Virus record (IMG/VR): IMGVR_UViG_3300048907_000042
DNA: 48,368 bases
DNA from: a virus
Strand: one strand, 5' to 3'
This document shows positions 1-48,368 of the stretch, piece by piece. The position numbers and the translations under genes are program-made. The notes under the pieces are model-generated. The model did not search any database and was not told the origin of the DNA. It saw only the letters and a program-made list of their open reading frames with translations. How positions within the stretch are numbered: the stretch's first letter is position 1; each line of letters opens with the position of its first letter.

Positions 1-127
1 GCAACCGATCCCGAATCCTTTCCATCTGCTCCAACTGCTCAGGCGGATACAGCGCCAGCAGCTGTTCATATCTGGAAGCCATATCCATCTCCGAAGGTAA
101 GAGAACTAACGCAGCCAAACGTCCCCC
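1..127. repeat. terminal direct repeat, left copy (identical to 48242-48368)
   Basis: Exact 127/127 identity read directly. The boundary falls inside minus-strand ORF 48174-48329, which suggests a circular-assembly overlap rather than a physical DTR. Confidence 0.95.
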
Positions 128-132
128 AAGCC

Positions 133-161
133 ATAATACCCCTCGGTACGAAGTATGTCAA
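133..161 (-). promoter_or_regulatory. near-consensus sigma70 promoter firing leftward (across the junction into 48329)
   Basis: The minus strand reads TTGACA (161-156), a 17-nt spacer, then TATTAT (138-133). It lies about 45 nt upstream of the GGAG-ATG of the first minus-arm gene. Confidence 0.7.
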
Positions 162-475
162 CAAGGCCGACGAACTGAGGAGGACGAGTATACTATCAAA
201 GTTCAGAGTATCTCGCAGATTTCATTCAGCCTCACCCCCCGCCCGAGCGCCTCGCACTTTGCCCCCACCCGGCCTAATTTTCACGGCCGAACGTCCTACC
301 TACCCCCCGGTAGGGTCAGCGGTACTTTCATACGTCGGTGATGATGTAGTGTTGTAGCGGACCACTACACCAATGCAGCACACATGTATCACACTACCCA
401 TGTGAATAGTTCCACGGGCTGTGCGTCCTATGTTCCACGCAAGATGAACCGTTAATAATTCTAATGCACTTCTTT

Positions 476-511
476 TTGAATTGTTGTCGGCGTTCTCCGT
501 CGTAACATATG
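476..511 (+). promoter_or_regulatory. conserved bipartite promoter-like element R1 (TTGAAT-N16-CGTCGTAACATATG)
   Basis: 28/36 identical to 5209-5244 with identical spacing. The geometry is ECF-like (xGAAT-N16-CGTC). It lies 48 nt upstream of ATG 559. Confidence 0.5.
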
Positions 512-558
512 CGGGGGATGACCCACCGCACTACCCACAAGCCACCGGAGATGAACAC

Positions 559-864
559 ATGAACACCACTTCCACCACCGTCAAGACGAAGCCCGACGCA
601 CGCGCTGAGGCCATTGAAACCGCCCTGGAAATCAATTGGGAGGGTATGGAACGCGATGACCTGATCGCACTGGCGCAGCAGACCCTTGTCATCAAGCTGC
701 AGGGCGGCTGGCGAAAGAATGGCATTCCCTCGGAGTGCAAGGTGAATGCTACTGACCACAAGGTCGGCGTCCGCGCTCCGCGCAAGCCTGCCGACCTGGC
801 CGCGCTGATCGGGAAGTTGTCCCCGGAAGAACGCGAGGCGCTGCTCGCCAAGCTCACCGCCTGA
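559..864 (+). CDS. small early protein, paralog family member A (C-terminal LSPEEREALLAKL tail)
   Basis: ORF 481-864 trimmed to ATG 559 (GGAG 8 nt upstream). The INWEGM..LAQ core and the C-terminal tail are shared with 5625-6005, 8235-8570 and 14787-15017. Confidence 0.65.
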   Translation: MNTTSTTVKTKPDARAEAIETALEINWEGMERDDLIALAQQTLVIKLQGGWRKNGIPSECKVNATDHKVGVRAPRKPADLAALIGKLSPEEREALLAKLTA

Positions 865-934
865 TCGGACGAAACAGGGTGGGCTGCGGCCCACTCTGTC
901 GCCGGAATAGAACCGGCCTGACGAGTCCTGTGCC

Positions 935-1147
935 ATGAGCCGCAATCGTAATAACTACCCATTCCACAATGCGCCTGTCGGTGCGAGTGAGCGCAGCCTC
1001 CTGGTCAATGCGCTGCTCAAAGATGCGCGGCAGAATCGTGCCAAGCGCGCCTGGCGTAAATGGTTCTGGCGTATTGTGGCAGTAGTGGGAAGCCTCCTGT
1101 TCACGGTCGTGTTCTTCTATCTCGCCACGGGAGATATTCGCTGGTGA
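935..1147 (+). CDS. small membrane protein (one C-terminal hydrophobic helix)
   Basis: 70-aa ORF with a basic N-terminus and the helix IVAVVGSLLFTVVFFYLA. No clear SD. Confidence 0.45.
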   Translation: MSRNRNNYPFHNAPVGASERSLLVNALLKDARQNRAKRAWRKWFWRIVAVVGSLLFTVVFFYLATGDIRW

Positions 1148-1153
1148 TACTAC

Positions 1154-1170
1154 TGTCCCAAATTGGGACA
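1154..1170. repeat. 17-bp palindrome TGTCCCAAATTGGGACA, copy 1
   Basis: Exact motif, intergenic, 6 nt after the stop codon at 1145-1147. Confidence 0.95.
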
Positions 1171-1376
1171 CGTCTAGATACTGTTACAGTGTTTAGATGT
1201 TTTTGCGTTGCAACCCGGCATCCCCGTGCCTTAGCTTTAAAAAGACAAAAAAAAAAGAATGAAAGAACTAACGGGCATGGGGGGTTGCAACGTGATAACA
1301 TGTAAACATTCCAACATTCCTGGGACCGATGACGGTTCTAGTCCGCACCAACGGGAAGTATAGAGGGAGAAAGGTA

Positions 1377-1664
1377 ATGGATAAGAAGGGACCAATGGAG
1401 GATGCTGTGTTGCGCCTGTCGGGCAAGATGGCTACTCCGCATGTGCAGGGCAACCTGCCCATTGACGAGTACAGCGTGGAGACTACCGTCAATGAAGCTG
1501 AGCGGGAAGTAGTGTTGAAGGCCAATGCTATGCTCACGCTAGCGGATCACATCGACGAAACTGTGTATCCGCAGGGTGGCAGTCGGCCTGTTGGACGGCT
1601 CACTCGTAGTGAGTGGGACTTGATTTGCTACGCACTGCGGTATACCGCCGACAGTGACAACTGA
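1377..1664 (+). CDS. hypothetical protein
   Basis: ORF 1329-1664 trimmed to ATG 1377, which is preceded by AGAGGGAGAAAGG. Confidence 0.55.
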   Translation: MDKKGPMEDAVLRLSGKMATPHVQGNLPIDEYSVETTVNEAEREVVLKANAMLTLADHIDETVYPQGGSRPVGRLTRSEWDLICYALRYTADSDN

Positions 1665-1680
1665 CAATGGGAGTGTGAAC

Positions 1681-2004
1681 ATGTGCCATCTGTGCATCGC
1701 GCAGGCTATCCTTAATGACCTTAAGGTTGACGCCGAGCGCTCCGGTGATCCGGTCCTCGAGGCCGAGTGTGAGGTGATGCAACGTCATCTCGATATGCGG
1801 CGTGCCCTCGACGAGAGCATCCTGCTGTGTGATTCTGTGCTGAAACACCAGCCGAACCATCCCATCGCTGCGCGGTTCCAGTTCCTGCGTGAGCGCATGG
1901 TGCAACTCGACCGGGCCATCTGTGATATGGGTCAGCAGATGGAAACCATCATCATGGCTGGCGACGTGCAGGCTACCGCACCCGGTAGCGATCGCGTCAA
2001 CTGA
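1681..2004 (+). CDS. hypothetical protein
   Basis: ORF 1654-2004 trimmed to ATG 1681 (GGGAG 7 nt upstream). Confidence 0.55.
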   Translation: MCHLCIAQAILNDLKVDAERSGDPVLEAECEVMQRHLDMRRALDESILLCDSVLKHQPNHPIAARFQFLRERMVQLDRAICDMGQQMETIIMAGDVQATAPGSDRVN

Positions 2005-2021
2005 CCGCACCATCTCGGTGC

Positions 2022-2051
2022 ATGGGCTGGGGAGGCAACTCCCTGGCCCAT
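2022..2051 (+). other. 30-nt imperfect palindrome / hairpin (ATGGGCTGGGGAGGCAACTCCCTGGCCCAT)
   Basis: Read directly. It lies between genes ending at 2004 and starting at 2071. Only a weak T-tract follows, so terminator status is uncertain. Confidence 0.3.
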
Positions 2052-2070
2052 TGCCGTTTCCGGAGGTTGT

Positions 2071-2370
2071 ATGTCACGCATCTATTCGACGGATTACTGC
2101 GAGTACACGTGCCCTGCCGTGGACGATGCAGCCGAGTCCGCACTTGACGACCTGAAGGAAATGGTGCCAAGTAGGCTGCACGCCGACCTCGACCGCACCA
2201 TGACCAACCTGATCCACGAAGTGAAGCACAGTGGTACTGAAAAGCTCCGGACTGCACTGGAGCGATGCTGTACGGACCTGCAAGAGGCCCGACTCGAACT
2301 GGCGGCAGCCGAGCTGCACGTCCAGCAACTCCAACATCAACTCGACAACATGGTGGTAGCTTATGAATGA
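2071..2370 (+). CDS. hypothetical protein (coiled-coil-like C-terminus)
   Basis: 99-aa ORF with GGAGG 5 nt upstream. Confidence 0.6.
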   Translation: MSRIYSTDYCEYTCPAVDDAAESALDDLKEMVPSRLHADLDRTMTNLIHEVKHSGTEKLRTALERCCTDLQEARLELAAAELHVQQLQHQLDNMVVAYE

Positions 2371-2545
2371 GACCCTGCACGATGCGCTTGAGCGTATCAT
2401 CAACATCTGCCGTCAGCAGCATGGCCTGAAGGATGCGGACACGCCGCCTGAGGCCGTCGAAGCACTGTCGGGCATCATCGACAAGGCCAGCCGGGCGCAG
2501 CGCGTGATCCGGGCCACTACTGATCGCAACGCGGGAGACAAGTGA
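2363..2545 (+). CDS. hypothetical protein
   Basis: 60-aa ORF whose start overlaps the upstream stop (ATGAATGA coupling). Confidence 0.55.
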   Translation: MNETLHDALERIINICRQQHGLKDADTPPEAVEALSGIIDKASRAQRVIRATTDRNAGDK

Positions 2546-2769
2546 TGCCTGCCTTGTATCTCCCCGACCTGTTGGCTGCCGTGCAAGCTGCAGCCACACA
2601 AGCCAAGATCTTGAATGGTGCCTTGCGCCATCTCAAGGCCGGCTGTGATGACCTGACCGACTCGCAGGACTATTACCTGTCCGAAGCGGCCGACAACCTC
2701 AACACTGCCGCATCGTATCTGGATGACGCGGCTATTCGCATCGCCGATGGAGTGAAACATGGTCCCTGA
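2545..2769 (+). CDS. hypothetical protein
   Basis: ATG overlaps the upstream TGA (TGATG). Confidence 0.55.
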   Translation: MPALYLPDLLAAVQAAATQAKILNGALRHLKAGCDDLTDSQDYYLSEAADNLNTAASYLDDAAIRIADGVKHGP

Positions 2770-2953
2770 ACTCGACGCACGCAACAAGCTGATCCACCAG
2801 TTGCAGGCGGCACAGCAGATGCTGCTCGAAACGAAACAGACGGCTATGGAAGCCAACTCCCTCGCAATGGAAGTCCCGGCCATTCAGCGCGTTGATGCGA
2901 TGGCTAAGGAATGCGGTGAACTGATGCGGCAAGTGTCGCGCATGAGGTGGTAA
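2759..2953 (+). CDS. hypothetical protein
   Basis: 64-aa ORF with GGAG upstream and an 11-nt overlap with the previous gene. Confidence 0.55.
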   Translation: MVPELDARNKLIHQLQAAQQMLLETKQTAMEANSLAMEVPAIQRVDAMAKECGELMRQVSRMRW

Positions 2954-2954
2954 T

Positions 2955-3170
2955 ATGTCCTACGATACAGCGGAGACAATCCGCGCGTGGCTGAGGGATA
3001 ACCCCGGCTACCATTTCACGGACGACCTGCTGGAGGGGTGCGTAGCACGTAATCCCAACCACACTCGCAGCCAGTACCGAGTCAGCCTGTATCAGCTGGA
3101 GCGGTCCAAGAACTCGGTTGTGGAAGCGGGCGGCTCGTCTGTGACCCGGAAGTGGAGGTACAAGCAATGA
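2955..3170 (+). CDS. hypothetical protein
   Basis: 71-aa ORF with GAGGTGG upstream. Confidence 0.55.
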   Translation: MSYDTAETIRAWLRDNPGYHFTDDLLEGCVARNPNHTRSQYRVSLYQLERSKNSVVEAGGSSVTRKWRYKQ

Positions 3171-3559
3171 CCCTCCACACCGTTCGCCCTCGGCCCCGCG
3201 CCCGCTATTACGAACCGTATTGGTACGTGTGGCATGGAGGGCGTATGGCCGTAGGTGCTACGCTGGGCGAGGCTTATGACATTTGGCTCGTCCATTGGTG
3301 TAACTCTGTGGTAGGTGACTACCGGAGGGAGTACAGTGAAGTTAGTGATCTTTGGAAGTCGCCCGAAGTACTTGCCGCAAGGTTTCTCTCTCAATATGCA
3401 AGTGGACCTTATTGCATCGGCTGTGGAAAAATTTCAGTTGCAGCCAACCGAGATAGTAACAGGGATGGCACAGGGGATCGACACGGCAGCTATCATCTAT
3501 GCCCGCAATGTGAACTTGAAGATCAAGCCCTTCCGGGCAGACTGGGACGTGGATGGTAA
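3167..3559 (+). CDS. hypothetical protein (3' half overlaps the next gene out of frame)
   Basis: ATGA start-stop coupling with the previous gene. The last roughly 224 nt overlap the better-supported SLOG-like ORF. Confidence 0.35.
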   Translation: MTLHTVRPRPRARYYEPYWYVWHGGRMAVGATLGEAYDIWLVHWCNSVVGDYRREYSEVSDLWKSPEVLAARFLSQYASGPYCIGCGKISVAANRDSNRDGTGDRHGSYHLCPQCELEDQALPGRLGRGW

Positions 3560-3725
3560 GGCGGCTGGCAAAATCCGTAACAAGCAAATGGCTATGTATG
3601 CCGACGTAGGTCTCGGCTTGCAATGGCAGGATAGCCCTGGCACTCAGCACATGATTGAGATTATGAAGTCGCTGAGGAAACTCTGCTACACTGTTAACGA
3701 TGGGAATCTCGACTATGCATTCTAA
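3336..3725 (+). CDS. SLOG / DUF2493-like nucleotide-binding protein
   Basis: GTG 3336 follows GGAGGG. Motifs VIFGSR, GMAQGIDTAA and ADWD..GK.AG..RN are typical of the DUF2493/SLOG family (from memory). Confidence 0.6.
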   Translation: MKLVIFGSRPKYLPQGFSLNMQVDLIASAVEKFQLQPTEIVTGMAQGIDTAAIIYARNVNLKIKPFRADWDVDGKAAGKIRNKQMAMYADVGLGLQWQDSPGTQHMIEIMKSLRKLCYTVNDGNLDYAF

Positions 3726-3948
3726 CGTCGACTTGAGGACGGCGATCATTCTCGCGGCTGTCCTCCTCCGTGACAACGGAGACACATACACCGCAACGCT
3801 CGAAAACATCCGGGAGATTACCGACCGCGACTGGATCATCACCAAGAACCACAACCCGGATGGCTCGGTGACCTTCACCCTGACCGAGAACACAGTTCAC
3901 CCCAACCAGATGGCTCTCCATCTGCCCAACAGCCACACAGGAGATTGA
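3715..3948 (+). CDS. hypothetical protein
   Basis: ORF 3700-3948. The start is ambiguous (ATG 3700 or 3715). Confidence 0.45.
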   Translation: MHSNVDLRTAIILAAVLLRDNGDTYTATLENIREITDRDWIITKNHNPDGSVTFTLTENTVHPNQMALHLPNSHTGD

Positions 3949-3950
3949 CC

Positions 3951-4376
3951 GTGGAAAACGAAGAATACACCCCGGAACAGATGCACGCCATGCAGATGGA
4001 TGCGTGGGCGGGCCTGCACATCAACCAGCTCGCCGAGCTGACTCACGCGCTCAATCGTCAGGTTGGCTGGTGGAAAGAGTACGATGAAATGCCTGAGAAG
4101 TATCGCAAGCACTTCATCGCCGGCAAGCTGGCACTGGTTCACAGTGAAGTCAGCGAGGGTCTGGAAGGCTTCCGTAAGGGCCTGATGGATGACCATCTGC
4201 CGCACCGCCCGATGGTGGAAGTGGAAATGGCAGATGCCATCATCCGCATCCTGGACCTCGCCGGTGCTATGAACCTCGACCTGGGTGGCGCCGTCGCTGA
4301 GAAGCTGCTCTACAACACTCAGCGTCCCGACCACAAGCTGGAAAATCGGGAGAAGGATGGAGGGAAGTCGCTGTGA
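3951..4376 (+). CDS. MazG-like nucleoside triphosphate pyrophosphohydrolase
   Basis: GTG 3951 lies 7 nt after AGGAG. The pattern LVHSEVSEGLEGFRKG...EVEMADAIIRILDLAG...EKLLYNTQRPDHK is the MazG-type EExxE/D helical pattern. Confidence 0.7.
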   Translation: MENEEYTPEQMHAMQMDAWAGLHINQLAELTHALNRQVGWWKEYDEMPEKYRKHFIAGKLALVHSEVSEGLEGFRKGLMDDHLPHRPMVEVEMADAIIRILDLAGAMNLDLGGAVAEKLLYNTQRPDHKLENREKDGGKSL

Positions 4377-4561
4377 AGGACGAACGCATGTGCGTAGGCA
4401 TGTCGGAAGGTGAAGTCTGCAACCGCAACGAGTGTCAGGGTACCATCGAACTCGAAGACGGTGAGGACTGCGCCTGCCACATCAGCCCACCGTGTCACTA
4501 CTGCCTCGAACGCAGGTTCGTCTGCACTGCCTGTGGCATCTGCCCGGACGAAGAAACGTAA
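4373..4561 (+). CDS. Cys-rich (about 10 Cys) putative zinc-binding small protein
   Basis: GTGA overlap with the upstream stop. CxxxC/CxC/CxxC spacing suggests zinc binding. Confidence 0.55.
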   Translation: MKDERMCVGMSEGEVCNRNECQGTIELEDGEDCACHISPPCHYCLERRFVCTACGICPDEET

Positions 4562-4590
4562 CCAATCAGATTGGGGCACGGGGCAACTCG

Positions 4591-4607
4591 TGTCCCAATT
4601 TGGGACA
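4591..4607. repeat. 17-bp palindrome TGTCCCAATTTGGGACA, copy 2
   Basis: Exact motif, intergenic. Confidence 0.95.
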
Positions 4608-4641
4608 CCCCTAGAAGTCACACGAACCACGGAACTCTTTC

Positions 4642-5190
4642 ATGAAGGCTGGCATCGTCTCCTCCATCCGCATCAACCCCAAGGATTGCCAATCCATCCT
4701 GGACGTCCTCGACAAGGCGGGCGTGTACACGCAGGGCATGTCCTTTGCTAGCATGGTATCCCTCGCTCTCGGCTCGCTGCTCGAAGCGGCCCGCAAAGAC
4801 GGCATCATCCCCGAACCTGACCCGTTCCAGTACCTCAACCGTCTGCAGCCGTACATCAAGGCTAAGCACGCCCGCAAACTGGAAGTCACCAAAGTTCTCC
4901 ACAACGCAGGAGCGACCCTGCAGGCCCCACCGGTCACTGCTAGCCTGACGGAGCCGCAGGCGGAGGACGCCTTCGCATCCGCCGTTCAGCTGCCGACCTC
5001 TGGCGGAGGCGGCGGGGCTCCATCCGCGCCGGAGTATTCGGACGAAGAGATCCGCGAAGCATCCTCACGGCTCACGGAGCTGCTGCACAAGAAAGACCTC
5101 GTTGACGCGCAGGCACCGGGTGCAACCTGGACGGATGCCGACACTGCCGAGTACGTGAAGGTCTTCAATATCGTCTATCCCGATGGTTGA
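4642..5190 (+). CDS. hypothetical protein
   Basis: 182-aa ORF and the first gene after palindrome 2. It has a Gly/Pro-rich linker. Confidence 0.65.
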   Translation: MKAGIVSSIRINPKDCQSILDVLDKAGVYTQGMSFASMVSLALGSLLEAARKDGIIPEPDPFQYLNRLQPYIKAKHARKLEVTKVLHNAGATLQAPPVTASLTEPQAEDAFASAVQLPTSGGGGGAPSAPEYSDEEIREASSRLTELLHKKDLVDAQAPGATWTDADTAEYVKVFNIVYPDG

Positions 5191-5211
5191 ATCCTATTGC
5201 AATAGGGATTG
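5190..5211 (+). other. imperfect palindrome AATCCTATTGCAATAGGGATT (possible terminator/operator)
   Basis: Read directly. It starts at the stop codon of 4642-5190 and abuts promoter-like element R2. Confidence 0.3.
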
Positions 5212-5244
5212 AATTATTGGCGCTGGAATCCGTCGTAACACATG
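5209..5244 (+). promoter_or_regulatory. conserved bipartite promoter-like element R2 (TTGAAT-N16-CGTCGTAACACATG)
   Basis: 28/36 identical to R1 with the same spacing. It lies 32 nt upstream of ATG 5276. Confidence 0.5.
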
Positions 5245-5275
5245 TAACCCGTATCAGCCGCATGGAGACGCACAG

Positions 5276-5623
5276 ATGAACAAGCAAAAGGTTATCGAAA
5301 AACTCAAGCTCGGGCGGGCACTCATTGCCGACCGTAATCGCTGGACGCAGGGTGCCTACGCACGGGCTTATGCTGATGTTCCGGGCGAGTTGAAGGGCTT
5401 CCACTGCATGGCACGTTCTGATCGCGCTGTCTGCTGGTGCAGCGTTGGTGCTATCAAGAAGGTGGCACCCTTTGAAATTGACGAAGCGCCGCTGTATAAG
5501 GAGCTTCTCAAGACCGTGACCGACAACAGCACCTACGAGTCGGTCGAACAGTTCAACGACAGCAGCAGCCACGAAGCCGTCCTGGCAATGTGGGATGCGA
5601 CTATCGAACGGCTGGAGGCGTAA
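5276..5623 (+). CDS. hypothetical protein
   Basis: 115-aa ORF. The W.QG / C.CS.GA / ND..SH..VL pattern recalls a small phage protein family, but I have no firm identification. Confidence 0.65.
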   Translation: MNKQKVIEKLKLGRALIADRNRWTQGAYARAYADVPGELKGFHCMARSDRAVCWCSVGAIKKVAPFEIDEAPLYKELLKTVTDNSTYESVEQFNDSSSHEAVLAMWDATIERLEA

Positions 5624-5624
5624 C

Positions 5625-6005
5625 GTGGATAGTTCCTTCATCGAGATCCTCACCGGCATTGACGGCAGCCACCGTGAAACGAAGCTGCACATCAACTGGC
5701 GTGGTATGACGGAGGATCAAATCCGCACCCTCGCACAACGCGCTGTCATCGCGGCAGTGCAACAGGATTACAAGGCAAACGGTTCGGCCCCTTCCAAAGA
5801 CGTTGTAGAAGCATCGTGGTTCCTGGATCGTTCCACCCCGTCCCCGATTCGCAAGATAAAGAAGATCGCGGACTTGCCCGAGCATCTGATCGGTGCGGCG
5901 GACAAAGAAGAAAAGTCCGTCAGTGTTACCAACCCCGATGCTATTCTCGCCCGGTTGACGGACGCCGAGAAAGCTGATCTAATCAAACAACTTTCTGGAG
6001 GTTGA
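5625..6005 (+). CDS. small early protein, paralog family member B (C-terminal LTDAEKADLIKQL tail)
   Basis: GTG 5625 lies 6 nt after GGAGG. The HINWRGMTEDQIRTLAQ core aligns with EINWEGMERDDLIALAQ of member A. Confidence 0.6.
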   Translation: MDSSFIEILTGIDGSHRETKLHINWRGMTEDQIRTLAQRAVIAAVQQDYKANGSAPSKDVVEASWFLDRSTPSPIRKIKKIADLPEHLIGAADKEEKSVSVTNPDAILARLTDAEKADLIKQLSGG

Positions 6006-6006
6006 T

Positions 6007-6225
6007 GTGGAAATCCCGACGAGTGAAGTGTTCGGTGAGGCCCGCGAGGATAAGGACTATCAAATCCTGATCTTTCGCAATAATCAGTGCGTATGCCAGA
6101 CCGCTTGGCTCAGCCCGCAGGGTGTTCGTAGCATGAGGGAAATGATCGTCAACCTGGACAGCAGTTTCCAGTGCCGCATCAAGACTCGCACGATCACCGT
6201 CACTGAGGCAAAGTTCGATATCTAG
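6007..6225 (+). CDS. hypothetical protein
   Basis: GTG 6007 follows GGAGG. Confidence 0.55.
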   Translation: MEIPTSEVFGEAREDKDYQILIFRNNQCVCQTAWLSPQGVRSMREMIVNLDSSFQCRIKTRTITVTEAKFDI

Positions 6226-6295
6226 GACTCCGCCCATGCACATTCTAACGAGTGTGCATGATCGGCAATCCTGCCGGAACCAGCAAGGAAAGGCT

Positions 6296-6538
6296 GTGAA
6301 AAAGAACGTCAAGTACATCAAGTACACCAGCACGAACCGCCCCATCGGCGTGGCTGAACTCGAACCGGAGAAGATCAAGGCCAAGTATGCCGATCGTCGC
6401 CGCTTCGGCAAGACCAAGAAGGATCGCGAAGGTGGCGCACGTCAGCGTGCCTACGAGCGCAAGCAGTTCCCGATCCGTCGCACTTCCTCCGGTGGTCTGC
6501 CGGCCGACGGTAACTCCACCAAGCTGATGGGGGGCTAA
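6296..6538 (+). CDS. small highly basic protein
   Basis: ORF 6236-6538 trimmed to GTG 6296, which follows AGGAAAGG. Confidence 0.5.
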   Translation: MKKNVKYIKYTSTNRPIGVAELEPEKIKAKYADRRRFGKTKKDREGGARQRAYERKQFPIRRTSSGGLPADGNSTKLMGG

Positions 6539-6542
6539 GAAC

Positions 6543-6728
6543 ATGGCACTCAAGCGCACCAAGGTCCTGGGCTGGACCAAGCACATGTCGGCCACGCAGA
6601 AGCTGGTCAGCACCCTCAACCGTCGCGGCAACTTCGAGCAGGCCAGCAAGCTGAACGAAGCCAACCGTAACAACCACCAGCAGCGCGTGGGCGTCATCCT
6701 GCGTCGCCACAAGCACCGGGGAGTCTGA
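6543..6728 (+). CDS. small basic protein
   Basis: 61-aa ORF, tightly packed. Confidence 0.55.
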   Translation: MALKRTKVLGWTKHMSATQKLVSTLNRRGNFEQASKLNEANRNNHQQRVGVILRRHKHRGV

Positions 6729-6730
6729 AC

Positions 6731-6958
6731 ATGTACAAGACCTTCAAGCTGGCCGGCAAGAACGGCAAGTCGCGCATCTGCACCGAGTTCCCGTGGGTGG
6801 CGAAGCAGGTTCCCTGCCCCTGGGATGACAACAAGTACGCTCGCGTGATGATCCCCTTCACCGCGGCCGAACAGAGCAACCACAAGCACCTGAAGCAGCA
6901 CACGCAGATCGTCAAGCGTGAGCGTCTGACCATCGTGCTGCCGAGCGTGGCCGCGTAA
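6731..6958 (+). CDS. hypothetical protein
   Basis: 75-aa ORF with GGGGAG upstream. Confidence 0.55.
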   Translation: MYKTFKLAGKNGKSRICTEFPWVAKQVPCPWDDNKYARVMIPFTAAEQSNHKHLKQHTQIVKRERLTIVLPSVAA

Positions 6959-7227
6959 TGTCCTTCCGGCGGCGGCAAGAACTCATCATCGAGCGGCGTC
7001 GTCGTCGGGCTCAGGACGACCGAGCAGACCGGGATATGTACTACTCACACCGTCTTCGGACGACCGAGGAAATACTATCCCGGCTGTTCTCCCGAAAGGT
7101 CTCACTCACCGTTAGCGGTGGGTGGGTTCGGTTCAATGGTAAGAACTATCGAATCGACCAGATCGAACAGCACGCACTGCGTCTGGATGCTCTGGCCAAG
7201 GAGCGGGAAGATGAACAAGTACTTTAG
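6958..7227 (+). CDS. hypothetical protein (Arg-rich N-terminus)
   Basis: TAATG start-stop overlap. Confidence 0.55.
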   Translation: MSFRRRQELIIERRRRRAQDDRADRDMYYSHRLRTTEEILSRLFSRKVSLTVSGGWVRFNGKNYRIDQIEQHALRLDALAKEREDEQVL

Positions 7228-7537
7228 GGGTTTGCGCGTCTACATACCACTCGGTACTCCCGACGTGGCAGCCAAGCTCCGTGGGTCTACGATCCGCATC
7301 ACCAAGCGTCTCACCGAACGGTCTCGCATCCATAGTGTCCTGGGACGGCGTGACCTGACGTGGGAAGGTGAAGTAATCATGGCCCAAGACAAGAGCACCA
7401 TCGGGCACCCTGTGTACATCAACGAGTACGCAGGCCATCCACTCTCCTATGATGGGGCAGCACCAAGTCCCTTCTCACTGGAGACGATTCTGAGAACATG
7501 CCATGCCGACCCTCAAAAGATACTCGGGGGCTTGTGA
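7211..7537 (+). CDS. hypothetical protein
   Basis: ORF 7118-7537 trimmed to ATG 7211, which follows GGAGCGGGAAG. Confidence 0.5.
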   Translation: MNKYFRGLRVYIPLGTPDVAAKLRGSTIRITKRLTERSRIHSVLGRRDLTWEGEVIMAQDKSTIGHPVYINEYAGHPLSYDGAAPSPFSLETILRTCHADPQKILGGL

Positions 7538-7757
7538 AGTAGACGGGCGAACCCTGCAAATGGACTTCACCCTCGAGCGATACGCAGCAACGCACGACGA
7601 GCCTGCGTCCACTGAGATGTATGATATTGTTTACTATGTAGACGGTATCGCTGTGGACGAAGCCGATCTTTCCGATGAAATGCAGGAGAGGACTTATGCA
7701 CTTGCAGCCTCGGCCGAACAAATCCCGTGGAACTTCGGGCCTCCGGATGACTTCTGA
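7503..7757 (+). CDS. hypothetical acidic protein
   Basis: 84-aa ORF with a 35-nt overlap with the previous gene and a weak SD. Confidence 0.5.
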   Translation: MPTLKRYSGACEVDGRTLQMDFTLERYAATHDEPASTEMYDIVYYVDGIAVDEADLSDEMQERTYALAASAEQIPWNFGPPDDF

Positions 7758-7920
7758 GGATGCCAACGAGCTGGTCCGAGTTCGTACCCGCGCACAGTAC
7801 CAAGCGCAATCAGTACTCACCGGGTTGACCTTCCGTGATGGAAGCTCGGTGTGCCCGCCGCTCACCCTCGAGCAGGCATTCGACGTACTGTGGTGGTCAC
7901 GGCGCTACATCGTCACGTAA
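7747..7920 (+). CDS. hypothetical protein
   Basis: ORF 7675-7920 trimmed to ATG 7747, which overlaps the upstream stop. Confidence 0.45.
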   Translation: MTSEDANELVRVRTRAQYQAQSVLTGLTFRDGSSVCPPLTLEQAFDVLWWSRRYIVT

Positions 7921-7924
7921 GGAG

Positions 7925-7941
7925 CGTCCCAATTTGGGACA
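7925..7941. repeat. palindrome CGTCCCAATTTGGGACA, copy 3 (15-nt core exact)
   Basis: The core spans 7926-7940. It sits between AAGGAG (7919-7924) and ATG 7947. Confidence 0.95.
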
Positions 7942-7946
7942 CTACT

Positions 7947-8153
7947 ATGGCTACCCGCAAACGTGTAAGACCGGAATCTTTCCGGGGCCAACTCTGCACC
8001 CACGTGGCTAAGATCGCAGCGTTCTGTGATTGCGGCCACCCGGAGAAGGCCAAGCCACATGCAATAGCGTTGCAAAAAATGCTGATAGAACGGGGGTTGC
8101 TTGTTGACGTGCCCGCGCGCACGTGTGACAATGGACCCCACAGCGGCAAATGA
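7947..8153 (+). CDS. hypothetical protein
   Basis: ORF 7851-8153 trimmed to ATG 7947, 5 nt after the palindrome. Confidence 0.5.
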   Translation: MATRKRVRPESFRGQLCTHVAKIAAFCDCGHPEKAKPHAIALQKMLIERGLLVDVPARTCDNGPHSGK

Positions 8154-8234
8154 CGTACCACTCCCCGATTGCCTTCACCGCGCCGGGCCTGGGAGTATCT
8201 TCAAGGCGCATTCTGATCAAAGGACCACAAGACA

Positions 8235-8570
8235 ATGGGCACCATCTCTGCCAAGACCAAGGACCACCCGGAAAGCGTCACCGTCAACTACGACCTGCCG
8301 GAAACCGTGGAAGGCCTGATCGAAAAGTTCGGCGCTGAAGCCGTCGCTTCGGCTGCTGCCGACTCCTTCACCATCAGCATCCAGGCCCTGCTGCGCCGTC
8401 ACATCGAGAAGCCGCAGGACGAACTGCAGCAGCTGGCTGACGACTGGAAGCCGGGTGTCCGCTCGCCGGCCGTCCAGAAGACCGCCTTCGAGAAGGCCAC
8501 CAGCGCCCTGGGCAAGCTGTCCGACGAAGAGCGTGCCGAACTGCTGGCCCGCCTGCAGGCCGGCGCGTAA
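8235..8570 (+). CDS. small early protein, paralog family member C (C-terminal LSDEERAELLARL tail)
   Basis: 111-aa ORF carrying the shared tail motif. Confidence 0.65.
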   Translation: MGTISAKTKDHPESVTVNYDLPETVEGLIEKFGAEAVASAAADSFTISIQALLRRHIEKPQDELQQLADDWKPGVRSPAVQKTAFEKATSALGKLSDEERAELLARLQAGA

Positions 8571-8853
8571 TACCTACAGCCCTGCAACGGGGCTGTGGAA
8601 GGGCTGCATCTGATCCACGTGAAAGGTCAGGTGCAGCCATCCGCTAAGACTTCTTAGCCTTCAACACATTACGTCCTGCGTGTCCCGCGCAGGTTAATAC
8701 AGGCGGCATCCGGTGGCGGAAACTGTGCGTAGTGTGTTGTCGGGTAAGTGTTGAGCGACGGTGACCTCAGCATGTTACCAACACTGGTCGGGAGGACTCC
8801 CTCCGCCTCCCGGCCAGTGGCTTTACAACCTCACAATAAACAACGAGACAACT

Positions 8854-9747
8854 ATGATTCGCCAGCCCATGCTTGCGGCCAAGTCTACGGACTCGGACCT
8901 GAAGCGTCTGCAGTATCCCCTCCTTGTCTCTCCGAAAATCGACGGCATCCGTGGCACAGTTGTCAATGGACAACTCATGTCGCGTTCGATGAAGCCCATC
9001 CGAAACACTCATACCCAGCGACTGTTCGGTCGCCCGGAGTTTGAAGGGTTCGATGGCGAGCTGGTCGTCGGTAACGCTTGGGACAAAAATCTCATGCAAC
9101 AAACCAGCTCCGGCGTCATGAGTATCTCGGGTACTCCTGACGTGAAGTTCTTCGTGTTCGACAACTGGAAACTGCCGGCGACTTACGTCGAGCGTTACCA
9201 CTCACTGATTAGCAAGTGGGAGGAGTTGGACGAACTCGGTGTCGTTGTACTGCGCCACCTGATCGTAGACAGCTACGATGATCTGATGGCGAAAGAATCT
9301 CACTGGCTTGCCTGCGGTTACGAAGGTCTGATGATCCGTGACCCTAAGGGCAGGTACAAGGATGGCCGCTCCACCCTGCGTGAGGGTGGCCTCATCAAGG
9401 TCAAGCGCTTCACCGACGACGAAGCCACGGTCATCGGCTACGAGCCGTTGATGAGGAACGACAATGAACTCGAACGAGACGAACGCGGCTATGCTAAGCG
9501 CTCTCATAGCGCAGCAGGAAAAGTTGCGGACGATCTGCTCGGAGCTCTCCACGTCGTTGGAGCTGGCTCGTCTGTCAGCTTCAGCATTGGATCTGGATTT
9601 ACGGAGAGTCAAAGACGCGCTCTCTGGGATCGACGAGATGATCTCGTTGGTAAGATCGTCAAGTTCAAACACTTCGCGGTGACTGGTGTCAAGACGGTTC
9701 CGCGTATGCCTATTTTCCTTGGCTTCCGTGACCCGGAGGATATGTGA
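8854..9747 (+). CDS. ATP-dependent DNA ligase (minimal, about 297 aa)
   Basis: Ligase motifs are present: KIDGIRG (I), FDGELVV (III), EGLMIR (IV) and LIKVK (V). The ORF is trimmed to ATG 8854 (MIRQPMLAAKS), by analogy with minimal viral ligases. Confidence 0.85.
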   Translation: MIRQPMLAAKSTDSDLKRLQYPLLVSPKIDGIRGTVVNGQLMSRSMKPIRNTHTQRLFGRPEFEGFDGELVVGNAWDKNLMQQTSSGVMSISGTPDVKFFVFDNWKLPATYVERYHSLISKWEELDELGVVVLRHLIVDSYDDLMAKESHWLACGYEGLMIRDPKGRYKDGRSTLREGGLIKVKRFTDDEATVIGYEPLMRNDNELERDERGYAKRSHSAAGKVADDLLGALHVVGAGSSVSFSIGSGFTESQRRALWDRRDDLVGKIVKFKHFAVTGVKTVPRMPIFLGFRDPEDM

Positions 9748-10037
9748 GCAGACGAGTATTCGTACTCAACGATGGTGGGCATGACTACAGCGCGGCTGCT
9801 GAGTTCGGTGAGGTTATCGTGTGCAGTGAGGGGATGATCCCCAAGAACGACATTGCGCAGATGTTCCGCATCCTCAACCCGTACCTGGAGTTGTCCGAAA
9901 AGGATGACCTTATCGTCGTCGGGTCTCTGGCCTCGATGGTCGGAGTGGCATCGGCAATCATGGCTGGCCAGCACGGTGAGGTGCACTACCTCGTCTTCGG
10001 TAATGGCCGCTATGCAGTGAAGGACCTCATGGTATGA
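9744..10037 (+). CDS. hypothetical protein
   Basis: GTGA overlap with the ligase stop. 97 aa. Confidence 0.55.
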   Translation: MSRRVFVLNDGGHDYSAAAEFGEVIVCSEGMIPKNDIAQMFRILNPYLELSEKDDLIVVGSLASMVGVASAIMAGQHGEVHYLVFGNGRYAVKDLMV

Positions 10038-11155
10038 GTGACCTCGTTTGGAGCGGGGAACAACAGCGAGCTATCGATCAAGTAGTACAGTGGCACGCGA
10101 GTAAAAACCGCCCACAAATCTTCCGCCTGTTCGGCTACGCCGGTACGGGTAAGACCACCCTCGCCAAGTACATCGCTGACCAGATCGACGGTGAAGTTCT
10201 CTTCGCCTGCTTCACTGGCAAAGCGGCGCAGGTGCTGCGCAACAAGGGTTGTGTCGGTGCTGGCACGATCCACGGCCTGATCTACAAGCCAGTGTTCGAT
10301 CCGGTTACTGGCACTGTCGAGTTCATGCACAATCATGAGTCGCCGTTGTATAAGGCTAAGCTCCTGATCGTGGACGAAGTCTCGATGGTGGGTGAAGACC
10401 TCGCCGCTGACCTGCTGAAGTTCGGCTGCCCCATCCTGGTCCTCGGCGACCCGGCACAGCTTCCCCCGATCAAAGGCGCCGGTTACTTCACTGACGTCGA
10501 GCCGGACTTCATGCTCACCGAAGTCCATCGGCAGGCGGCTGAAAACCCGATCATCCAGGCTAGCATGGCGGTCCGCCTCGGCCAGCCCCTCCAGGCCGGA
10601 GCCACCGCAGCGGGCGCCGTCAACCTGGTGGACCGGAACAGTGTCATCCATGTAGGTGACTACTGTCTGTCCTTCGATCAAGTTCTGTGCGGGCGCAACG
10701 CGACTCGCCAGCGCATCAACAAGTTGGTACGCCGCCAGCTGAACCGGGCAAGTGATATGCCCGAGGTAGGCGACCGTCTTGTCTGCCTTCGCAACGACCG
10801 CACGAAGAACCTGTTCAATGGTTCCTTGTGGGAGGTTGTGAAGATCAAGAAGGGTCCTCGACAGGGCCGCGTCTACATGGACGTGAAGGCACTGGACGGT
10901 GACGAAGAATTGTACGTTGACGTAGAAGTTCTGGACGAGTTCTTCACCGGACACGATCAGGGCATTGACTGGAAGCGGCTGCGTGGTACTCAGCAGTTCA
11001 CCTACGGCTACGCACTGACCGTGCATAAGTCGCAGGGCAGCCAGTGGGACAACGTGCTGATCTTTGACGAGTCGACTGCGTTTGCAGATGATGCGCACCG
11101 ACACCTTTACACGGCAGTCACCCGTGCTGCTGTGTCCGTTACGGTAGTGAGGTAG
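10034..11155 (+). CDS. SF1 RecD/Dda-like DNA helicase
   Basis: Helicase motifs are present: GYAGTGKTT (Walker A), LLIVDEVSMV (Walker B), LGDPAQLPPI and TVHKSQGSQWDNVLI. Confidence 0.85.
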   Translation: MSDLVWSGEQQRAIDQVVQWHASKNRPQIFRLFGYAGTGKTTLAKYIADQIDGEVLFACFTGKAAQVLRNKGCVGAGTIHGLIYKPVFDPVTGTVEFMHNHESPLYKAKLLIVDEVSMVGEDLAADLLKFGCPILVLGDPAQLPPIKGAGYFTDVEPDFMLTEVHRQAAENPIIQASMAVRLGQPLQAGATAAGAVNLVDRNSVIHVGDYCLSFDQVLCGRNATRQRINKLVRRQLNRASDMPEVGDRLVCLRNDRTKNLFNGSLWEVVKIKKGPRQGRVYMDVKALDGDEELYVDVEVLDEFFTGHDQGIDWKRLRGTQQFTYGYALTVHKSQGSQWDNVLIFDESTAFADDAHRHLYTAVTRAAVSVTVVR

Positions 11156-11157
11156 TC

Positions 11158-11397
11158 ATGAGCAATGAGACTGTTGATCCGATTCAGGCGTACCGCTGGA
11201 TCGAGAATAAGTTTGACAAGATGAACCTGACCCCATCGCTGGATTTCCTCAGGGTGTTGGGTATCTCTGTCATTGACGGCGACGAGAACATGCCGCTGTC
11301 CTGGCATATCCGCAACCAGCTGGAGCGGGAAGCGAAGCGTCCGCATCTGCGTAACCCGCTTCCTGTCGCAGAGCCTGAGGTCAGTCATGACGACTGA
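11158..11397 (+). CDS. hypothetical protein
   Basis: 79-aa ORF with GAGGT upstream. Confidence 0.5.
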   Translation: MSNETVDPIQAYRWIENKFDKMNLTPSLDFLRVLGISVIDGDENMPLSWHIRNQLEREAKRPHLRNPLPVAEPEVSHDD

Positions 11398-12367
11398 CTT
11401 CACCAAGAACGCCGTCTGCTACGACAACACCAGACTGTCCGAGTTCAAGCGTTGCCCGCGCGCATTCTACATCCGTCATGTGATGGGTTGGAATACCAAG
11501 GGCACCGGCGACGCACTGGTGTTCGGCTCCTCGTGGCATGAAGGGCAGGACATTATCTGGAAGTGCGGCAAGATGTGGGGTGAAGGTCAACTCACCCAGC
11601 ATGACGTAGTTGAAATGGCCTACCAGAACTTCATGAAGTGCTGGGTGGAGAACGGCTTCCCCGAGGTGATGGACGAAGATGCTTTCGACCGACTCGGCGC
11701 ACGTACTCCGGGCACGGCCAAGGAGATGATGTGGAACTACATGACGGAACGTCAGCATATCCTGACGAACTGTAATGTCATCGGCATCGAGCAGCCGTTC
11801 GCAGTACCGCTGCCCGGAGTGGACAACACCTTCTACGTCGGCCGTCTCGACAAGTCGGTGGAGTACAATGCTGGTACCTACATCATCGAACACAAGACGA
11901 CCACGGCCTACGATGTGAAGAACGGTTTCCGTTCTGACTACATCGAAAGCTGGTTCGCGTCGTCGCAGGTGAAGGGCTACCAGTTCGGCGGCGGGTTGTT
12001 CTATCCCGGCCTGACAGGTGTGTGGGTGGATGCTGCGCTGGTCCACAAGAAGCAGCACGATCACTTCCGCTTCGTCCCGGTCTCGCACTCGCCCGTCCTC
12101 CTGATGGAGTGGCTGGAGAACACGCGCCAGTGGGTCGAGCAGGTGAACGAGTCTCGCCGACAGGCTGAGGCTGGGTACAAGCTGAGCAAGGCGTTCCCGA
12201 AGAACGAGGACTCCTGCTTCGGCAAGTTCGGCAAGTGTCCGTTCCTCGATATCTGCATGACCTGTGCAGACCCGAGAGAACTTCCCGGTCCGCCGGCAGG
12301 TTTCGAGGTATCCTTCTGGGAACCGTTCGATCTGCTTGGTCTGGACAAGTTGATCAAGGAGAAGTGA
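11387..12367 (+). CDS. Cas4/RecB-like PD-(D/E)XK exonuclease with Cys cluster
   Basis: GRLDK...IIEHKTT is a D..ExK-type core. The N-terminal Cys (FKRCPRAFY) plus the C-terminal CFGKFGKCPFLDIC suggest an Fe-S cluster as in Cas4/AddB. Confidence 0.8.
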   Translation: MTTDFTKNAVCYDNTRLSEFKRCPRAFYIRHVMGWNTKGTGDALVFGSSWHEGQDIIWKCGKMWGEGQLTQHDVVEMAYQNFMKCWVENGFPEVMDEDAFDRLGARTPGTAKEMMWNYMTERQHILTNCNVIGIEQPFAVPLPGVDNTFYVGRLDKSVEYNAGTYIIEHKTTTAYDVKNGFRSDYIESWFASSQVKGYQFGGGLFYPGLTGVWVDAALVHKKQHDHFRFVPVSHSPVLLMEWLENTRQWVEQVNESRRQAEAGYKLSKAFPKNEDSCFGKFGKCPFLDICMTCADPRELPGPPAGFEVSFWEPFDLLGLDKLIKEK

Positions 12368-12368
12368 G

Positions 12369-12659
12369 ATGCCCATCACCGAAGAGTCTGTCCGCCTGAA
12401 TGCTGAGGTTCTTCCTCAGCACATGCGGGAGGGGGCTGTCGGCTACGTCCTCTACGGATGGGAGCCGGGTAGTTTCCTGCAGGCAGTACTGCGCAACGAC
12501 CTGATCGACGCCGCAGCCAACGCTGATGACGTCAACAAGTACGCGTTGCACATGTGGGCTGTTTTCGTTTATAATGCTGTTCCGGCAGCAGCTCGCGGGT
12601 CGGCTGATGCTATCCGCCTGTGGCATAAGCAGGGGGGATTGCTCCGTGGCCAACGCTAA
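12369..12659 (+). CDS. hypothetical protein
   Basis: 96-aa ORF with AAGGAG upstream. Confidence 0.55.
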   Translation: MPITEESVRLNAEVLPQHMREGAVGYVLYGWEPGSFLQAVLRNDLIDAAANADDVNKYALHMWAVFVYNAVPAAARGSADAIRLWHKQGGLLRGQR

Positions 12660-13446
12660 GGACGCACGTGGTCACGCAGTCAAACGCATCCTCATGCTGG
12701 GTGACACGGGCGGAGGCAAGACCTCCCAACTCCTGACCCTCCCCGGCAAGAAGTTCGCATACCTGTTCGACTCGAACGGGCTGCTGTCCCTGCAGGGACA
12801 CGATGTGGACTACGAGGAGTTCCTGCCCGACCGCATCAACCTGTCCGCACAGTCCCTGTCGAAAGGCAAGGGCGACAAGAACTCCAACTACCAGTCCAAC
12901 CTGTACGCGGAATGGGAGAAGGACTTCAACAAGCGGATCGACTCGGGCTTCTTCGATCCGTACAGTGTCATCGCACTCGACTCGGCTACGACGTTCCTCG
13001 ATGCTATCATGGATCGAGTGCTGACGATCAACGGCCGCTACGGTGAAGTCCCCCAGCAGGATGACTACGGTCCTCAGATGCTGGCGTTTACGAACGTGGT
13101 CCGTCAGCTGGTCGCGCTGGGCAAGACGATCTACATGACTGGCCACATCGAAACGAAGCAGGACGAACTGACGAAGCGCATCTTCAACCGGCCTATGATG
13201 ACGGGCCGGCTGCGTGTCAAGATTCCGCTGCTGTTCTCTGAGATCTTCGTGGCCGATGCCTCGGAGTCGCAGGGCAAGGTGACCTACCGTATCCAGACTG
13301 CACCGGACCGGCTGAACACCACGATTCGTACTTCCATCAAGGGCCTCAACCCGTTCGAGGATGTGACTGTCGATTGGGATAAGGACCCTGTTGGACAGGG
13401 GCTGGGTGGCATCCTCGCGTGGGAAGCCAAGCAGCACAAAGCATAA
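12646..13446 (+). CDS. AAA_24-type P-loop ATPase (Sak4/RecA-like recombination-associated)
   Basis: GTG 12646. ILMLGDTGGGKTS (Walker A) and VIALDSATTF (Walker B-like). It is adjacent to a DUF669-like gene, as in many phages. Confidence 0.75.
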   Translation: MANAKDARGHAVKRILMLGDTGGGKTSQLLTLPGKKFAYLFDSNGLLSLQGHDVDYEEFLPDRINLSAQSLSKGKGDKNSNYQSNLYAEWEKDFNKRIDSGFFDPYSVIALDSATTFLDAIMDRVLTINGRYGEVPQQDDYGPQMLAFTNVVRQLVALGKTIYMTGHIETKQDELTKRIFNRPMMTGRLRVKIPLLFSEIFVADASESQGKVTYRIQTAPDRLNTTIRTSIKGLNPFEDVTVDWDKDPVGQGLGGILAWEAKQHKA

Positions 13447-13450
13447 CTGG

Positions 13451-13467
13451 TGTCCCAATTTGGGACG
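13451..13467. repeat. palindrome TGTCCCAATTTGGGACG, copy 4 (15-nt core exact)
   Basis: The core spans 13452-13466, 4 nt after the stop at 13444-13446. TGGGAC-N15-CGTC has the same geometry as R1 and R2. Confidence 0.95.
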
Positions 13468-13531
13468 CTAGTTAACCCCGCCGTCCACCTGCATCCGGCA
13501 GGCACGGTATCAACCAACCAAGAGAAAACAC

Positions 13532-14002
13532 ATGACCACTCTGAACGTCAACTTCGACGACGCCATCGAACCGCAGCCGCTGCCGAAGGGCAAGTACCCG
13601 GTGCAGATCACTGCCGCCGAGGAGAAGGCTTCCGGCCAGAACTCGAAGAACCCCGGCAGTCCGATGATCGTGGTGACTGCTGGCTTCACTGGCCCGTCGC
13701 CGGAAGAACAGAACGCGCCGACCGTGCGCCACTTCATCTCCCTGCCGCATGACAACGACGAAGCGAAGTCGGCCAACTTCAAGGTGCTTCTGCTGAAGCG
13801 TTTCATGCACGCGTTCGGTCTGCAGGCGTCGGGCAACGCAGATATCGACGTCGAGCAGCTGTGCTTCGACCTGGTGGGCCGCGAAGCCACCCTCGAAGTT
13901 TCGCTGTCGGAACCGAACGAGACCGGCGACGTGTACAACGGCCTCGTCATTCCTCGCATCCCGAACGAACCTGTCACCGGTCGCGGCGGCAAGCGCGGTT
14001 GA
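13532..14002 (+). CDS. DUF669-like putative ssDNA-binding protein
   Basis: 156-aa ORF with the family-typical N-terminus (..F.DA.E...LP.G.Y...I). It partners an AAA_24 gene and is followed by a strong terminator. Confidence 0.6.
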   Translation: MTTLNVNFDDAIEPQPLPKGKYPVQITAAEEKASGQNSKNPGSPMIVVTAGFTGPSPEEQNAPTVRHFISLPHDNDEAKSANFKVLLLKRFMHAFGLQASGNADIDVEQLCFDLVGREATLEVSLSEPNETGDVYNGLVIPRIPNEPVTGRGGKRG

Positions 14003-14014
14003 TCTGCCCTACCT

Positions 14015-14052
14015 CAGGGGACTTTCGAGTCCCCTGGGGTTTTCCCATTTTT
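14015..14052 (+). terminator. rho-independent terminator
   Basis: CAGGGGACT-TTCG-AGTCCCCTG forms a 9-bp stem with a tetraloop, followed by GGGTTTTCCCATTTTT. Confidence 0.75.
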
Positions 14053-14063
14053 GGAGATGCGCA

Positions 14064-14768
14064 ATGCTTCCTAACAACATCGCGGTGGTCGATACCGAAA
14101 CCACTGGCATGGAACCGGGCGATCAGGTGATCGAGTTCGCAGCGTACTACAGCACGGACTACGCATACATCGACAGCCTGTACGGGACGACCAAGAAAAT
14201 CCCGGCAGAGGTCTCGGCGGTTCACCATCTGCGGAACGAGGACGTGGCTGGGCTGCCGCTTTTCAGCGAGGTCGCTCCGCTGTTGCGCGACAACCTGCAC
14301 CGGCAGGGCGTCCGCGTTCTCGCGGCGCACAACGCTGAGTTCGATCGCAAGATGATGGGCGAGGAGTTCGCGGACTTCGAGTGGATCTGCACGCTGAAGG
14401 TGGCGATGCATCTCTACCCGGATATGCCGACCTACAAGAACGAAGCTCTCTGCTATGCGCTGGGCCTCGGTAAGCTGGGCCGTGCAGATCGCAACACTGG
14501 TCAGGCACACAGCGCACTGTTCGACGCCATGCAGACTGGCGCACTGCTGGATCACTTCCTCACCATGACCAGCGTGGAGCAGATGATCCAGTGGACGAAG
14601 GACGTGAAGAACATCACGCGTCTGCAGTTCGGTAAGCACAAGGGCAAGACGTGGGACCAGGTTGATTCCGGTTACCTGATCTGGATCAAGGGCAACATGG
14701 ATGACCCTGACATGGTCGAGCTGGCCAAGCGTGAGATGGACCGGCGCGGCTTCGGAAAGAAGAAGTAA
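14064..14768 (+). CDS. DnaQ-like 3'-5' exonuclease with C-terminal KTW/DUF3820-like domain
   Basis: ExoI VVDTETTG, ExoII AAHNAEFD and ExoIII HSALFDAMQT are present. The C-terminus reads FGKHKGKTWDQV..YLIWI. Confidence 0.8.
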   Translation: MLPNNIAVVDTETTGMEPGDQVIEFAAYYSTDYAYIDSLYGTTKKIPAEVSAVHHLRNEDVAGLPLFSEVAPLLRDNLHRQGVRVLAAHNAEFDRKMMGEEFADFEWICTLKVAMHLYPDMPTYKNEALCYALGLGKLGRADRNTGQAHSALFDAMQTGALLDHFLTMTSVEQMIQWTKDVKNITRLQFGKHKGKTWDQVDSGYLIWIKGNMDDPDMVELAKREMDRRGFGKKK

Positions 14769-14786
14769 TCAACCCCGGAGTAACCA

Positions 14787-15017
14787 ATGCAACTCTCTGA
14801 TCTGATCAAGCCGCTTGACCAGATGACCGACGATGAACTGCGGGAACACCTCAGTAAAATTCGTCACAGTCGGACGAAAGCAAAGCCGGCTACCGTCAAC
14901 CGTGAGAAGCGGGCTGCAAAGAAGGGAGCGACCGGAAGGATCAGCAAGGTAGACGATCTGTTCGGTGGCTTGTCCGACGAAGAAAAAGCTGAACTCATCA
15001 AACAACTCGGAGGCTGA
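14787..15017 (+). CDS. small early protein, paralog family member D (C-terminal LSDEEKAELIKQL tail)
   Basis: 76-aa ORF with GGAG upstream. The tail is nearly identical to member B at both protein and DNA level (atcaaacaact). Confidence 0.6.
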   Translation: MQLSDLIKPLDQMTDDELREHLSKIRHSRTKAKPATVNREKRAAKKGATGRISKVDDLFGGLSDEEKAELIKQLGG

Positions 15018-15019
15018 CC

Positions 15020-16369
15020 GTGGCCAAGCAACTGATGGAAGGCGAGCGCAAGGACAAGATGCGCTATGTAAAGCTCGGCGAAATCACTGTCGAGGATCGT
15101 GCCCGTGAGGACTATGGGGACCTCGAAGAACTCATGGAGTCGATCAAGGAGAAGGGCGTACTCCAGCCCATCACCTTGGCACTGAAGGATGACGGTACGC
15201 TGAAGCTGCTGGCAGGTGGCAGGCGTTACGAGTCGTCGCTGCGTCTGGGCTTGCCCACGGTGCCGGCTATCATCCGTGAGGGTGAGACGGAAATCACTGA
15301 GCTGGAAATCGAACTCATCGAGAACGTCCATCGCAAGGACTTCACGTGGGTGGAGAAAGCCAACCTCACTGATCGCATCGACCAGCTGTACAAGTCGAAG
15401 GATTCCAACTGGTCAGGTCGCAAGACCGCGATCCTGATCGACCGCAGCAAGTCTGACGTCAACCGGGACATTCAGCTGGCGCGTGCCATGACTGTGATTC
15501 CCGAACTCGGGGAGTGCAAGACTGCCGATGATGCCCTCAAGCGCCTCAAGAAAATCGAAGAAGGTGCGGTCGTCGACCTGCTCCGCAAGCGTCAGGCAGA
15601 GCGCATCGAGACTGTCGAAACCGACAACTCCGGCAACGGGCTTGACAAGGGCATTGCAGCTGCTCTCCGCGTCGCCGACTCAGCCTACATTGTCAAGGAC
15701 TGCTTTGAAGGAATGGCAGGACTCAAGACGAACGGAAGCATCCAGATCATTGAGTGCGATCCGCCTTATGGTATCGAGCTGAACGAACAGAAGGCAGGTA
15801 AGGATTCCGTTACCTCCACCGTGACCGGCTACAAGGAGGTTGAGCGTGACGAGTACGCAGGGTTCCTCAAGAAGCTCGCCGAGGAACTGTTCCGGGTTGC
15901 GGGTAAGGATTGCTGGCTGGTGTTCTGGTATGGCCAGACTCACCATCAGCTGGTGCTGGAATCCCTGCGCGCTGCTGGCTGGCTGGTGGATGAAATCCCT
16001 GCTGCTTGGGTTAAGCCCAATGGCCAGACTCTTCAGCCAGAACTGTACTACGCCCGCTGCTGGGAACCCTTCTTCCTGTGCCGCAAGGGCAAGCCCGTCA
16101 TGGCTGAACGTGGACGTAGCAACGTCTTCCAGTTCAACGGAGCAAGCAACAAGTACCACCCCACTCAGCGACCGCTCGATCTGATCGAAGCGATCTTCAA
16201 GACCCTGAGCGTGGGCAATGAACAGGTATTCGTACCGTTCCTCGGCAGCGGAGCGACGCTGCGGGCAGCCTTCAACATGGGTTTGAGGGCGTTTGGGTAT
16301 GACCTCGACGGCAAGTACAAGGACAAGTTCATGCTGGCAGTCGAGGAAGATACTCGCGAAAACTTCTAA
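15020..16369 (+). CDS. ParB-like N-terminal domain fused to beta-class N6/N4 DNA methyltransferase
   Basis: LQPITL...GGRRY (ParB-N), then IECDPPYGI (motif IV) before FVPFLGSGAT (motif I). Confidence 0.85.
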   Translation: MAKQLMEGERKDKMRYVKLGEITVEDRAREDYGDLEELMESIKEKGVLQPITLALKDDGTLKLLAGGRRYESSLRLGLPTVPAIIREGETEITELEIELIENVHRKDFTWVEKANLTDRIDQLYKSKDSNWSGRKTAILIDRSKSDVNRDIQLARAMTVIPELGECKTADDALKRLKKIEEGAVVDLLRKRQAERIETVETDNSGNGLDKGIAAALRVADSAYIVKDCFEGMAGLKTNGSIQIIECDPPYGIELNEQKAGKDSVTSTVTGYKEVERDEYAGFLKKLAEELFRVAGKDCWLVFWYGQTHHQLVLESLRAAGWLVDEIPAAWVKPNGQTLQPELYYARCWEPFFLCRKGKPVMAERGRSNVFQFNGASNKYHPTQRPLDLIEAIFKTLSVGNEQVFVPFLGSGATLRAAFNMGLRAFGYDLDGKYKDKFMLAVEEDTRENF

Positions 16370-16380
16370 GGCAGGTAGTC

Positions 16381-17439
16381 ATGTCTTTCATTCCTAACAT
16401 GCGGCCGTCGGCTAAGATCGTGCACGGCGTCGGCAGTAAGGATTCGCGCATCGCAATCGTAGGTGGGATCACTTCCGCCTTCGATGAAATGGCTGGCAAA
16501 CCGTTCCAGGGTGGTGGTGGTTCTGTGATTGAACAGTGCCTCCACTTCGCAGGCTTGATCCGTGGCGAGTGCTACATGACGAACCTCTTCAAGCAGCGCA
16601 GCCCGACCAAGTACCGTTACGGTGACCCTCGCGGTCCTGTCCCTGAGTGGTTCGATGAAGGCAAAGGCAAGTTCACTGCTGCCGGCCAGGAGTGGGTGCG
16701 CCGCCTGCGCGAGGAGCTGGACGACACGGAAGCGCGCGTCATAGTCGCCTGCGGCAAAGCGGCTGCGGTGGCCCTGACGGGCCTGCAGAAGATCGGGGAT
16801 CGTCGCGGGTATGTGTTCCCATCTGTCGGCCTGTCTCAAGTACGCAAGGTCATCCCCACTCAGGACCCGTTCAAGGCGGACCGTAGTAACTTCACGTATC
16901 GCCACATGATCGTGAGTGATCTGGCCAAGGCAAAGAAGAACCAGCACAGCTTCTCGCTGGACCGTCCGGAGCGCCAGCTTGTGTGCGACTTCGCAACGGT
17001 GGAAGAGTGCCTCCAGTGGCTGGACTACATCGAGGCCAGCGACAAGCCGCTGTCCGTGGATACGGAGGTGCTGCATTATGAGTTGGCTTCGATCCAGTTC
17101 TCTTGCGATCCCGCTATCGGCATTTTTATTCCTATCGCTGATCGCTGGTCGGAAGACGAGGAGAGTCTGATCTGGCGTGCTATCCAGCGCATTCTCGCAA
17201 AGCCCACCGTGAAGGTGTTGCAGAACGGCATCTTCGACGTGCACTTCCTCGCCACCAAGTGTGGCTTGATCGTGAACATCGGTGAGCGTGGTGAGCTTCT
17301 GGAGGACACGATGGTAGGGCACAGCGTCATGTACCCTGAGCTTCCGAAAGGCCTGGGATTCCTCGGCAGTCTGTACTGCGGCAATCAGGAATACTGGAAG
17401 GACAAGGCTGACTTCAACAACATCAAGGGAGACAGCTAA
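16381..17439 (+). CDS. DNA polymerase A, N-terminal part: degenerate UDG-like domain plus 3'-5' exonuclease ExoI/ExoII
   Basis: The UDG family-4-like pattern (IAIVGG..S....AGKPFQGGGGSVIE..L...GL.R...YMTNLFK) lacks the GEAPG catalytic loop. LSVDTE (ExoI) and LQNGIFDVHFL (ExoII) follow. Confidence 0.8.
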   Translation: MSFIPNMRPSAKIVHGVGSKDSRIAIVGGITSAFDEMAGKPFQGGGGSVIEQCLHFAGLIRGECYMTNLFKQRSPTKYRYGDPRGPVPEWFDEGKGKFTAAGQEWVRRLREELDDTEARVIVACGKAAAVALTGLQKIGDRRGYVFPSVGLSQVRKVIPTQDPFKADRSNFTYRHMIVSDLAKAKKNQHSFSLDRPERQLVCDFATVEECLQWLDYIEASDKPLSVDTEVLHYELASIQFSCDPAIGIFIPIADRWSEDEESLIWRAIQRILAKPTVKVLQNGIFDVHFLATKCGLIVNIGERGELLEDTMVGHSVMYPELPKGLGFLGSLYCGNQEYWKDKADFNNIKGDS

Positions 17440-18992
17440 TGGCTATGGATCGTGACTTCCAGACTTACGGTGCGCTCGATGCTGCTTGCACCCTGGAGAT
17501 TCATAACGGGTTCTTCCATGACCTCGGGCAGTTCCGTCCGGCCTACGATATGACGGTGCAGTTGTTCCCCGTACTCATGTACATGCAGACGCGGGGCGTC
17601 AAAGTCAACAAAGCCAACCTCGATCAGACGAAGCTGGAAATCATTGCCGAGCAGAAAGAGAAGCAGAAGGAACTCGACGAGCTGTGTGGGCGTCCGCTGA
17701 ACGTGGATAGTCCGAAGCAGTGTCAGACTTACTTCTACGACACGCTCGGCATCAAGCCGTACTTGAACAAGCAAGGCAAGCCGACCGTCGATGACCTCGC
17801 ACTCCAGCGTCTGGTGCGTGGTGTCGCAGGTCGCCCCGGTCTCCGTCAGGCCAAACTGGTGCAGGAGATTCGCGGGCTCGGCAAGTTGTATGGTACCTAC
17901 CTGAACATGGAGTTCGATGCTGACGGTAGGATGCGTGGTTCCTACAACCCGCGCGGTACGAAGTTCGGTCGCCTCAGTTCGTCCAAGACCATCTTCGGAA
18001 CGGGCATGAACTTCCAGAACCTGCCAGATGAATTCAAGAAGTTCTTGGTGGCGGACGATGGTTACTGCTTTGTGGAAGTGGATAAACGTCAAGCAGAGTG
18101 GGTGGTAGTTGCCTATGCCACCGGCGATGCTGCGATGATCGCGGCCATCGAAGCAGGGATCGACGTCCATACTGCTACCGCAATGGAGATGTTCAAGGTA
18201 GCTCCGGAGGTTGTGAAGCGTGACCACAAGCTGTGCGCTCACGTGACTAACGCTGACGAAATCAAGCGCCTCCGTTCGGAAGACGAAGTCCTCTGCAAGC
18301 TGATGAACCCCGGCTGGCCACGCTCCATGTCACTGCGCCAGTGCGGTAAGAAATCGAACCACGGTCTCAACTATGACGAAGGCCCGAACGGCTTCGCTAT
18401 GATTAACGAGATCGAGATTACCGAAGCTAAGAAGATCGTAGACATGTATCATCGTATCTATCCGGGCATCCGGATCTGGTACGAATCTGTAAAGATGGAA
18501 CTGAAGAAGAACAACCGCGTCCTGACCAACTGCTTCGGCCGGTCAGTGCGGTTCATGGGTCAGTGGGGTGACGACCTCTGGAAGTCTGCCTACTCCATGA
18601 TTCCTCAGTCCACCGTGGTCGACTCGCTGAACCAAGGCATGGAAAGAATCTACGAAGATAAGCAACTGTGTGGCGTTAGCGGATTCAACGGGGACGTACT
18701 GGCACAGGTCCACGACTCGGTGCTGATGCAGTTCCCCATTGCGGTCCTGGAAGTCCGGGATAACTTCGAGTTCATCCGAGATACCATCACGGACTATACT
18801 TCCCCGACGATGAACTACAACGGGCGTGACTTCAAGATCGCCAGTGATTACAAGTTCGGTCTGAATTGGGGCGGCTACAATCCGGACAAGAATCCGCTGG
18901 GTATGCAGGAGTTTGAAGACTTCGAGTCATTCACCAAAGCCCTTGCGGAATGGAGAGAACATGGCGCGGGAACTCAACGGGTGGTTGGATAA
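17439..18992 (+). CDS. DNA polymerase A, C-terminal part: ExoIII plus polymerase domain
   Basis: YGALDAACT (ExoIII), RQCGKKSNHGLNYDEG (motif B) and AQVHDSVLMQ (motif C). The ORF has its own SD (AGGGAG) and a TAATG junction. Confidence 0.9.
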   Translation: MAMDRDFQTYGALDAACTLEIHNGFFHDLGQFRPAYDMTVQLFPVLMYMQTRGVKVNKANLDQTKLEIIAEQKEKQKELDELCGRPLNVDSPKQCQTYFYDTLGIKPYLNKQGKPTVDDLALQRLVRGVAGRPGLRQAKLVQEIRGLGKLYGTYLNMEFDADGRMRGSYNPRGTKFGRLSSSKTIFGTGMNFQNLPDEFKKFLVADDGYCFVEVDKRQAEWVVVAYATGDAAMIAAIEAGIDVHTATAMEMFKVAPEVVKRDHKLCAHVTNADEIKRLRSEDEVLCKLMNPGWPRSMSLRQCGKKSNHGLNYDEGPNGFAMINEIEITEAKKIVDMYHRIYPGIRIWYESVKMELKKNNRVLTNCFGRSVRFMGQWGDDLWKSAYSMIPQSTVVDSLNQGMERIYEDKQLCGVSGFNGDVLAQVHDSVLMQFPIAVLEVRDNFEFIRDTITDYTSPTMNYNGRDFKIASDYKFGLNWGGYNPDKNPLGMQEFEDFESFTKALAEWREHGAGTQRVVG

Positions 18993-20166
18993 CTACCTGA
19001 AATATACAGAGAACACCGAGTCGCCTACCAGCTATCACACTTGGTGCGGTCTGTCAGCAATTGCCGGGGCACTCCAGCGCAGGGTCTACCTCCGCTGGGG
19101 CCTCGGTCAGGTGATCTATCCAAACATCTACGTGGTTCTCATTGGCACCGCCGGTAAGACTCGCAAAGGTGTAGCAATCGGTATCGCAAAGGACTTGCTT
19201 AAGAGCGTGCCCGGAGTCACTGTGACGCCGGAGTCTAGCTCCGGTAGGCAGGCAATGATCCTTGCGATGAAACGTGCAGCAACAAACTTCACCGACCCCA
19301 CAGATGGGAACATCAAGTTCCACTGTGCGGTAACTGCGTTTTCCGAAGAGCTCTCGGTGTTCCTCGGGCAGGGTGACATTGCATACTTGGCATCACTTAC
19401 TGACTGGTACGACTCCAAAGATGATTGGGAGTACGAGACGGTCGGACGTGGTAAGGACTCGCTGCAAGGACTGTGCCTCACGTTCTGTGGTGGCACGGCA
19501 CCTGACTGGATTCAGTCGATGCTTCCGCAAGAAGCTATCGGCGGTGGCTTCACCAGTCGCATCGTGTTCGTAGTCGAAGATAAGAAGAAGCACATCGTCC
19601 CTGAGTATGAAATGGACGAGGAGGCTATCGAACTCGGCAACAAGTTGCGCCGTGACCTGGAGCGCATCGGCAACCTCAGGGGTGCCATGACGTTCACTGA
19701 TACGGCGAAGGAACTGTACAAGACGTGGTACGTGACCGAGACGCACAAGCTCGACAGTGGTCGCCCTGCTGTGGAGGATAGCCGGTTCGCAAGTTACTGC
19801 GAGCGCCGGGCAACTCACCTTCGCAAGCTGATGATGATCTGTAGTGCCAGTCGTGGCGACGATTTGAAGATCAACGACGCAGACTTCTACAAGGCTAAGG
19901 AACTGTTGGAGGCTGCGGAAGTCAACATGGGTAAGACCTTCGGCGGATTCGGTAAGTCTCGCACGTCCGATGAAGTCGAACTGGTCAAGAACTTTATCCA
20001 AGAGCAAGGCACCACGACGCGCAAGATGTTGTTGCAGAAGTACTTCCGTGACCTCGAACCGATGGCTCTTACCATCGCCGAGCAAACACTGGAACAGATG
20101 GGCGTCATCAAGATCAAGCTGATGCCTGAAACCCGAGACAAGGTATACCAATGGACAGGAGGATAA
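18961..20166 (+). CDS. P-loop ATPase, putative replicative helicase (DUF3987/VirE-like)
   Basis: ATG 18961 follows GGAGAG. VVLIGTAGKTRKG is Walker A-like. The position after the polymerase supports the call, but the family assignment is tentative. Confidence 0.55.
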   Translation: MARELNGWLDNYLKYTENTESPTSYHTWCGLSAIAGALQRRVYLRWGLGQVIYPNIYVVLIGTAGKTRKGVAIGIAKDLLKSVPGVTVTPESSSGRQAMILAMKRAATNFTDPTDGNIKFHCAVTAFSEELSVFLGQGDIAYLASLTDWYDSKDDWEYETVGRGKDSLQGLCLTFCGGTAPDWIQSMLPQEAIGGGFTSRIVFVVEDKKKHIVPEYEMDEEAIELGNKLRRDLERIGNLRGAMTFTDTAKELYKTWYVTETHKLDSGRPAVEDSRFASYCERRATHLRKLMMICSASRGDDLKINDADFYKAKELLEAAEVNMGKTFGGFGKSRTSDEVELVKNFIQEQGTTTRKMLLQKYFRDLEPMALTIAEQTLEQMGVIKIKLMPETRDKVYQWTGG

Positions 20167-20169
20167 CCA

Positions 20170-20382
20170 GTGCCGACCATCGTTCATCTGCACCGTGCAG
20201 AGGACCACCTGAGTGGTAAGGAGGTCTACGTCAACGCGGCGCAGATCGACTTCTTCAACGAGAGTATCCTGAACGACAAGCAGACTCTGATCCGTGTGAA
20301 CGGTAAGGAGTTCATCGTGACGGAGACCGTTCAACAGATCCTGGCACAAATTCCCGAGGAGGGAACATGGCCCGCTTCCTGA
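20170..20382 (+). CDS. hypothetical protein
   Basis: GTG 20170 follows AGGAGG. It resembles the next ORF (V.VN...I....I..NGKEF.VTET..QI). Confidence 0.5.
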   Translation: MPTIVHLHRAEDHLSGKEVYVNAAQIDFFNESILNDKQTLIRVNGKEFIVTETVQQILAQIPEEGTWPAS

Positions 20383-20585
20383 AACTCACCGACGCACACC
20401 CGGATAGGATGGGCAAACCCATCGCTATCAACATCGACAGCATCGTTGCTATCCGGGAACATCAGATCCATCCCGACACTCCCAATGCAGATAAGATGAG
20501 GACCATCATCATCACAGATGCAAGTGCGAAGGGATTCGTTGTGCAGGAGACGTTCGAGAAGATCACCAACTCGCTTCCCAACTAA
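20367..20585 (+). CDS. hypothetical protein (possible paralog of 20170-20382)
   Basis: 72-aa ORF with GAGGAGGG upstream. Confidence 0.55.
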   Translation: MARFLKLTDAHPDRMGKPIAINIDSIVAIREHQIHPDTPNADKMRTIIITDASAKGFVVQETFEKITNSLPN

Positions 20586-20602
20586 TGTCCCAAATTGGGA
20601 CA
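20586..20602. repeat. 17-bp palindrome TGTCCCAAATTGGGACA, copy 5
   Basis: Starts immediately after the stop TAA 20583-20585. It is followed by ACAGGAG and ATG 20617. Confidence 0.95.
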
Positions 20603-20616
20603 ACAGGAGCAAAGCA

Positions 20617-21048
20617 ATGGCACTGAAGATCAAGTGGCTGGACCGGCGCATGAACAGGCTGCCGTACTTCACCCTGGCCGGTACCGACAAGTTGTACCGT
20701 GAAGCCTGCGCCCACATCGGAGTGGCGTATCCCACGGCCTGGTTGCCGGGCCATCAGTACGGGGCGGTGACGCACTTCTGCAAGAACCAGGAAGGCGATA
20801 CCGTACTCATCGTGGGAATGGACATTCTGCACCATGCGACGTCTACGGTGGATCAGGTGACGATCCTCTCCATGCTGGTCCACGAAGCATCTCACATCGT
20901 GGATGAGTTCTTCGAGGGTATCGGTGAACACAAGCCGGCCAGCGAGCAGCGGGCCTATGCTCTGCAGTACGTCAGCGAGGAACTCTTCGCTGAATATCGC
21001 AGGCAAAAAGAAGCCCTCACTGGGAGGGCTTTGAAGAAGAAGCGTTGA
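20617..21048 (+). CDS. putative zinc metallopeptidase (HExxH)
   Basis: ORF 20518-21048 trimmed to ATG 20617. Carries the LVHEASHIVDEF motif. This is the last gene of the plus arm. Confidence 0.5.
   Translation: MALKIKWLDRRMNRLPYFTLAGTDKLYREACAHIGVAYPTAWLPGHQYGAVTHFCKNQEGDTVLIVGMDILHHATSTVDQVTILSMLVHEASHIVDEFFEGIGEHKPASEQRAYALQYVSEELFAEYRRQKEALTGRALKKKR
21003..21030 (-). terminator. rho-independent terminator of the minus arm (possibly bidirectional)
   Basis: The minus strand reads AGCCCTC-CCAGT-GAGGGCT followed by TCTTTTT. It overlaps the last Rz codons and the 3' end of the plus-strand gene. Confidence 0.55.
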
Positions 21049-21544
21049 CCTGCCGGTGATACCAGTCCTGCCAACCGATCAGCTTCTCGCGCCAGATGTG
21101 GCACTGCTCGAAGTTTCGGTTGGTGGTGCTGGCAACGTCTCCAACTGAGACGGGGGCAGCAAAAGGTATTCCGGAGCGGTCGGGAATGGTGTTAGTTGCG
21201 GCGGCGTTGTAGAGCAGCCGGAACCCACCACTGAGATTATCGCGATACTCAGGCACGAACACAGGGATTTCTTTCTCAATGACACGGGCCTTCTCCCGGA
21301 TAGTGACCACCCGTTCCTTTACCACGGTGTCCACGATCATGTTGACGGATACTTGTCTGTCCTTCAGCTGAGCCACGGCTTCCTTGCCGCGCTCAACTGA
21401 GGCATCCCAATCTGCCTGCACAATGGCCTTGCCGTGATGGATAGCGAAAACCACGGACAGTGCCCATGCCACAGATACCCCTAGCGTGATCCATACGCTC
21501 AGGGGTATTTTTTTACCTATCGCCAGCGCGGCTGCTATCCACAT
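21017..21544 (-). CDS. Rz: i-spanin (Rz-like)
   Basis: N-terminal TM (LSVWITLGVSVAWALSVVFAI) followed by a coiled-coil periplasmic part. It contains an embedded lipoprotein ORF and is the last gene of the lysis cassette. Confidence 0.65.
   Translation of the reverse strand: MWIAAALAIGKKIPLSVWITLGVSVAWALSVVFAIHHGKAIVQADWDASVERGKEAVAQLKDRQVSVNMIVDTVVKERVVTIREKARVIEKEIPVFVPEYRDNLSGGFRLLYNAAATNTIPDRSGIPFAAPVSVGDVASTTNRNFEQCHIWREKLIGWQDWYHRQVNASSSKPSQ
21079..21285 (-). CDS. Rz1: o-spanin (Rz1-like) embedded in a different frame
   Basis: Signal-like LSIAIISVVGSGC followed by Pro-rich mature CSTTPPQLTPFPTAPE. It lies entirely inside Rz. Confidence 0.55.
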   Translation of the reverse strand: MSLRKKSLCSCLSIAIISVVGSGCSTTPPQLTPFPTAPEYLLLPPSQLETLPAPPTETSSSATSGARS

Positions 21545-21779
21545 TTTTCTGTCTCCAGAGTCGGAGGACTACCACCGTCAAACCAACGAGGGCGAGAGCA
21601 ACCCTCACATTCTCCGGCAGGTAGTCCCTCACTTCTTGCGGCAGCATCGGCAACACGTCGCCCAGGGCTGACGCCAGATTCCAGATGATTGAGGGGATCA
21701 CTGCCAACGCAGCGCCGAACTTCACCGTGTGGAGTCGCCATGCCTGCCTCCAGTTCTCGATCAGGATTTTCTTTGCCAC
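21513..21779 (-). CDS. holin-like protein (two hydrophobic helices)
   Basis: 88-aa ORF with a GTG start, lying between the lysozyme and the spanins. Confidence 0.5.
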   Translation of the reverse strand: MAKKILIENWRQAWRLHTVKFGAALAVIPSIIWNLASALGDVLPMLPQEVRDYLPENVRVALALVGLTVVVLRLWRQKNVDSSRAGDR

Positions 21780-22189
21780 TGTCCCGTCTCCATCTGCTTG
21801 GCCATCCGCTTAGCCCGCGCCGGAGTCTGCTTAGCCCACAGGCTATTCAGCATACCAGCACCGGCCTCCTTGTACTGCCGACGTTCGATCATCTTCAACG
21901 TGTTCTTGAAACCCAGCAGACCATCGAGTCCCATCTGGAAAGCCATCCCTACGAGTACGGCCTTACGAGGTTCGTCGAGGTCCTTCGACCACGGGAGGGC
22001 TTTCTCAACCTCTGCCGTCTGCAACCTGATCCGGTTGCGGAGAATGAAGTCGGATTCCTCCTTCCTCAGTCCGCCACCTTTCCTCTTGTCGATCAGGATG
22101 CCGACGCCAATGGTCCAGTAACCAAGGTGATCCTGGTACGCGTACAGCTTCTCACCTTCTTCATCTCTCAGCTGCTGCTCGAAGTCCAT
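21761..22189 (-). CDS. T4-type lysozyme (GH24 endolysin)
   Basis: ATG 22189. EEGEKLYAYQDHLGYWTIGVG matches the EG..L..Y.D..G..TIG.G signature of T4 lysozyme. Confidence 0.85.
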   Translation of the reverse strand: MDFEQQLRDEEGEKLYAYQDHLGYWTIGVGILIDKRKGGGLRKEESDFILRNRIRLQTAEVEKALPWSKDLDEPRKAVLVGMAFQMGLDGLLGFKNTLKMIERRQYKEAGAGMLNSLWAKQTPARAKRMAKQMETGQWQRKS

Positions 22190-22190
22190 A

Positions 22191-22838
22191 TTAATACCTC
22201 GTGATGACGTTGCCAGACCAGTTGGTGCCATCTCCATTAACGATCATCTGCACGACCTCGTTAGCGGCGATGGTGATGACACTCTGCGCACTCGTACTCT
22301 GATCGAACATGTTCGAGCCGGTCGGGTTGGTGAGGGTACACGGAGCACCTACCGTCAGGAACACCAACAGATATACTCCGTTGATACCGGTCAGAAGCAT
22401 ATCGATGTTACTGGCATTGGTGTTGATGAACGGCGTCAGTGCAGAATCCGTAACCTCCGCAGCGGTCAGGCTCAGACCTGCGCCGACTTTCAAGATGGGG
22501 GTGTACTCCGTCTTACCCCCGCCACCTCCGCCACCACCGCCGCTGGCACTGATCCTCAACGAACCCGGCGCAGTGCCTGGCGTGATAGTAACGTTGGCGC
22601 CCTGTTCCAGCAACGCCGCTACCACGGGATTCTCAGGATCAGTATCATCCACAGCGATACCCGACCCAGCTTGCACGCTCTGGACTCCGCCGGAGCCTCC
22701 GCTGGCACCGCCGTAGGCGGCTCGCAGCTGTTCACCGGTGACCTGGAAGGTGCCGGAGCCCTGCTGCACAATGAACCTCGCATCGTCGGACGGGAGTCCG
22801 GACAACACGGGGAGTTGTGCGATGTTAAGATTCGCCAT
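22191..22838 (-). CDS. tail fibre / tail-associated protein
   Basis: The N-terminus LNIAQLPVLSGLPSDDARFIVQQG..FQVTGEQL is typical of fibre N-termini. It has a Gly9 linker and a beta-rich C-terminus. Confidence 0.55.
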   Translation of the reverse strand: MANLNIAQLPVLSGLPSDDARFIVQQGSGTFQVTGEQLRAAYGGASGGSGGVQSVQAGSGIAVDDTDPENPVVAALLEQGANVTITPGTAPGSLRISASGGGGGGGGGKTEYTPILKVGAGLSLTAAEVTDSALTPFINTNASNIDMLLTGINGVYLLVFLTVGAPCTLTNPTGSNMFDQSTSAQSVITIAANEVVQMIVNGDGTNWSGNVITRY

Positions 22839-23163
22839 TACTCAGCTCCGGGTTCAGGAGAATGAAGTCTCCATTCTCGGTAACGATGAAGTCTCCATTG
22901 GCCCCAAGCAACTGAGGCTCCATGAAGGGTACGAAAACATCTGCGGGCATGGCCTGAGTCCACGGTGGAATCTGTACGTCCTCAGTACCACGCACGAAGT
23001 CTTGCGGCTGACGCGGCTCCCAATGTTCAGGGCAGACGTAGTAACCCTGCCAATGCCTGCGCAGGGTACTACCTTTCTTCTTTCTGCCACACTCATAGCA
23101 TACAGCATTCCAGTCGCCATGTGCGTAGTAGTCGGAGCCGCCCTTTCCGTCACGGACGCTCAC
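22825..23163 (-). CDS. conserved podovirus virion-module protein with CxxC...CPEHW motif
   Basis: GTGA coupling to the upstream giant gene. Motif HGDWNAVCYECGRKKK...YVCPEHWEPRQPQDFVRG. Confidence 0.6.
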   Translation of the reverse strand: MSVRDGKGGSDYYAHGDWNAVCYECGRKKKGSTLRRHWQGYYVCPEHWEPRQPQDFVRGTEDVQIPPWTQAMPADVFVPFMEPQLLGANGDFIVTENGDFILLNPELSNGES

Positions 23164-26100
23164 AGGGAACCTCCACCTTTCTTCTTCTCTTTCGCCTTGC
23201 GTTCCTCAGCTTCGTACTGCCGCATCTGCTCGGCGATGTAAGGACCAACGCCCGGCACCAGATAGCGATACATAGCCGGGTCCTGTGTAGCAATGTCCGT
23301 CCACATCTTGAACGGCGGAGTGAACATTTCCGGGATAGCCTTATGCGGCTCAGGCTTAATCTCCCTCGAGTACTTCTGTCCGCTAGCCCTACGCTCAGCA
23401 GCTTCCTTCTTGCTGACACCAAGGATCCGGTCACGGGTGTACTCGTTGAAGCCGAACGTCTTGATTGCGTTGAGCGGAATGTCCATGACACTGACCTTAA
23501 TGTCTTTCGACTCCCTGCCAGTCAGTGCGCTCACTCCGTTGGTCATGAACTGCTTGATCAGATCAGACGCGGTTCCTGCCAGACCCATCAGGATGCCAAG
23601 CTCGGTCAGCTTCAGAGCACCCTGTGCGATCTTACCCTGTTTCATCAGGCCAATGCCATCACGCCTTGCCAGATCGAACTGCTTCAGCATAAAGGACTTC
23701 AGCACCAATGCAGAGCGTCCCACATTCGGACTGTCCAGCCACCACTGAGGCATTTCAAACTTGGTGACCGGCTGAGACCGGGACAACTCCAGGAAGGCAT
23801 ACTCCCTCGTCAACTCACTGACCTTACCAGACTTCAACTCACTGACCAGCTTGGGGAAGTCATCGCCGAATGCTACTGCGTACTTGTTGGCCAGCTTAAG
23901 CTGACCACTCGGCGATTCAGCCAGTCGCTGCGCACGCGAGATAGCTGCGTTGAGCGCAGTGTTCTTACCGAACTGATCGACACCAGTGAAGAGGGTAGCC
24001 TTGAAGATCTTGTTGACGTAGGCTGCCGTCTTACTCTGCGTAGCGAACTCCGCAGTGATCGTGTCTACCAGTCCGTACTCTTTCATGTTCACGAACTTCC
24101 TGCCAGTCGCCTGCCGGATAACAGAGTCCAAGGTGGCCCTCATATCCTGCGTGTAGACCTGCATGATGACGTCGCCCATCTGAGTAGCAGCCGACCAGAA
24201 GTTACCCAGCAGACCGGCACTCGCAAGGTTCTTCGCCTCACGCACAATCCAAGCGGGAGCCTGATCGCCAGTCACCAACGTGGACTTCAACAGCTTGGCA
24301 AGTTCGTTCGCATTCTCGTCCGGCATACCTGCCTTGATTTCATCAGCCAGCAGGTTATTGATGGACTTGTCCACGTCGAGGAACCGCTGCTCACCCTTCA
24401 CCTGTTCGACCTTCGACTTGCCGAAGAAGTTCGTACGGCCAATATCTTCCACGGCCGACCGGATGTAGGTATGCAACGATTCAGCCGGGGTTGCATAGAA
24501 CGGCAGCAACTCCGGAGTGATTTCCTCGATCTTACGATCCTTCGTCCAGCCCGGCTGGTTACTCCGCTTGTCCACGAACATCATCTGATTCATGATAGCC
24601 GATTCCTCAGCCTGACTCAGACCACGTCCGCGAGTACGCATCGACTCAACCTCAGCCGCCTTCAAGGCATCAGCTATGTTAGTCGCTTCCTTCTTGTCGA
24701 TGGCCTGGAAGAGCCCTTCCTTATCCTTGATGATGCGCGGGAAGTATTCCTTCGTATCCTTACGCTTGAACCGGGACTGCGATTCCAGCTTATCTCCCAG
24801 GCTGTCCAGTACGGAGCGGATCGACTTGTAACCATCGATCAGTTCCTTGTCACCCAGATGCTCCAGCAACTTCTTGATCACAACAGGATCACCCGTCATC
24901 AAAGCACGGGACACAACCTGCTGCGTATCCTGCGGCATCTTATCCAGCCTGCTCAGGAACGGATCAACCTTCTGGAACTGGACGTGAGTTTCTTCCATGG
25001 TCTTGCGGAACAGGTTCACCACTGCACGATGCACGCGAGGGGAATGGTTCATGACTCGAGTCGACGTAGCACCCAAGCCATAGTCGATACCCTGAACCAG
25101 TGATGCACCGACCTTACCGGACAGCAGCAGCCCAGCCACAGTACCTACACCCATACCCCAGACCGGGCTGTCATCACTCATAGCCCAGCCAAGCGCAGCG
25201 CCCGCAGCAGCCATACCCATCTTCTTCAGCATGGCCGGATCAACTTCACCACGCTGACTACGCGGACCGCGAACCTCACCACCGAACTCAGACTTGATGG
25301 AATCCTGCAGCATCTCCTTCGCACGCTGGATGCGGCGCTGCACAGTACCCAACGGAGTGCCAGTCAGTTCTGCAATCTCGACGTCCGTGTAGTTCTCCAG
25401 CTGGGACTTGATGATCGCATCCTTCATTTCCGGAGACAGCTTCTCGAAGGCACGTTCCATCTGACTTGCCGCTTCCCCGTAGAGCATCGCACCCTCAGGG
25501 GTATCGTACATGTCAGCGCCAGCGCCCTTCTCGTACACGTTCGACCCAGTACCCTGATCGCCGGAGTAAGCATCCCGGACTCCCGGAACCTCCTCACCTA
25601 CGATCTGATAATCAGCACCACGCTTCTGTGCCTTCATCCGGTCGATAGCATCGAGCGCCTCGTTGCGTGCAATCTTCTTGATCCACGCACCGAAGGGAGC
25701 ATCCTTACTGTAGCTCTCGAGATTCTGGAAAGCCTTGATGAACGCTTCCTGCGTCACATCGTCAGCATCCAGTCCGGCCTTCTCACCAAGCTCACGCATG
25801 AACTTGTTGACGTAGCGCCTGGTGTCCGGGAAGTGAGCTTCGTACAGACCCTGATGACCCCGCTGGTCACCTGCCACAGCCTGATCCACCCACGAGTTAT
25901 CGCGCGCCTTGATCTGCTCAATGTCCAGTTTGTTTGCCATCTTGCCCTTGGACACCAGCATCCCGATGATGTTACCTTCGGGATCGATCATGCCTGCCTG
26001 ACGCAGCTTACCCGGAATGGATACCTTGATACCACCACGACCAGGACCGGGAACCAGCAGACCTGCCAACCCAACCATCACTGCATTGGTCAGCCTACGA

Positions 26101-28484
26101 TCCTCAGGAGAGAACGTATAGGCCAGACCTGCTGCGGTACTGGCAAGACCAACACGGGCCAGCAGAGTCGGATCAACCTCACCACGCTGCTGCCACTTCG
26201 GCTTGCGCAGCTGAGATTCCCGGCGACGAATCTTAGCTTCCGTCTGCTTGATCGTCGGATCATCCTTGGTGAACAGGGCGTCCAAGTACTCATCGTTGTT
26301 CAGCTTACGAGCAGCATTGAAGGCGTTGTCCTCGTTCACTGCTTCGGCATAAGCACTGTCGAACTCCTTAGCGTTCCGTGCCTCGATAGCATCGTCGAAC
26401 TCCTTCTGGAGGGCAGCACGGCGTGCCTCCGTGGAAAGGCGCCGAGCATCGGCCTCCCGAGCCAGCCGCGCCTTCTGGCGCCCTGCGGCCTCCGCCGCCA
26501 CTTGCGCGCGCTGCATACGTTCATCAGCAACGTAGTTCAGGTAGTCGGCATAGTCCGCTTCATTGCGGAACGTTTCCTTGATTTCCTTACGCCGCTGCTG
26601 GACGAGCTTCTCACGATCAGCGTTCTTCGTGATGCCCAGCATCTGATTGATCTTGTCGACGTTGGTAGTGGGAGCCTCGCCCTTGATGATGCCTTCGAGT
26701 GCCACGTCAGCGGCAGCCTGATCCTTCAGGATTTGCTCGTAGGTACCATTGATCTTCGACTGTGCAAGGTCAGCGCTGCGAGCCTTAGCACCACGCATGA
26801 ACACTGCGCCCATAGGACCACCGATCAGGTAGCCCATCGCAGCATTCATCTTCACTTCCTCAATGTTCACGTCGCCAGTGGTAGCGAGGTTCTGCACCGC
26901 GCCGATGCCTACGTTCATAGCCGCCGCAGTGGTACCTGCGTCGATCATGGCGTCTGCAATGCGAGCAGCACGGCTGGCAGTAGTGATACCACGCGCAGCC
27001 TGCGCAGCCTGAATCGGCTTAGCGCCAATGCCGACAGGAGCAAACAGCAACTCCGGATCGGCCATCAGCGAGTTGGCCAACTGGCCAGCGAACTTACCCG
27101 GCGAGTCCTTCGCAGCCTGCTGCAGGTTATCCCACATAGCACGGACGTCCGGGTCCTGCTTGGCCTTGCGAGCGTCGATAGCCTTCTGAGCTTCGCGTAC
27201 CGAGACTTCGGGGAACTTGTCAGGGTTGTTGACGATCTCATTCTGCATTGCAACCTTGCGGGCCTCGTCATACTTCTTGCGTTCCAGCTCAGGCTGGTTG
27301 GCCAGGAAGCTAACGAAGTTCGCCGGCAAGCTATCGCTGGTCAGCAGGTCCATCGGATTCTTCAGCGTCTCGATGAACTGCTGGAACGTGCCAGCGTTCT
27401 TGGTCACAGTGTCCGGGGCCAGATGCTTGAAGCGAGCCGGCAGCATATCCACCTGACTCGGATCATCCTTGATGCGCTGCTTCCACTGCTGTTCCTCGTC
27501 GTAGGACGGGGTAGCACTGACGCGGCGAGTACGTCCACCGGTCAAGTCAGCAAGCTCCTTGTACTCATCGAAGGTGGCAGGTGCCTGAACGCCGAAGCCG
27601 AACTTGCCCTGACCCTTCTTCTTCTGCTCGTACTCAGCGCGCAGTTCTTCATCAGTCATCTGAACTTCGATGGTGTCTCGGTTCAGGATTTCCTGAATAC
27701 CCTGCCAGCCACGCTGGATGCCGCGAGCTGCACCCTTGACCATTGCCAGCGGAGAGTACTTCTCAATGTACTCATCAGCGCCGGCCTTGATGCGATCCAC
27801 AGCCTGCTGGCTATCCTTAGGCAGGATGCCACCGGAGAACGGACCGCCATCACCACTGACTACCTTGTCAGTGCCCGGCACCGGAACAGCGGGGGTATCA
27901 ACCTTCACCGCGTCCTCGAAGGAGAACGATTCCGGCTCGTCGGACGGCGATGCTTCCGGCAACTGGAAGGTATCGTCACCCAGCTCCTTGGCAATGGCAG
28001 CGGCCTTCGCCATGATGCTAGCGGTATACGCGCGAGTCTTCTTACCATGCTGCTTGGGGTTGTCGCCAGCATGATGGGCAGCGATAGCCCACTCGATACC
28101 CTTACCCAGCCGCTCAGCCATCTGCTTCGCAGCAGCATTGGCGGACTGACCAGCATCGAGAGGGTCAATGCCCATACCCTTGGCGGTCGAGTCCAGGTAC
28201 TGGAACATACCCTTGGCCGTACCCCACTTAGTCATGGGGCCGACGGCACTCGGGTTGTACGTGGACTCCTGATGGGCCATAGCATACATCACCGGAAGCG
28301 GCACACCATTCTTCTTCGCAGCTTCCGCGATGACGTTGCGGAGGTTCTGATCGGACGGCAGCAGACTGCCATCAGGGATGCTGACCTGACCATAGTCCTG
28401 GACAGTGGGCTTAGCGCGGCTACGATCAGCCACGTCCAGCGTCAGGCCCTTGCTTGCATCCTCGAACGAAAACGACTCGGCCAT
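23160..28484 (-). CDS. giant ejected internal virion protein (T7 gp16-like): N-terminal lytic transglycosylase plus internal ECF sigma factor module
   Basis: 1774-aa uninterrupted ORF. ATG 28484 follows GCAGGAG. It has an SLT motif at the N-terminus and sigma regions 2 and 4 at residues about 865-1060. It sits in the internal-core gene position. Confidence 0.9.
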   Translation of the reverse strand: MAESFSFEDASKGLTLDVADRSRAKPTVQDYGQVSIPDGSLLPSDQNLRNVIAEAAKKNGVPLPVMYAMAHQESTYNPSAVGPMTKWGTAKGMFQYLDSTAKGMGIDPLDAGQSANAAAKQMAERLGKGIEWAIAAHHAGDNPKQHGKKTRAYTASIMAKAAAIAKELGDDTFQLPEASPSDEPESFSFEDAVKVDTPAVPVPGTDKVVSGDGGPFSGGILPKDSQQAVDRIKAGADEYIEKYSPLAMVKGAARGIQRGWQGIQEILNRDTIEVQMTDEELRAEYEQKKKGQGKFGFGVQAPATFDEYKELADLTGGRTRRVSATPSYDEEQQWKQRIKDDPSQVDMLPARFKHLAPDTVTKNAGTFQQFIETLKNPMDLLTSDSLPANFVSFLANQPELERKKYDEARKVAMQNEIVNNPDKFPEVSVREAQKAIDARKAKQDPDVRAMWDNLQQAAKDSPGKFAGQLANSLMADPELLFAPVGIGAKPIQAAQAARGITTASRAARIADAMIDAGTTAAAMNVGIGAVQNLATTGDVNIEEVKMNAAMGYLIGGPMGAVFMRGAKARSADLAQSKINGTYEQILKDQAAADVALEGIIKGEAPTTNVDKINQMLGITKNADREKLVQQRRKEIKETFRNEADYADYLNYVADERMQRAQVAAEAAGRQKARLAREADARRLSTEARRAALQKEFDDAIEARNAKEFDSAYAEAVNEDNAFNAARKLNNDEYLDALFTKDDPTIKQTEAKIRRRESQLRKPKWQQRGEVDPTLLARVGLASTAAGLAYTFSPEDRRLTNAVMVGLAGLLVPGPGRGGIKVSIPGKLRQAGMIDPEGNIIGMLVSKGKMANKLDIEQIKARDNSWVDQAVAGDQRGHQGLYEAHFPDTRRYVNKFMRELGEKAGLDADDVTQEAFIKAFQNLESYSKDAPFGAWIKKIARNEALDAIDRMKAQKRGADYQIVGEEVPGVRDAYSGDQGTGSNVYEKGAGADMYDTPEGAMLYGEAASQMERAFEKLSPEMKDAIIKSQLENYTDVEIAELTGTPLGTVQRRIQRAKEMLQDSIKSEFGGEVRGPRSQRGEVDPAMLKKMGMAAAGAALGWAMSDDSPVWGMGVGTVAGLLLSGKVGASLVQGIDYGLGATSTRVMNHSPRVHRAVVNLFRKTMEETHVQFQKVDPFLSRLDKMPQDTQQVVSRALMTGDPVVIKKLLEHLGDKELIDGYKSIRSVLDSLGDKLESQSRFKRKDTKEYFPRIIKDKEGLFQAIDKKEATNIADALKAAEVESMRTRGRGLSQAEESAIMNQMMFVDKRSNQPGWTKDRKIEEITPELLPFYATPAESLHTYIRSAVEDIGRTNFFGKSKVEQVKGEQRFLDVDKSINNLLADEIKAGMPDENANELAKLLKSTLVTGDQAPAWIVREAKNLASAGLLGNFWSAATQMGDVIMQVYTQDMRATLDSVIRQATGRKFVNMKEYGLVDTITAEFATQSKTAAYVNKIFKATLFTGVDQFGKNTALNAAISRAQRLAESPSGQLKLANKYAVAFGDDFPKLVSELKSGKVSELTREYAFLELSRSQPVTKFEMPQWWLDSPNVGRSALVLKSFMLKQFDLARRDGIGLMKQGKIAQGALKLTELGILMGLAGTASDLIKQFMTNGVSALTGRESKDIKVSVMDIPLNAIKTFGFNEYTRDRILGVSKKEAAERRASGQKYSREIKPEPHKAIPEMFTPPFKMWTDIATQDPAMYRYLVPGVGPYIAEQMRQYEAEERKAKEKKKGGGSL
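25305..25889 (-). other. ECF (group 4) sigma factor domain, regions 2 and 4, inside 23160-28484
   Basis: DADDVTQEAFIKAFQNLESYSKDAPFGAWIKKIARNEALD is region 2-like. LSPEMKDAIIKSQLENYTDVEIAELTGTPLGTVQRRIQRAKEMLQ is region 4.2-like. Compared by eye with E. coli RpoE. Confidence 0.8.
28005..28352 (-). other. SLT lytic transglycosylase domain inside 23160-28484
   Basis: AMAHQESTYNPSAVGP...AKGMFQYL carries the catalytic E-S motif and the GLMQ-like motif. Confidence 0.8.
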
Positions 28485-28497
28485 TACAATCTCCTGC

Positions 28498-28514
28498 TGT
28501 CCCAATTTGGGACA
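28498..28514. repeat. 17-bp palindrome TGTCCCAATTTGGGACA, copy 6
   Basis: Intergenic. On the minus strand it is followed by GCAGGAG and ATG 28484. Confidence 0.95.
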
Positions 28515-28527
28515 TTAGTGGGCTCGG

Positions 28528-29736
28528 TTAATCCTTCACAAATTTGGAACCATCCCAACGCGCAACACCTCGCGCGGTGACATAGTAGGAGCCCTGCTTG
28601 AGTTCAGCCTTGGACTTCGGCATTTCGATAGGATCGAGTGCCTTAGCGCCACGGCCACGGAACTTCGCGTTCGGTACATCTTCCGGAGCATCCTTACCGA
28701 CCAGCTTCGAGATGAAGCCACGATCATCTTCCGGAGTCATCGCCTGCCAGTCGCCGTCCGTCTTGGACTCGATGGTAGCGCGGGTGATTGCAGCGTTGAA
28801 GTCCAGTCCCTTGTTCTCCTTCACCATCTGCTTGGCGCGGGAAGCAATGTCCTGTGCACCAGCCTCAAACGCTGCGTAGCCCACATCATCCTTGTTCGGC
28901 ACCTTACCATCCAGAATCAGGTTGGCGACCGATGCCTTGGCAGCCTTGACCTCAGCCTCGCTGGGGGCGGAAGCGGCACCCTTGCCGTCAGTCTTTTCCT
29001 TGTAGCTCTGTTCATGGCGGCGAGCATCCAAGTTGCCCTTACTGATTTCCAGCGTGGTGCGGCGGTACTGTGCCAAGTCCAGGGCGTTCCGTTCCTCACG
29101 GTCGTTGGTCTGCTGGGACAGTTCCAAGCGGGCCCGGTCGATCGCACTCATGGCCTTCTCGTTCAGGAACGTGGCCACGTTAGGATCGTAGTCCATCTTC
29201 TTCAGAGCCTCGAAGTTCTCGCGGCCGAAGATCTCGATGGCTTCAGGACGGGACTCCATCTGCTTGATGCCGTATTCCCACTCGGACTGATTCCGGGCAG
29301 TGCCCAGCGTCTGACTGAACAGGTTGCCGACAGTCATGATGTTGTCGAGGCGGTTCTTGTTTCGCGTCTCCACATCATTCAGCAGTTCGGATTCCTTCTT
29401 CCGAATCTCAACGCCGCCCTTGAGGAACTCCATGCCCCTCTTGACTGCGCCGCCAGCGATCATCATGGAACCCAGCTGTTCCAGCGGGGCACCTTTGCTG
29501 TCATCGCCAGTATAGCTGACCACATCCTGGCCGGACGAACCACGCCCACCCTTTGCGATAGACGTCAGCTTGGCCAGTGCCTCGTTCTGAATCTTGAGTT
29601 CAGCCTCGGTCTGCTGGTTCTCAATCTCCTGACCCTGCGCCGTAGCGTTGGTGTTGCGGGTCTGTGCCTTGGCCAGCTGCATTGCGTTGTAGTGACGGTC
29701 GCCCTCAAGACCGACCATCGACAGATCGACGGGCAT
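28528..29736 (-). CDS. internal virion protein (gp15-position)
   Basis: 402-aa ORF, charged and coiled-coil rich. TGATG coupling. The position lies between a small Ala/Gly-rich protein and the giant protein. Confidence 0.55.
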   Translation of the reverse strand: MPVDLSMVGLEGDRHYNAMQLAKAQTRNTNATAQGQEIENQQTEAELKIQNEALAKLTSIAKGGRGSSGQDVVSYTGDDSKGAPLEQLGSMMIAGGAVKRGMEFLKGGVEIRKKESELLNDVETRNKNRLDNIMTVGNLFSQTLGTARNQSEWEYGIKQMESRPEAIEIFGRENFEALKKMDYDPNVATFLNEKAMSAIDRARLELSQQTNDREERNALDLAQYRRTTLEISKGNLDARRHEQSYKEKTDGKGAASAPSEAEVKAAKASVANLILDGKVPNKDDVGYAAFEAGAQDIASRAKQMVKENKGLDFNAAITRATIESKTDGDWQAMTPEDDRGFISKLVGKDAPEDVPNAKFRGRGAKALDPIEMPKSKAELKQGSYYVTARGVARWDGSKFVKD

Positions 29737-30248
29737 CACTTACCTCCAGCAGGAGTCACCGGCTTGTTGAAGACGGTGTTGGCGAGGTTGACGAGGTTGT
29801 TACCTACGCCTGCCCACGCACTCAGGTTGTTGTCGTTCGCGTTGGAGATTGCACCCTGACCAGCCGAGTACGCACTCGTCGCATTTCCCAGGCCTTCAGT
29901 TGCACCTGCCAGCGCGGCGAGGTTGCTGAACTCCTGCTGATACGATGCCGCAGCTGCGTCGGTGGCCGCGAGGATTGCGTTCCCCGAGCCACTGTATCCC
30001 TGCGCAGCCATCGTCCGCTCGGCAGCCTTCTGCCGGGCCTTGTACGTGGCGGTCTCCGTGATGGAACTCGGATCAGCGATCAGCGCGTTGAGGCGCTTGG
30101 CTGCATCGTCACGGTAGGGAGCATACGGGTCAGCTGCATCGATGGCCTGCTGGTTCTGCTTCTGTGCCTTCTTCGCATTCTTACTGGACTGCTGGGCGGA
30201 GTAGATCGCAGTGCCTGCTCCGATAGCAGCGGTAGTGATTGCGGCCAT
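29736..30248 (-). CDS. internal virion protein (gp14-position), Ala/Gly/Ser/Asn-rich
   Basis: 170-aa ORF with an N-terminal hydrophobic stretch AAITTAAIGAGTAIY. TAATG coupling. Confidence 0.5.
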   Translation of the reverse strand: MAAITTAAIGAGTAIYSAQQSSKNAKKAQKQNQQAIDAADPYAPYRDDAAKRLNALIADPSSITETATYKARQKAAERTMAAQGYSGSGNAILAATDAAAASYQQEFSNLAALAGATEGLGNATSAYSAGQGAISNANDNNLSAWAGVGNNLVNLANTVFNKPVTPAGGK

Positions 30249-30700
30249 TAGTCTACCAGCCTCTTGGTAAAGTTGTACTCGCTGGGCTTGTAGCCATTCA
30301 TCTTGTACAGGTCGTCCACTTCAGGCGGCGACGTGCGCAGACGAACCATCTGCAAACTCTCAGCACCCAGTTCCTTACAGCGTTCTTCCAGTGCCTGCAG
30401 GATCGCCGGAGCGACCTTGTGTCCACGTGCGTCAGGATGGATGTAGTACACTACTTCCACCGCGACAGTAACATTCTTGTTGAAGGTGGCCGGGCCAACA
30501 TACGCACCACCCGAGCCGACTACCTTGCCGTCCTCCTCTACCACAATCATCGCACCCTTCGTGATGATGTGTTCAGTCAGCTGAGTAATCGTCTCGGGGT
30601 CGGCGTCGTAGATCTTGCTGTAGTCCGTCGTCTTGTAGAACTCCAAGTACAACGGAACCAGCGTATCAATGTCGGCCTCATTCGCCAGTCGAATCTTCAT
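30248..30700 (-). CDS. GNAT-family N-acetyltransferase
   Basis: IRLANEADID...VVGSGGAY...IHPDARGHKVAPAILQALEE... has the RG.x.A motif-A-like pattern and GNAT size (150 aa). Confidence 0.65.
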   Translation of the reverse strand: MKIRLANEADIDTLVPLYLEFYKTTDYSKIYDADPETITQLTEHIITKGAMIVVEEDGKVVGSGGAYVGPATFNKNVTVAVEVVYYIHPDARGHKVAPAILQALEERCKELGAESLQMVRLRTSPPEVDDLYKMNGYKPSEYNFTKRLVD

Positions 30701-31280
30701 CTTGCGCATCTCCAAGTGGGGTAAAGAACGCAACGACAATCAGCCGCCCATCTTCAGGGGTCGAGCCAAATGCCTTGAACGGATAGCGAGAGTGGAACAA
30801 CTCACCACTATAGATCAGGGCCCTGTTGTAATCCATCTTCACGAAGGCTCGCTGATCCCACGCATCCTCATTCTCGAAGTCATCCTTGACCTGCTCAAAC
30901 AGTTCCATATCACCCGGCAGGATGCGGTTCGCTCCGGTCTTTGTATGCTGCCAGAACGCGGTACCACTGGGGCCATCAGTCAAGTACAACACCAGCGCAT
31001 GAGTGCCCCAACCCATGTCACTATGGATCGACTGGTTCGGCGGTTCGCCCTTGTAGTTCAGACGATAGGCCATACCCATCAGGTCGATCTTGCCGAAGAT
31101 AGCCTCCAGCATTTCCTTGACTTGTTGAATCTCTACACGGCAGATTCGCTTGTAGACGGCACCGTCAGGACCTTCCCAATCCTCGTACTCCATGTGGAGT
31201 CCGGCCTGACGCACTGCATCAGGGTCGGGAAGAAAATCTTCGATGACGTATACATCTTCCAGCCTTTTGACTATGCGCAT
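30678..31280 (-). CDS. cupin / 2OG-Fe(II) oxygenase-like protein
   Basis: ATG 31280. A putative HxD...H triad is present (SIHSDMGWGTH ... ELFHSRYP). The N-terminus VIEDFLPDPDAVR is common in this fold. Confidence 0.45.
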   Translation of the reverse strand: MRIVKRLEDVYVIEDFLPDPDAVRQAGLHMEYEDWEGPDGAVYKRICRVEIQQVKEMLEAIFGKIDLMGMAYRLNYKGEPPNQSIHSDMGWGTHALVLYLTDGPSGTAFWQHTKTGANRILPGDMELFEQVKDDFENEDAWDQRAFVKMDYNRALIYSGELFHSRYPFKAFGSTPEDGRLIVVAFFTPLGDAQDEDSTGE

Positions 31281-31292
31281 ATAGTCCACCAA

Positions 31293-31448
31293 TTATTCAG
31301 TTTCCGGACGCTGGACTTCGATATCGTAACCCAGCTCGCGGAGTTGATCCACTACGCCCTGCAACTGCTGCTCCAGTGCGTAACCCGGAGACGGATCATG
31401 GCTGCGACTTGCCACCTTCGGTCTCGTTATGATTATGATCGTTGACAT
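31293..31448 (-). CDS. possible unlisted small ORF (51 aa)
   Basis: The frame reads ...PGYALEQQLQGVVDQLRELGYDIEVQRPETE*, filling the 103-nt gap. ATG 31448 follows AAGGTGGAG, or an internal GTG could be used. It is below the ORF-track length cut-off. Confidence 0.25.
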   Translation of the reverse strand: MSTIIIITRPKVASRSHDPSPGYALEQQLQGVVDQLRELGYDIEVQRPETE

Positions 31449-31737
31449 TCTTCTCCACCTTATCCTTGAGGTCAGGAACCTGTTGATAGATGGCGCTCAG
31501 GTAGTCGTCAAGACGATCCAGCCTGCGCTCCGCGTTACTGATGCGAGGGCCTTGAAGGACGGCAGCAGTGAAGATGATAGCGGCCATTACTACTACGACC
31601 CAAACTGCGTGCCCACCTGCGTTCACATGCTGGTGAATCTCCTGAGCGTTACTGCGACGTTCCTTCAACGTTCCAACAGTCTCACGCAGGTCCTTCAGTA
31701 CGGCCATGAGTTCCCTTGCGCTATCATCCCCAAACAT
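31396..31737 (-). CDS. membrane protein (central TM helix, coiled-coil flanks)
   Basis: 113-aa ORF with the helix AVWVVVVMAAIIFTAAVL. TAATG coupling. Confidence 0.55.
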   Translation of the reverse strand: MFGDDSARELMAVLKDLRETVGTLKERRSNAQEIHQHVNAGGHAVWVVVVMAAIIFTAAVLQGPRISNAERRLDRLDDYLSAIYQQVPDLKDKVEKNVNDHNHNETEGGKSQP

Positions 31738-31985
31738 TAGTCTCTCCTTACGGGCACCCCGAGTTTGCCACAGAGCTCGAGAAGAATCTCGAGTGCGCGA
31801 TCAACCTTGGCTCGTACTTCCTCGATCTGATCGTTAGTGGCGAACTTGTCACGCATATCGATCTCGATCTGATGCAGCCTATCTTTCAGCTTGCTAAGCT
31901 GGCTGATGACATAGGCTACAAAACCGGCTACCCCCGTTCCGGCCAGTGCGTATAGCAGGTTAGTGTACTGGTCGACTTCAGACAT
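31737..31985 (-). CDS. small membrane protein (N-terminal TM helix)
   Basis: 82-aa ORF with the helix LLYALAGTGVAGFVAYVI. GAGGGA upstream. Confidence 0.55.
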   Translation of the reverse strand: MSEVDQYTNLLYALAGTGVAGFVAYVISQLSKLKDRLHQIEIDMRDKFATNDQIEEVRAKVDRALEILLELCGKLGVPVRRD

Positions 31986-31991
31986 AATCCC

Positions 31992-33176
31992 TCACTGGAA
32001 TAGCGCGACTACCGCGCCTAGCTGACTACCTGATCCTGATGATGACCCCATGAACTGTGCAGTTGCGCTGAGGACTTCTCCATTGAACATAGATTTCCAA
32101 GCACAACAGAGACGAGATACGTCAGTAGAAGTACTGCCGGCATATGTAGCGGTACCGGAAGCCCCAACTGCATATGCTGGATTCACAGCATTGGTATTAG
32201 CAGCAGCCATTGTGACACCGCTAGCAGCAAATATCAGAAGCTGATTGTTTGCAGTAGCAGTCATCGCAGGTGCAGGGATGAACGATGAATCATATGCAGT
32301 AGCAGTAGCAGTCTTGGTGGATGTGTTAGTTGATACCAGACTAAACGCTGATCCATCTGACTTTCTAAAAGCTGCGATGCTGACAGACATACGGTTCGAT
32401 GTAGTCTGCGTCCACGTGGTAGATGCTCCAATATCCCCACTGACAGCCGTCTTGTAGTACACATCAACAAACTGATTCTCACCTGAGCCAGTAAACAAAC
32501 CACTGGTTGCCGCCAGGGTCCATCCTGCTGGCACTACAGTCAACGCACTGCGCCGCATCACGTAAGCAATCAGAAGATCATTGACTGCTGCTGTGGCAGG
32601 AACTGTGGTGTTCACAGAAGTCAGACCAGTAGTGCCGGGAAGAATCTGTGTTGCAGCTGCCAGTGTCACTGTAGGACCTGCCGGCGGGCCGGTGCCTGAT
32701 GGAGACTGTAAGATGAGGTCCGCCGTGTTAGTGCCAGTGATCTTCAGGAAGAAACTCTGCCCCTGGGGGATGACAAGGCTGCCACCAACCGGGGGAGTGA
32801 TCACGAACGAACCTGCCGCTGCGATGGTCAGGTTACCCGCACCCACGTTACGGCCGTGATACTCTGCGTTGTTCGCGTAGGTCTGGGCGCTGTCGAAGGT
32901 GTAGGTCTTGGTACCTGCATTGGTGAAGCGCGTGTAGTTCCATGCGTTCGCGCCCGTCGCAGTTAGCGTAGTGCCTGCCTGCGTCGTAGTGGCAGTGATC
33001 GGAGCGCCGCTGCCACCACCTACCGTATCCCATGCACTGCCATCCCATGCGTACAGGGTGTTGGTATCAGTTGCATAGTACAGACCCAGCGCACCCGCTG
33101 CGAGGTTCGGAGTTACTGGGCGGGCACTGAACAGGCCTTCCCCCAGATAGTCAATCAGTCGTCCGCTGGCCATCAT
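31992..33176 (-). CDS. tail fibre / receptor-binding protein
   Basis: 394-aa Thr/Ala/Gly/Ser-rich beta protein. The conserved N-terminus GALGLYYATDTNTLYAWDGSAW is a common fibre motif. The 3' half has lower GC. Confidence 0.65.
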   Translation of the reverse strand: MMASGRLIDYLGEGLFSARPVTPNLAAGALGLYYATDTNTLYAWDGSAWDTVGGGSGAPITATTTQAGTTLTATGANAWNYTRFTNAGTKTYTFDSAQTYANNAEYHGRNVGAGNLTIAAAGSFVITPPVGGSLVIPQGQSFFLKITGTNTADLILQSPSGTGPPAGPTVTLAAATQILPGTTGLTSVNTTVPATAAVNDLLIAYVMRRSALTVVPAGWTLAATSGLFTGSGENQFVDVYYKTAVSGDIGASTTWTQTTSNRMSVSIAAFRKSDGSAFSLVSTNTSTKTATATAYDSSFIPAPAMTATANNQLLIFAASGVTMAAANTNAVNPAYAVGASGTATYAGSTSTDVSRLCCAWKSMFNGEVLSATAQFMGSSSGSGSQLGAVVALFQ

Positions 33177-33679
33177 TCCACCTGCACGTAGACCAGTGAG
33201 CCGTCGTCAAGGATGACGAACACGGGCTGACCGGAAATGATTTCTCCAGTGACAACAGGGAGGATGCCCCCACTGCCGCCACCACCTGAACCGTTTGATG
33301 CCGCAGTGATGCGGCCATACTGATCGACGGTGAGATTAGTATTGGTGTAACTACCTGGAGTCACCCCGGAGTCTGCAAGGTCAATCGTAGGATTGCCTCC
33401 GACGCCACTACCATTGGTCACCTCGATTCGTCCTGCCTCACCTACGATGGTGCGCAAGACCCAACTGGCGGCTGCCTTAACAAGGATGCCGCTACCCGTC
33501 ACACCAGCCAGGTTGGCGATGGACTCATTAATCAAATTGATCTTCGCCCGGACGTGCTCGAACCAATCAGCCCAAGGGCGGGCAACCAGCGCTTTATGAT
33601 CTTGAGGCTGGTCACCCGCCCTCAGTGCCGTGTGCTGAGGAACGGGCGGTACTTTGCTTTCCTCAACTTCGGATGCCAT
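33173..33679 (-). CDS. tail fibre protein (adaptor-type)
   Basis: Carries GVTPGSYTNTNLTVDQYGRITAASNG, a phage fibre repeat motif. ATGA/TGATG coupling on both sides. Confidence 0.6.
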   Translation of the reverse strand: MASEVEESKVPPVPQHTALRAGDQPQDHKALVARPWADWFEHVRAKINLINESIANLAGVTGSGILVKAAASWVLRTIVGEAGRIEVTNGSGVGGNPTIDLADSGVTPGSYTNTNLTVDQYGRITAASNGSGGGGSGGILPVVTGEIISGQPVFVILDDGSLVYVQVE

Positions 33680-35076
33680 CACAGTGTCCCGAGGTCGTAC
33701 TGCAGTTCGATCGCCTGGATGCGGAACGCAGTGGGTTTGTCATGCCGAAGATGGAACGCCCGCTTCTTGAACGTCCCGCAGTTAATCAACTTCGGCTCGG
33801 GGAGTGACAGGTCCATGTAGCGCCAGTCACCCCAATGCTCGTAGTCGTCGTTACTCCAACGAACGCCGAGCTGGCTGCTGTCAGTCTGATCTGCGATAGC
33901 CCACATACGGCCCAGATGTTTCCTGCGCCGAGTACCTCCATCGAAGATGGGAGTGATGATGTCTACCACCACCGGCTCGTCGTCATCCACGTAGATGTCA
34001 ACGTTGCACTCATACAACTGGCCATCGCTTTCATGCTGGAACAAATGCAGACCTGAGGAGTCGTAAGTGACGTCCACGATCTTCAGGTAATTCCCATCAG
34101 CATCTGCCCACTGGTGCCACTTCTTCATCACAATGTCGTAGGCCAACGTGAGGTTGGCGTTCTTCAAGGTGATGACGTAGAACGAATGGCCTACAATTTT
34201 CAGATGCCATGAGTATACCACGTCTGTATTTGCGTTTGCAAGCAGTCGATCTATGGCAGGGGTAGAAATGATTTCAGCCGCGCCCTGATCCATCTTGATG
34301 ATCTGCTTCGATGCAGACTTGTTGGTACTCATCCAGAACAACGCGTCATCGATAGTGCGAACACTGTCGGCAGATGCACAGCCGTACTTGTTCTTCATAC
34401 CCTGTACCGGACCCAACGGACTTGCGGCCGGGTTACCAGCATCGAAGAAGAACTCAGTGGACCACTGCTTGAGTGCCACGACATACACCAGCTGCTTAGC
34501 CAGTGCGACTCCGTTGTCCGGCTCGATCTGTGCGCGGATGAAGTCGATAGCATTCCAACTGGTGGTGTCGTTCAAGCCACTGTTATGGATGTAGGCATCC
34601 GGCGTCATCACGTACTCATATCCATTCAAGTACGCGAAGCCCTTCACTACCAGCGATGGGAAGTTGGCGGGCAACGGTCCAGTCACCGCACCACCTTCCA
34701 CGTAGCTGTAAGTTGCAATGCCGTTACCGAAGATCAGCTGCGGAGTAGCACCGAGGTTACTGTCGAACCGATACACTCCACCGGCAGTGTTCAGCCCTGA
34801 GTGGATCAGTGTGCCATTCCGGTAGAACGAATCTCCGAAGATCGTGTAGACCGAGCCACGCCAGAAGTAAGCACCACGCCCAGGCTGAGCAGCGGCGATC
34901 AACTGGTTCGGCTGAAGTCCGGGTCGCTTATAGATCCAGAGCTCGCCCTGGTCATCGACCTCCAGATAGCAATTGACCAGCCTTGCATCCTTGTCGGTAG
35001 AACCGTCGCGGTTGCTGGTAATCACCATCAGAGGTAGACGCGGAGGTACGGCTACGGACGGTGCCTGTTCAGCCAC
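33679..35076 (-). CDS. tail tubular protein B-like (nozzle)
   Basis: GTG 35076 follows GGAGG. The position directly follows the gp11-like gene. It is beta-rich and 465 aa, shorter than T7 gp12. Confidence 0.5.
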   Translation of the reverse strand: MAEQAPSVAVPPRLPLMVITSNRDGSTDKDARLVNCYLEVDDQGELWIYKRPGLQPNQLIAAAQPGRGAYFWRGSVYTIFGDSFYRNGTLIHSGLNTAGGVYRFDSNLGATPQLIFGNGIATYSYVEGGAVTGPLPANFPSLVVKGFAYLNGYEYVMTPDAYIHNSGLNDTTSWNAIDFIRAQIEPDNGVALAKQLVYVVALKQWSTEFFFDAGNPAASPLGPVQGMKNKYGCASADSVRTIDDALFWMSTNKSASKQIIKMDQGAAEIISTPAIDRLLANANTDVVYSWHLKIVGHSFYVITLKNANLTLAYDIVMKKWHQWADADGNYLKIVDVTYDSSGLHLFQHESDGQLYECNVDIYVDDDEPVVVDIITPIFDGGTRRRKHLGRMWAIADQTDSSQLGVRWSNDDYEHWGDWRYMDLSLPEPKLINCGTFKKRAFHLRHDKPTAFRIQAIELQYDLGTL

Positions 35077-35788
35077 TGAAGCCTCCAGCACGGTAGTCGC
35101 CACGCGAATCCATAGCGAACGTGGTCGGAGCATCTTCCACGTCCCAGCCTTCCAAGGCTTCACGGTACGCGGAAGCACGGGCAGCGCAACGCTGCATGAT
35201 TGCATTCGGCTGACCGGTACAGATCTCGTCAGCCAATCCCCAGCGCAATGCAATGCGCCACTCCGCTGGGAACTGAGAACGTTCGTTCAGTGCGTTGATG
35301 TTGGCCGCTGCCTGACGCACATGCAGTTGCAGCGTGTTGAGTGCTTCGGTTGCATCCGGAGTGTTCCACACGAAGAATCGTGCAGCATCCGTCTGCTTGT
35401 CCACGAAGTACGAACTGATCGTAGACAGGATGCCTTCGATCTGAGAGAGGCGCATCCACTCTTCCCATGCCAGTGGGACCAGCGGACGACGAATGCCCTG
35501 CGGCGTAACTACATTGGCTTCGAGGACCTGCGTCACTCGGGGAGTGATGACAGTACCGGAAGGACCCAGGGTGTACAAGTTCACTCCGAACTGGATCGGG
35601 AAGTTGATCTCATTGTTCAGGAACAGCTTGACACCCTGGGTCATCCACAGCTGGATCATATCCTGAAGTCGCCGGCCACAGTCAGCGAACTGCTGACCGT
35701 TGGGCACCTCGCCTTCTCCCAGGAGTCCGGCATCGTGCATAGCATCGTTGATGATGCCTTCGATCGTGTTGGAGGCGAAGGTGGGCAT
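35069..35788 (-). CDS. tail tubular protein A-like (gp11-like adaptor)
   Basis: The N-terminal pattern IEGIINDAMHDAGLLGEGEVPNGQQFADCGRRLQDMIQLWMTQGVKLF parallels T7 gp11 (VNDILASIGEPPVSTLEGD..ARRILNKINRQIQSRGWTF). Confidence 0.6.
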   Translation of the reverse strand: MPTFASNTIEGIINDAMHDAGLLGEGEVPNGQQFADCGRRLQDMIQLWMTQGVKLFLNNEINFPIQFGVNLYTLGPSGTVITPRVTQVLEANVVTPQGIRRPLVPLAWEEWMRLSQIEGILSTISSYFVDKQTDAARFFVWNTPDATEALNTLQLHVRQAAANINALNERSQFPAEWRIALRWGLADEICTGQPNAIMQRCAARASAYREALEGWDVEDAPTTFAMDSRGDYRAGGFSG

Positions 35789-35791
35789 GAC

Positions 35792-36166
35792 TTACCTCGG
35801 GATGAGTGGGTTCTGCTTGGCGAAGTGAAGCGTCATCGAGTAGTTGCCGGCAGCACTGGTAATCAGTACGTCGCCGTTGGAAGTGCCGCCAGCATTCCTG
35901 TTCGGGATGCCGCCGATCTTTTTGTAGCAGATGGTCTGACCGCTGCCCTCACTGATCGTGAGGAAGTCCTGACCACCATCGAACTCGAGCAGAACCGTCT
36001 CAGCAGGTTCCACATCGTAGGATACCCGCATCAAGCGGACACCCTGACACGGAGGGTTGAGTGCCGATACATCAACCAGAATCGCAGCAGCATCTGCCGA
36101 AGTTCCGATTACCTGCAGCACCAAGTTGCGCTGACCCTCCTCAACGACGATCGTCGAGAATGCCAT
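35792..36166 (-). CDS. virion-module protein, unknown function
   Basis: ORF trimmed to ATG 36166. 124 aa. Confidence 0.55.
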   Translation of the reverse strand: MAFSTIVVEEGQRNLVLQVIGTSADAAAILVDVSALNPPCQGVRLMRVSYDVEPAETVLLEFDGGQDFLTISEGSGQTICYKKIGGIPNRNAGGTSNGDVLITSAAGNYSMTLHFAKQNPLIPR

Positions 36167-36173
36167 GGGATAC

Positions 36174-36212
36174 TCCAAAAAGGCCCGCCTCCGGATGCGC
36201 CCAGAGGCGGGC
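36174..36212 (-). terminator. rho-independent terminator
   Basis: The minus strand reads GCCCGCCTC-12 nt-GAGGCGGGC followed by CTTTTTGG. Confidence 0.7.
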
Positions 36213-36295
36213 AAAGCGTGGCCGGGATAACACCTCGGCGAAGGCGCCGCAGTGGCCCTAGCGGGCCAGCACCGCGCCAGCCGACGGTGCGCGAG
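36213..36295 (-). other. GC-rich conserved non-coding element X1 (homologous to 47630-47778)
   Basis: Shares AGGTGTTATCCCGG and GTCGGCTGGC.CGGT.C.CTGGCC blocks with X2. Confidence 0.45.
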
Positions 36296-37048
36296 TTACC
36301 GTTCCTGGAGTGCGGACAGGAAGTCCACATTACCGGTCTGTGCCACAGCCGTGCCTGCCGACAGTGCGACAGTCGGATTGACCGGGAGCAGCGACAGTGC
36401 GGCGGTGCGGTCTTCAGCGCGAATGGCAGCGACCGGACCCAGCAGGGTGCGATTCTGATTCGGCTTGTCGCCCACCAGATGGTAGCCAACGTAGGCGAAG
36501 ATGTTCTCCTGCTCGTCCACGTAGAAGCCGAGGTCCATGTCTGCGCCGTTCAAGAACACGTTGTTGGCGATGGCAGGGATGTCGACCTGGCCTACGATCA
36601 CACCACCAGATTCCGCGATCAGCTGGATGGTGTTGGCGCCACTGGCTTTCAGGAAGTAGATGCCGGTGTCGGCTGCGAACGGGGTCGCAGTGGTGTTGAT
36701 CAGCCCTGCGAGGAAGTTGGAGTTCACCACATCCGCGAGGTTGACACGGGTGAGGAACGCCAGCTTCTTGCCGGGCACGTGGGCGAAGTTGGCAGTCGGC
36801 TGCTGGAGCTCAGCCTGATTGCCAATGGTAGCGCCGGTGGTCAGGAGGACGCGGCCACCAGTGCCTCCGACTGCGGTGGCTGCCACACTGCCACCGACTG
36901 CGGTGACGGTGTAGTCGCCCGCACGGTACGGCAGGAAGTCGTCCGCGAAGGTTGCGTAGTAGAAGGGGTCCGGAATGCCGATCTGACCGAACGGCTGGAA
37001 CTCTGCCGCCTGCGTCAGGCCCCCGGTGAAGCGGGTGGGAGTACCCAT
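36296..37048 (-). CDS. abundant virion structural protein (unknown role; flanked by terminators)
   Basis: 250-aa beta-rich ORF lying between two intrinsic terminators. Confidence 0.6.
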   Translation of the reverse strand: MGTPTRFTGGLTQAAEFQPFGQIGIPDPFYYATFADDFLPYRAGDYTVTAVGGSVAATAVGGTGGRVLLTTGATIGNQAELQQPTANFAHVPGKKLAFLTRVNLADVVNSNFLAGLINTTATPFAADTGIYFLKASGANTIQLIAESGGVIVGQVDIPAIANNVFLNGADMDLGFYVDEQENIFAYVGYHLVGDKPNQNRTLLGPVAAIRAEDRTAALSLLPVNPTVALSAGTAVAQTGNVDFLSALQER

Positions 37049-37073
37049 GGGTAGTTACCTATCAGAATTTGTG

Positions 37074-37113
37074 GAAGAAAAAAGGGCCCTAAGATTTGCA
37101 TCGTAGGGCCCTT
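37074..37113 (-). terminator. rho-independent terminator after the capsid gene block
   Basis: The minus strand reads AAGGGCCCT-14 nt-AGGGCCCTT followed by TTTTCTTCC. Confidence 0.8.
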
Positions 37114-37146
37114 GGTGGTATTACTTGTCTATGTGTTTGGTACTGG

Positions 37147-37163
37147 TGTCCCAAATTGGGACA
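37147..37163. repeat. 17-bp palindrome TGTCCCAAATTGGGACA, copy 7
   Basis: Directly abuts the stop TAA of 37164-37310. Confidence 0.95.
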
Positions 37164-37310
37164 TTACTTCTTGCGCTTGGCCGAGGGTTTGTTGGTTGCA
37201 GCTCCGAAAGCGGCGTCCATCCACTTGGTAGCAAGGCGACCTCCCGGGCTCTTGGCAGAGGCCGCCTTCTTCTTCGCAGCTACGCGGTCAGCATCCTTCT
37301 TGCTGGCCAT
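37164..37310 (-). CDS. small Lys/Ala-rich basic protein (48 aa)
   Basis: ATG 37310 lies 4 nt after the capsid gene stop. Sequence MASKKDADRVAAKKKAASAKSPGG...KRKK. Confidence 0.4.
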   Translation of the reverse strand: MASKKDADRVAAKKKAASAKSPGGRLATKWMDAAFGAATNKPSAKRKK

Positions 37311-37314
37311 GACC

Positions 37315-38235
37315 TTACGGACCGTTCGAGCCGTAGATACCGCGAGCGTCGGTGGCACCCACAGAGAAGCGCATGTAGGTGGCAGCCTTCGCGTTCTTGG
37401 TATCGAAGTCGTTGTCCTGATCGAACTCCGGCTTGTTGCGCATGAACATCTGCATACCCTGCGGCACGTTCGTGCGGACGAACCAGGCTCCCGGATTGTT
37501 GAAGTAGTGGTTCACCTTCGTACCGCCCGGGAAGGCGTTGGTTGCCTTCAGAACGTTGATCGCATTGTTGCCGGTCGAGGCCTGCAGCACCGACTTCAGG
37601 ATGCGTTCCGCGTTGAAGAACTCCTGCGTTGCGATGTGCAGGGTCTTCGGCATCACCGAGATCTTGAGGCCACGCGAGTTGGTGGCGTTCATGATCTGGA
37701 TGCACATGTCCTCCAGGGCCGCCTCACTCAGGTCCGCACCCGGAGTCAGCGCGTTCGAGAACGTGCCGCCCGGAGCGTTGACGTGGGCCGCACTGATCAG
37801 CGGCTGGCCGTCGGGCATGAGGTAGTAGGCGCCTGCGAAGGCATCGTTGTAGATCAGGGCGGCAACGTTCTCGATGGTCTGCGAGACCGAGAACGCATTG
37901 GCCTTCGCGCGACGGGTCGAGACTTCCTTGTACAGGTTGTCGTCCAGTTCTTCCTTGGTCACGATGTAGCCCAGCGCATAAGCGATATGCGCATAGGTCG
38001 ACACCCAACCCTGGATCTCCGAGTCGTACTGAACGGGTGCGCCCTGGCCCTTGACGGGTGCCAGACCGAAGCCGGTCACTTCGACGTCCTGCTCGTAAGC
38101 CTTCGCGGAGGTCAGCTGATCGAACAGGTCCGTGTACTCGGTCGGATGCTCGTTGTAGATCTGGCCCCAGATCGCGTGGATGCCGGGCCACAGGAGCTTC
38201 GGATGCGAAGCAGTATTGATTACGCCACCGGGCAT
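37315..38235 (-). CDS. major capsid protein candidate
   Basis: 306-aa ORF in the head module, downstream of the scaffold gene and upstream of a strong terminator. No family identified by eye. Confidence 0.55.
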   Translation of the reverse strand: MPGGVINTASHPKLLWPGIHAIWGQIYNEHPTEYTDLFDQLTSAKAYEQDVEVTGFGLAPVKGQGAPVQYDSEIQGWVSTYAHIAYALGYIVTKEELDDNLYKEVSTRRAKANAFSVSQTIENVAALIYNDAFAGAYYLMPDGQPLISAAHVNAPGGTFSNALTPGADLSEAALEDMCIQIMNATNSRGLKISVMPKTLHIATQEFFNAERILKSVLQASTGNNAINVLKATNAFPGGTKVNHYFNNPGAWFVRTNVPQGMQMFMRNKPEFDQDNDFDTKNAKAATYMRFSVGATDARGIYGSNGP

Positions 38236-38246
38236 GTTCCTTCTCC

Positions 38247-38837
38247 TTAGACGCCAGCAGTGCCGGCAGCCAGTTCATGGTTGTTGATCTTCACCAGCCA
38301 CTTCGCGTACTGGCCGAACTCGTTGTCAACGCGCTGGACCAGACCCAGCAGCTTGACCTGCAGGGCGGCGGTGCCAGCCTTGTCTGCGTTGTCGAGAACG
38401 ACCTGCGACAGGAAGTTGTTGGCGTCCGTGATCGTCAGGTTGGTGTTGAGGCCGGTGTCAGCAGCAGTCAGCGGCGTGCCACCTTCCTGCACCTCGAAGA
38501 CCACGTTCGGGTCGTCCACTACCATGGCGTACCAGGTGGTGGACTGTGCAGCGCCCGGACGGAAGGTCTGGTCGAGGTTCTGAGGGTTGGCCATCGCGGT
38601 CTGATTGAGGGCACCAAGGCCCACGATCACACCACGAATTGCGCCGGTATCGGCTGCGCGGACGATGCCAGGAACACCCCGGCTGTCCGCAGTGCCGGAC
38701 GAAATCACCGGGTCGCCGATTGCCAGCTTCGTGGCATAGGCGGCAGCGATCGAGTAGATACGAGCCTGACCGTTCCAGGGAGCACCGTTGAGGTACTGGA
38801 CCGGGGCGAGGCCCGCAGCGCGGTTCGCGTTGGGCAT
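38247..38837 (-). CDS. head-module protein (decoration/cement candidate)
   Basis: 196-aa ORF immediately upstream of the capsid candidate. Confidence 0.5.
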   Translation of the reverse strand: MPNANRAAGLAPVQYLNGAPWNGQARIYSIAAAYATKLAIGDPVISSGTADSRGVPGIVRAADTGAIRGVIVGLGALNQTAMANPQNLDQTFRPGAAQSTTWYAMVVDDPNVVFEVQEGGTPLTAADTGLNTNLTITDANNFLSQVVLDNADKAGTAALQVKLLGLVQRVDNEFGQYAKWLVKINNHELAAGTAGV

Positions 38838-38848
38838 GACAATCTCCG

Positions 38849-39475
38849 TTAACGATTGCCCTTCTTCTGGAAGAGCTTGGGCACGTTGCCCTTGACGTAG
38901 GAATTGCCGGCTTCGGCGTAGTCGTCCTTACCACCACGACCAGCAGCCAGCGCGTCGACAGTTGCGTCGGTGTCACTCTGAAGCATTGCCTTGGCCCGTT
39001 CATACAGACGCATCGGGCACTCCATCAGGAACAGACGCAAGGCCTGGCCGTTGTCAGCGAAGCCACCGGCGGCAACGCTCACACGGGAACCCAGGTCAGT
39101 GCTGCCGCCCTGTTCGGGAGTACCACCGATCTGCTGCGGGATCATGCTGATCTCTGCGGGATCGACGAAGCGATACCCGGCTTGCATAGCTCGTTCGATT
39201 CGACCCGGCTCCGTGCGGAACCAGTGACGATGCCAACCCGGCTTTTCCGGAACCTTCAGGCGACCGGACTTGGAGCCCATCGGTACCCACTTACTCTCGT
39301 CGAACTCCACATCCGCCGAGGTGGCAGGATTCGGATTGTTCTGCGGAGTCTGCACGTCCGAGTTCGACTGCGCTGCCGGAGCAGCTGCGGTCGTGGCTTC
39401 GTTGGTCTTGCCCTGCAGTGCGGCAGCCAGTGCCGCTGCGGCTTCCGGGGAAGCGGTCTTGTTCTGGTCAGTCAT
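38849..39475 (-). CDS. head-module protein, unknown function
   Basis: 208-aa ORF with a low-complexity Ala/Pro/Asn N-terminus followed by a globular part. Confidence 0.55.
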   Translation of the reverse strand: MTDQNKTASPEAAAALAAALQGKTNEATTAAAPAAQSNSDVQTPQNNPNPATSADVEFDESKWVPMGSKSGRLKVPEKPGWHRHWFRTEPGRIERAMQAGYRFVDPAEISMIPQQIGGTPEQGGSTDLGSRVSVAAGGFADNGQALRLFLMECPMRLYERAKAMLQSDTDATVDALAAGRGGKDDYAEAGNSYVKGNVPKLFQKKGNR

Positions 39476-39486
39476 TGTCTTGATCC

Positions 39487-40413
39487 TTAGGCGAGGTTAT
39501 AGATACGGACGTATTCTTTCTTCCACTCGTCGAGGTTCTTGAAACGCTTGCCCTCGCCGACCAGCATGGCTTCGTCTGCCAAGCAGGCTTCCTTTGCCTC
39601 CTTGGGCAGGTTGTTCCAGCCCTTGACCTTGCCATCGCCACCTTCGTTACCACGCGAAGTGCGGCTGCTGGTATCAGTCTTGCTGGGGCGGTTCTCACCG
39701 CCGTCACCGAACTGCTCATCCCAGAGCTGCTGGCAGTGTTCCAGGAACTCGACCGGAGTGAACTTGTCCTCTTCGCCCGCTTCGTTCAGCTCCTCACGCA
39801 GATCCTCTGCAATGCGGTTGAACTGCTTCGTGCGCTTGAGGTCCGTTCCGAACCACTCGTTTTCCTGCTGCCAGGACTTCAGGTCAGGATCGACCGTCCC
39901 CTTGTTCTTGTTCGGATCATCCGCGTCCTTACCCTTCCCCTTATTGGGGTCTTCCTTATCTTTCTTACGCTTTTCCTCCTCGTCATCCAACCGGCGCTTT
40001 TCCGACTGCGCCAGTCCGATCTGCTCGAGGAGTTCCGTTTCCTTATCAATGTCTCCGTCCTCGCGGGCAGCCTTCAGCTGTTCCTTGAGTCCGTTGATAG
40101 CACCTTGTGCGGCGCGCTTGTTGGCTTCCGTGTAGTGCTGGTCAAGCCGTTCAAGCGTCCCCGTCACATTATCCAGCTGTTGCTGCAGGGTGTCAATCTT
40201 GGTGTCACGTTCCGCAAGCTCGTTCTTCAAACGAGCATTCGACTTCCGCAGAAGCGGCAGCAGGTTTTCACCACGGCGCACGAACTCGTCAGCGTCGACC
40301 CACTTCTCCGGATCGCCTTTGAACTTGTCCTGCGGAGTCCAGCCCATTTCCTTGGCAGCCTTTACGGTTGCCTCGTCCGGGCCAGTCCCGGTGTCGTCGT
40401 CAGTATCAGCCAT
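39487..40413 (-). CDS. scaffolding protein
   Basis: ORF trimmed to ATG 40413, which overlaps the GroES-like stop. It is highly charged and coiled-coil, and sits between the portal and capsid genes. Confidence 0.6.
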   Translation of the reverse strand: MADTDDDTGTGPDEATVKAAKEMGWTPQDKFKGDPEKWVDADEFVRRGENLLPLLRKSNARLKNELAERDTKIDTLQQQLDNVTGTLERLDQHYTEANKRAAQGAINGLKEQLKAAREDGDIDKETELLEQIGLAQSEKRRLDDEEEKRKKDKEDPNKGKGKDADDPNKNKGTVDPDLKSWQQENEWFGTDLKRTKQFNRIAEDLREELNEAGEEDKFTPVEFLEHCQQLWDEQFGDGGENRPSKTDTSSRTSRGNEGGDGKVKGWNNLPKEAKEACLADEAMLVGEGKRFKNLDEWKKEYVRIYNLA

Positions 40414-40732
40414 TGCTGCTCTCCTCGGTTTCGATGACTGCGAAAATGTCACGGTCGTTGATGAAACGATACTGCTTACCATCCGCAGTACCCTTTGCCA
40501 TGTAGCCGGCATAGCCGGATACCAGCACCTTGTCACCCACCTTGCAGCGGGGACCTGGTTCGTCGCACCAGCAGTGCGGTCCGATCTCGACCACGATAGC
40601 GCGCTGCTCCACCATCTGATCACGGCCGAGTGCTTCGTCAGGGATGATGATCAACCCTTCCTTACGCTCGGGAGTGTACGGCGCGATCAGCACCGCACGG
40701 CCTACGGGCTTCAATCCAGATTCATTCTTCAT
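40406..40732 (-). CDS. GroES-like co-chaperonin (Cpn10 fold)
   Basis: LKPVGRAVLIAP...EGLIIIPDEA...IVVEIGP...CKVGDKVLVSGYAG...INDRDIFAVIE aligns along its length with E. coli GroES (IRPLHDRVIVKR...GGIVLTGSAA...VLAVGNG...VKVGDIVIFNDGYG...MSESDILAIVE). Confidence 0.75.
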   Translation of the reverse strand: MKNESGLKPVGRAVLIAPYTPERKEGLIIIPDEALGRDQMVEQRAIVVEIGPHCWCDEPGPRCKVGDKVLVSGYAGYMAKGTADGKQYRFINDRDIFAVIETEESSNG

Positions 40733-40985
40733 TGTCTTCCAGTTCCTTAGCTTCGATTGAGAGGACGTCACGACACGCACTGAGATATCCCTTCGATACA
40801 GCTTCCTTTACAAACTGCTCATGGGCGAAGGTGGCCATAAGCTCACCGTTCGCCCACGCTTCTTTCTGTTCTTCGACTTGCCTGCGCAGCCATTGGAAGA
40901 GCTTACGAGTGGTAGGATGGTCCTTCCACTCCTTGAACTCCTCCTCAAACTGCAGGCGCACCGGCTCCGAGTCCTGCTGTGACAT
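40722..40985 (-). CDS. hypothetical protein
   Basis: ORF trimmed to ATG 40985. It overlaps the portal 3' end by about 40 nt. Confidence 0.45.
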   Translation of the reverse strand: MSQQDSEPVRLQFEEEFKEWKDHPTTRKLFQWLRRQVEEQKEAWANGELMATFAHEQFVKEAVSKGYLSACRDVLSIEAKELEDNEE

Positions 40986-42972
40986 TGTTGCCAAGCTCCA
41001 TTAGCTGATTGAACTGCGCATCCGCGTTCTTGTTCTGCTCGCGCAGAGCTTCGATCGCAGCACGGAAAGCCTGAATCTGCAGGTCCGATTCCAGAAGGTT
41101 CATCTCCTTCATCATCTTCTGAGCCTGCGCTTCCAACTGCTGAATCTTCGCGTTGTTCAGGCGCTGGGTTTCCTGAAGGTTCATCTGAATTTCCTGAGCC
41201 TTCAATTGCAGCTGCGCCTGCGCGATCTCGTTCTTCAACATCTGGATCTGAACCTTCTCGCTCGGACCCGGAGGCCCCTTGGCCGCGAGGCCAGGATACA
41301 GGACCTTACTATCCGTGATGCCCAGCGACCGGAGGAACTCACGTTCCACAGCATCCGTGTCGTAACCAGGGTTGGTCATCGCGGCCTGCTTCAGCAGCTG
41401 CGCCCTTGCGAACATTGCACCGTCCGATGTGATCGTAGGGTCAGCAGCCGGCACGATCCCTCGAGCCGAACCGGAGAAGTCCTCACGTGCAATGGTATCA
41501 CCCGAGTCGCCGAAACGCAAGCTGACCGGGAGATAAAGCGCGTTCAGTTGGTAAAGCTTCTTGAACTCCCACTTCAGACTGCGCCAGATGCGCTTGTAGA
41601 TCGCCGAGTAGATCTTCTGGCCCTGCTCGATCATAGCCCGGCTCGTCTCCGCAGGCGTGTTCTGCCCAGGGTTGTTGCCGGTCATCATATCGGTCGAGCC
41701 ACTGATACGGTTCGTGTACTCGATCAGCAGATTCAGAAGGTTGAACATCACAGCGCTGGGCTCACGAACCTCCAGCGGTACGATGTTCTTGCGCAGGTCA
41801 TCACCTGTCGCATCCACTCGGTTCCAACCGAAGGGACGGAACTCGACCTGGCCACCACGGATCTTCGCACCACGACCCAGGAAGCCGCCAGCAGTATTGC
41901 TCAGCGTAGCGGCATCGAACAACTGATTGATCGCGGAGTTCACCGATTCGTTGAGCGGTCCGAGCAGCACACCGAAACCGATATCGTAGATAGCACCATC
42001 GGGACTCGGAATGAACGGACGCTTGGTGAAGTGCTCGGTCGCGTAGATCCGGATGATTTCCTTCCTGGTGTTCCGTTCGATATCTTCCTCACGATCGAAG
42101 CGGCACACGATGCGCAGCACTTCACCGCTGCCATCTTCCGTGGTGATGATGTAGGGCTCGGCGTAACCATCTCCGTCGAGGTCCATCCAGCAGTGATGCT
42201 CGCGGATCTGGAACGGCGTGGAGTGGTCAGGGCTCGGCTCGTTCTGGCCGCTGCGACGGTCCTCGCGCGCAGTCGCAGTATCCATGCGGACGTCTGCATC
42301 CGACAGGAACCACGCATCCTCGCGGCAGTCACGATACACACCCGCTGCCATGCGGGAGTAGACATCGTTCCGGTACAGCTCGAACACGTGGGTCTTGAAG
42401 TTGCAACCCTCGACCGACTTGGCGTAGTAGTCCAGCACCAGGTCCTTGGCCTGCACGTACTCACTGACGATCTGCCCATCACGCTTGTGCGTCTTGGTGA
42501 AGCCGCAACCGATGATAGCGATGTTCAGCAGGCTGCGGTCCAGTTCTTCCTCCCAGCAGGAATCCTCTTCCAGCAGCTGGTAAGACATGAACTTGCTGAC
42601 CTTATCAGCACGAGCCTGTTCCACACCCTCAGGGTCATCGCCGATCACACGGCAACCGACGATGTTCCTGCCGTTGACAATGGCAGGATATGCGCGGGCA
42701 TGGAACTGCATGGCAGCGATAGTGACCAGCGGGAAGTTCACATTCGCACAGCCTGCCCACGGCCAGGTCTTTTCCTTCTGCAACTGCATGGCGAGGTCGA
42801 GTGCATTCTCCATCCGCTGCTCCCAGCGCTCACGGGACTGGCAATCCCGCTCGTACTGTTCAGCCATGCACACGCCGATGCGGTCCAGATCTTCATCCGA
42901 GAAGCGATCAGTCAGGTTCGCTGACATAATCACGTCCTTCGTGAGTTTGATCTTGGTATCCAGAGCGTCCAT
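40945..42972 (-). CDS. portal protein with long C-terminal Gln-rich coiled coil
   Basis: 675-aa ORF directly after TerL. AAGGTG SD. The C-terminal 100 aa form a heptad-like Q/L/E/K helix (barrel-like). Confidence 0.75.
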   Translation of the reverse strand: MDALDTKIKLTKDVIMSANLTDRFSDEDLDRIGVCMAEQYERDCQSRERWEQRMENALDLAMQLQKEKTWPWAGCANVNFPLVTIAAMQFHARAYPAIVNGRNIVGCRVIGDDPEGVEQARADKVSKFMSYQLLEEDSCWEEELDRSLLNIAIIGCGFTKTHKRDGQIVSEYVQAKDLVLDYYAKSVEGCNFKTHVFELYRNDVYSRMAAGVYRDCREDAWFLSDADVRMDTATAREDRRSGQNEPSPDHSTPFQIREHHCWMDLDGDGYAEPYIITTEDGSGEVLRIVCRFDREEDIERNTRKEIIRIYATEHFTKRPFIPSPDGAIYDIGFGVLLGPLNESVNSAINQLFDAATLSNTAGGFLGRGAKIRGGQVEFRPFGWNRVDATGDDLRKNIVPLEVREPSAVMFNLLNLLIEYTNRISGSTDMMTGNNPGQNTPAETSRAMIEQGQKIYSAIYKRIWRSLKWEFKKLYQLNALYLPVSLRFGDSGDTIAREDFSGSARGIVPAADPTITSDGAMFARAQLLKQAAMTNPGYDTDAVEREFLRSLGITDSKVLYPGLAAKGPPGPSEKVQIQMLKNEIAQAQLQLKAQEIQMNLQETQRLNNAKIQQLEAQAQKMMKEMNLLESDLQIQAFRAAIEALREQNKNADAQFNQLMELGNNVTAGLGAGAPAV

Positions 42973-42984
42973 TAATTCACCTTG

Positions 42985-43001
42985 TGTCCCAAATTGGGAC
43001 A
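42985..43001. repeat. 17-bp palindrome TGTCCCAAATTGGGACA, copy 8
   Basis: Lies between the TerL stop (43006) and the portal SD/ATG (42972). Confidence 0.95.
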
Positions 43002-43005
43002 GTTC

Positions 43006-44478
43006 TTAGTAGCCAGTGACAGAGCGCCGACCTTCATCTGCGCCACGCGTTTGCTCAGACATGCGGAGCTCCTCGAGCTCCTCCTCAGTCATGAAGTCTT
43101 CTTCATCGACGTCCGCGTCGAGGTCGAAACCCTTGACTGCATACACAGTACTGTCGAATCTGTCGTCCAACAGGGCCTCAGTTACGCCCGTGAAGGTCAG
43201 CAGTTCCGCCTTATACGCTTGATACCACGACGCTTGCGTGTCGTAGCGCATACCACCCGCCCTGTGGCGCTTCTTGTAGCCCTGACCGCGCACAGCTTTG
43301 TCCTTCGACGCCACGATAGGGCGGAAATCAATCCAGTGATCCCGCGCCATCATCTCTTTATCGATGAAAGGCTTGACCGAATCCCAAATCTGCCCCTTCT
43401 CAACGATCCAATACTCGGGCTGATACATAGAATCGAAGTCAAACATCTCATCGACCCACTCATCTGACTTCCATCGGTCAGCAACATGGCCGATGATGTG
43501 GACAAGGTTGTCAGTCGACTGACCTGCGGCGGTAAATGCAGTCTGATTAGCCGAATCTTTCTTCGTTACAGCGAAGTCGGCGCCACAAACTACCCGCTTG
43601 GGCTTCTCGTAGTCCTCAATCTTCATCGGAATGAAGCCTTCCTCGCGGAGATAGGCCTCATTACTATCCAACGGGGTGTTCAGGAACTCCTGAGAGTAGC
43701 CCGGACCGTCGCCATCTTCCTCAAATTCCTTCTGTTTCTCACGAAGATCTGCTTCGGTCCAGCGATCTGGCCACAGCAACTCAGTGAAATCGCTGTAACT
43801 CTTGTGCGCCTTGAAGAACAGGTGCTTCCAAACCTTGTTGACGCGCAGTCGGGACAGCAGCGAGTCCATGTGCAGGATAGTTCCGTGCACGCGGATCTTA
43901 CCACGCTTGCTCAACGCCTGCTTAGCCGCACGGAAGAACCACTTGCGGAACTTAACTCGGCGTTCTTTGTTCTCAACCTGCTCGTCATCTTCCATATCGT
44001 CGCAGACGATAAGGTCAGGACGCATACCATTCCACATTGCACCACGAATCTTCTGCTCAGCGCCGCGAGCCAGGATGCGGAAGCGGTGACCATCGCCGAA
44101 CTTCACGATGATTTCCGTCTTCTGCTCCGTCTCGAAGCCCACGATATCGAAGTCCCGACGCAGATCTTCGTTCGTGTTGATCTCTTCCGCAATGTTCGAC
44201 AGCTGCTCAGCCGCCTTCGGTTCCGTGGAGCCGATGATGATGACGTACTGCGACGACCGGAAACAGACCTCGGCCATCGTATAGTCGTATGTCAGCGCGG
44301 TAGACTTCGCATGATCTCGAGGCGCGATGACCATCGCCTGCTTTTCATCCGAAGTGTACAGCGCCCACGCCTCGCGATGGAATTGAGGCGTGGGCTTTGC
44401 GTCGTCGTAACGGCCTGACAGGTACACACCTGCAAAGCCTTCCACAATGTCTGCGTTGAGCTTGACCTTGGATTTCAT
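43006..44478 (-). CDS. terL: terminase large subunit
   Basis: VIAPRDHAKST (Walker A-like) and DLIVCDDMEDD (Walker B). The C-terminal nuclease part and the 490-aa size fit T7 gp19-type proteins. Confidence 0.85.
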   Translation of the reverse strand: MKSKVKLNADIVEGFAGVYLSGRYDDAKPTPQFHREAWALYTSDEKQAMVIAPRDHAKSTALTYDYTMAEVCFRSSQYVIIIGSTEPKAAEQLSNIAEEINTNEDLRRDFDIVGFETEQKTEIIVKFGDGHRFRILARGAEQKIRGAMWNGMRPDLIVCDDMEDDEQVENKERRVKFRKWFFRAAKQALSKRGKIRVHGTILHMDSLLSRLRVNKVWKHLFFKAHKSYSDFTELLWPDRWTEADLREKQKEFEEDGDGPGYSQEFLNTPLDSNEAYLREEGFIPMKIEDYEKPKRVVCGADFAVTKKDSANQTAFTAAGQSTDNLVHIIGHVADRWKSDEWVDEMFDFDSMYQPEYWIVEKGQIWDSVKPFIDKEMMARDHWIDFRPIVASKDKAVRGQGYKKRHRAGGMRYDTQASWYQAYKAELLTFTGVTEALLDDRFDSTVYAVKGFDLDADVDEEDFMTEEELEELRMSEQTRGADEGRRSVTGY

Positions 44479-44487
44479 ATCTTGGCC

Positions 44488-46704
44488 TTAGCAGGAGACG
44501 CCCCACGGAGGACGTGGCAACGTCCAGCTGGTTGCGCCAGTGTCGAAGTCGACCGGCTCGACGGGGATGAGTTCTACGCACCACGAAGACAGGTCGCGAT
44601 CAAAGGCTGTCGCATCCTGGAACATGGCATCCATCTGCACGACCTTACTCACATCCCAGAAGCGGATGTTCTGGTTGAAGAGCCCAGCCTGCCTGAACAT
44701 GGAGTTCATCTGCAGCACCAGCGCAGGGTTCCACCCGGTGATATCTTGGTTGAACAACGTAGCACTGAAGAACATGAAGTCCATGTAAATCACCTTCGAC
44801 ACGTCCCACGAACTCAGGGGCTGATCGAAGTTGATACACGACGCGAACATAGCCCCCATATCCACAGCCTTCGCTGTGTTGAAGTGATTCACGGGCTGGT
44901 TGAAGCTGAGTGCGTTGGCGAACATGCCTCCGAAGTCGGTGACCTGCGACGTGTCCCAGCCCAGCAGGCTACCATTGAACGTCCAGCAGAACGCAAACAT
45001 CTGATGCGTGCGCGTGACCTTCGCCGTGTTCCAGCTCGACGCGTCGAAGTTCAGGAACCGGCACCCAGCGAACATATCCGCGAAGTCCTCAGCGTTGGCT
45101 ACGTTCCAGCCGCTGAGGTCCTGCGCGAAGTTCATGATCAGGGGCTCTTCCGGGTCCGTCGCACTGGTGAATCCGGAGAACATCAGGTCGAAGAACCGCG
45201 CCGTGCCCACGTTCCAACCACCGATATCTCGGTTGAAGGACGTAGCCCGCATGAACATTCCCTCGAAGTTGATGGACTTCGCAACGTTCCATCCACTAAT
45301 GTCCGCATTGAAGTTCGGGCAACCCTGGAACATACGATTGAAGCCCAGCCCCTCGCCTACGTTCCACGACGAGATGTCACGGCTGAAGTCCATCGGACCC
45401 ATCGGCTGGTCGTAATTGCCGATAGCGGCAGCGAACATCCTGCCGAATGCGATACACTTCGATGTGTTCCAGTTGTCGATGTTTCCGTTGAAACGGACCG
45501 CGCGCTGGAACATGCCCTGCAGATCAATCGCATTGCCTACGTTCCAGTTATTCAGGTCCTGGTTGAAGGCCCAGCAATCACTGAACATGAAGGGGAAGAG
45601 CGTACCGGCTGCCACGTTCCAGTTATTCAACGGCTGGTTGAACACACGGCAGTGCTCGAACATGTTACTGAAGTTCGTGCACGCGCCTACGTTCCAGTTG
45701 TTGAAGGGCTGATTCAGCGCCCAGCAATTCTGGAACATCTGCCGAAGCTCGGTAGCATTCGACACGTCCCAGTTGTTGATGTTCCTGTTGAAGGCATGGC
45801 AGCCATTGAACGTATTGCTGAAGCTCGTACCGCCACTGACGTCCCACCCAGCCAGCGGTCGGTTGAAGATCTCGCAGCCATCGAAGACCGTGCCAAAGCC
45901 ATACTGCCCGCCGATGTTCTTCGTGTCCCAGAAGGTTACACCACCAGCGTTGAAGAACGTGCAGTTCTGGAACATGCCAGTCAGCACCAGCAGAGTATCT
46001 GCAAGGTACGAGGGGACGATGCTCAGGTCCTGATTGTTCTGATACCTTGCCTGGCGCAGGCCGACCAGACCGAAGTTGTCGATACTGATCGTGGACACGC
46101 CAGGGGCTGCGGCCGACTGGATGCCGTGGCAGGTGCCAGTGATCTTGATCTGATACGTGCCCGGAGCTGCGTACAGATGATCCTTGATTGCGAAGTTGCT
46201 GGTCTGGTTCACAGTCTCGATAGCCGAGCCATCACCCCAGTCCACGGTGCACGCCACCTCAGGTTCCAACGCAGGCACGACCGCGTAGGTACGACCGAGG
46301 AACAAGGTCTTGGTCGAGCCGATCTCCGTGACCAGCACGGTCTCGCGGTACACCGGGTCAGTGGGCGGGAACGGCAGCGGGAAGGTTTCAACCTCCGGTG
46401 CGAAGTCCACTGCAAACTCGACAACCGCTGACACTTCCCGACCAAGACTGGTGGAAAGCACAGCGGTTGCTTCATACATAGCGCCGATGGTTCCGCGCTT
46501 CACAGAGATACCGACTGACGTGCGCGAGATCTGCGAACCGTCCAGCACGTCATTGGGGGAGGGATCTTCGCCAAGGGTAGTCACGGCCGAGACGGAAGTG
46601 ACCGAACCCAGCGACTCACCTTTGAGCAACGCAGACGACAGGTCGATCCAGTACGTCACTCGCTCCTTGTCGAACTTGATAGGGGCGATCAGCCGAACGG
46701 CCAT
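44488..46704 (-). CDS. BspA/DUF285-type leucine-rich-repeat protein with N-terminal Ig-like and PKD-like domains
   Basis: Roughly 17-20 tandem units of about 25 aa of form W(D/N)VS....M..MF..A..FN..(I/L)..W span nt 44538-46068. A PKD-like signature VDWGDGS...H.Y..PGTY.I sits at about 46128-46263. Confidence 0.8.
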   Translation of the reverse strand: MAVRLIAPIKFDKERVTYWIDLSSALLKGESLGSVTSVSAVTTLGEDPSPNDVLDGSQISRTSVGISVKRGTIGAMYEATAVLSTSLGREVSAVVEFAVDFAPEVETFPLPFPPTDPVYRETVLVTEIGSTKTLFLGRTYAVVPALEPEVACTVDWGDGSAIETVNQTSNFAIKDHLYAAPGTYQIKITGTCHGIQSAAAPGVSTISIDNFGLVGLRQARYQNNQDLSIVPSYLADTLLVLTGMFQNCTFFNAGGVTFWDTKNIGGQYGFGTVFDGCEIFNRPLAGWDVSGGTSFSNTFNGCHAFNRNINNWDVSNATELRQMFQNCWALNQPFNNWNVGACTNFSNMFEHCRVFNQPLNNWNVAAGTLFPFMFSDCWAFNQDLNNWNVGNAIDLQGMFQRAVRFNGNIDNWNTSKCIAFGRMFAAAIGNYDQPMGPMDFSRDISSWNVGEGLGFNRMFQGCPNFNADISGWNVAKSINFEGMFMRATSFNRDIGGWNVGTARFFDLMFSGFTSATDPEEPLIMNFAQDLSGWNVANAEDFADMFAGCRFLNFDASSWNTAKVTRTHQMFAFCWTFNGSLLGWDTSQVTDFGGMFANALSFNQPVNHFNTAKAVDMGAMFASCINFDQPLSSWDVSKVIYMDFMFFSATLFNQDITGWNPALVLQMNSMFRQAGLFNQNIRFWDVSKVVQMDAMFQDATAFDRDLSSWCVELIPVEPVDFDTGATSWTLPRPPWGVSC

Positions 46705-46705
46705 G

Positions 46706-46996
46706 TTAATCACCTATGACGGAAATGAGAATGCCTTGGTTGTAGACGTTACCAGCAGTGGTCTTCACCGAACACCACACTCGGTAGATGACTCCTACGG
46801 TACCGCCGATGAAGTTGAACGTCACATTCTGCCGGTCGTAGCGAGTCAGCGCGTATGTGAGAGTGGGATTGAGCTCTTCGCCGTAAGCGGTCTCAACGGT
46901 GATGCCAGCTTCAAGCAGCGTCTCACCAACGGGCATCCGCTGACCGAAGTCAAACAGATGCGTCACGTCCCCACTCGGAGTCTTGGAAGGGTTCAT
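46706..46996 (-). CDS. small Ig-like protein, paralog of the N-terminal domain of 44488-46704
   Basis: 96-aa ORF. The pattern D.G..L..GE.L.......V.........L..........V.F.F.GGT.G..Y.V...V.T..G.V......I.V is shared with residues 20-105 of the downstream protein. Confidence 0.65.
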   Translation of the reverse strand: MNPSKTPSGDVTHLFDFGQRMPVGETLLEAGITVETAYGEELNPTLTYALTRYDRQNVTFNFIGGTVGVIYRVWCSVKTTAGNVYNQGILISVIGD

Positions 46997-47139
46997 CCAC
47001 CGGCACCCTTCGGCAGACCAGTACGACCGCCGGCCTTCTTGATGGCACGCGGCTTCTTATCCTTCTTGGACTTAACCGGCTTTACTTTCGCCTGTCCGAA
47101 CTTCTGTGAACTCCGCGTCGACGATGGTTTGAGTGCCAT
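46993..47139 (-). CDS. small Lys-rich basic protein (48 aa)
   Basis: ATG 47139 lies 7 nt after AGGGAG. ATGA coupling to the next gene. It overlaps the 3' end of 47072-47629 out of frame. Confidence 0.45.
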   Translation of the reverse strand: MALKPSSTRSSQKFGQAKVKPVKSKKDKKPRAIKKAGGRTGLPKGAGG

Positions 47140-47629
47140 GACGTGCTCCCTTTGCAAGTGATTCGAGGCGCTTCGCCATAGCCGCCAGTCGATCTTCATC
47201 GACCTCGTTACTACGGGCCAGCGGGTCAGGTCGGCCGATGCGCTTGGTGAGTTCGCCCATCAGGCGCACTGCACGCAGCTTATCCTGCGGACCCCCGTTC
47301 TTCATCGTGTCAATCACTACATCGACCGCAGTCTCGTAGCTTGCCTCCAGCCGTACCTGTGCTGCCGCAGACTTCTCCGCGATAGCGGCTTGGATCAGCG
47401 GCTGACGAAGCAGCATCGAGATATAAACCGGGGTGAGGCCGCAAATCTGTGCGACCTGAACATTCTTCATACCCTGCGCGAGGAGAGCTACAACCTCCAA
47501 GTGCTTCGGGGTAAGCTTCTTCAGAATCCATTTCTCACGCGTCGTGTCGAGTTCGGTGGATTCCTTAACATCATCATCCTCCTGGAAGCCCGGGAGGGAC
47601 GACTCGACGTACTCATCATTGTCTGCCAT
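47072..47629 (-). CDS. HTH DNA-binding protein (LuxR/sigma-region-4-like HTH); small terminase subunit or late regulator candidate
   Basis: LTPKHLEVVALLAQGMKNVQVAQICGLTPVYISMLLR fits the LT..E.EV..L.A.G..N..IA......TV HTH pattern. An acidic N-terminus precedes it. Confidence 0.6.
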   Translation of the reverse strand: MADNDEYVESSLPGFQEDDDVKESTELDTTREKWILKKLTPKHLEVVALLAQGMKNVQVAQICGLTPVYISMLLRQPLIQAAIAEKSAAAQVRLEASYETAVDVVIDTMKNGGPQDKLRAVRLMGELTKRIGRPDPLARSNEVDEDRLAAMAKRLESLAKGARHGTQTIVDAEFTEVRTGESKAG

Positions 47630-47778
47630 CTGAGGTTCCTATGCCCTGCGGGCGTCCGAGGCGGCTGCGCCGCTCAGGGAAAAGCGGCTCCGGGATAACA
47701 CCTGCGGCCAGCGGACCGGCCAGCCGACTGCCTCGCGGAAGCCGACCGGCCGATCCCTGTCGCGTCGTTCGCCAGATG
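47630..47778 (-). other. GC-rich conserved non-coding element X2 (homologous to 36213-36295)
   Basis: 148-nt gap between palindrome 9 and ATG 47629. It shares sequence blocks with X1 and contains internal GGCCGGTC(G/C)GCT sub-repeats. Confidence 0.45.
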
Positions 47779-47795
47779 TGTCCCAAATTGGGACA
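47779..47795. repeat. 17-bp palindrome TGTCCCAAATTGGGACA, copy 9
   Basis: Exact motif, intergenic, 18 nt after the stop at 47814. Confidence 0.95.
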
Positions 47796-47813
47796 GTAGG
47801 CGTGGAGAGGGTT

Positions 47814-48107
47814 TCACTTGAGGTTCTGTTTCTGGAGACGACCCACACCCGAGCGGGCACCAGCAGTGAGACCGCGTGCGGTACTCATTGCGTCAGCACC
47901 ATTCGCGCGAGTGGCAACCTGTGCCTTGCCCATATCAGCGGTCTGCGGACCCCTTCCGCCAGCCGAGGCCCTCGAGGAGGTCGAGCCAGTACTGGTATTC
48001 GTGGACGGAGAACGCTTCTTGTCCACGTTCCCGATCTTCTTGTCGATCGCCTTCGACACCGGATCGACCTTGTGGATCGCGTTCCGGATTTTCTTGAAAA
48101 GTCCCAT
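47814..48107 (-). CDS. hypothetical basic low-complexity protein
   Basis: ORF trimmed to ATG 48107, which follows GGGAG. This is the second gene behind the sigma70 promoter. Confidence 0.55.
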   Translation of the reverse strand: MGLFKKIRNAIHKVDPVSKAIDKKIGNVDKKRSPSTNTSTGSTSSRASAGGRGPQTADMGKAQVATRANGADAMSTARGLTAGARSGVGRLQKQNLK

Positions 48108-48173
48108 CGTGGTTATCTCCCGTGCCAGCCGGCACATCGTCTAAAGGCTTTGCCGAGCGCAGCGAGGTTAGCA

Positions 48174-48329
48174 TTACTGCGCGGCTACTTCCGTCGAATC
48201 GTCGACTTGATGACGATTGTCCAGTGCTGTGGGATCATCGAGCAACCGATCCCGAATCCTTTCCATCTGCTCCAACTGCTCAGGCGGATACAGCGCCAGC
48301 AGCTGTTCATATCTGGAAGCCATATCCAT
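48174..48329 (-). CDS. small acidic protein (51 aa), first gene behind the consensus sigma70 promoter
   Basis: ATG 48329 follows GGAG. Its 5' part lies in the 127-bp end overlap. Confidence 0.5.
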   Translation of the reverse strand: MDMASRYEQLLALYPPEQLEQMERIRDRLLDDPTALDNRHQVDDSTEVAAQ

Positions 48330-48368
48330 CTCCGAAGGTAAGAGAACTAACGCAGCCAAACGTCCCCC
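48242..48368. repeat. terminal direct repeat, right copy (identical to 1-127)
   Basis: Exact identity read directly. Confidence 0.95.

What the first reader, a model, noticed from the sequence alone, without database searches (positions are those of the whole stretch)
476..5244. Two copies of a conserved ECF-promoter-like bipartite element in front of early gene blocks
R1 (476-511, ttgaattgttgtcggcgttctccgtcgtaacatatg) and R2 (5209-5244, ttgaattattggcgctggaatccgtcgtaacacatg) are 28/36 identical. The blocks TTGAATT and CCGTCGTAACA are invariant and sit at exactly the same spacing. Both lie in rare intergenic gaps, 48 and 32 nt upstream of the next ATG. R2 directly follows a hairpin at the end of the preceding gene. 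With a 17-bp spacer the -10 position reads GTCGTA, which is not sigma70-like. The geometry xGAAT-N16-CGTC is instead that of group-4 (ECF) sigma promoters, for example B. subtilis SigW TGAAAC-N16-CGTA and the PvdS-type TAAAT-N16-CGT. A third, weaker candidate has the same geometry: TGGGAC-N15-CGTC at 13461-13485, where the right half of palindrome 4 would act as the -35, upstream of the SSB-like gene. Inference: these are the targets of the virion-borne sigma module described at 25305-25889.
Basis: partly seen in the sequence, partly recalled or inferred. Interest (0 to 1): 0.7.

Follow-up and report, generated by a model that had tools for sequence, protein, structure and literature searches.

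The report
Phage early promoters for its own sigma
Two conserved, non-standard promoter-like sites sit in front of this phage's early genes and match the type read by stress-type (ECF) sigma factors, and the phage carries such a sigma factor inside a giant protein that is probably injected with the DNA, which would be a new way for a virus to take over host transcription.

Summary
TTGAATT-N14-CCGTCGTAACA occurs exactly twice in the window (476-507 and 5209-5240, + strand), against about 0.03 expected by chance. Each copy lies in an intergenic gap just upstream of a block of small + strand genes. Both sites are kept, with diverged spacers, in four related metagenomic phages. More distant relatives carry the same two-box geometry at the same places with different boxes. 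The element is not sigma70-like, although a conserved near-consensus sigma70 promoter lies 320 nt away on the other strand. It fits the E. coli sigmaE layout exactly: TGAATTG-16 nt-TCGTA-6 nt-G, against GGAACTT-16-TCAAA-5/6-purine.

The phage encodes an ECF sigma module (sigma2 plus sigma4) inside a 1774-aa protein that starts with a lytic transglycosylase domain. The module's closest sequence and fold matches are sigmaE, AlgU and SigW. Across relatives, the -35 box changes together with the sigma4 recognition helix. The best reading is that these are cognate early promoters for the phage's own sigma. Delivery of that sigma from the virion is plausible but unproven. No transcription data exist, the host is unknown, and only five subclade pairs support the covariation.

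The parts
476..511 (+). R1, a promoter-like element in the divergent control region, in front of the first rightward gene block (ATG at 559).
   Evidence: Exact match to the pattern. Conserved at the same position in L003 (2044) and L005 (1027), with different spacers.
477..483 (+). R1 -35 box, TGAATTG, aligned to the sigmaE GGAACTT. The invariant block is TTGAATT at 476-482.
   Evidence: Invariant in all 9 aligned sites. Register taken from the sigmaE layout in PMC1312014.
499..504 (+). R1 -10 box, GTCGTA (core TCGTA at 500-504), 16 nt after the -35 box.
   Evidence: The block CCGTCGTAACA is unchanged in 7 of the 8 sites of the window's subclade and has one change (AATA) in L002. Across the wider clade the core is [GA][TA]C[GAC][TA]A.
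511..511 (+). Predicted transcription start of R1 (G, 6 nt after the -10 box). This is an inference.
   Evidence: SigmaE promoters have a 5/6-nt discriminator and start at a purine. The TG at this position is invariant.
510..530 (+). Stem-loop at the predicted 5' end of the R1 transcript.
   Evidence: Folds at -12.9 kcal/mol. A stem-loop sits at the same place in L003, L005 and L113 with different sequences. The z-scores are not individually significant.
451..475 (+). A/T-rich stretch directly upstream of the R1 -35 box; possibly an UP-like element.
   Evidence: 19 of 25 bases are A or T in a genome that is about 57% GC. SigmaE promoters have A/T-rich UP sequences. The functional role is an inference.
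5209..5244 (+). R2, the second copy, between gene 4642-5190 and gene 5276-5623.
   Evidence: Exact match. Conserved after the orthologous 'YPDG' gene in L002, L003, L005 and L010, and in diverged form in L004, L007, L008, L012, L014 and L021; L030 carries a related element in front of the orthologous downstream gene.
5210..5216 (+). R2 -35 box, TGAATTA.
5232..5237 (+). R2 -10 box, GTCGTA. The predicted start is G5244.
23160..28484 (-). Gene for the 1774-aa protein that carries the transglycosylase domain and the ECF sigma module; probably an ejection (internal virion) protein.
   Evidence: Pfam SLT, Sigma70_r2, Sigma70_r4_2 and Sigma70_ECF, all above their cut-offs. 32 homologues with sigma domains (29 of them also with SLT) lie on contigs of up to 48 kb. 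It sits among the structural genes.
25296..25895 (-). ECF sigma module (sigma2 at about 25638-25847, sigma4 at about 25308-25463), the proposed reader of R1 and R2.
   Evidence: TIGR02937 at 90 bits against a cut-off of 42.9. SigmaE 1or7 at 1e-13 and SigW 5wuq at 1.2e-13. AlphaFold model with pLDDT 80-94 for sigma2 and 66-87 for sigma4. Top Foldseek hits are AlgU, sigmaE and SigW; 4lup gives TM 0.88 at 1.7 A.
28035..28334 (-). N-terminal lytic transglycosylase (SLT) domain of the same protein.
   Evidence: Pfam SLT at 2.2e-9. tblastn matches to the N-termini of giant 'DarB-like/PLxRFG' phage proteins.
133..161 (-). Near-consensus sigma70 promoter (TTGACA-17-TATTAT) that drives the leftward genes. 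It serves as an internal contrast to R1.
   Evidence: 11 of 12 matches. The hexamers are conserved and the spacer is free in L003 (TTGACG-17-TAATAT) and L005 (TTGACA-17-TATGAT).
1170..1205 (+). Terminator-like hairpin plus T-run that ends the short R1 transcription unit.
   Evidence: 14-pair stem followed by TTTTT. Relatives L008 and L009 have a terminator at the equivalent place.

Best explanation
R1 and R2 are ECF-type (group 4 sigma) promoters for the rightward early genes. The host core RNA polymerase reads them when it carries the phage's own ECF sigma module, which is embedded in the 1774-aa transglycosylase-containing protein.

Proposed anatomy:
- an A/T-rich upstream stretch;
- a -35 box, TGAATT(G/A);
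- a 16-nt spacer;
- a -10 box, (G)TCGTA;
- a 6-nt discriminator;
- a start at G511 (R1) and G5244 (R2).

Shown here: the elements exist, are conserved, have ECF geometry, and covary with the phage sigma4 helix. Also shown: the sigma module is a full sigma2 plus sigma4 ECF fold.

Inferred: these sites start transcription, the phage module (not a host sigma) reads them, and the module arrives with the virion, so these would be the first promoters used.
For: 1. Two exact copies against 0.03 expected. In 1.6 Mb of related phage DNA, sites with 3 or fewer mismatches are the window's 2, 6 syntenic sites in relatives, and 1 likely chance hit.
2. In relatives whose ligase is 72-83% identical, both boxes are unchanged (one substitution in L002) while the 14-nt spacers diverge. 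The neighbouring sigma70 promoter evolves in the same way.
3. There is no sigma70 -10 box. At 16-18 nt spacing the hexamers are CGTCGT, GTCGTA and TCGTAA, and the sigma70 scan finds nothing on the + strand there.
4. The element fits the published sigmaE layout exactly: GGAACTT-16-TCAAA, a 5/6-nt discriminator, a purine start and an A/T-rich UP region (PMC1312014).
5. The phage encodes an ECF sigma module. The long ORFs examined that matched a family are ligase, helicase, nuclease, polymerase, primase, portal, terminase and a DUF285 fibre-like protein, and none matched an RNA polymerase family.
6. The boxes covary with the sigma4 helix:
   - helix TVQRRIQRAK or TIQRRIQRGK (window, P0005, P0011) goes with TTGAATT;
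   - helix TVKSRLFQGR (L036), close to sigmaE's TVRSRIFRAR, goes with TTGAACC and -10 boxes ATCAAA/ATCCAA, that is, canonical sigmaE-type boxes;
   - helix NARQISSR or NVRQILSR (P0029, P0017) goes with TTGTCAC.
7. A conserved stem-loop sits at the predicted 5' end of the R1 transcript.
Against: - There are no transcript 5' ends or any other experimental data, and the host is unknown.
- The -35 box reads GAAT, not the AAC that is typical of ECF promoters.
- In some relatives the syntenic site looks sigma70-like: L113 has TTGACA-17-TGGAAT, L007 has TATAAT, and L030 has TTGTCA-17-CATCAT.
- The covariation rests on about five sigma-promoter pairs in three helix classes and is confounded with phylogeny.
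- No R element precedes the sigma gene itself, although ECF sigma genes are usually autoregulated.
- A sigma fixed inside a 1774-aa protein has no precedent, and it is unknown whether it is released.
Confidence: 0.6

Rival explanations
1. The elements are promoters, but a host ECF sigma of the RpoE/AlgU type reads them, for example after envelope stress caused by infection. The phage sigma module would then have another role.
For: The geometry and -10 box are close to the host sigmaE consensus. Relative L009 carries near-canonical GAAC...TCAAA boxes.
Against: All 10 sites of the window's subclade read GAAT and lack the conserved C of GGAAC. The -35 box changes between phage subclades together with the phage's own sigma4 helix, which host sigmaE recognition would not predict. 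The phage carries its own sigmaE-like module.
Confidence: 0.12
2. They are weak or activator-dependent sigma70 promoters. TTGAAT would be the -35 box, with an unusual -10 region.
For: Every subclade keeps TTG at the start of the upstream box. Some relatives have passable sigma70 hexamers at the syntenic site: L030 TTGTCA-17-CATCAT, L113 TTGACA-17-TGGAAT, and L007 TATAAT.
Against: In the window's subclade no hexamer at 16-19 nt has both A at position 2 and T at position 6; the candidates are CGTCGT, GTCGTA, TCGTAA and CGTAAC. TAACAT lies 21 nt away, and it is TAACAC or TAATAC in R2 copies. The same phages keep a consensus sigma70 promoter 320 nt away, so a good sigma70 promoter was available to them.
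Confidence: 0.1
3. They are ECF-type promoters read by the phage sigma, but only by newly made protein late in infection. In that case they are not immediate-early promoters and the sigma is not delivered from the virion.
For: The sigma gene lies in the late, structural arm. Packaging of the protein has not been shown.
Against: R1 and R2 precede small genes and the replication module, which are typical early and middle functions. No other promoter is evident for them. The protein has a transglycosylase N-terminus and a modular 'cargo' build typical of ejected proteins.
Confidence: 0.15
4. They are not promoters at all. They would be binding sites for a phage regulator or replication protein, or leader RNA elements.
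For: Only two copies per genome. R2 has a short GGATT...AATCC inverted repeat.
Against: Two boxes are conserved around a free spacer, both copies face the genes, they lie 31-47 nt from start codons, R1 has no dyad symmetry, and there is no Rfam match. A family with the same geometry but different boxes exists in relatives.
Confidence: 0.06

Closest known systems
E. coli sigmaE (RpoE) / P. aeruginosa AlgU promoters and sigma
   Same: The layout is the same: a -35 box, a 16-nt spacer, a TCnnA -10 box containing GTC, a 5/6-nt discriminator, a purine start and an A/T-rich upstream region. The phage sigma module's best sequence and fold matches are sigmaE and AlgU. The sigma4 helices are alike: PLGTVQRRIQRA in the phage against PVGTVRSRIFRA in sigmaE.
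   Different: The -35 box is GAAT rather than GAAC, and the -10 box is TCGTA rather than TCAAA. The sigma is not a free 190-aa protein but a module inside a 1774-aa phage protein. No anti-sigma factor was found. There is no autoregulatory copy upstream of the sigma gene.
B. subtilis SigW promoters (TGAAAC-N16-CGTA; consensus from my own knowledge)
   Same: The TGAA-type -35 box and the CGT-containing -10 box. SigW is the second-best PDB sequence match.
   Different: The spacing fits only for the CGTC register. The organism and context are unrelated.
Phage N4 virion RNA polymerase and its early promoters; also the virion polymerases of phiKZ/AR9 and the crAss-like phages (own knowledge; AR9: PMC5449584, seen)
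   Same: A transcription protein is encoded among the late genes, presumably packaged, and would act on a few special promoters in front of the early genes of the next infection. It is a central functional module inside a giant virion protein.
   Different: Those phages inject a complete polymerase. Here only a specificity subunit would be injected, and the host core enzyme would do the work. The promoters are two-box ECF-type sites, not DNA hairpins.
T7 gp16 (an internal core/ejection protein with an N-terminal transglycosylase) and the T7 early promoters A1-A3 (own knowledge)
   Same: A giant protein with an N-terminal lytic transglycosylase in a podovirus-like genome. Host polymerase transcribes the early genes.
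   Different: T7 early promoters are strong sigma70 promoters, and gp16 carries no sigma domain.
Free-standing phage sigma factors (T4 gp55, SPO1 gp28, phiEco32 gp36; own knowledge)
   Same: A phage-encoded member of the sigma70 family redirects the host core polymerase to phage-specific promoters.
   Different: Those are small proteins made early that switch on middle or late genes. Here the sigma is encoded late, fused into a structural-type protein, and its putative promoters precede early genes.

Membership tests
ECF (group 4) sigma-dependent promoter | A two-box element with an AAC-type -35 box and a CGT/GTC-type -10 box, 15-19 nt apart (usually 16). | tested here: met
   TGAATTG-16-TCGTA in both copies. 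The -10 box contains GTC. The -35 box has AAT instead of AAC in the window, but relative L009 has GAAC and TCAAA at the syntenic site.
ECF (group 4) sigma-dependent promoter | A cognate ECF sigma (sigma2 plus sigma4 only) is available in the same genome. | tested here: met
   Pfam and TIGR02937 above their cut-offs, PDB sequence search, and AlphaFold/Foldseek.
ECF (group 4) sigma-dependent promoter | A copy of the promoter lies upstream of the sigma gene itself (autoregulation; common but not universal). | tested here: not met
   No R-like site near 28484-28600. That gap holds the GTCCCAAATTGGGAC palindrome instead.
ECF (group 4) sigma-dependent promoter | Transcription starts 5-7 nt after the -10 box and depends on the sigma. 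| not testable with these tools
   No transcript data. The host is unknown.
Sigma70 (housekeeping) promoter | A TATAAT-like -10 box (A at position 2, T at position 6), 16-19 nt after a TTGACA-like -35 box. | tested here: not met
   The -35 box TTGAAT matches 4 of 6 positions, but the hexamers at 16-19 nt are CGTCGT, GTCGTA, TCGTAA and CGTAAC. The scan reports no + strand site there.
Virion-delivered transcription machinery (N4-like strategy) | The transcription protein is present in the virion and is ejected into the cell. | not testable with these tools
   Only indirect support. The protein has an SLT N-terminus, lies among the structural genes and has a modular central 'cargo'. That module is flanked by a repeated segment and by the protein's only two hydrophobic windows.
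Virion-delivered transcription machinery (N4-like strategy) | The delivered protein is itself an RNA polymerase. | tested here: not met
   Only sigma2 and sigma4 domains were found. No polymerase catalytic domain was found in this protein or in the other window ORFs that were scanned.
Free-standing phage sigma factor switching on late genes | A small separate sigma gene is expressed before its target genes, and the targets are middle or late genes. | tested here: not met
   The sigma is internal to a 1774-aa ORF in the late arm. The putative targets precede early and replication genes.

The most novel reading that the evidence does not exclude
The phage injects a sigma factor. The 1774-aa ejection protein would sit in the inner membrane by the two hydrophobic segments that bracket the sigma module, leaving the transglycosylase end in the periplasm and the sigma module in the cytoplasm. 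There the module would capture host core RNA polymerase and direct it to R1 and R2 on the entering DNA. The first phage transcripts would then need no host sigma and no phage polymerase, and transcription might also help pull the genome in. This would be the first virion-delivered sigma factor with its own cognate immediate-early promoters, and it would be shared by a whole uncultured phage clade.
Probability: 0.35. Interest if true: 0.92.

Novelty: new variant of a known kind. Interest (0 to 1): 0.8.

Why it matters
Phages are known to take over transcription in three ways. Some use host sigma70 promoters, some make their own sigma or polymerase after entry, and some inject a complete polymerase (N4, phiKZ, crAss-like phages). 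A sigma factor delivered inside an ejection protein, with matching promoters in front of the early genes, would be a fourth strategy: it borrows the host's catalytic core but brings the specificity along.

It would also supply a set of naturally diverged sigma-promoter pairs (GAAT, GAAC and TGTCAC types) that could be used to study ECF specificity or to build orthogonal expression switches. The promoter elements found here are what makes the idea testable, because they give exact sequences, predicted start sites and point mutations to try.

Tried and rejected
- **Third candidate, 13461-13485.** TGGGAC is the right arm of a palindrome present in 9 copies. None of the other copies has CGTC at that distance. 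The CGTC reads CATC or CCTC in close relatives that keep R1 and R2 unchanged. Rejected.
- **Relaxed scan** (TTGAAT and GTCGTA, 1 mismatch or fewer each, spacer 16-18). It found 6 extra hits against 3.5 expected. The only intergenic one (402) is not conserved. The one at 11448 on the minus strand is conserved only because it lies antisense inside the nuclease coding sequence. No further sites are accepted.
- **Exact motif search in IMG/VR.** 0 hits.
- **Isolated phages.** No close DNA relative. No isolate carries the SLT-sigma fusion.
- **Rfam and tRNA scans of the window.** Nothing found.
- **Literature.** Five full-text searches for a virion-borne or ejected sigma factor found nothing relevant.
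- **More sigma-promoter pairs.**
  - L120 did not reach the early region.
  - Whether L113's phage, which has a sigma70-like site, has a sigma module could not be settled.
  - No element could be recognised in L112.
- **Host.** Only MAG bin labels were found (Cellvibrionaceae, Anaerolineaceae). These are probably mis-binned phage contigs.
- **AlphaFold model.** The segments flanking the sigma module have low confidence, so the membrane topology stays an inference from hydropathy.

Full report
**What the window is.**
The 48,368-base window is a complete, circularly assembled phage-like genome of about 48.2 kb. Its first 126 bases are repeated at its end. It is about 57% GC.
- The + strand carries small genes of unknown function from 559 onwards. 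These are followed by a replication module: ligase, helicase, PD-(D/E)XK nuclease, AAA_24, DUF669, exonuclease, ParB-methylase, UDG-exonuclease, family A DNA polymerase and primase.
- The minus strand, from about 48.3 kb down to about 21 kb, carries the structural, packaging and lysis genes: terminase, portal, a DUF285 fibre-like protein with a podophage fibre-adaptor N-terminus, and a connector protein.
- None of the scanned ORFs matched an RNA polymerase family.
- No isolated phage is a close relative. The relatives are metagenomic contigs of 40-48 kb with the same gene order.

**The observation.**
R1 (476-511) and R2 (5209-5244) are as described and are 28/36 identical.
- TTGAATT-N14-CCGTCGTAACA occurs twice with no mismatches and nowhere else even with 3 mismatches. 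Shuffles give 0.03.
- Both copies face rightward, in intergenic gaps. R1 lies in the divergent control region between a leftward gene (start at 82) and the first rightward gene (559). R2 lies between genes 4642-5190 and 5276-5623.

**Comparative evidence that the sites are functional.**
I used the ligase as a handle to fetch the early regions of relatives. I then used the conserved 'YPDG' gene upstream of R2 and the first early gene as further handles.
- In the window's subclade, both sites are kept at the same positions. R1 is at L003 2044 and L005 1027. R2 is at L002 3825, L003 6965, L005 6315 and L010 740.
- In all of these, TTGAATT and CCGTCGTAACA are unchanged apart from one substitution in L002, while the spacers differ.
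- In 1.6 Mb of related sequence, the motif with 3 or fewer mismatches occurs only at these syntenic sites plus one probable chance hit.
- The same phages keep a near-consensus sigma70 promoter on the other strand. It reads TTGACA-17-TATTAT in the window (161..133), TTGACG-17-TAATAT in L003 and TTGACA-17-TATGAT in L005, again with a free spacer.
- So these genomes contain a textbook sigma70 promoter, and R1 and R2 are clearly something else.

**What kind of promoter.**
No hexamer 16-19 nt after TTGAAT has the A and the T that sigma70 needs. The element instead fits the published E. coli sigmaE layout position by position. That layout is GGAACTT, a 16-nt spacer (range 15-19), TCAAA within (T/C)GGTCAAAA, a 5/6-nt discriminator, a purine start, and an A/T-rich upstream region (PMC1312014).
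- R1 reads TGAATTG (477-483), 16 nt, TCGTA (500-504), 6 nt, G511.
- R2 reads TGAATTA (5210-5216), 16 nt, TCGTA (5233-5237), 6 nt, G5244.
- The 25 nt upstream of the R1 -35 box are 76% A+T.
- A stem-loop begins at the predicted 5' end of the R1 transcript. It recurs, with different sequences, in L003, L005 and L113.

**More distant relatives.**
They keep the geometry at the syntenic places but change the boxes:

| Locus | -35 region | -10 region |
|---|---|---|
| L004 | TTGAATT | CATCATA |
| L008 (two copies) | TTGTCAC | CGACATA |
| L030 | TTGTCAC | CATCATA |
| L014 | TTGTCAT | CGTCATA |
| L115 | TTGTTAC | CATCCAA |
| L009 (two copies) | TTGAACC | CATCCAA / CATCAAA |

- The L009 boxes are essentially canonical sigmaE boxes (GAAC and TCAAA).
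- The common -10 core across the clade is [GA][TA]C[GAC][TA]A.
- Some relatives have sigma70-looking sites instead: L113 has TTGACA-17-TGGAAT and L007 has TATAAT. The rule is therefore not universal.

**The sigma.**
The 1774-aa product of 23160-28484 (minus strand) has several recognisable parts.
- It has an N-terminal lytic transglycosylase domain.
- At aa 871-1070 it has Sigma70_r2, Sigma70_r4_2 and Sigma70_ECF matches, all above Pfam's cut-offs. TIGR02937 scores 90 bits against a cut-off of 42.9.
- Its best matches among solved structures are sigmaE and SigW.
- An AlphaFold model gives confident sigma2 and sigma4 domains. Its best fold matches are AlgU, sigmaE and SigW. At the level of single domains, it matches sigmaE region 2 bound to -10 DNA (TM 0.88, 1.7 A) and a sigma4 -35-binding domain (TM 0.82-0.84).
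- Thirty-two homologues of 1474-2223 aa carry sigma domains, 29 of them together with SLT, on contigs of up to 48 kb.

**Link between the sigma and the promoters.**
The sigma4 recognition helix and the -35 box change together:

| Phages | Sigma4 helix | -35 box |
|---|---|---|
| window, P0005 (L002), P0011 (L004) | TV/IQRRIQRA/GK | TTGAATT |
| L036 (the L009 phage) | TVKSRLFQGR | TTGAACC |

- The L036 helix is close to sigmaE's TVRSRIFRAR. Its region 2 (FYTWLYKI) is also sigmaE-like, and that phage uses sigmaE-type -10 boxes.
- This pattern is what recognition by the phage's own sigma predicts. Recognition by a conserved host sigmaE does not predict it.
- The sample is small and confounded with phylogeny.

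**Is the sigma delivered with the virion?**
This step is inferred, not shown. Several observations point that way.
- The gene lies in the structural arm.
- The transglycosylase N-terminus resembles those of giant internal proteins of other phages.
- The C-terminal ~650 aa are shared with more than 100 IMG/VR phage proteins whose central part differs: an ECF sigma here, a PcfJ-like region in L039, nothing recognisable in others.
- The sigma module is bracketed by a significant internal repeat (QRGEVDP followed by a Gly/Ala-rich stretch). The alignment score is 89, against 27.8 +/- 5.3 for shuffled sequences.
- The module is also bracketed by the only two hydrophobic 19-aa windows in the protein, aa 808-826 and 1115-1140.
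- This layout suggests two membrane segments, with the sigma module on the cytoplasmic side and the transglycosylase on the periplasmic side.

**The third candidate and other sites.**
- The TGGGAC of the proposed third promoter belongs to a palindrome, GTCCCAAWTTGGGAC, present nine times on both arms of the genome.
- No other copy has CGTC at that distance, and the CGTC is not conserved in close relatives. I reject it.
- A relaxed scan gives no further sites above chance.

**Verdict.**
- The reading as ECF-type promoters is well supported by anatomy and comparison.
- The assignment to the phage's own sigma is supported by covariation.
- Delivery from the virion is a reasoned inference.
- Five literature searches for a virion-borne sigma found nothing relevant.
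- The promoter type is a known kind. Its pairing with a sigma embedded in an ejection-type protein, in front of early genes, appears to be a new variant.

Noticed in passing
window 1155, 4592, 7926, 13452, 20587, 28499, 37148, 42986, 47780 (each 15 nt): There are nine perfect copies of the palindrome GTCCCAA(A/T)TTGGGAC, against about 1 expected. Most are intergenic and they lie on both arms. They often sit 7-15 nt before a start codon (for example the sigma-protein gene and the portal gene), with an oriented ACTAMT-like flank on the upstream side. In distant relatives the palindrome reads GTTCCAAATTGGAAC, with both arms changed together. The function is unknown; it could be a terminator or processing hairpin, or a regulator site.
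   Followed up: partly
window 25086-26084 (-), aa 772-830 and 1083-1140 of the 1774-aa protein: The sigma module is bracketed by a ~55-aa internal direct repeat (QRGEVDP followed by a Gly/Ala-rich stretch). It is also bracketed by the only two hydrophobic windows in the protein. This suggests a membrane-anchored 'cargo' cassette.
   Followed up: partly
L034-L111 (IMG/VR loci); e.g. L039 7280-12100, L058 8780-11989, L081 8993-11860: The C-terminal ~650 aa of the big protein define a much wider family of phage proteins (950-2400 aa). Their central part differs: an ECF sigma, a PcfJ-like region, or nothing recognisable. L109 has a weak region 2-only sigma match.
   Followed up: partly
window 1-126 and 48243-48368: The two ends of the window are identical. 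This is either a circular assembly overlap or terminal redundancy. The genome is about 48,242 bp.
   Followed up: yes
window 133-161 (-), and 47780-48326 (-): A conserved near-consensus sigma70 promoter drives two small leftward genes (50 and 107 aa), which end at a palindrome copy. Together with R1 this gives a symmetric pair of short divergent units, each closed by the palindrome. What drives the long structural operon beyond that point is unclear.
   Followed up: partly
window 198-235 and 257-275: Two blocks in the divergent control region, AGTTCAGAGTATCTCGCRGATTTCAT and TTTGCCCCCACCCGGCC, are conserved in L003 and L005. A similar TTTGCCCC block is seen in L009 and L112. No function was assigned; an origin, a packaging site or an operator are possibilities.
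   Followed up: no
window 1240-1330; L008 1060-1180; L009 4880-4995: After the first early unit there is a terminator, then a long A-run. In L008 and L009 a consensus sigma70 promoter follows (TTGACA-17-TATGAT and TTGACA-17-GATAAT). The window has only TGATAACAT (extended -10-like) there, and its CGTGATAACAT resembles the R -10 block.
   Followed up: partly
contig starts or ends of L002, L004, L006, L007, L008, L030, L120: Many linear relatives' contigs break inside the early region, 3-5 kb upstream of the ligase. This may reflect hypervariable early genes or true genome ends.
   Followed up: no
window 11417-11448 (-), and L002 10208, L003 11802, L005 11680, L006 4599: An R-like string (TTGAAC-17-GTCGTA) lies antisense inside the PD-(D/E)XK nuclease gene and is conserved in relatives. 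This is probably only because the region is coding sequence.
   Followed up: partly
window 13480-13505: There is a hairpin (CCTGC...GCAGG) upstream of the DUF669/SSB-like gene. The stem is kept while the loop sequence varies in L001, L002, L003 and L005.
   Followed up: no

Follow-up and report, generated by a model that had tools for sequence, protein, structure and literature searches.

In mycobacteriophage L5 (stoperators) and in Streptomyces phage phiC31 (conserved inverted repeats, CIRs), many identical repressor sites occupy short intergenic spaces inside operons. The protein bound to the L5 sites, which are asymmetric 13-mers with an orientation bias, blocks elongating RNA polymerase, and the 17-bp CIRs of phiC31 control early operons. 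The nut site of lambda, present in two copies per genome, is recognized as RNA and combines a boxA partner with a 5-bp stem closed by a GNRA-like pentaloop. About two helical turns of dsRNA are required by RNase III, whose sites in T7 differ from each other in sequence. The promoters of phage N4 have a stem of 5–7 bp and a 3-nt loop.

Short inverted repeats located between phage genes have been reported several times without any function. Cluster O mycobacteriophages carry a 17-bp inverted repeat, 5′-TGTTCGGNNNCCGAACA, for which no function was reported; the authors suspected a dimeric DNA-binding protein (PMC4351075). In Microbacterium phages of Cluster EG, an inverted repeat of 18 bp, GATCAACCNNGGTTGATC, whose copies lie 14–22 bp upstream of start codons, was likewise reported without a function (PMC7302621). 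The nick sites of phage tf are asymmetric 9-mers, all placed on one DNA strand regardless of transcription direction (PMC3517423).

The window analyzed here (48,368 nt of viral DNA, the whole stretch of IMG/VR record IMGVR_UViG_3300048907_000042) contains nine such sites, which form another case of multi-copy short inverted repeats between phage genes, comparable to those of Clusters O and EG.

Results

Genome organization

The 48-kb contig was assembled as a circle, its ends overlapping by 127 nt. The divergent region of the genome extends from 95 to 480 and the convergent region is located at about 21011–21031; the minus arm begins at approximately position 92, behind a near-consensus sigma70 promoter (161->133). 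Intrinsic terminators are present at 14035, 36183–36212 and 37078–37113. Since those within the arms are directly followed by a Shine-Dalgarno sequence (SD) and an ATG, without a promoter, read-through must somehow be arranged.

Homology searches of 70+ ORFs revealed neither an integrase nor a repressor nor an XRE-type HTH, although genes without recognizable homology would escape such searches. With neither integrase nor repressor detected, the phage looks virulent. Recombinase, integrase and homing-endonuclease genes were not detected among the phage ORFs, and domain and homology searches identified no RNA polymerase domain in any ORF.

An ECF sigma domain lies within the 1,774-aa virion protein, and promoters that match it occur on the early arm. 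When the sequence of this protein was searched against Pfam, PHROG and PDB, SLT and ECF sigma domains alone were revealed; every other ORF is too small for a virion RNA polymerase. The ECF-type promoter, TGAATT-N14/15-CCGTCGTAACA, is well conserved and occurs at 477 and 5210 as well as in relatives.

Identification of the repeated palindrome

An exact search identified nine copies of GTCCCAAWTTGGGAC (in half-sites, GTCCCAA-W-TTGGGAC), at 1155, 4592, 7926, 13452, 20587, 28499, 37148, 42986 and 47780, against 0 expected (0 copies in each of 100 dinucleotide shuffles). The sole near-copy of this 15-mer, with 2 mismatches, lies at 23717 within the giant ORF. The initial annotation had described nine intergenic copies of a perfect palindrome of 15–17 bp. 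All nine were recovered and all are intergenic, but the T...A-flanked 17-mer is perfect in only seven of them (the exceptions being C...A at 7926 and T...G at 13452), and the true unit is about 27 bp long.

The full element is a 27-bp dyad, A-S-T-N-N-T-GTCCCAAWTTGGGAC-A-N-N-A-S-T, in which the outer S bases are kept on both sides without mutual pairing. In the window alone, C or G is found at ±5 outside the 15-mer in 18/18 half-sites, A at −6 in 8/9 copies (T at +6 in 6/9) and T at −4 in 7/9 (A at +4 in 6/9), and the two S positions are complementary in only 4/9. The half-site cores are ~10 bp apart; isolated half-sites are neither enriched nor avoided. The predicted hairpin of the 15-mer (7-bp stem, AWU 3-nt loop, −9 kcal/mol) forms in 8/9 local folds. 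Its stem is 7 bp long in seven copies, and reaches 14 bp at 13452 and 8 bp at 4592.

The nine copies, with the extent of the 27-bp element and their surroundings, are:

Copy 1: 1149..1175 (15-mer 1155–1169), sense strand +, 7 nt after the TGA of ORF 935–1147; intrinsic terminator directly downstream (1170–1205; stem 1170–1200, then TTTTT)
Copy 2: 4586..4612 (15-mer 4592–4606), sense strand +, 30 nt after the stop of ORF 4373–4561; next ATG at 4642, 35 nt downstream
Copy 3: 7920..7946 (15-mer 7926–7940), sense strand +, between an SD (TAAGGAG, 7918–7924) and the ATG at 7947
Copy 4: 13446..13472 (15-mer 13452–13466), sense strand +, 5 nt past the TAA that closes the Sak4-like gene 12526–13446; SSB gene 65 nt downstream; flanks lengthen the stem to 14 bp, including two G.U pairs
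Copy 5: 20581..20607 (15-mer 20587–20601), sense strand +, 1 nt after TAA 20583–20585; SD AGGAG begins 4 nt downstream, ATG at 20617; 460 nt from the end of its arm
Copy 6: 28493..28519 (15-mer 28499–28513), sense strand −, 14 nt after the stop (28528) of a 403-aa gene; ATG (28484) of the 1,774-aa virion protein 14 nt downstream, the same junction as in relatives L209 and L073
Copy 7: 37142..37168 (15-mer 37148–37162), sense strand −, 1 nt after the TAA of a small ORF that follows the major capsid gene; the terminator 37078–37113 begins 34 nt downstream
Copy 8: 42980..43006 (15-mer 42986–43000), sense strand −, 5 nt after the TAA of TerL; ATG (42972) of the portal gene 13 nt downstream
Copy 9: 47774..47800 (15-mer 47780–47794), sense strand −, 19 nt after the TGA of ORF 47814–48137; ~20-bp GC hairpin following at 47713–47757; TerS-like HTH gene ~150 nt downstream

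Location of the copies relative to genes and signals

All nine copies are located between co-directional genes (p ~1e-11, given that intergenic DNA makes up ~6% of the genome) and none falls within the divergent or convergent region. Since the assembly is circular and the minus arm starts at about 92, copy 47780 lies inside the late arm and outside the divergent region. The copies start 1–30 nt past a stop codon, in line with the stop-codon adjacency originally described, and this stop stays close upstream even where the intergenic region is long. The preferred spacings, TAA+1 and TAA+5, are the two fits of TAA to the conserved flank (A)ASTANT. The motif is usually found 2–4 nt upstream of an SD, or spans the SD–ATG gap; at five copies an SD or ATG begins 2–15 nt past it, and the short distances first noticed for the starts at 7947, 20617, 28484 and 42972 proved correct. 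Within the two long transcription arms, the sites are wedged between an upstream stop and a downstream SD, at gene or module boundaries and not at promoters, and they delimit blocks whose reported sizes (1.6–8.6 kb) were reproduced. Three copies stand before terminator-like hairpins.

The motif is not itself an intrinsic terminator, as the initial annotation had already concluded: its 3′ flank (A-C/N-N-A-S-T) is never T-rich and no U-tract follows, the true terminators being those listed above. A terminator scan flagged only 42985 among the copies, on the non-sense strand. A role as the end of a transcription unit was also rejected, given the SD or ATG immediately past five copies and, at 7926, the SD upstream of the hairpin.

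At copy 3, the order TAAGGAG–1 nt–hairpin–6 nt–ATG is kept in five genomes (here and in relatives L263, L264, L266 and L027), with a 6-nt spacer that varies in sequence. Folding of the hairpin would bring the SD–ATG gap to about 7 nt. The constant geometry supports the earlier idea of a hairpin bridging SD and ATG, and this conserved split ribosome-binding site appears to need the hairpin. At copy 2, an upstream element at 4570–4580 (ATTGGGGCACG) can pair with 4589–4599 to give an alternative hairpin, whose orthologue in L266 carries a compensatory C->T / G->A change. The flanking signals at these two junctions (split ribosome-binding site at 7926, competing hairpin at 4592) make use of the transcribed hairpin.

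Conservation in related phages

In related uncultured podophages the motif recurs at the corresponding four junctions of the late arm, namely upstream of the putative small terminase (TerS) gene, downstream of the large terminase (TerL) gene, downstream of the capsid gene and upstream of the giant gene. The proteins of relatives with the motif at orthologous junctions are only 50–86% identical. The arms occur in lineage-specific forms (GTCCC, GTTCC, GTTCAAA, GTAACAA and ATTCACA), and all copies of a lineage switch together; L209, the closest distinct relative by capsid protein (86% identity), has GTTCC. The arm sequence is identical between genomes with saturated synonymous sites, and orthologous positions hold different lineage variants. 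The copies are therefore old and have changed in concert, and this concerted switching calls for a trans-acting reader of the sequence.

The flanks were tallied for 53 instances oriented by transcription, which come from related genomes and are thus not independent. Counted as the same half-site extension, A at −6 was present in 42 upstream and 35 downstream flanks, C/G at −5 in 53 and 48, and T at −4 in 36 and 33, respectively. The two C/G positions show no correlation: 24 of the 53 instances could pair, just as many as expected (24). Symmetric flanks without pairing are predicted by a dimer on duplex DNA and not by an RNA stem. No conserved asymmetric (boxA-like) element beside the hairpin emerged from the 53-instance tally. 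The central base alternates freely between A and T, even among near-identical genomes, such flips being the same duplex site seen from either strand, and the outer loop positions remain complementary (A-W-T) in about 95% of instances.

In lineage L166, GTGCC, GTCCC and GTTCC arms are mixed inside single, normally placed sites, with uncompensated mismatches. Across lineages, hairpin free energies span −9.0 to −1.0 kcal/mol, and stability is therefore not the conserved property. Very weak stems (−1 to −3.6 kcal/mol) characterize the L122 lineage, and on the sense strand a T faces G in all four imperfect copies (4/4) of the L122/L203 lineage. Relatives contain an extra 260–690 bp immediately past the motif at the post-TerL junction; strong GC hairpins and terminators adjoin the motif at the post-capsid junction.

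Search for a cognate protein

The initial annotation had proposed an operator for a dimeric phage DNA-binding protein and named two candidates. This class of reader is the best supported, by the symmetric unpaired flanks and the mixed half-sites, but both named proteins are disfavoured. For the LuxR/GerE-type HTH protein 47072–47629, the recognition helix and the motif change independently: its homologues have PV, KE, VQ, PT or PE in the helix among genomes that all carry GTCCC, and L124 (GTTCC) and L122 (ATTCACA) have an identical helix. In the AF2 model of this protein the HTH is followed by a long helical hairpin. In Foldseek the model matched best 2AO9, a nonamer of phage phBC6A51 (prob 0.99, E 0.04), and 7JOQ, the small terminase of NV1; LuxR-type HTHs ranked after the terminase-like matches, and there were 0 matches at E <= 0.001. 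The 2AO9 nonamer is described as a putative small terminase, and judging from the model the HTH protein looks like a small terminase (TerS). The ParB-N protein 15020–16369 was rejected as the reader of a parS-type system, in which ParB binds a 16-bp palindrome through an HTH; it is a methyltransferase fusion, composed of ParB_N (residues 27–104) and an N6/N4 DNA methylase (residues 241–435), in which no HTH was detected.

The search for a cognate DNA-binding protein recovered none, the sole clear HTH protein being the TerS-like one, which does not covary with the motif. Pfam DNA-binding domains were not detected in 30 small early ORFs, and the 182-aa family adjoining copy 2 gave no fold match. 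The small early ORFs belong to no detectable family; N-like proteins are not recognizable by sequence alone.

Discussion

Each copy is tentatively interpreted, at somewhat less than even odds, as a 27-bp two-fold-symmetric DNA site for a putative sequence-specific dimeric protein acting within operons. The concerted switching, the uncompensated half-site variants and the range of hairpin energies (−9 to −1 kcal/mol) favour such recognition of double-stranded DNA. Either the phage or its host could encode the reader. Once bound, it would act on RNA polymerase that is already elongating, either as a roadblock or insulator or as a modulator of the terminators behind several copies, and read-through from block to block would be gated, a logic resembling that of the L5 stoperators. 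Several points count against a duplex DNA site: the searches recovered no cognate DNA-binding protein, the phage looks virulent and the known stoperator and CIR systems belong to temperate phages, the T opposite G lies consistently on the sense strand in the L122/L203 lineage, and the split ribosome-binding site and the compensatory change at 4592 show that RNA folding matters at some copies. The proximity to stop codons and the three following hairpins would also fit an RNA 3′-end or antitermination element.

A serious rival, although the chances are put nearer one in four than one in two, is that the transcribed 7-bp/3-nt hairpin is the functional form, read by a sequence-specific RNA-binding factor that controls the fate of the polycistronic transcript by processive antitermination (like lambda N at boxB/nut) reloaded every 3–9 kb, or by processing or stabilization of module transcripts. 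All copies are transcribed, at co-directional junctions, as the first thing past a stop codon. On each arm, one or two small genes precede the first copy and a terminator or large hairpin closely follows it (the terminator 1170–1205 behind 1155, the GC hairpin behind 47780), 37148 precedes the terminators 37078–37113 and 36183–36212, and the arm-internal terminators lead to an SD/ATG without a promoter. The concerted lineage variants resemble N/boxB co-evolution, and the sense-strand U.G of the L122 lineage (4/4 imperfect copies), the split ribosome-binding site and the alternative hairpin with its one compensatory change point in the same direction. However, an RNA factor offers no rationale for the symmetric conservation of unpaired flanks, and the complementary outer loop positions, the uncompensated mid-stem mismatches of L166 and the weak L122-lineage stems also speak against it. 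No boxA-like element, N-like gene or nuclease gene was recognized, and antitermination would be pointless at copy 20587, so close to the end of its arm. Cleavage at the 7926 hairpin would part the SD from its ATG; since the mRNA must stay intact there, the mRNA processing or stability hairpin of the initial annotation is weakened, as it is by a 7-bp stem too short for RNase III and by the variable stability between lineages. A structural hairpin without a dedicated factor (an exonuclease barrier, translation insulator or device for cistron coupling, its identity maintained by copying) is improbable. The W-type hairpin is stable at −9 kcal/mol, forms in nearly all local folds and mostly lies 2–4 nt upstream of the SD or bridges SD and ATG, but compensatory drift would be expected, whereas the copies are identical within and across synonymous-saturated genomes, are old and changed in concert, and vary in stability; moreover, a plain hairpin would be redundant beside the GC hairpins and terminators of the post-capsid junction.

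The module boundaries marked by the copies, the extra 260–690 bp past the post-TerL motif of relatives and the size of the dyad, that of a recombinase core site, would suit recombination or mobility sites serving module exchange or insertion between co-infecting relatives, or targets of a nuclease or recombinase; recombination between the 17-bp repeats explains indels in Cluster O (PMC4351075). Such a role is nevertheless hardly probable: no recombinase, integrase or homing-endonuclease gene was detected, the inserted genes are not flanked by two copies, 17 bp is short for homologous recombination, and the site positions are stable across long divergence. Site-specific nicking, as in T5, phiKMV-like or LUZ24/tf-like phages, is very doubtful. 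Some copies read TACT|GTCCC, like the tf nick consensus TACT/RTGMC (PMC3517423), but TACT directly precedes the motif in only a minority of copies. Unlike the tf sites, the element is palindromic, so that nicking of both strands would cut the genome, and its flanks track the transcription direction on both arms. Scarcely any credence is given to a hairpin promoter for a virion RNA polymerase, or for the sigma factor of the phage itself. The geometry (7-bp stem, AWU loop) matches that of N4 promoters, as first pointed out, and the right arm, whether it reads GGGAC, GGAAC or TGAAC, looks like an ECF −35 element. The N4-type proposal nonetheless fails on the failure to detect a polymerase domain in any ORF, the ECF sigma domain present instead in the giant virion protein, the missing conserved −10 element at the right spacing, the symmetry of the element, which would fire both ways, the position of SD/ATG 2–15 nt past the motif at five copies (ATG 6 nt past the hairpin at 7926), often leaving no room for a start, and the separate conserved ECF-type promoter at 477, 5210 and in relatives.

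A broader version of the dimer-site interpretation, judged rather unlikely, is that the nine sites serve as the cis half of a “punctuation” system that spans the whole genome of a virulent podophage. With a symmetric protein on every module boundary, RNA polymerase would be gated or an antitermination factor reloaded, both 20–27 kb arms could be timed from only a few promoters, and the system would work alongside the ECF sigma factor delivered inside the virion ejection protein. Intra-operon control of this type is known experimentally only from the repressors of temperate actinophages. A lytic version, whose reader changes specificity in concert from one close relative to another, would, if real, amount to a new regulatory layout and supply compact, orthogonal parts for use as insulators or roadblocks. 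Gating inside the operons of a lytic phage would show how long operons can be timed without internal promoters. The present group makes the function of such repeats testable, and offers a clean case: few copies, defined junctions, a 27-bp footprint and GTCCC/GTTCC variants at identical positions in close relatives. The analysis also defines a large group of uncultured podophages, including a virion protein with a sigma factor domain.

Among the systems compared, the RNase III sites of T7 are likewise intercistronic and placed at module boundaries of long transcripts, but here the stems are 7 bp long, without the ~20-bp extended stem, and the sequences are identical. Lambda nut/boxB shares a 15-nt hairpin with a phage-specific sequence that co-evolves with its reader, and a position between the first early gene and a terminator, as at 1155 and 47780. 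This nut-like position applies to 1155, 37148 and perhaps 47780, not to 20587, 28499 and 42986, and the present genome has nine copies, whose symmetric flanks are unpaired. The stoperators and CIRs resemble the present sites as many identical sites in short intergenic spaces inside operons; L5 and phiC31 are temperate with an identified repressor, whereas homology searches found no repressor or integrase here. The Cluster EG repeats are similar in copy number (8–10), in their short intergenic regions and in being kept despite divergence of the flanking DNA, but have an 8-2-8 geometry and are start-associated and clustered at one genome end, whereas the present copies occupy both arms (PMC7302621). 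The Cluster O repeat differs in sequence, host phylum and phage type (siphophage versus podophage), has more than 30 copies, about a third of them inside genes (here nine, all intergenic), and was reported without an extended 27-bp dyad (PMC4351075). It nevertheless has the same geometry as the sites described here, with 7-bp arms, a 3-bp centre and TGT...ACA ends; in both, the arms do not vary within a genome, neither orientation of the A/T-rich centre is preferred, and many copies occupy short intergenic regions and are conserved across related genomes (PMC4351075).

Genome organization and relatives

The window assembles as a circle, its ends overlapping by 127 nt, and corresponds to a 48.2-kb genome of 57% G+C. 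Strands were assigned from synteny together with gene calls, as ORF-length calling is unreliable at 57% GC. The genome is divided into two arms, the minus one headed by a strong promoter:

~480-21048, plus strand: early and replication genes (ligase, SF1 helicase, PD-(D/E)XK nuclease, Sak4-like protein, SSB, exonuclease, ParB_N-methyltransferase fusion, UDG/exonuclease, PolA, DUF3987 primase-helicase)
from ~92, through the assembly junction, to 21017, minus strand: tail fibre, TerL (large terminase), portal, capsid, connector, 1,774-aa virion protein, lysis genes
161-133, minus strand: near-consensus sigma70 promoter (TTGACA-17-TATTAT; 11/12 matches) at the head of the structural (late) arm

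Two small ORFs and one copy of the palindrome described below (47780) lie downstream of this promoter. Since the late genes are placed behind a strong host-type promoter, a block or gate is implied downstream of it. The DUF285 protein (44488-46713), considered as a possible polymerase, is a tail-fibre type protein and was ruled out in this role. An Rfam search (E <= 1) and a tRNA scan of the window gave no match.

A DNA search of GenBank phages revealed no relative of the window, and the best TerL matches among them share 35-38% identity; the experimental literature is therefore not directly applicable. There is no cultured relative; podophage contigs of 43-48 kb form a large family in the IMG/VR, metagenome, Logan and MAG collections. 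A motif scan of IMG/VR returned mostly single chance matches, and only multi-copy contigs were informative. Searches for the locus with single proteins recovered only one relative with the giant (1,774-aa) protein and only four with PolA. The host taxa suggested by MAG bins are conflicting (Cellvibrionaceae, Rhodoferax, Anaerolineaceae, Acidobacteria).

Placement and extent of the palindrome

The initial annotation described nine copies of a perfect 15-17 bp palindrome. The repeat GTCCCAAWTTGGGAC is indeed present in nine copies (starting at 1155, 4592, 7926, 13452, 20587, 28499, 37148, 42986 and 47780) and is absent from 100/100 dinucleotide-preserving shuffles; its sole near-copy, with 2 mismatches, lies within the giant ORF. 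The T...A-flanked 17-mer is perfect in 7/9 copies. The intergenic placement originally reported was also borne out; all nine copies are located in co-directional intergenic regions, which constitute ~6% of the genome (p ~1e-11), and none in divergent or convergent regions. Every copy is the first element 3' of a stop codon, 1-30 nt away, and at five of the nine the next SD/ATG follows 2-15 nt beyond the motif. Half-sites outside the palindromes are neither enriched nor avoided.

The flanks were compared in 53 instances from ~15 genomes, oriented by the direction of transcription.

Flank positions conserved beyond the 15-mer (upstream side; downstream side, read as reverse complement)
A at -6: 42/53; 35/53
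C or G at -5: 53/53; 48/53
T at -4: 36/53; 33/53
T at -1: 49/53; 51/53

The two flanking C/G positions are uncorrelated, being pairable in 24 of the 53 instances, with 24 expected by chance. Within the window, C or G occupies position 5 in 18/18 half-sites, yet only four of the nine copies have complementary bases on the two sides. The motif unit is a 27-bp dyad, A-S-T-N-N-T-GTCCCAA-W-TTGGGAC-A-N-N-A-S-T. Such symmetric conservation of unpaired flanks would be explained by a symmetric dimer reading the dyad as duplex, whereas an RNA stem offers no rationale for it. The stop codons preferentially precede the motif as TAA+1 or TAA+5, because only at these positions does TAA match the conserved flank (A)A-S-T-A-N-T; at the downstream end, the mirror block and the SD share bases, as A-N-N-A-G-G. 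Stop codon and SD simply fit tightly around the site.

Conservation and concerted variation among lineages

The GTCCC form of the motif is shared, at orthologous junctions, by contigs of related podophages (L263-L266, L125, L126, L128, L143, L210 and L204) whose proteins are only 50-85% identical to those of the window. Four late-arm positions are retained, namely those preceding the HTH and giant genes and those following the TerL and capsid genes. In other lineages the same junctions are occupied by a variant form common to every copy:

TGTTCCA-NNN-TGGAACA: L124, L127, L209, L240, L268
GTGTTCAAAWTTTGAACAC: L121
TGTAACAATTTGTTACG: L154
ATTCACAWTGTGAAT: L122/L203

L209, the nearest distinct relative when capsid proteins are compared (86% identity), has the GTTCC form at 4/4 late junctions. 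Copies that are identical within a genome and switch together between genomes argue for a trans-acting reader of the sequence; selection for a fold alone would be insufficient.

At the post-TerL junction, L121, L122, L124 and L127 contain an extra 260-690 bp (a small gene) directly 3' of the motif (e.g. L124:4212-4903). There is no inserted gene in the window or L128, and in more distant relatives TerL stop and portal start overlap, as TAAATG or TGATG. There appears to be a hotspot for gene insertion at the motif-bearing junction.

Distant relatives (L179, L189, L195, L198, L199 and others) have longer palindromes, based on R-TTA-N8-TAA-Y and present in 4-9 copies, among them GCGCGGATTAC-N6-GTAATCCGCGC and CGCGATTAAT-N4-ATTAATCGCG (e.g. 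L198:14257-14290, L189:14566-14595), at junctions comparable to those of the window's copies, e.g. after the capsid gene. Their flanks are asymmetric and follow transcription (5' T-rich, 3' TAAATAAC), and one such palindrome in L228 is succeeded by a T-tract, in a terminator-like manner. These palindromes show no sense-strand excess of G.U (4 G.U, 9 A.C, 14 other). With their asymmetric flanks, they may represent a different system.

DNA operator or RNA element

The mechanism that best accommodates these data, favoured tentatively and at slightly less than an even chance, would be a dyad-symmetric operator inside operons, where a bound protein would modulate read-through at module boundaries. 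We infer a dimeric reader that would bind the site and influence elongation. A DNA site is further supported by the mixing of GTGCC, GTCCC and GTTCC arms, without compensation, within single normally placed sites of L166, and by the wide spread of hairpin free energies among lineages: -9.0 kcal/mol in the window type, intermediate values of -6.9 and -6.6, and as little as -3.6 and -1.0 in the L122 lineage. In addition, the central A/T switches between near-identical genomes, and the outer "loop" positions are kept complementary (A-W-T) in ~95% of instances; both features also favour a DNA site.

The chief alternative, that the transcribed motif acts in RNA as a nut-like antitermination or processing element, is less likely on present evidence but is a serious rival, and several transcript-level signals speak for it. 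As initially proposed for the copy at 7926, the SD is split from its start codon by the hairpin: the same layout, TAAGGAG-1 nt-hairpin-6 nt-ATG, is seen in L263, L264, L266 and L027 with a varying spacer (ACTACT, AGACCT, ACAACT, AACACT). Folding would shorten the distance from SD to AUG to ~7 nt; the transcript must thus stay uncut across this site, with the hairpin in use. Copy 4592 is preceded by an element, TTGGGGCA(C/T)G, that is able to pair with its left arm. This is a conserved copy of the right-arm sequence (TTGGGGCACG), giving an alternative hairpin of 11 bp (4570-4599, plus strand) in which L266 has a compensatory C->T / G->A change; an RNA switch is one possible role, a third half-site another. 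In L122/L203, T stands opposite G on the sense strand in 4/4 imperfect copies, the same four also having an outermost pair mismatched as A.C. Structures resembling terminators follow copies 1155, 37148 and 47780, and the post-capsid junction of relatives combines a GC hairpin, the motif and/or an intrinsic terminator, showing that the motif adds something beyond a plain hairpin. On our reading, these signals reflect local adjustment to an element that cannot escape transcription, or exploitation of that element.

Other identities were rejected. No U-tract is present 3' of the motif and the downstream genes lack promoters of their own, which excludes an intrinsic terminator; a stem of only 7 bp disqualifies it as an RNase III site. 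The N4-type hairpin promoter suggested initially was abandoned in view of the symmetry of the element, the lack of space for a start site and the failure to find a polymerase gene; the first two arguments likewise exclude a sigma-type promoter. Recognition by the phage's own sigma was dismissed because a separate ECF-type promoter motif is present, and no ECF -10 element was found 16-17 nt past the right arm. Partial likeness to the tf nick-site consensus TACT/RTGMC was judged coincidental; tf sites are asymmetric and limited to one strand (PMC3517423).

A second repeated sequence, the 14-mer AGGTGTTATCCCGG, occurs in two late-arm intergenic regions:

36222-36235, minus strand: copy before gene 35792-36150
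47690-47703, minus strand: identical copy before the TerS-like (small terminase) gene

Both lie amid GC-rich hairpins and are followed by similar sequence, (A/C)(G/C)C..GCTTT.CCC. A late promoter and a further regulatory element are both possible roles for the 14-mer.

Search for the reader protein

Neither reader candidate named in the initial annotation was retained. The HTH protein (47072-47629, minus strand) is clade-specific and weakly matches LuxR-type HTHs, but its recognition helix varies under the same motif and is identical under different motifs. Its structural model consists of an HTH and a long helical hairpin, with the phBC6A51 nonamer 2AO9 and the NV1 small terminase as best fold matches (none below E 0.001). 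This lack of covariation, together with the fold, led to its rejection as reader; judging from the model, it is probably the small terminase, TerS. Between its gene and TerL lie a Gp77-like adaptor gene and a DUF285 tail-fibre gene. The ParB_N protein is a methyltransferase fusion in which no HTH was detected.

No Pfam DNA- or RNA-binding domain was found in 30 small early ORFs, the sole hint being a sub-threshold HTH_27 match in 3700-3948. A 182-aa family encoded beside copy 2 was considered as a ribbon-helix-helix reader and rejected: its model (pLDDT 71) had no PDB match at E <= 0.001, and its N-terminal strand does not covary with the motif. The reader could possibly be a host factor.

Two or three paralogous small early proteins per genome share the pattern INWEGM..DL.ALAQQ.L..KLQ ... 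LSPEE (481-864 and 5595-6005, plus strand; L128:502-855; L027:732-1067). In L128 and L027, a motif copy lies directly 3' of such a paralogue.

Virion sigma domain and candidate ECF-type promoters

In the giant virion protein (23160-28484, minus strand; 1,774 aa), an SLT lytic transglycosylase domain at the N-terminal end (residues 58-157) is accompanied by a complete ECF sigma domain (residues ~864-1070, window ~25275-25895; Sigma70_r2, 887-956; r4_2, 1015-1066). The latter matches SigW and SigE by PDB sequence (1e-11 to 1e-12) and is kept in the giant proteins of relatives (59% identity in L209; 27-30% in L020, L204 and L203). Its sequence suggests that a sigma factor is delivered with the virion inside a putative ejected protein; no published case of a sigma factor carried by an ejection protein was found in a literature search. 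Candidate ECF-type promoters were identified in the early region:

477-511, plus strand: TGAATT-N14/15-CCGTCGTAACA, start of the early arm
5210-5244, plus strand: TGAATT-N14/15-CCGTCGTAACA, inside the early arm
403-437, plus strand: weaker candidate

All three have the pattern TGAAT(T/A)-N15-CGTC, and the two best (477, 5210) share TGAATT...TCCGTCGTAACA(T/C)ATG. In L263, L264 and L266 the -35 and -10 elements of these two are kept and the spacers vary. They are probably targets of the virion sigma domain, driving the early arm.

A 64-aa lysine-rich ORF ending KRKK* (37164-37358, minus strand) shares 44 nt with the 3' end of the major capsid gene (37315-38235). The C-terminal residues of the ORF product are kept in L125, L263 and L266; either a distinct small gene or an extension of the capsid protein by frameshifting is conceivable.

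Comparison with known systems

By analogy, the closest understood systems are the L5 stoperators and phiC31 CIRs, intra-operon sites of temperate phages with known repressors, which resemble the window's motif in their placement inside operons. The window differs from these phages in that domain and family searches of its 70+ ORFs detected no repressor or integrase. The closest analogues of the motif itself appear to be the repeats of Cluster O mycobacteriophages and Cluster EG Microbacterium phages (PMC7302621). The Cluster O repeat, TGTTCGG-NNN-CCGAACA, has the same 7-3-7 geometry and is present in >30 copies, with no function assigned (PMC4351075). The window's motif joins this known, largely unexplained class of phage inverted repeats.
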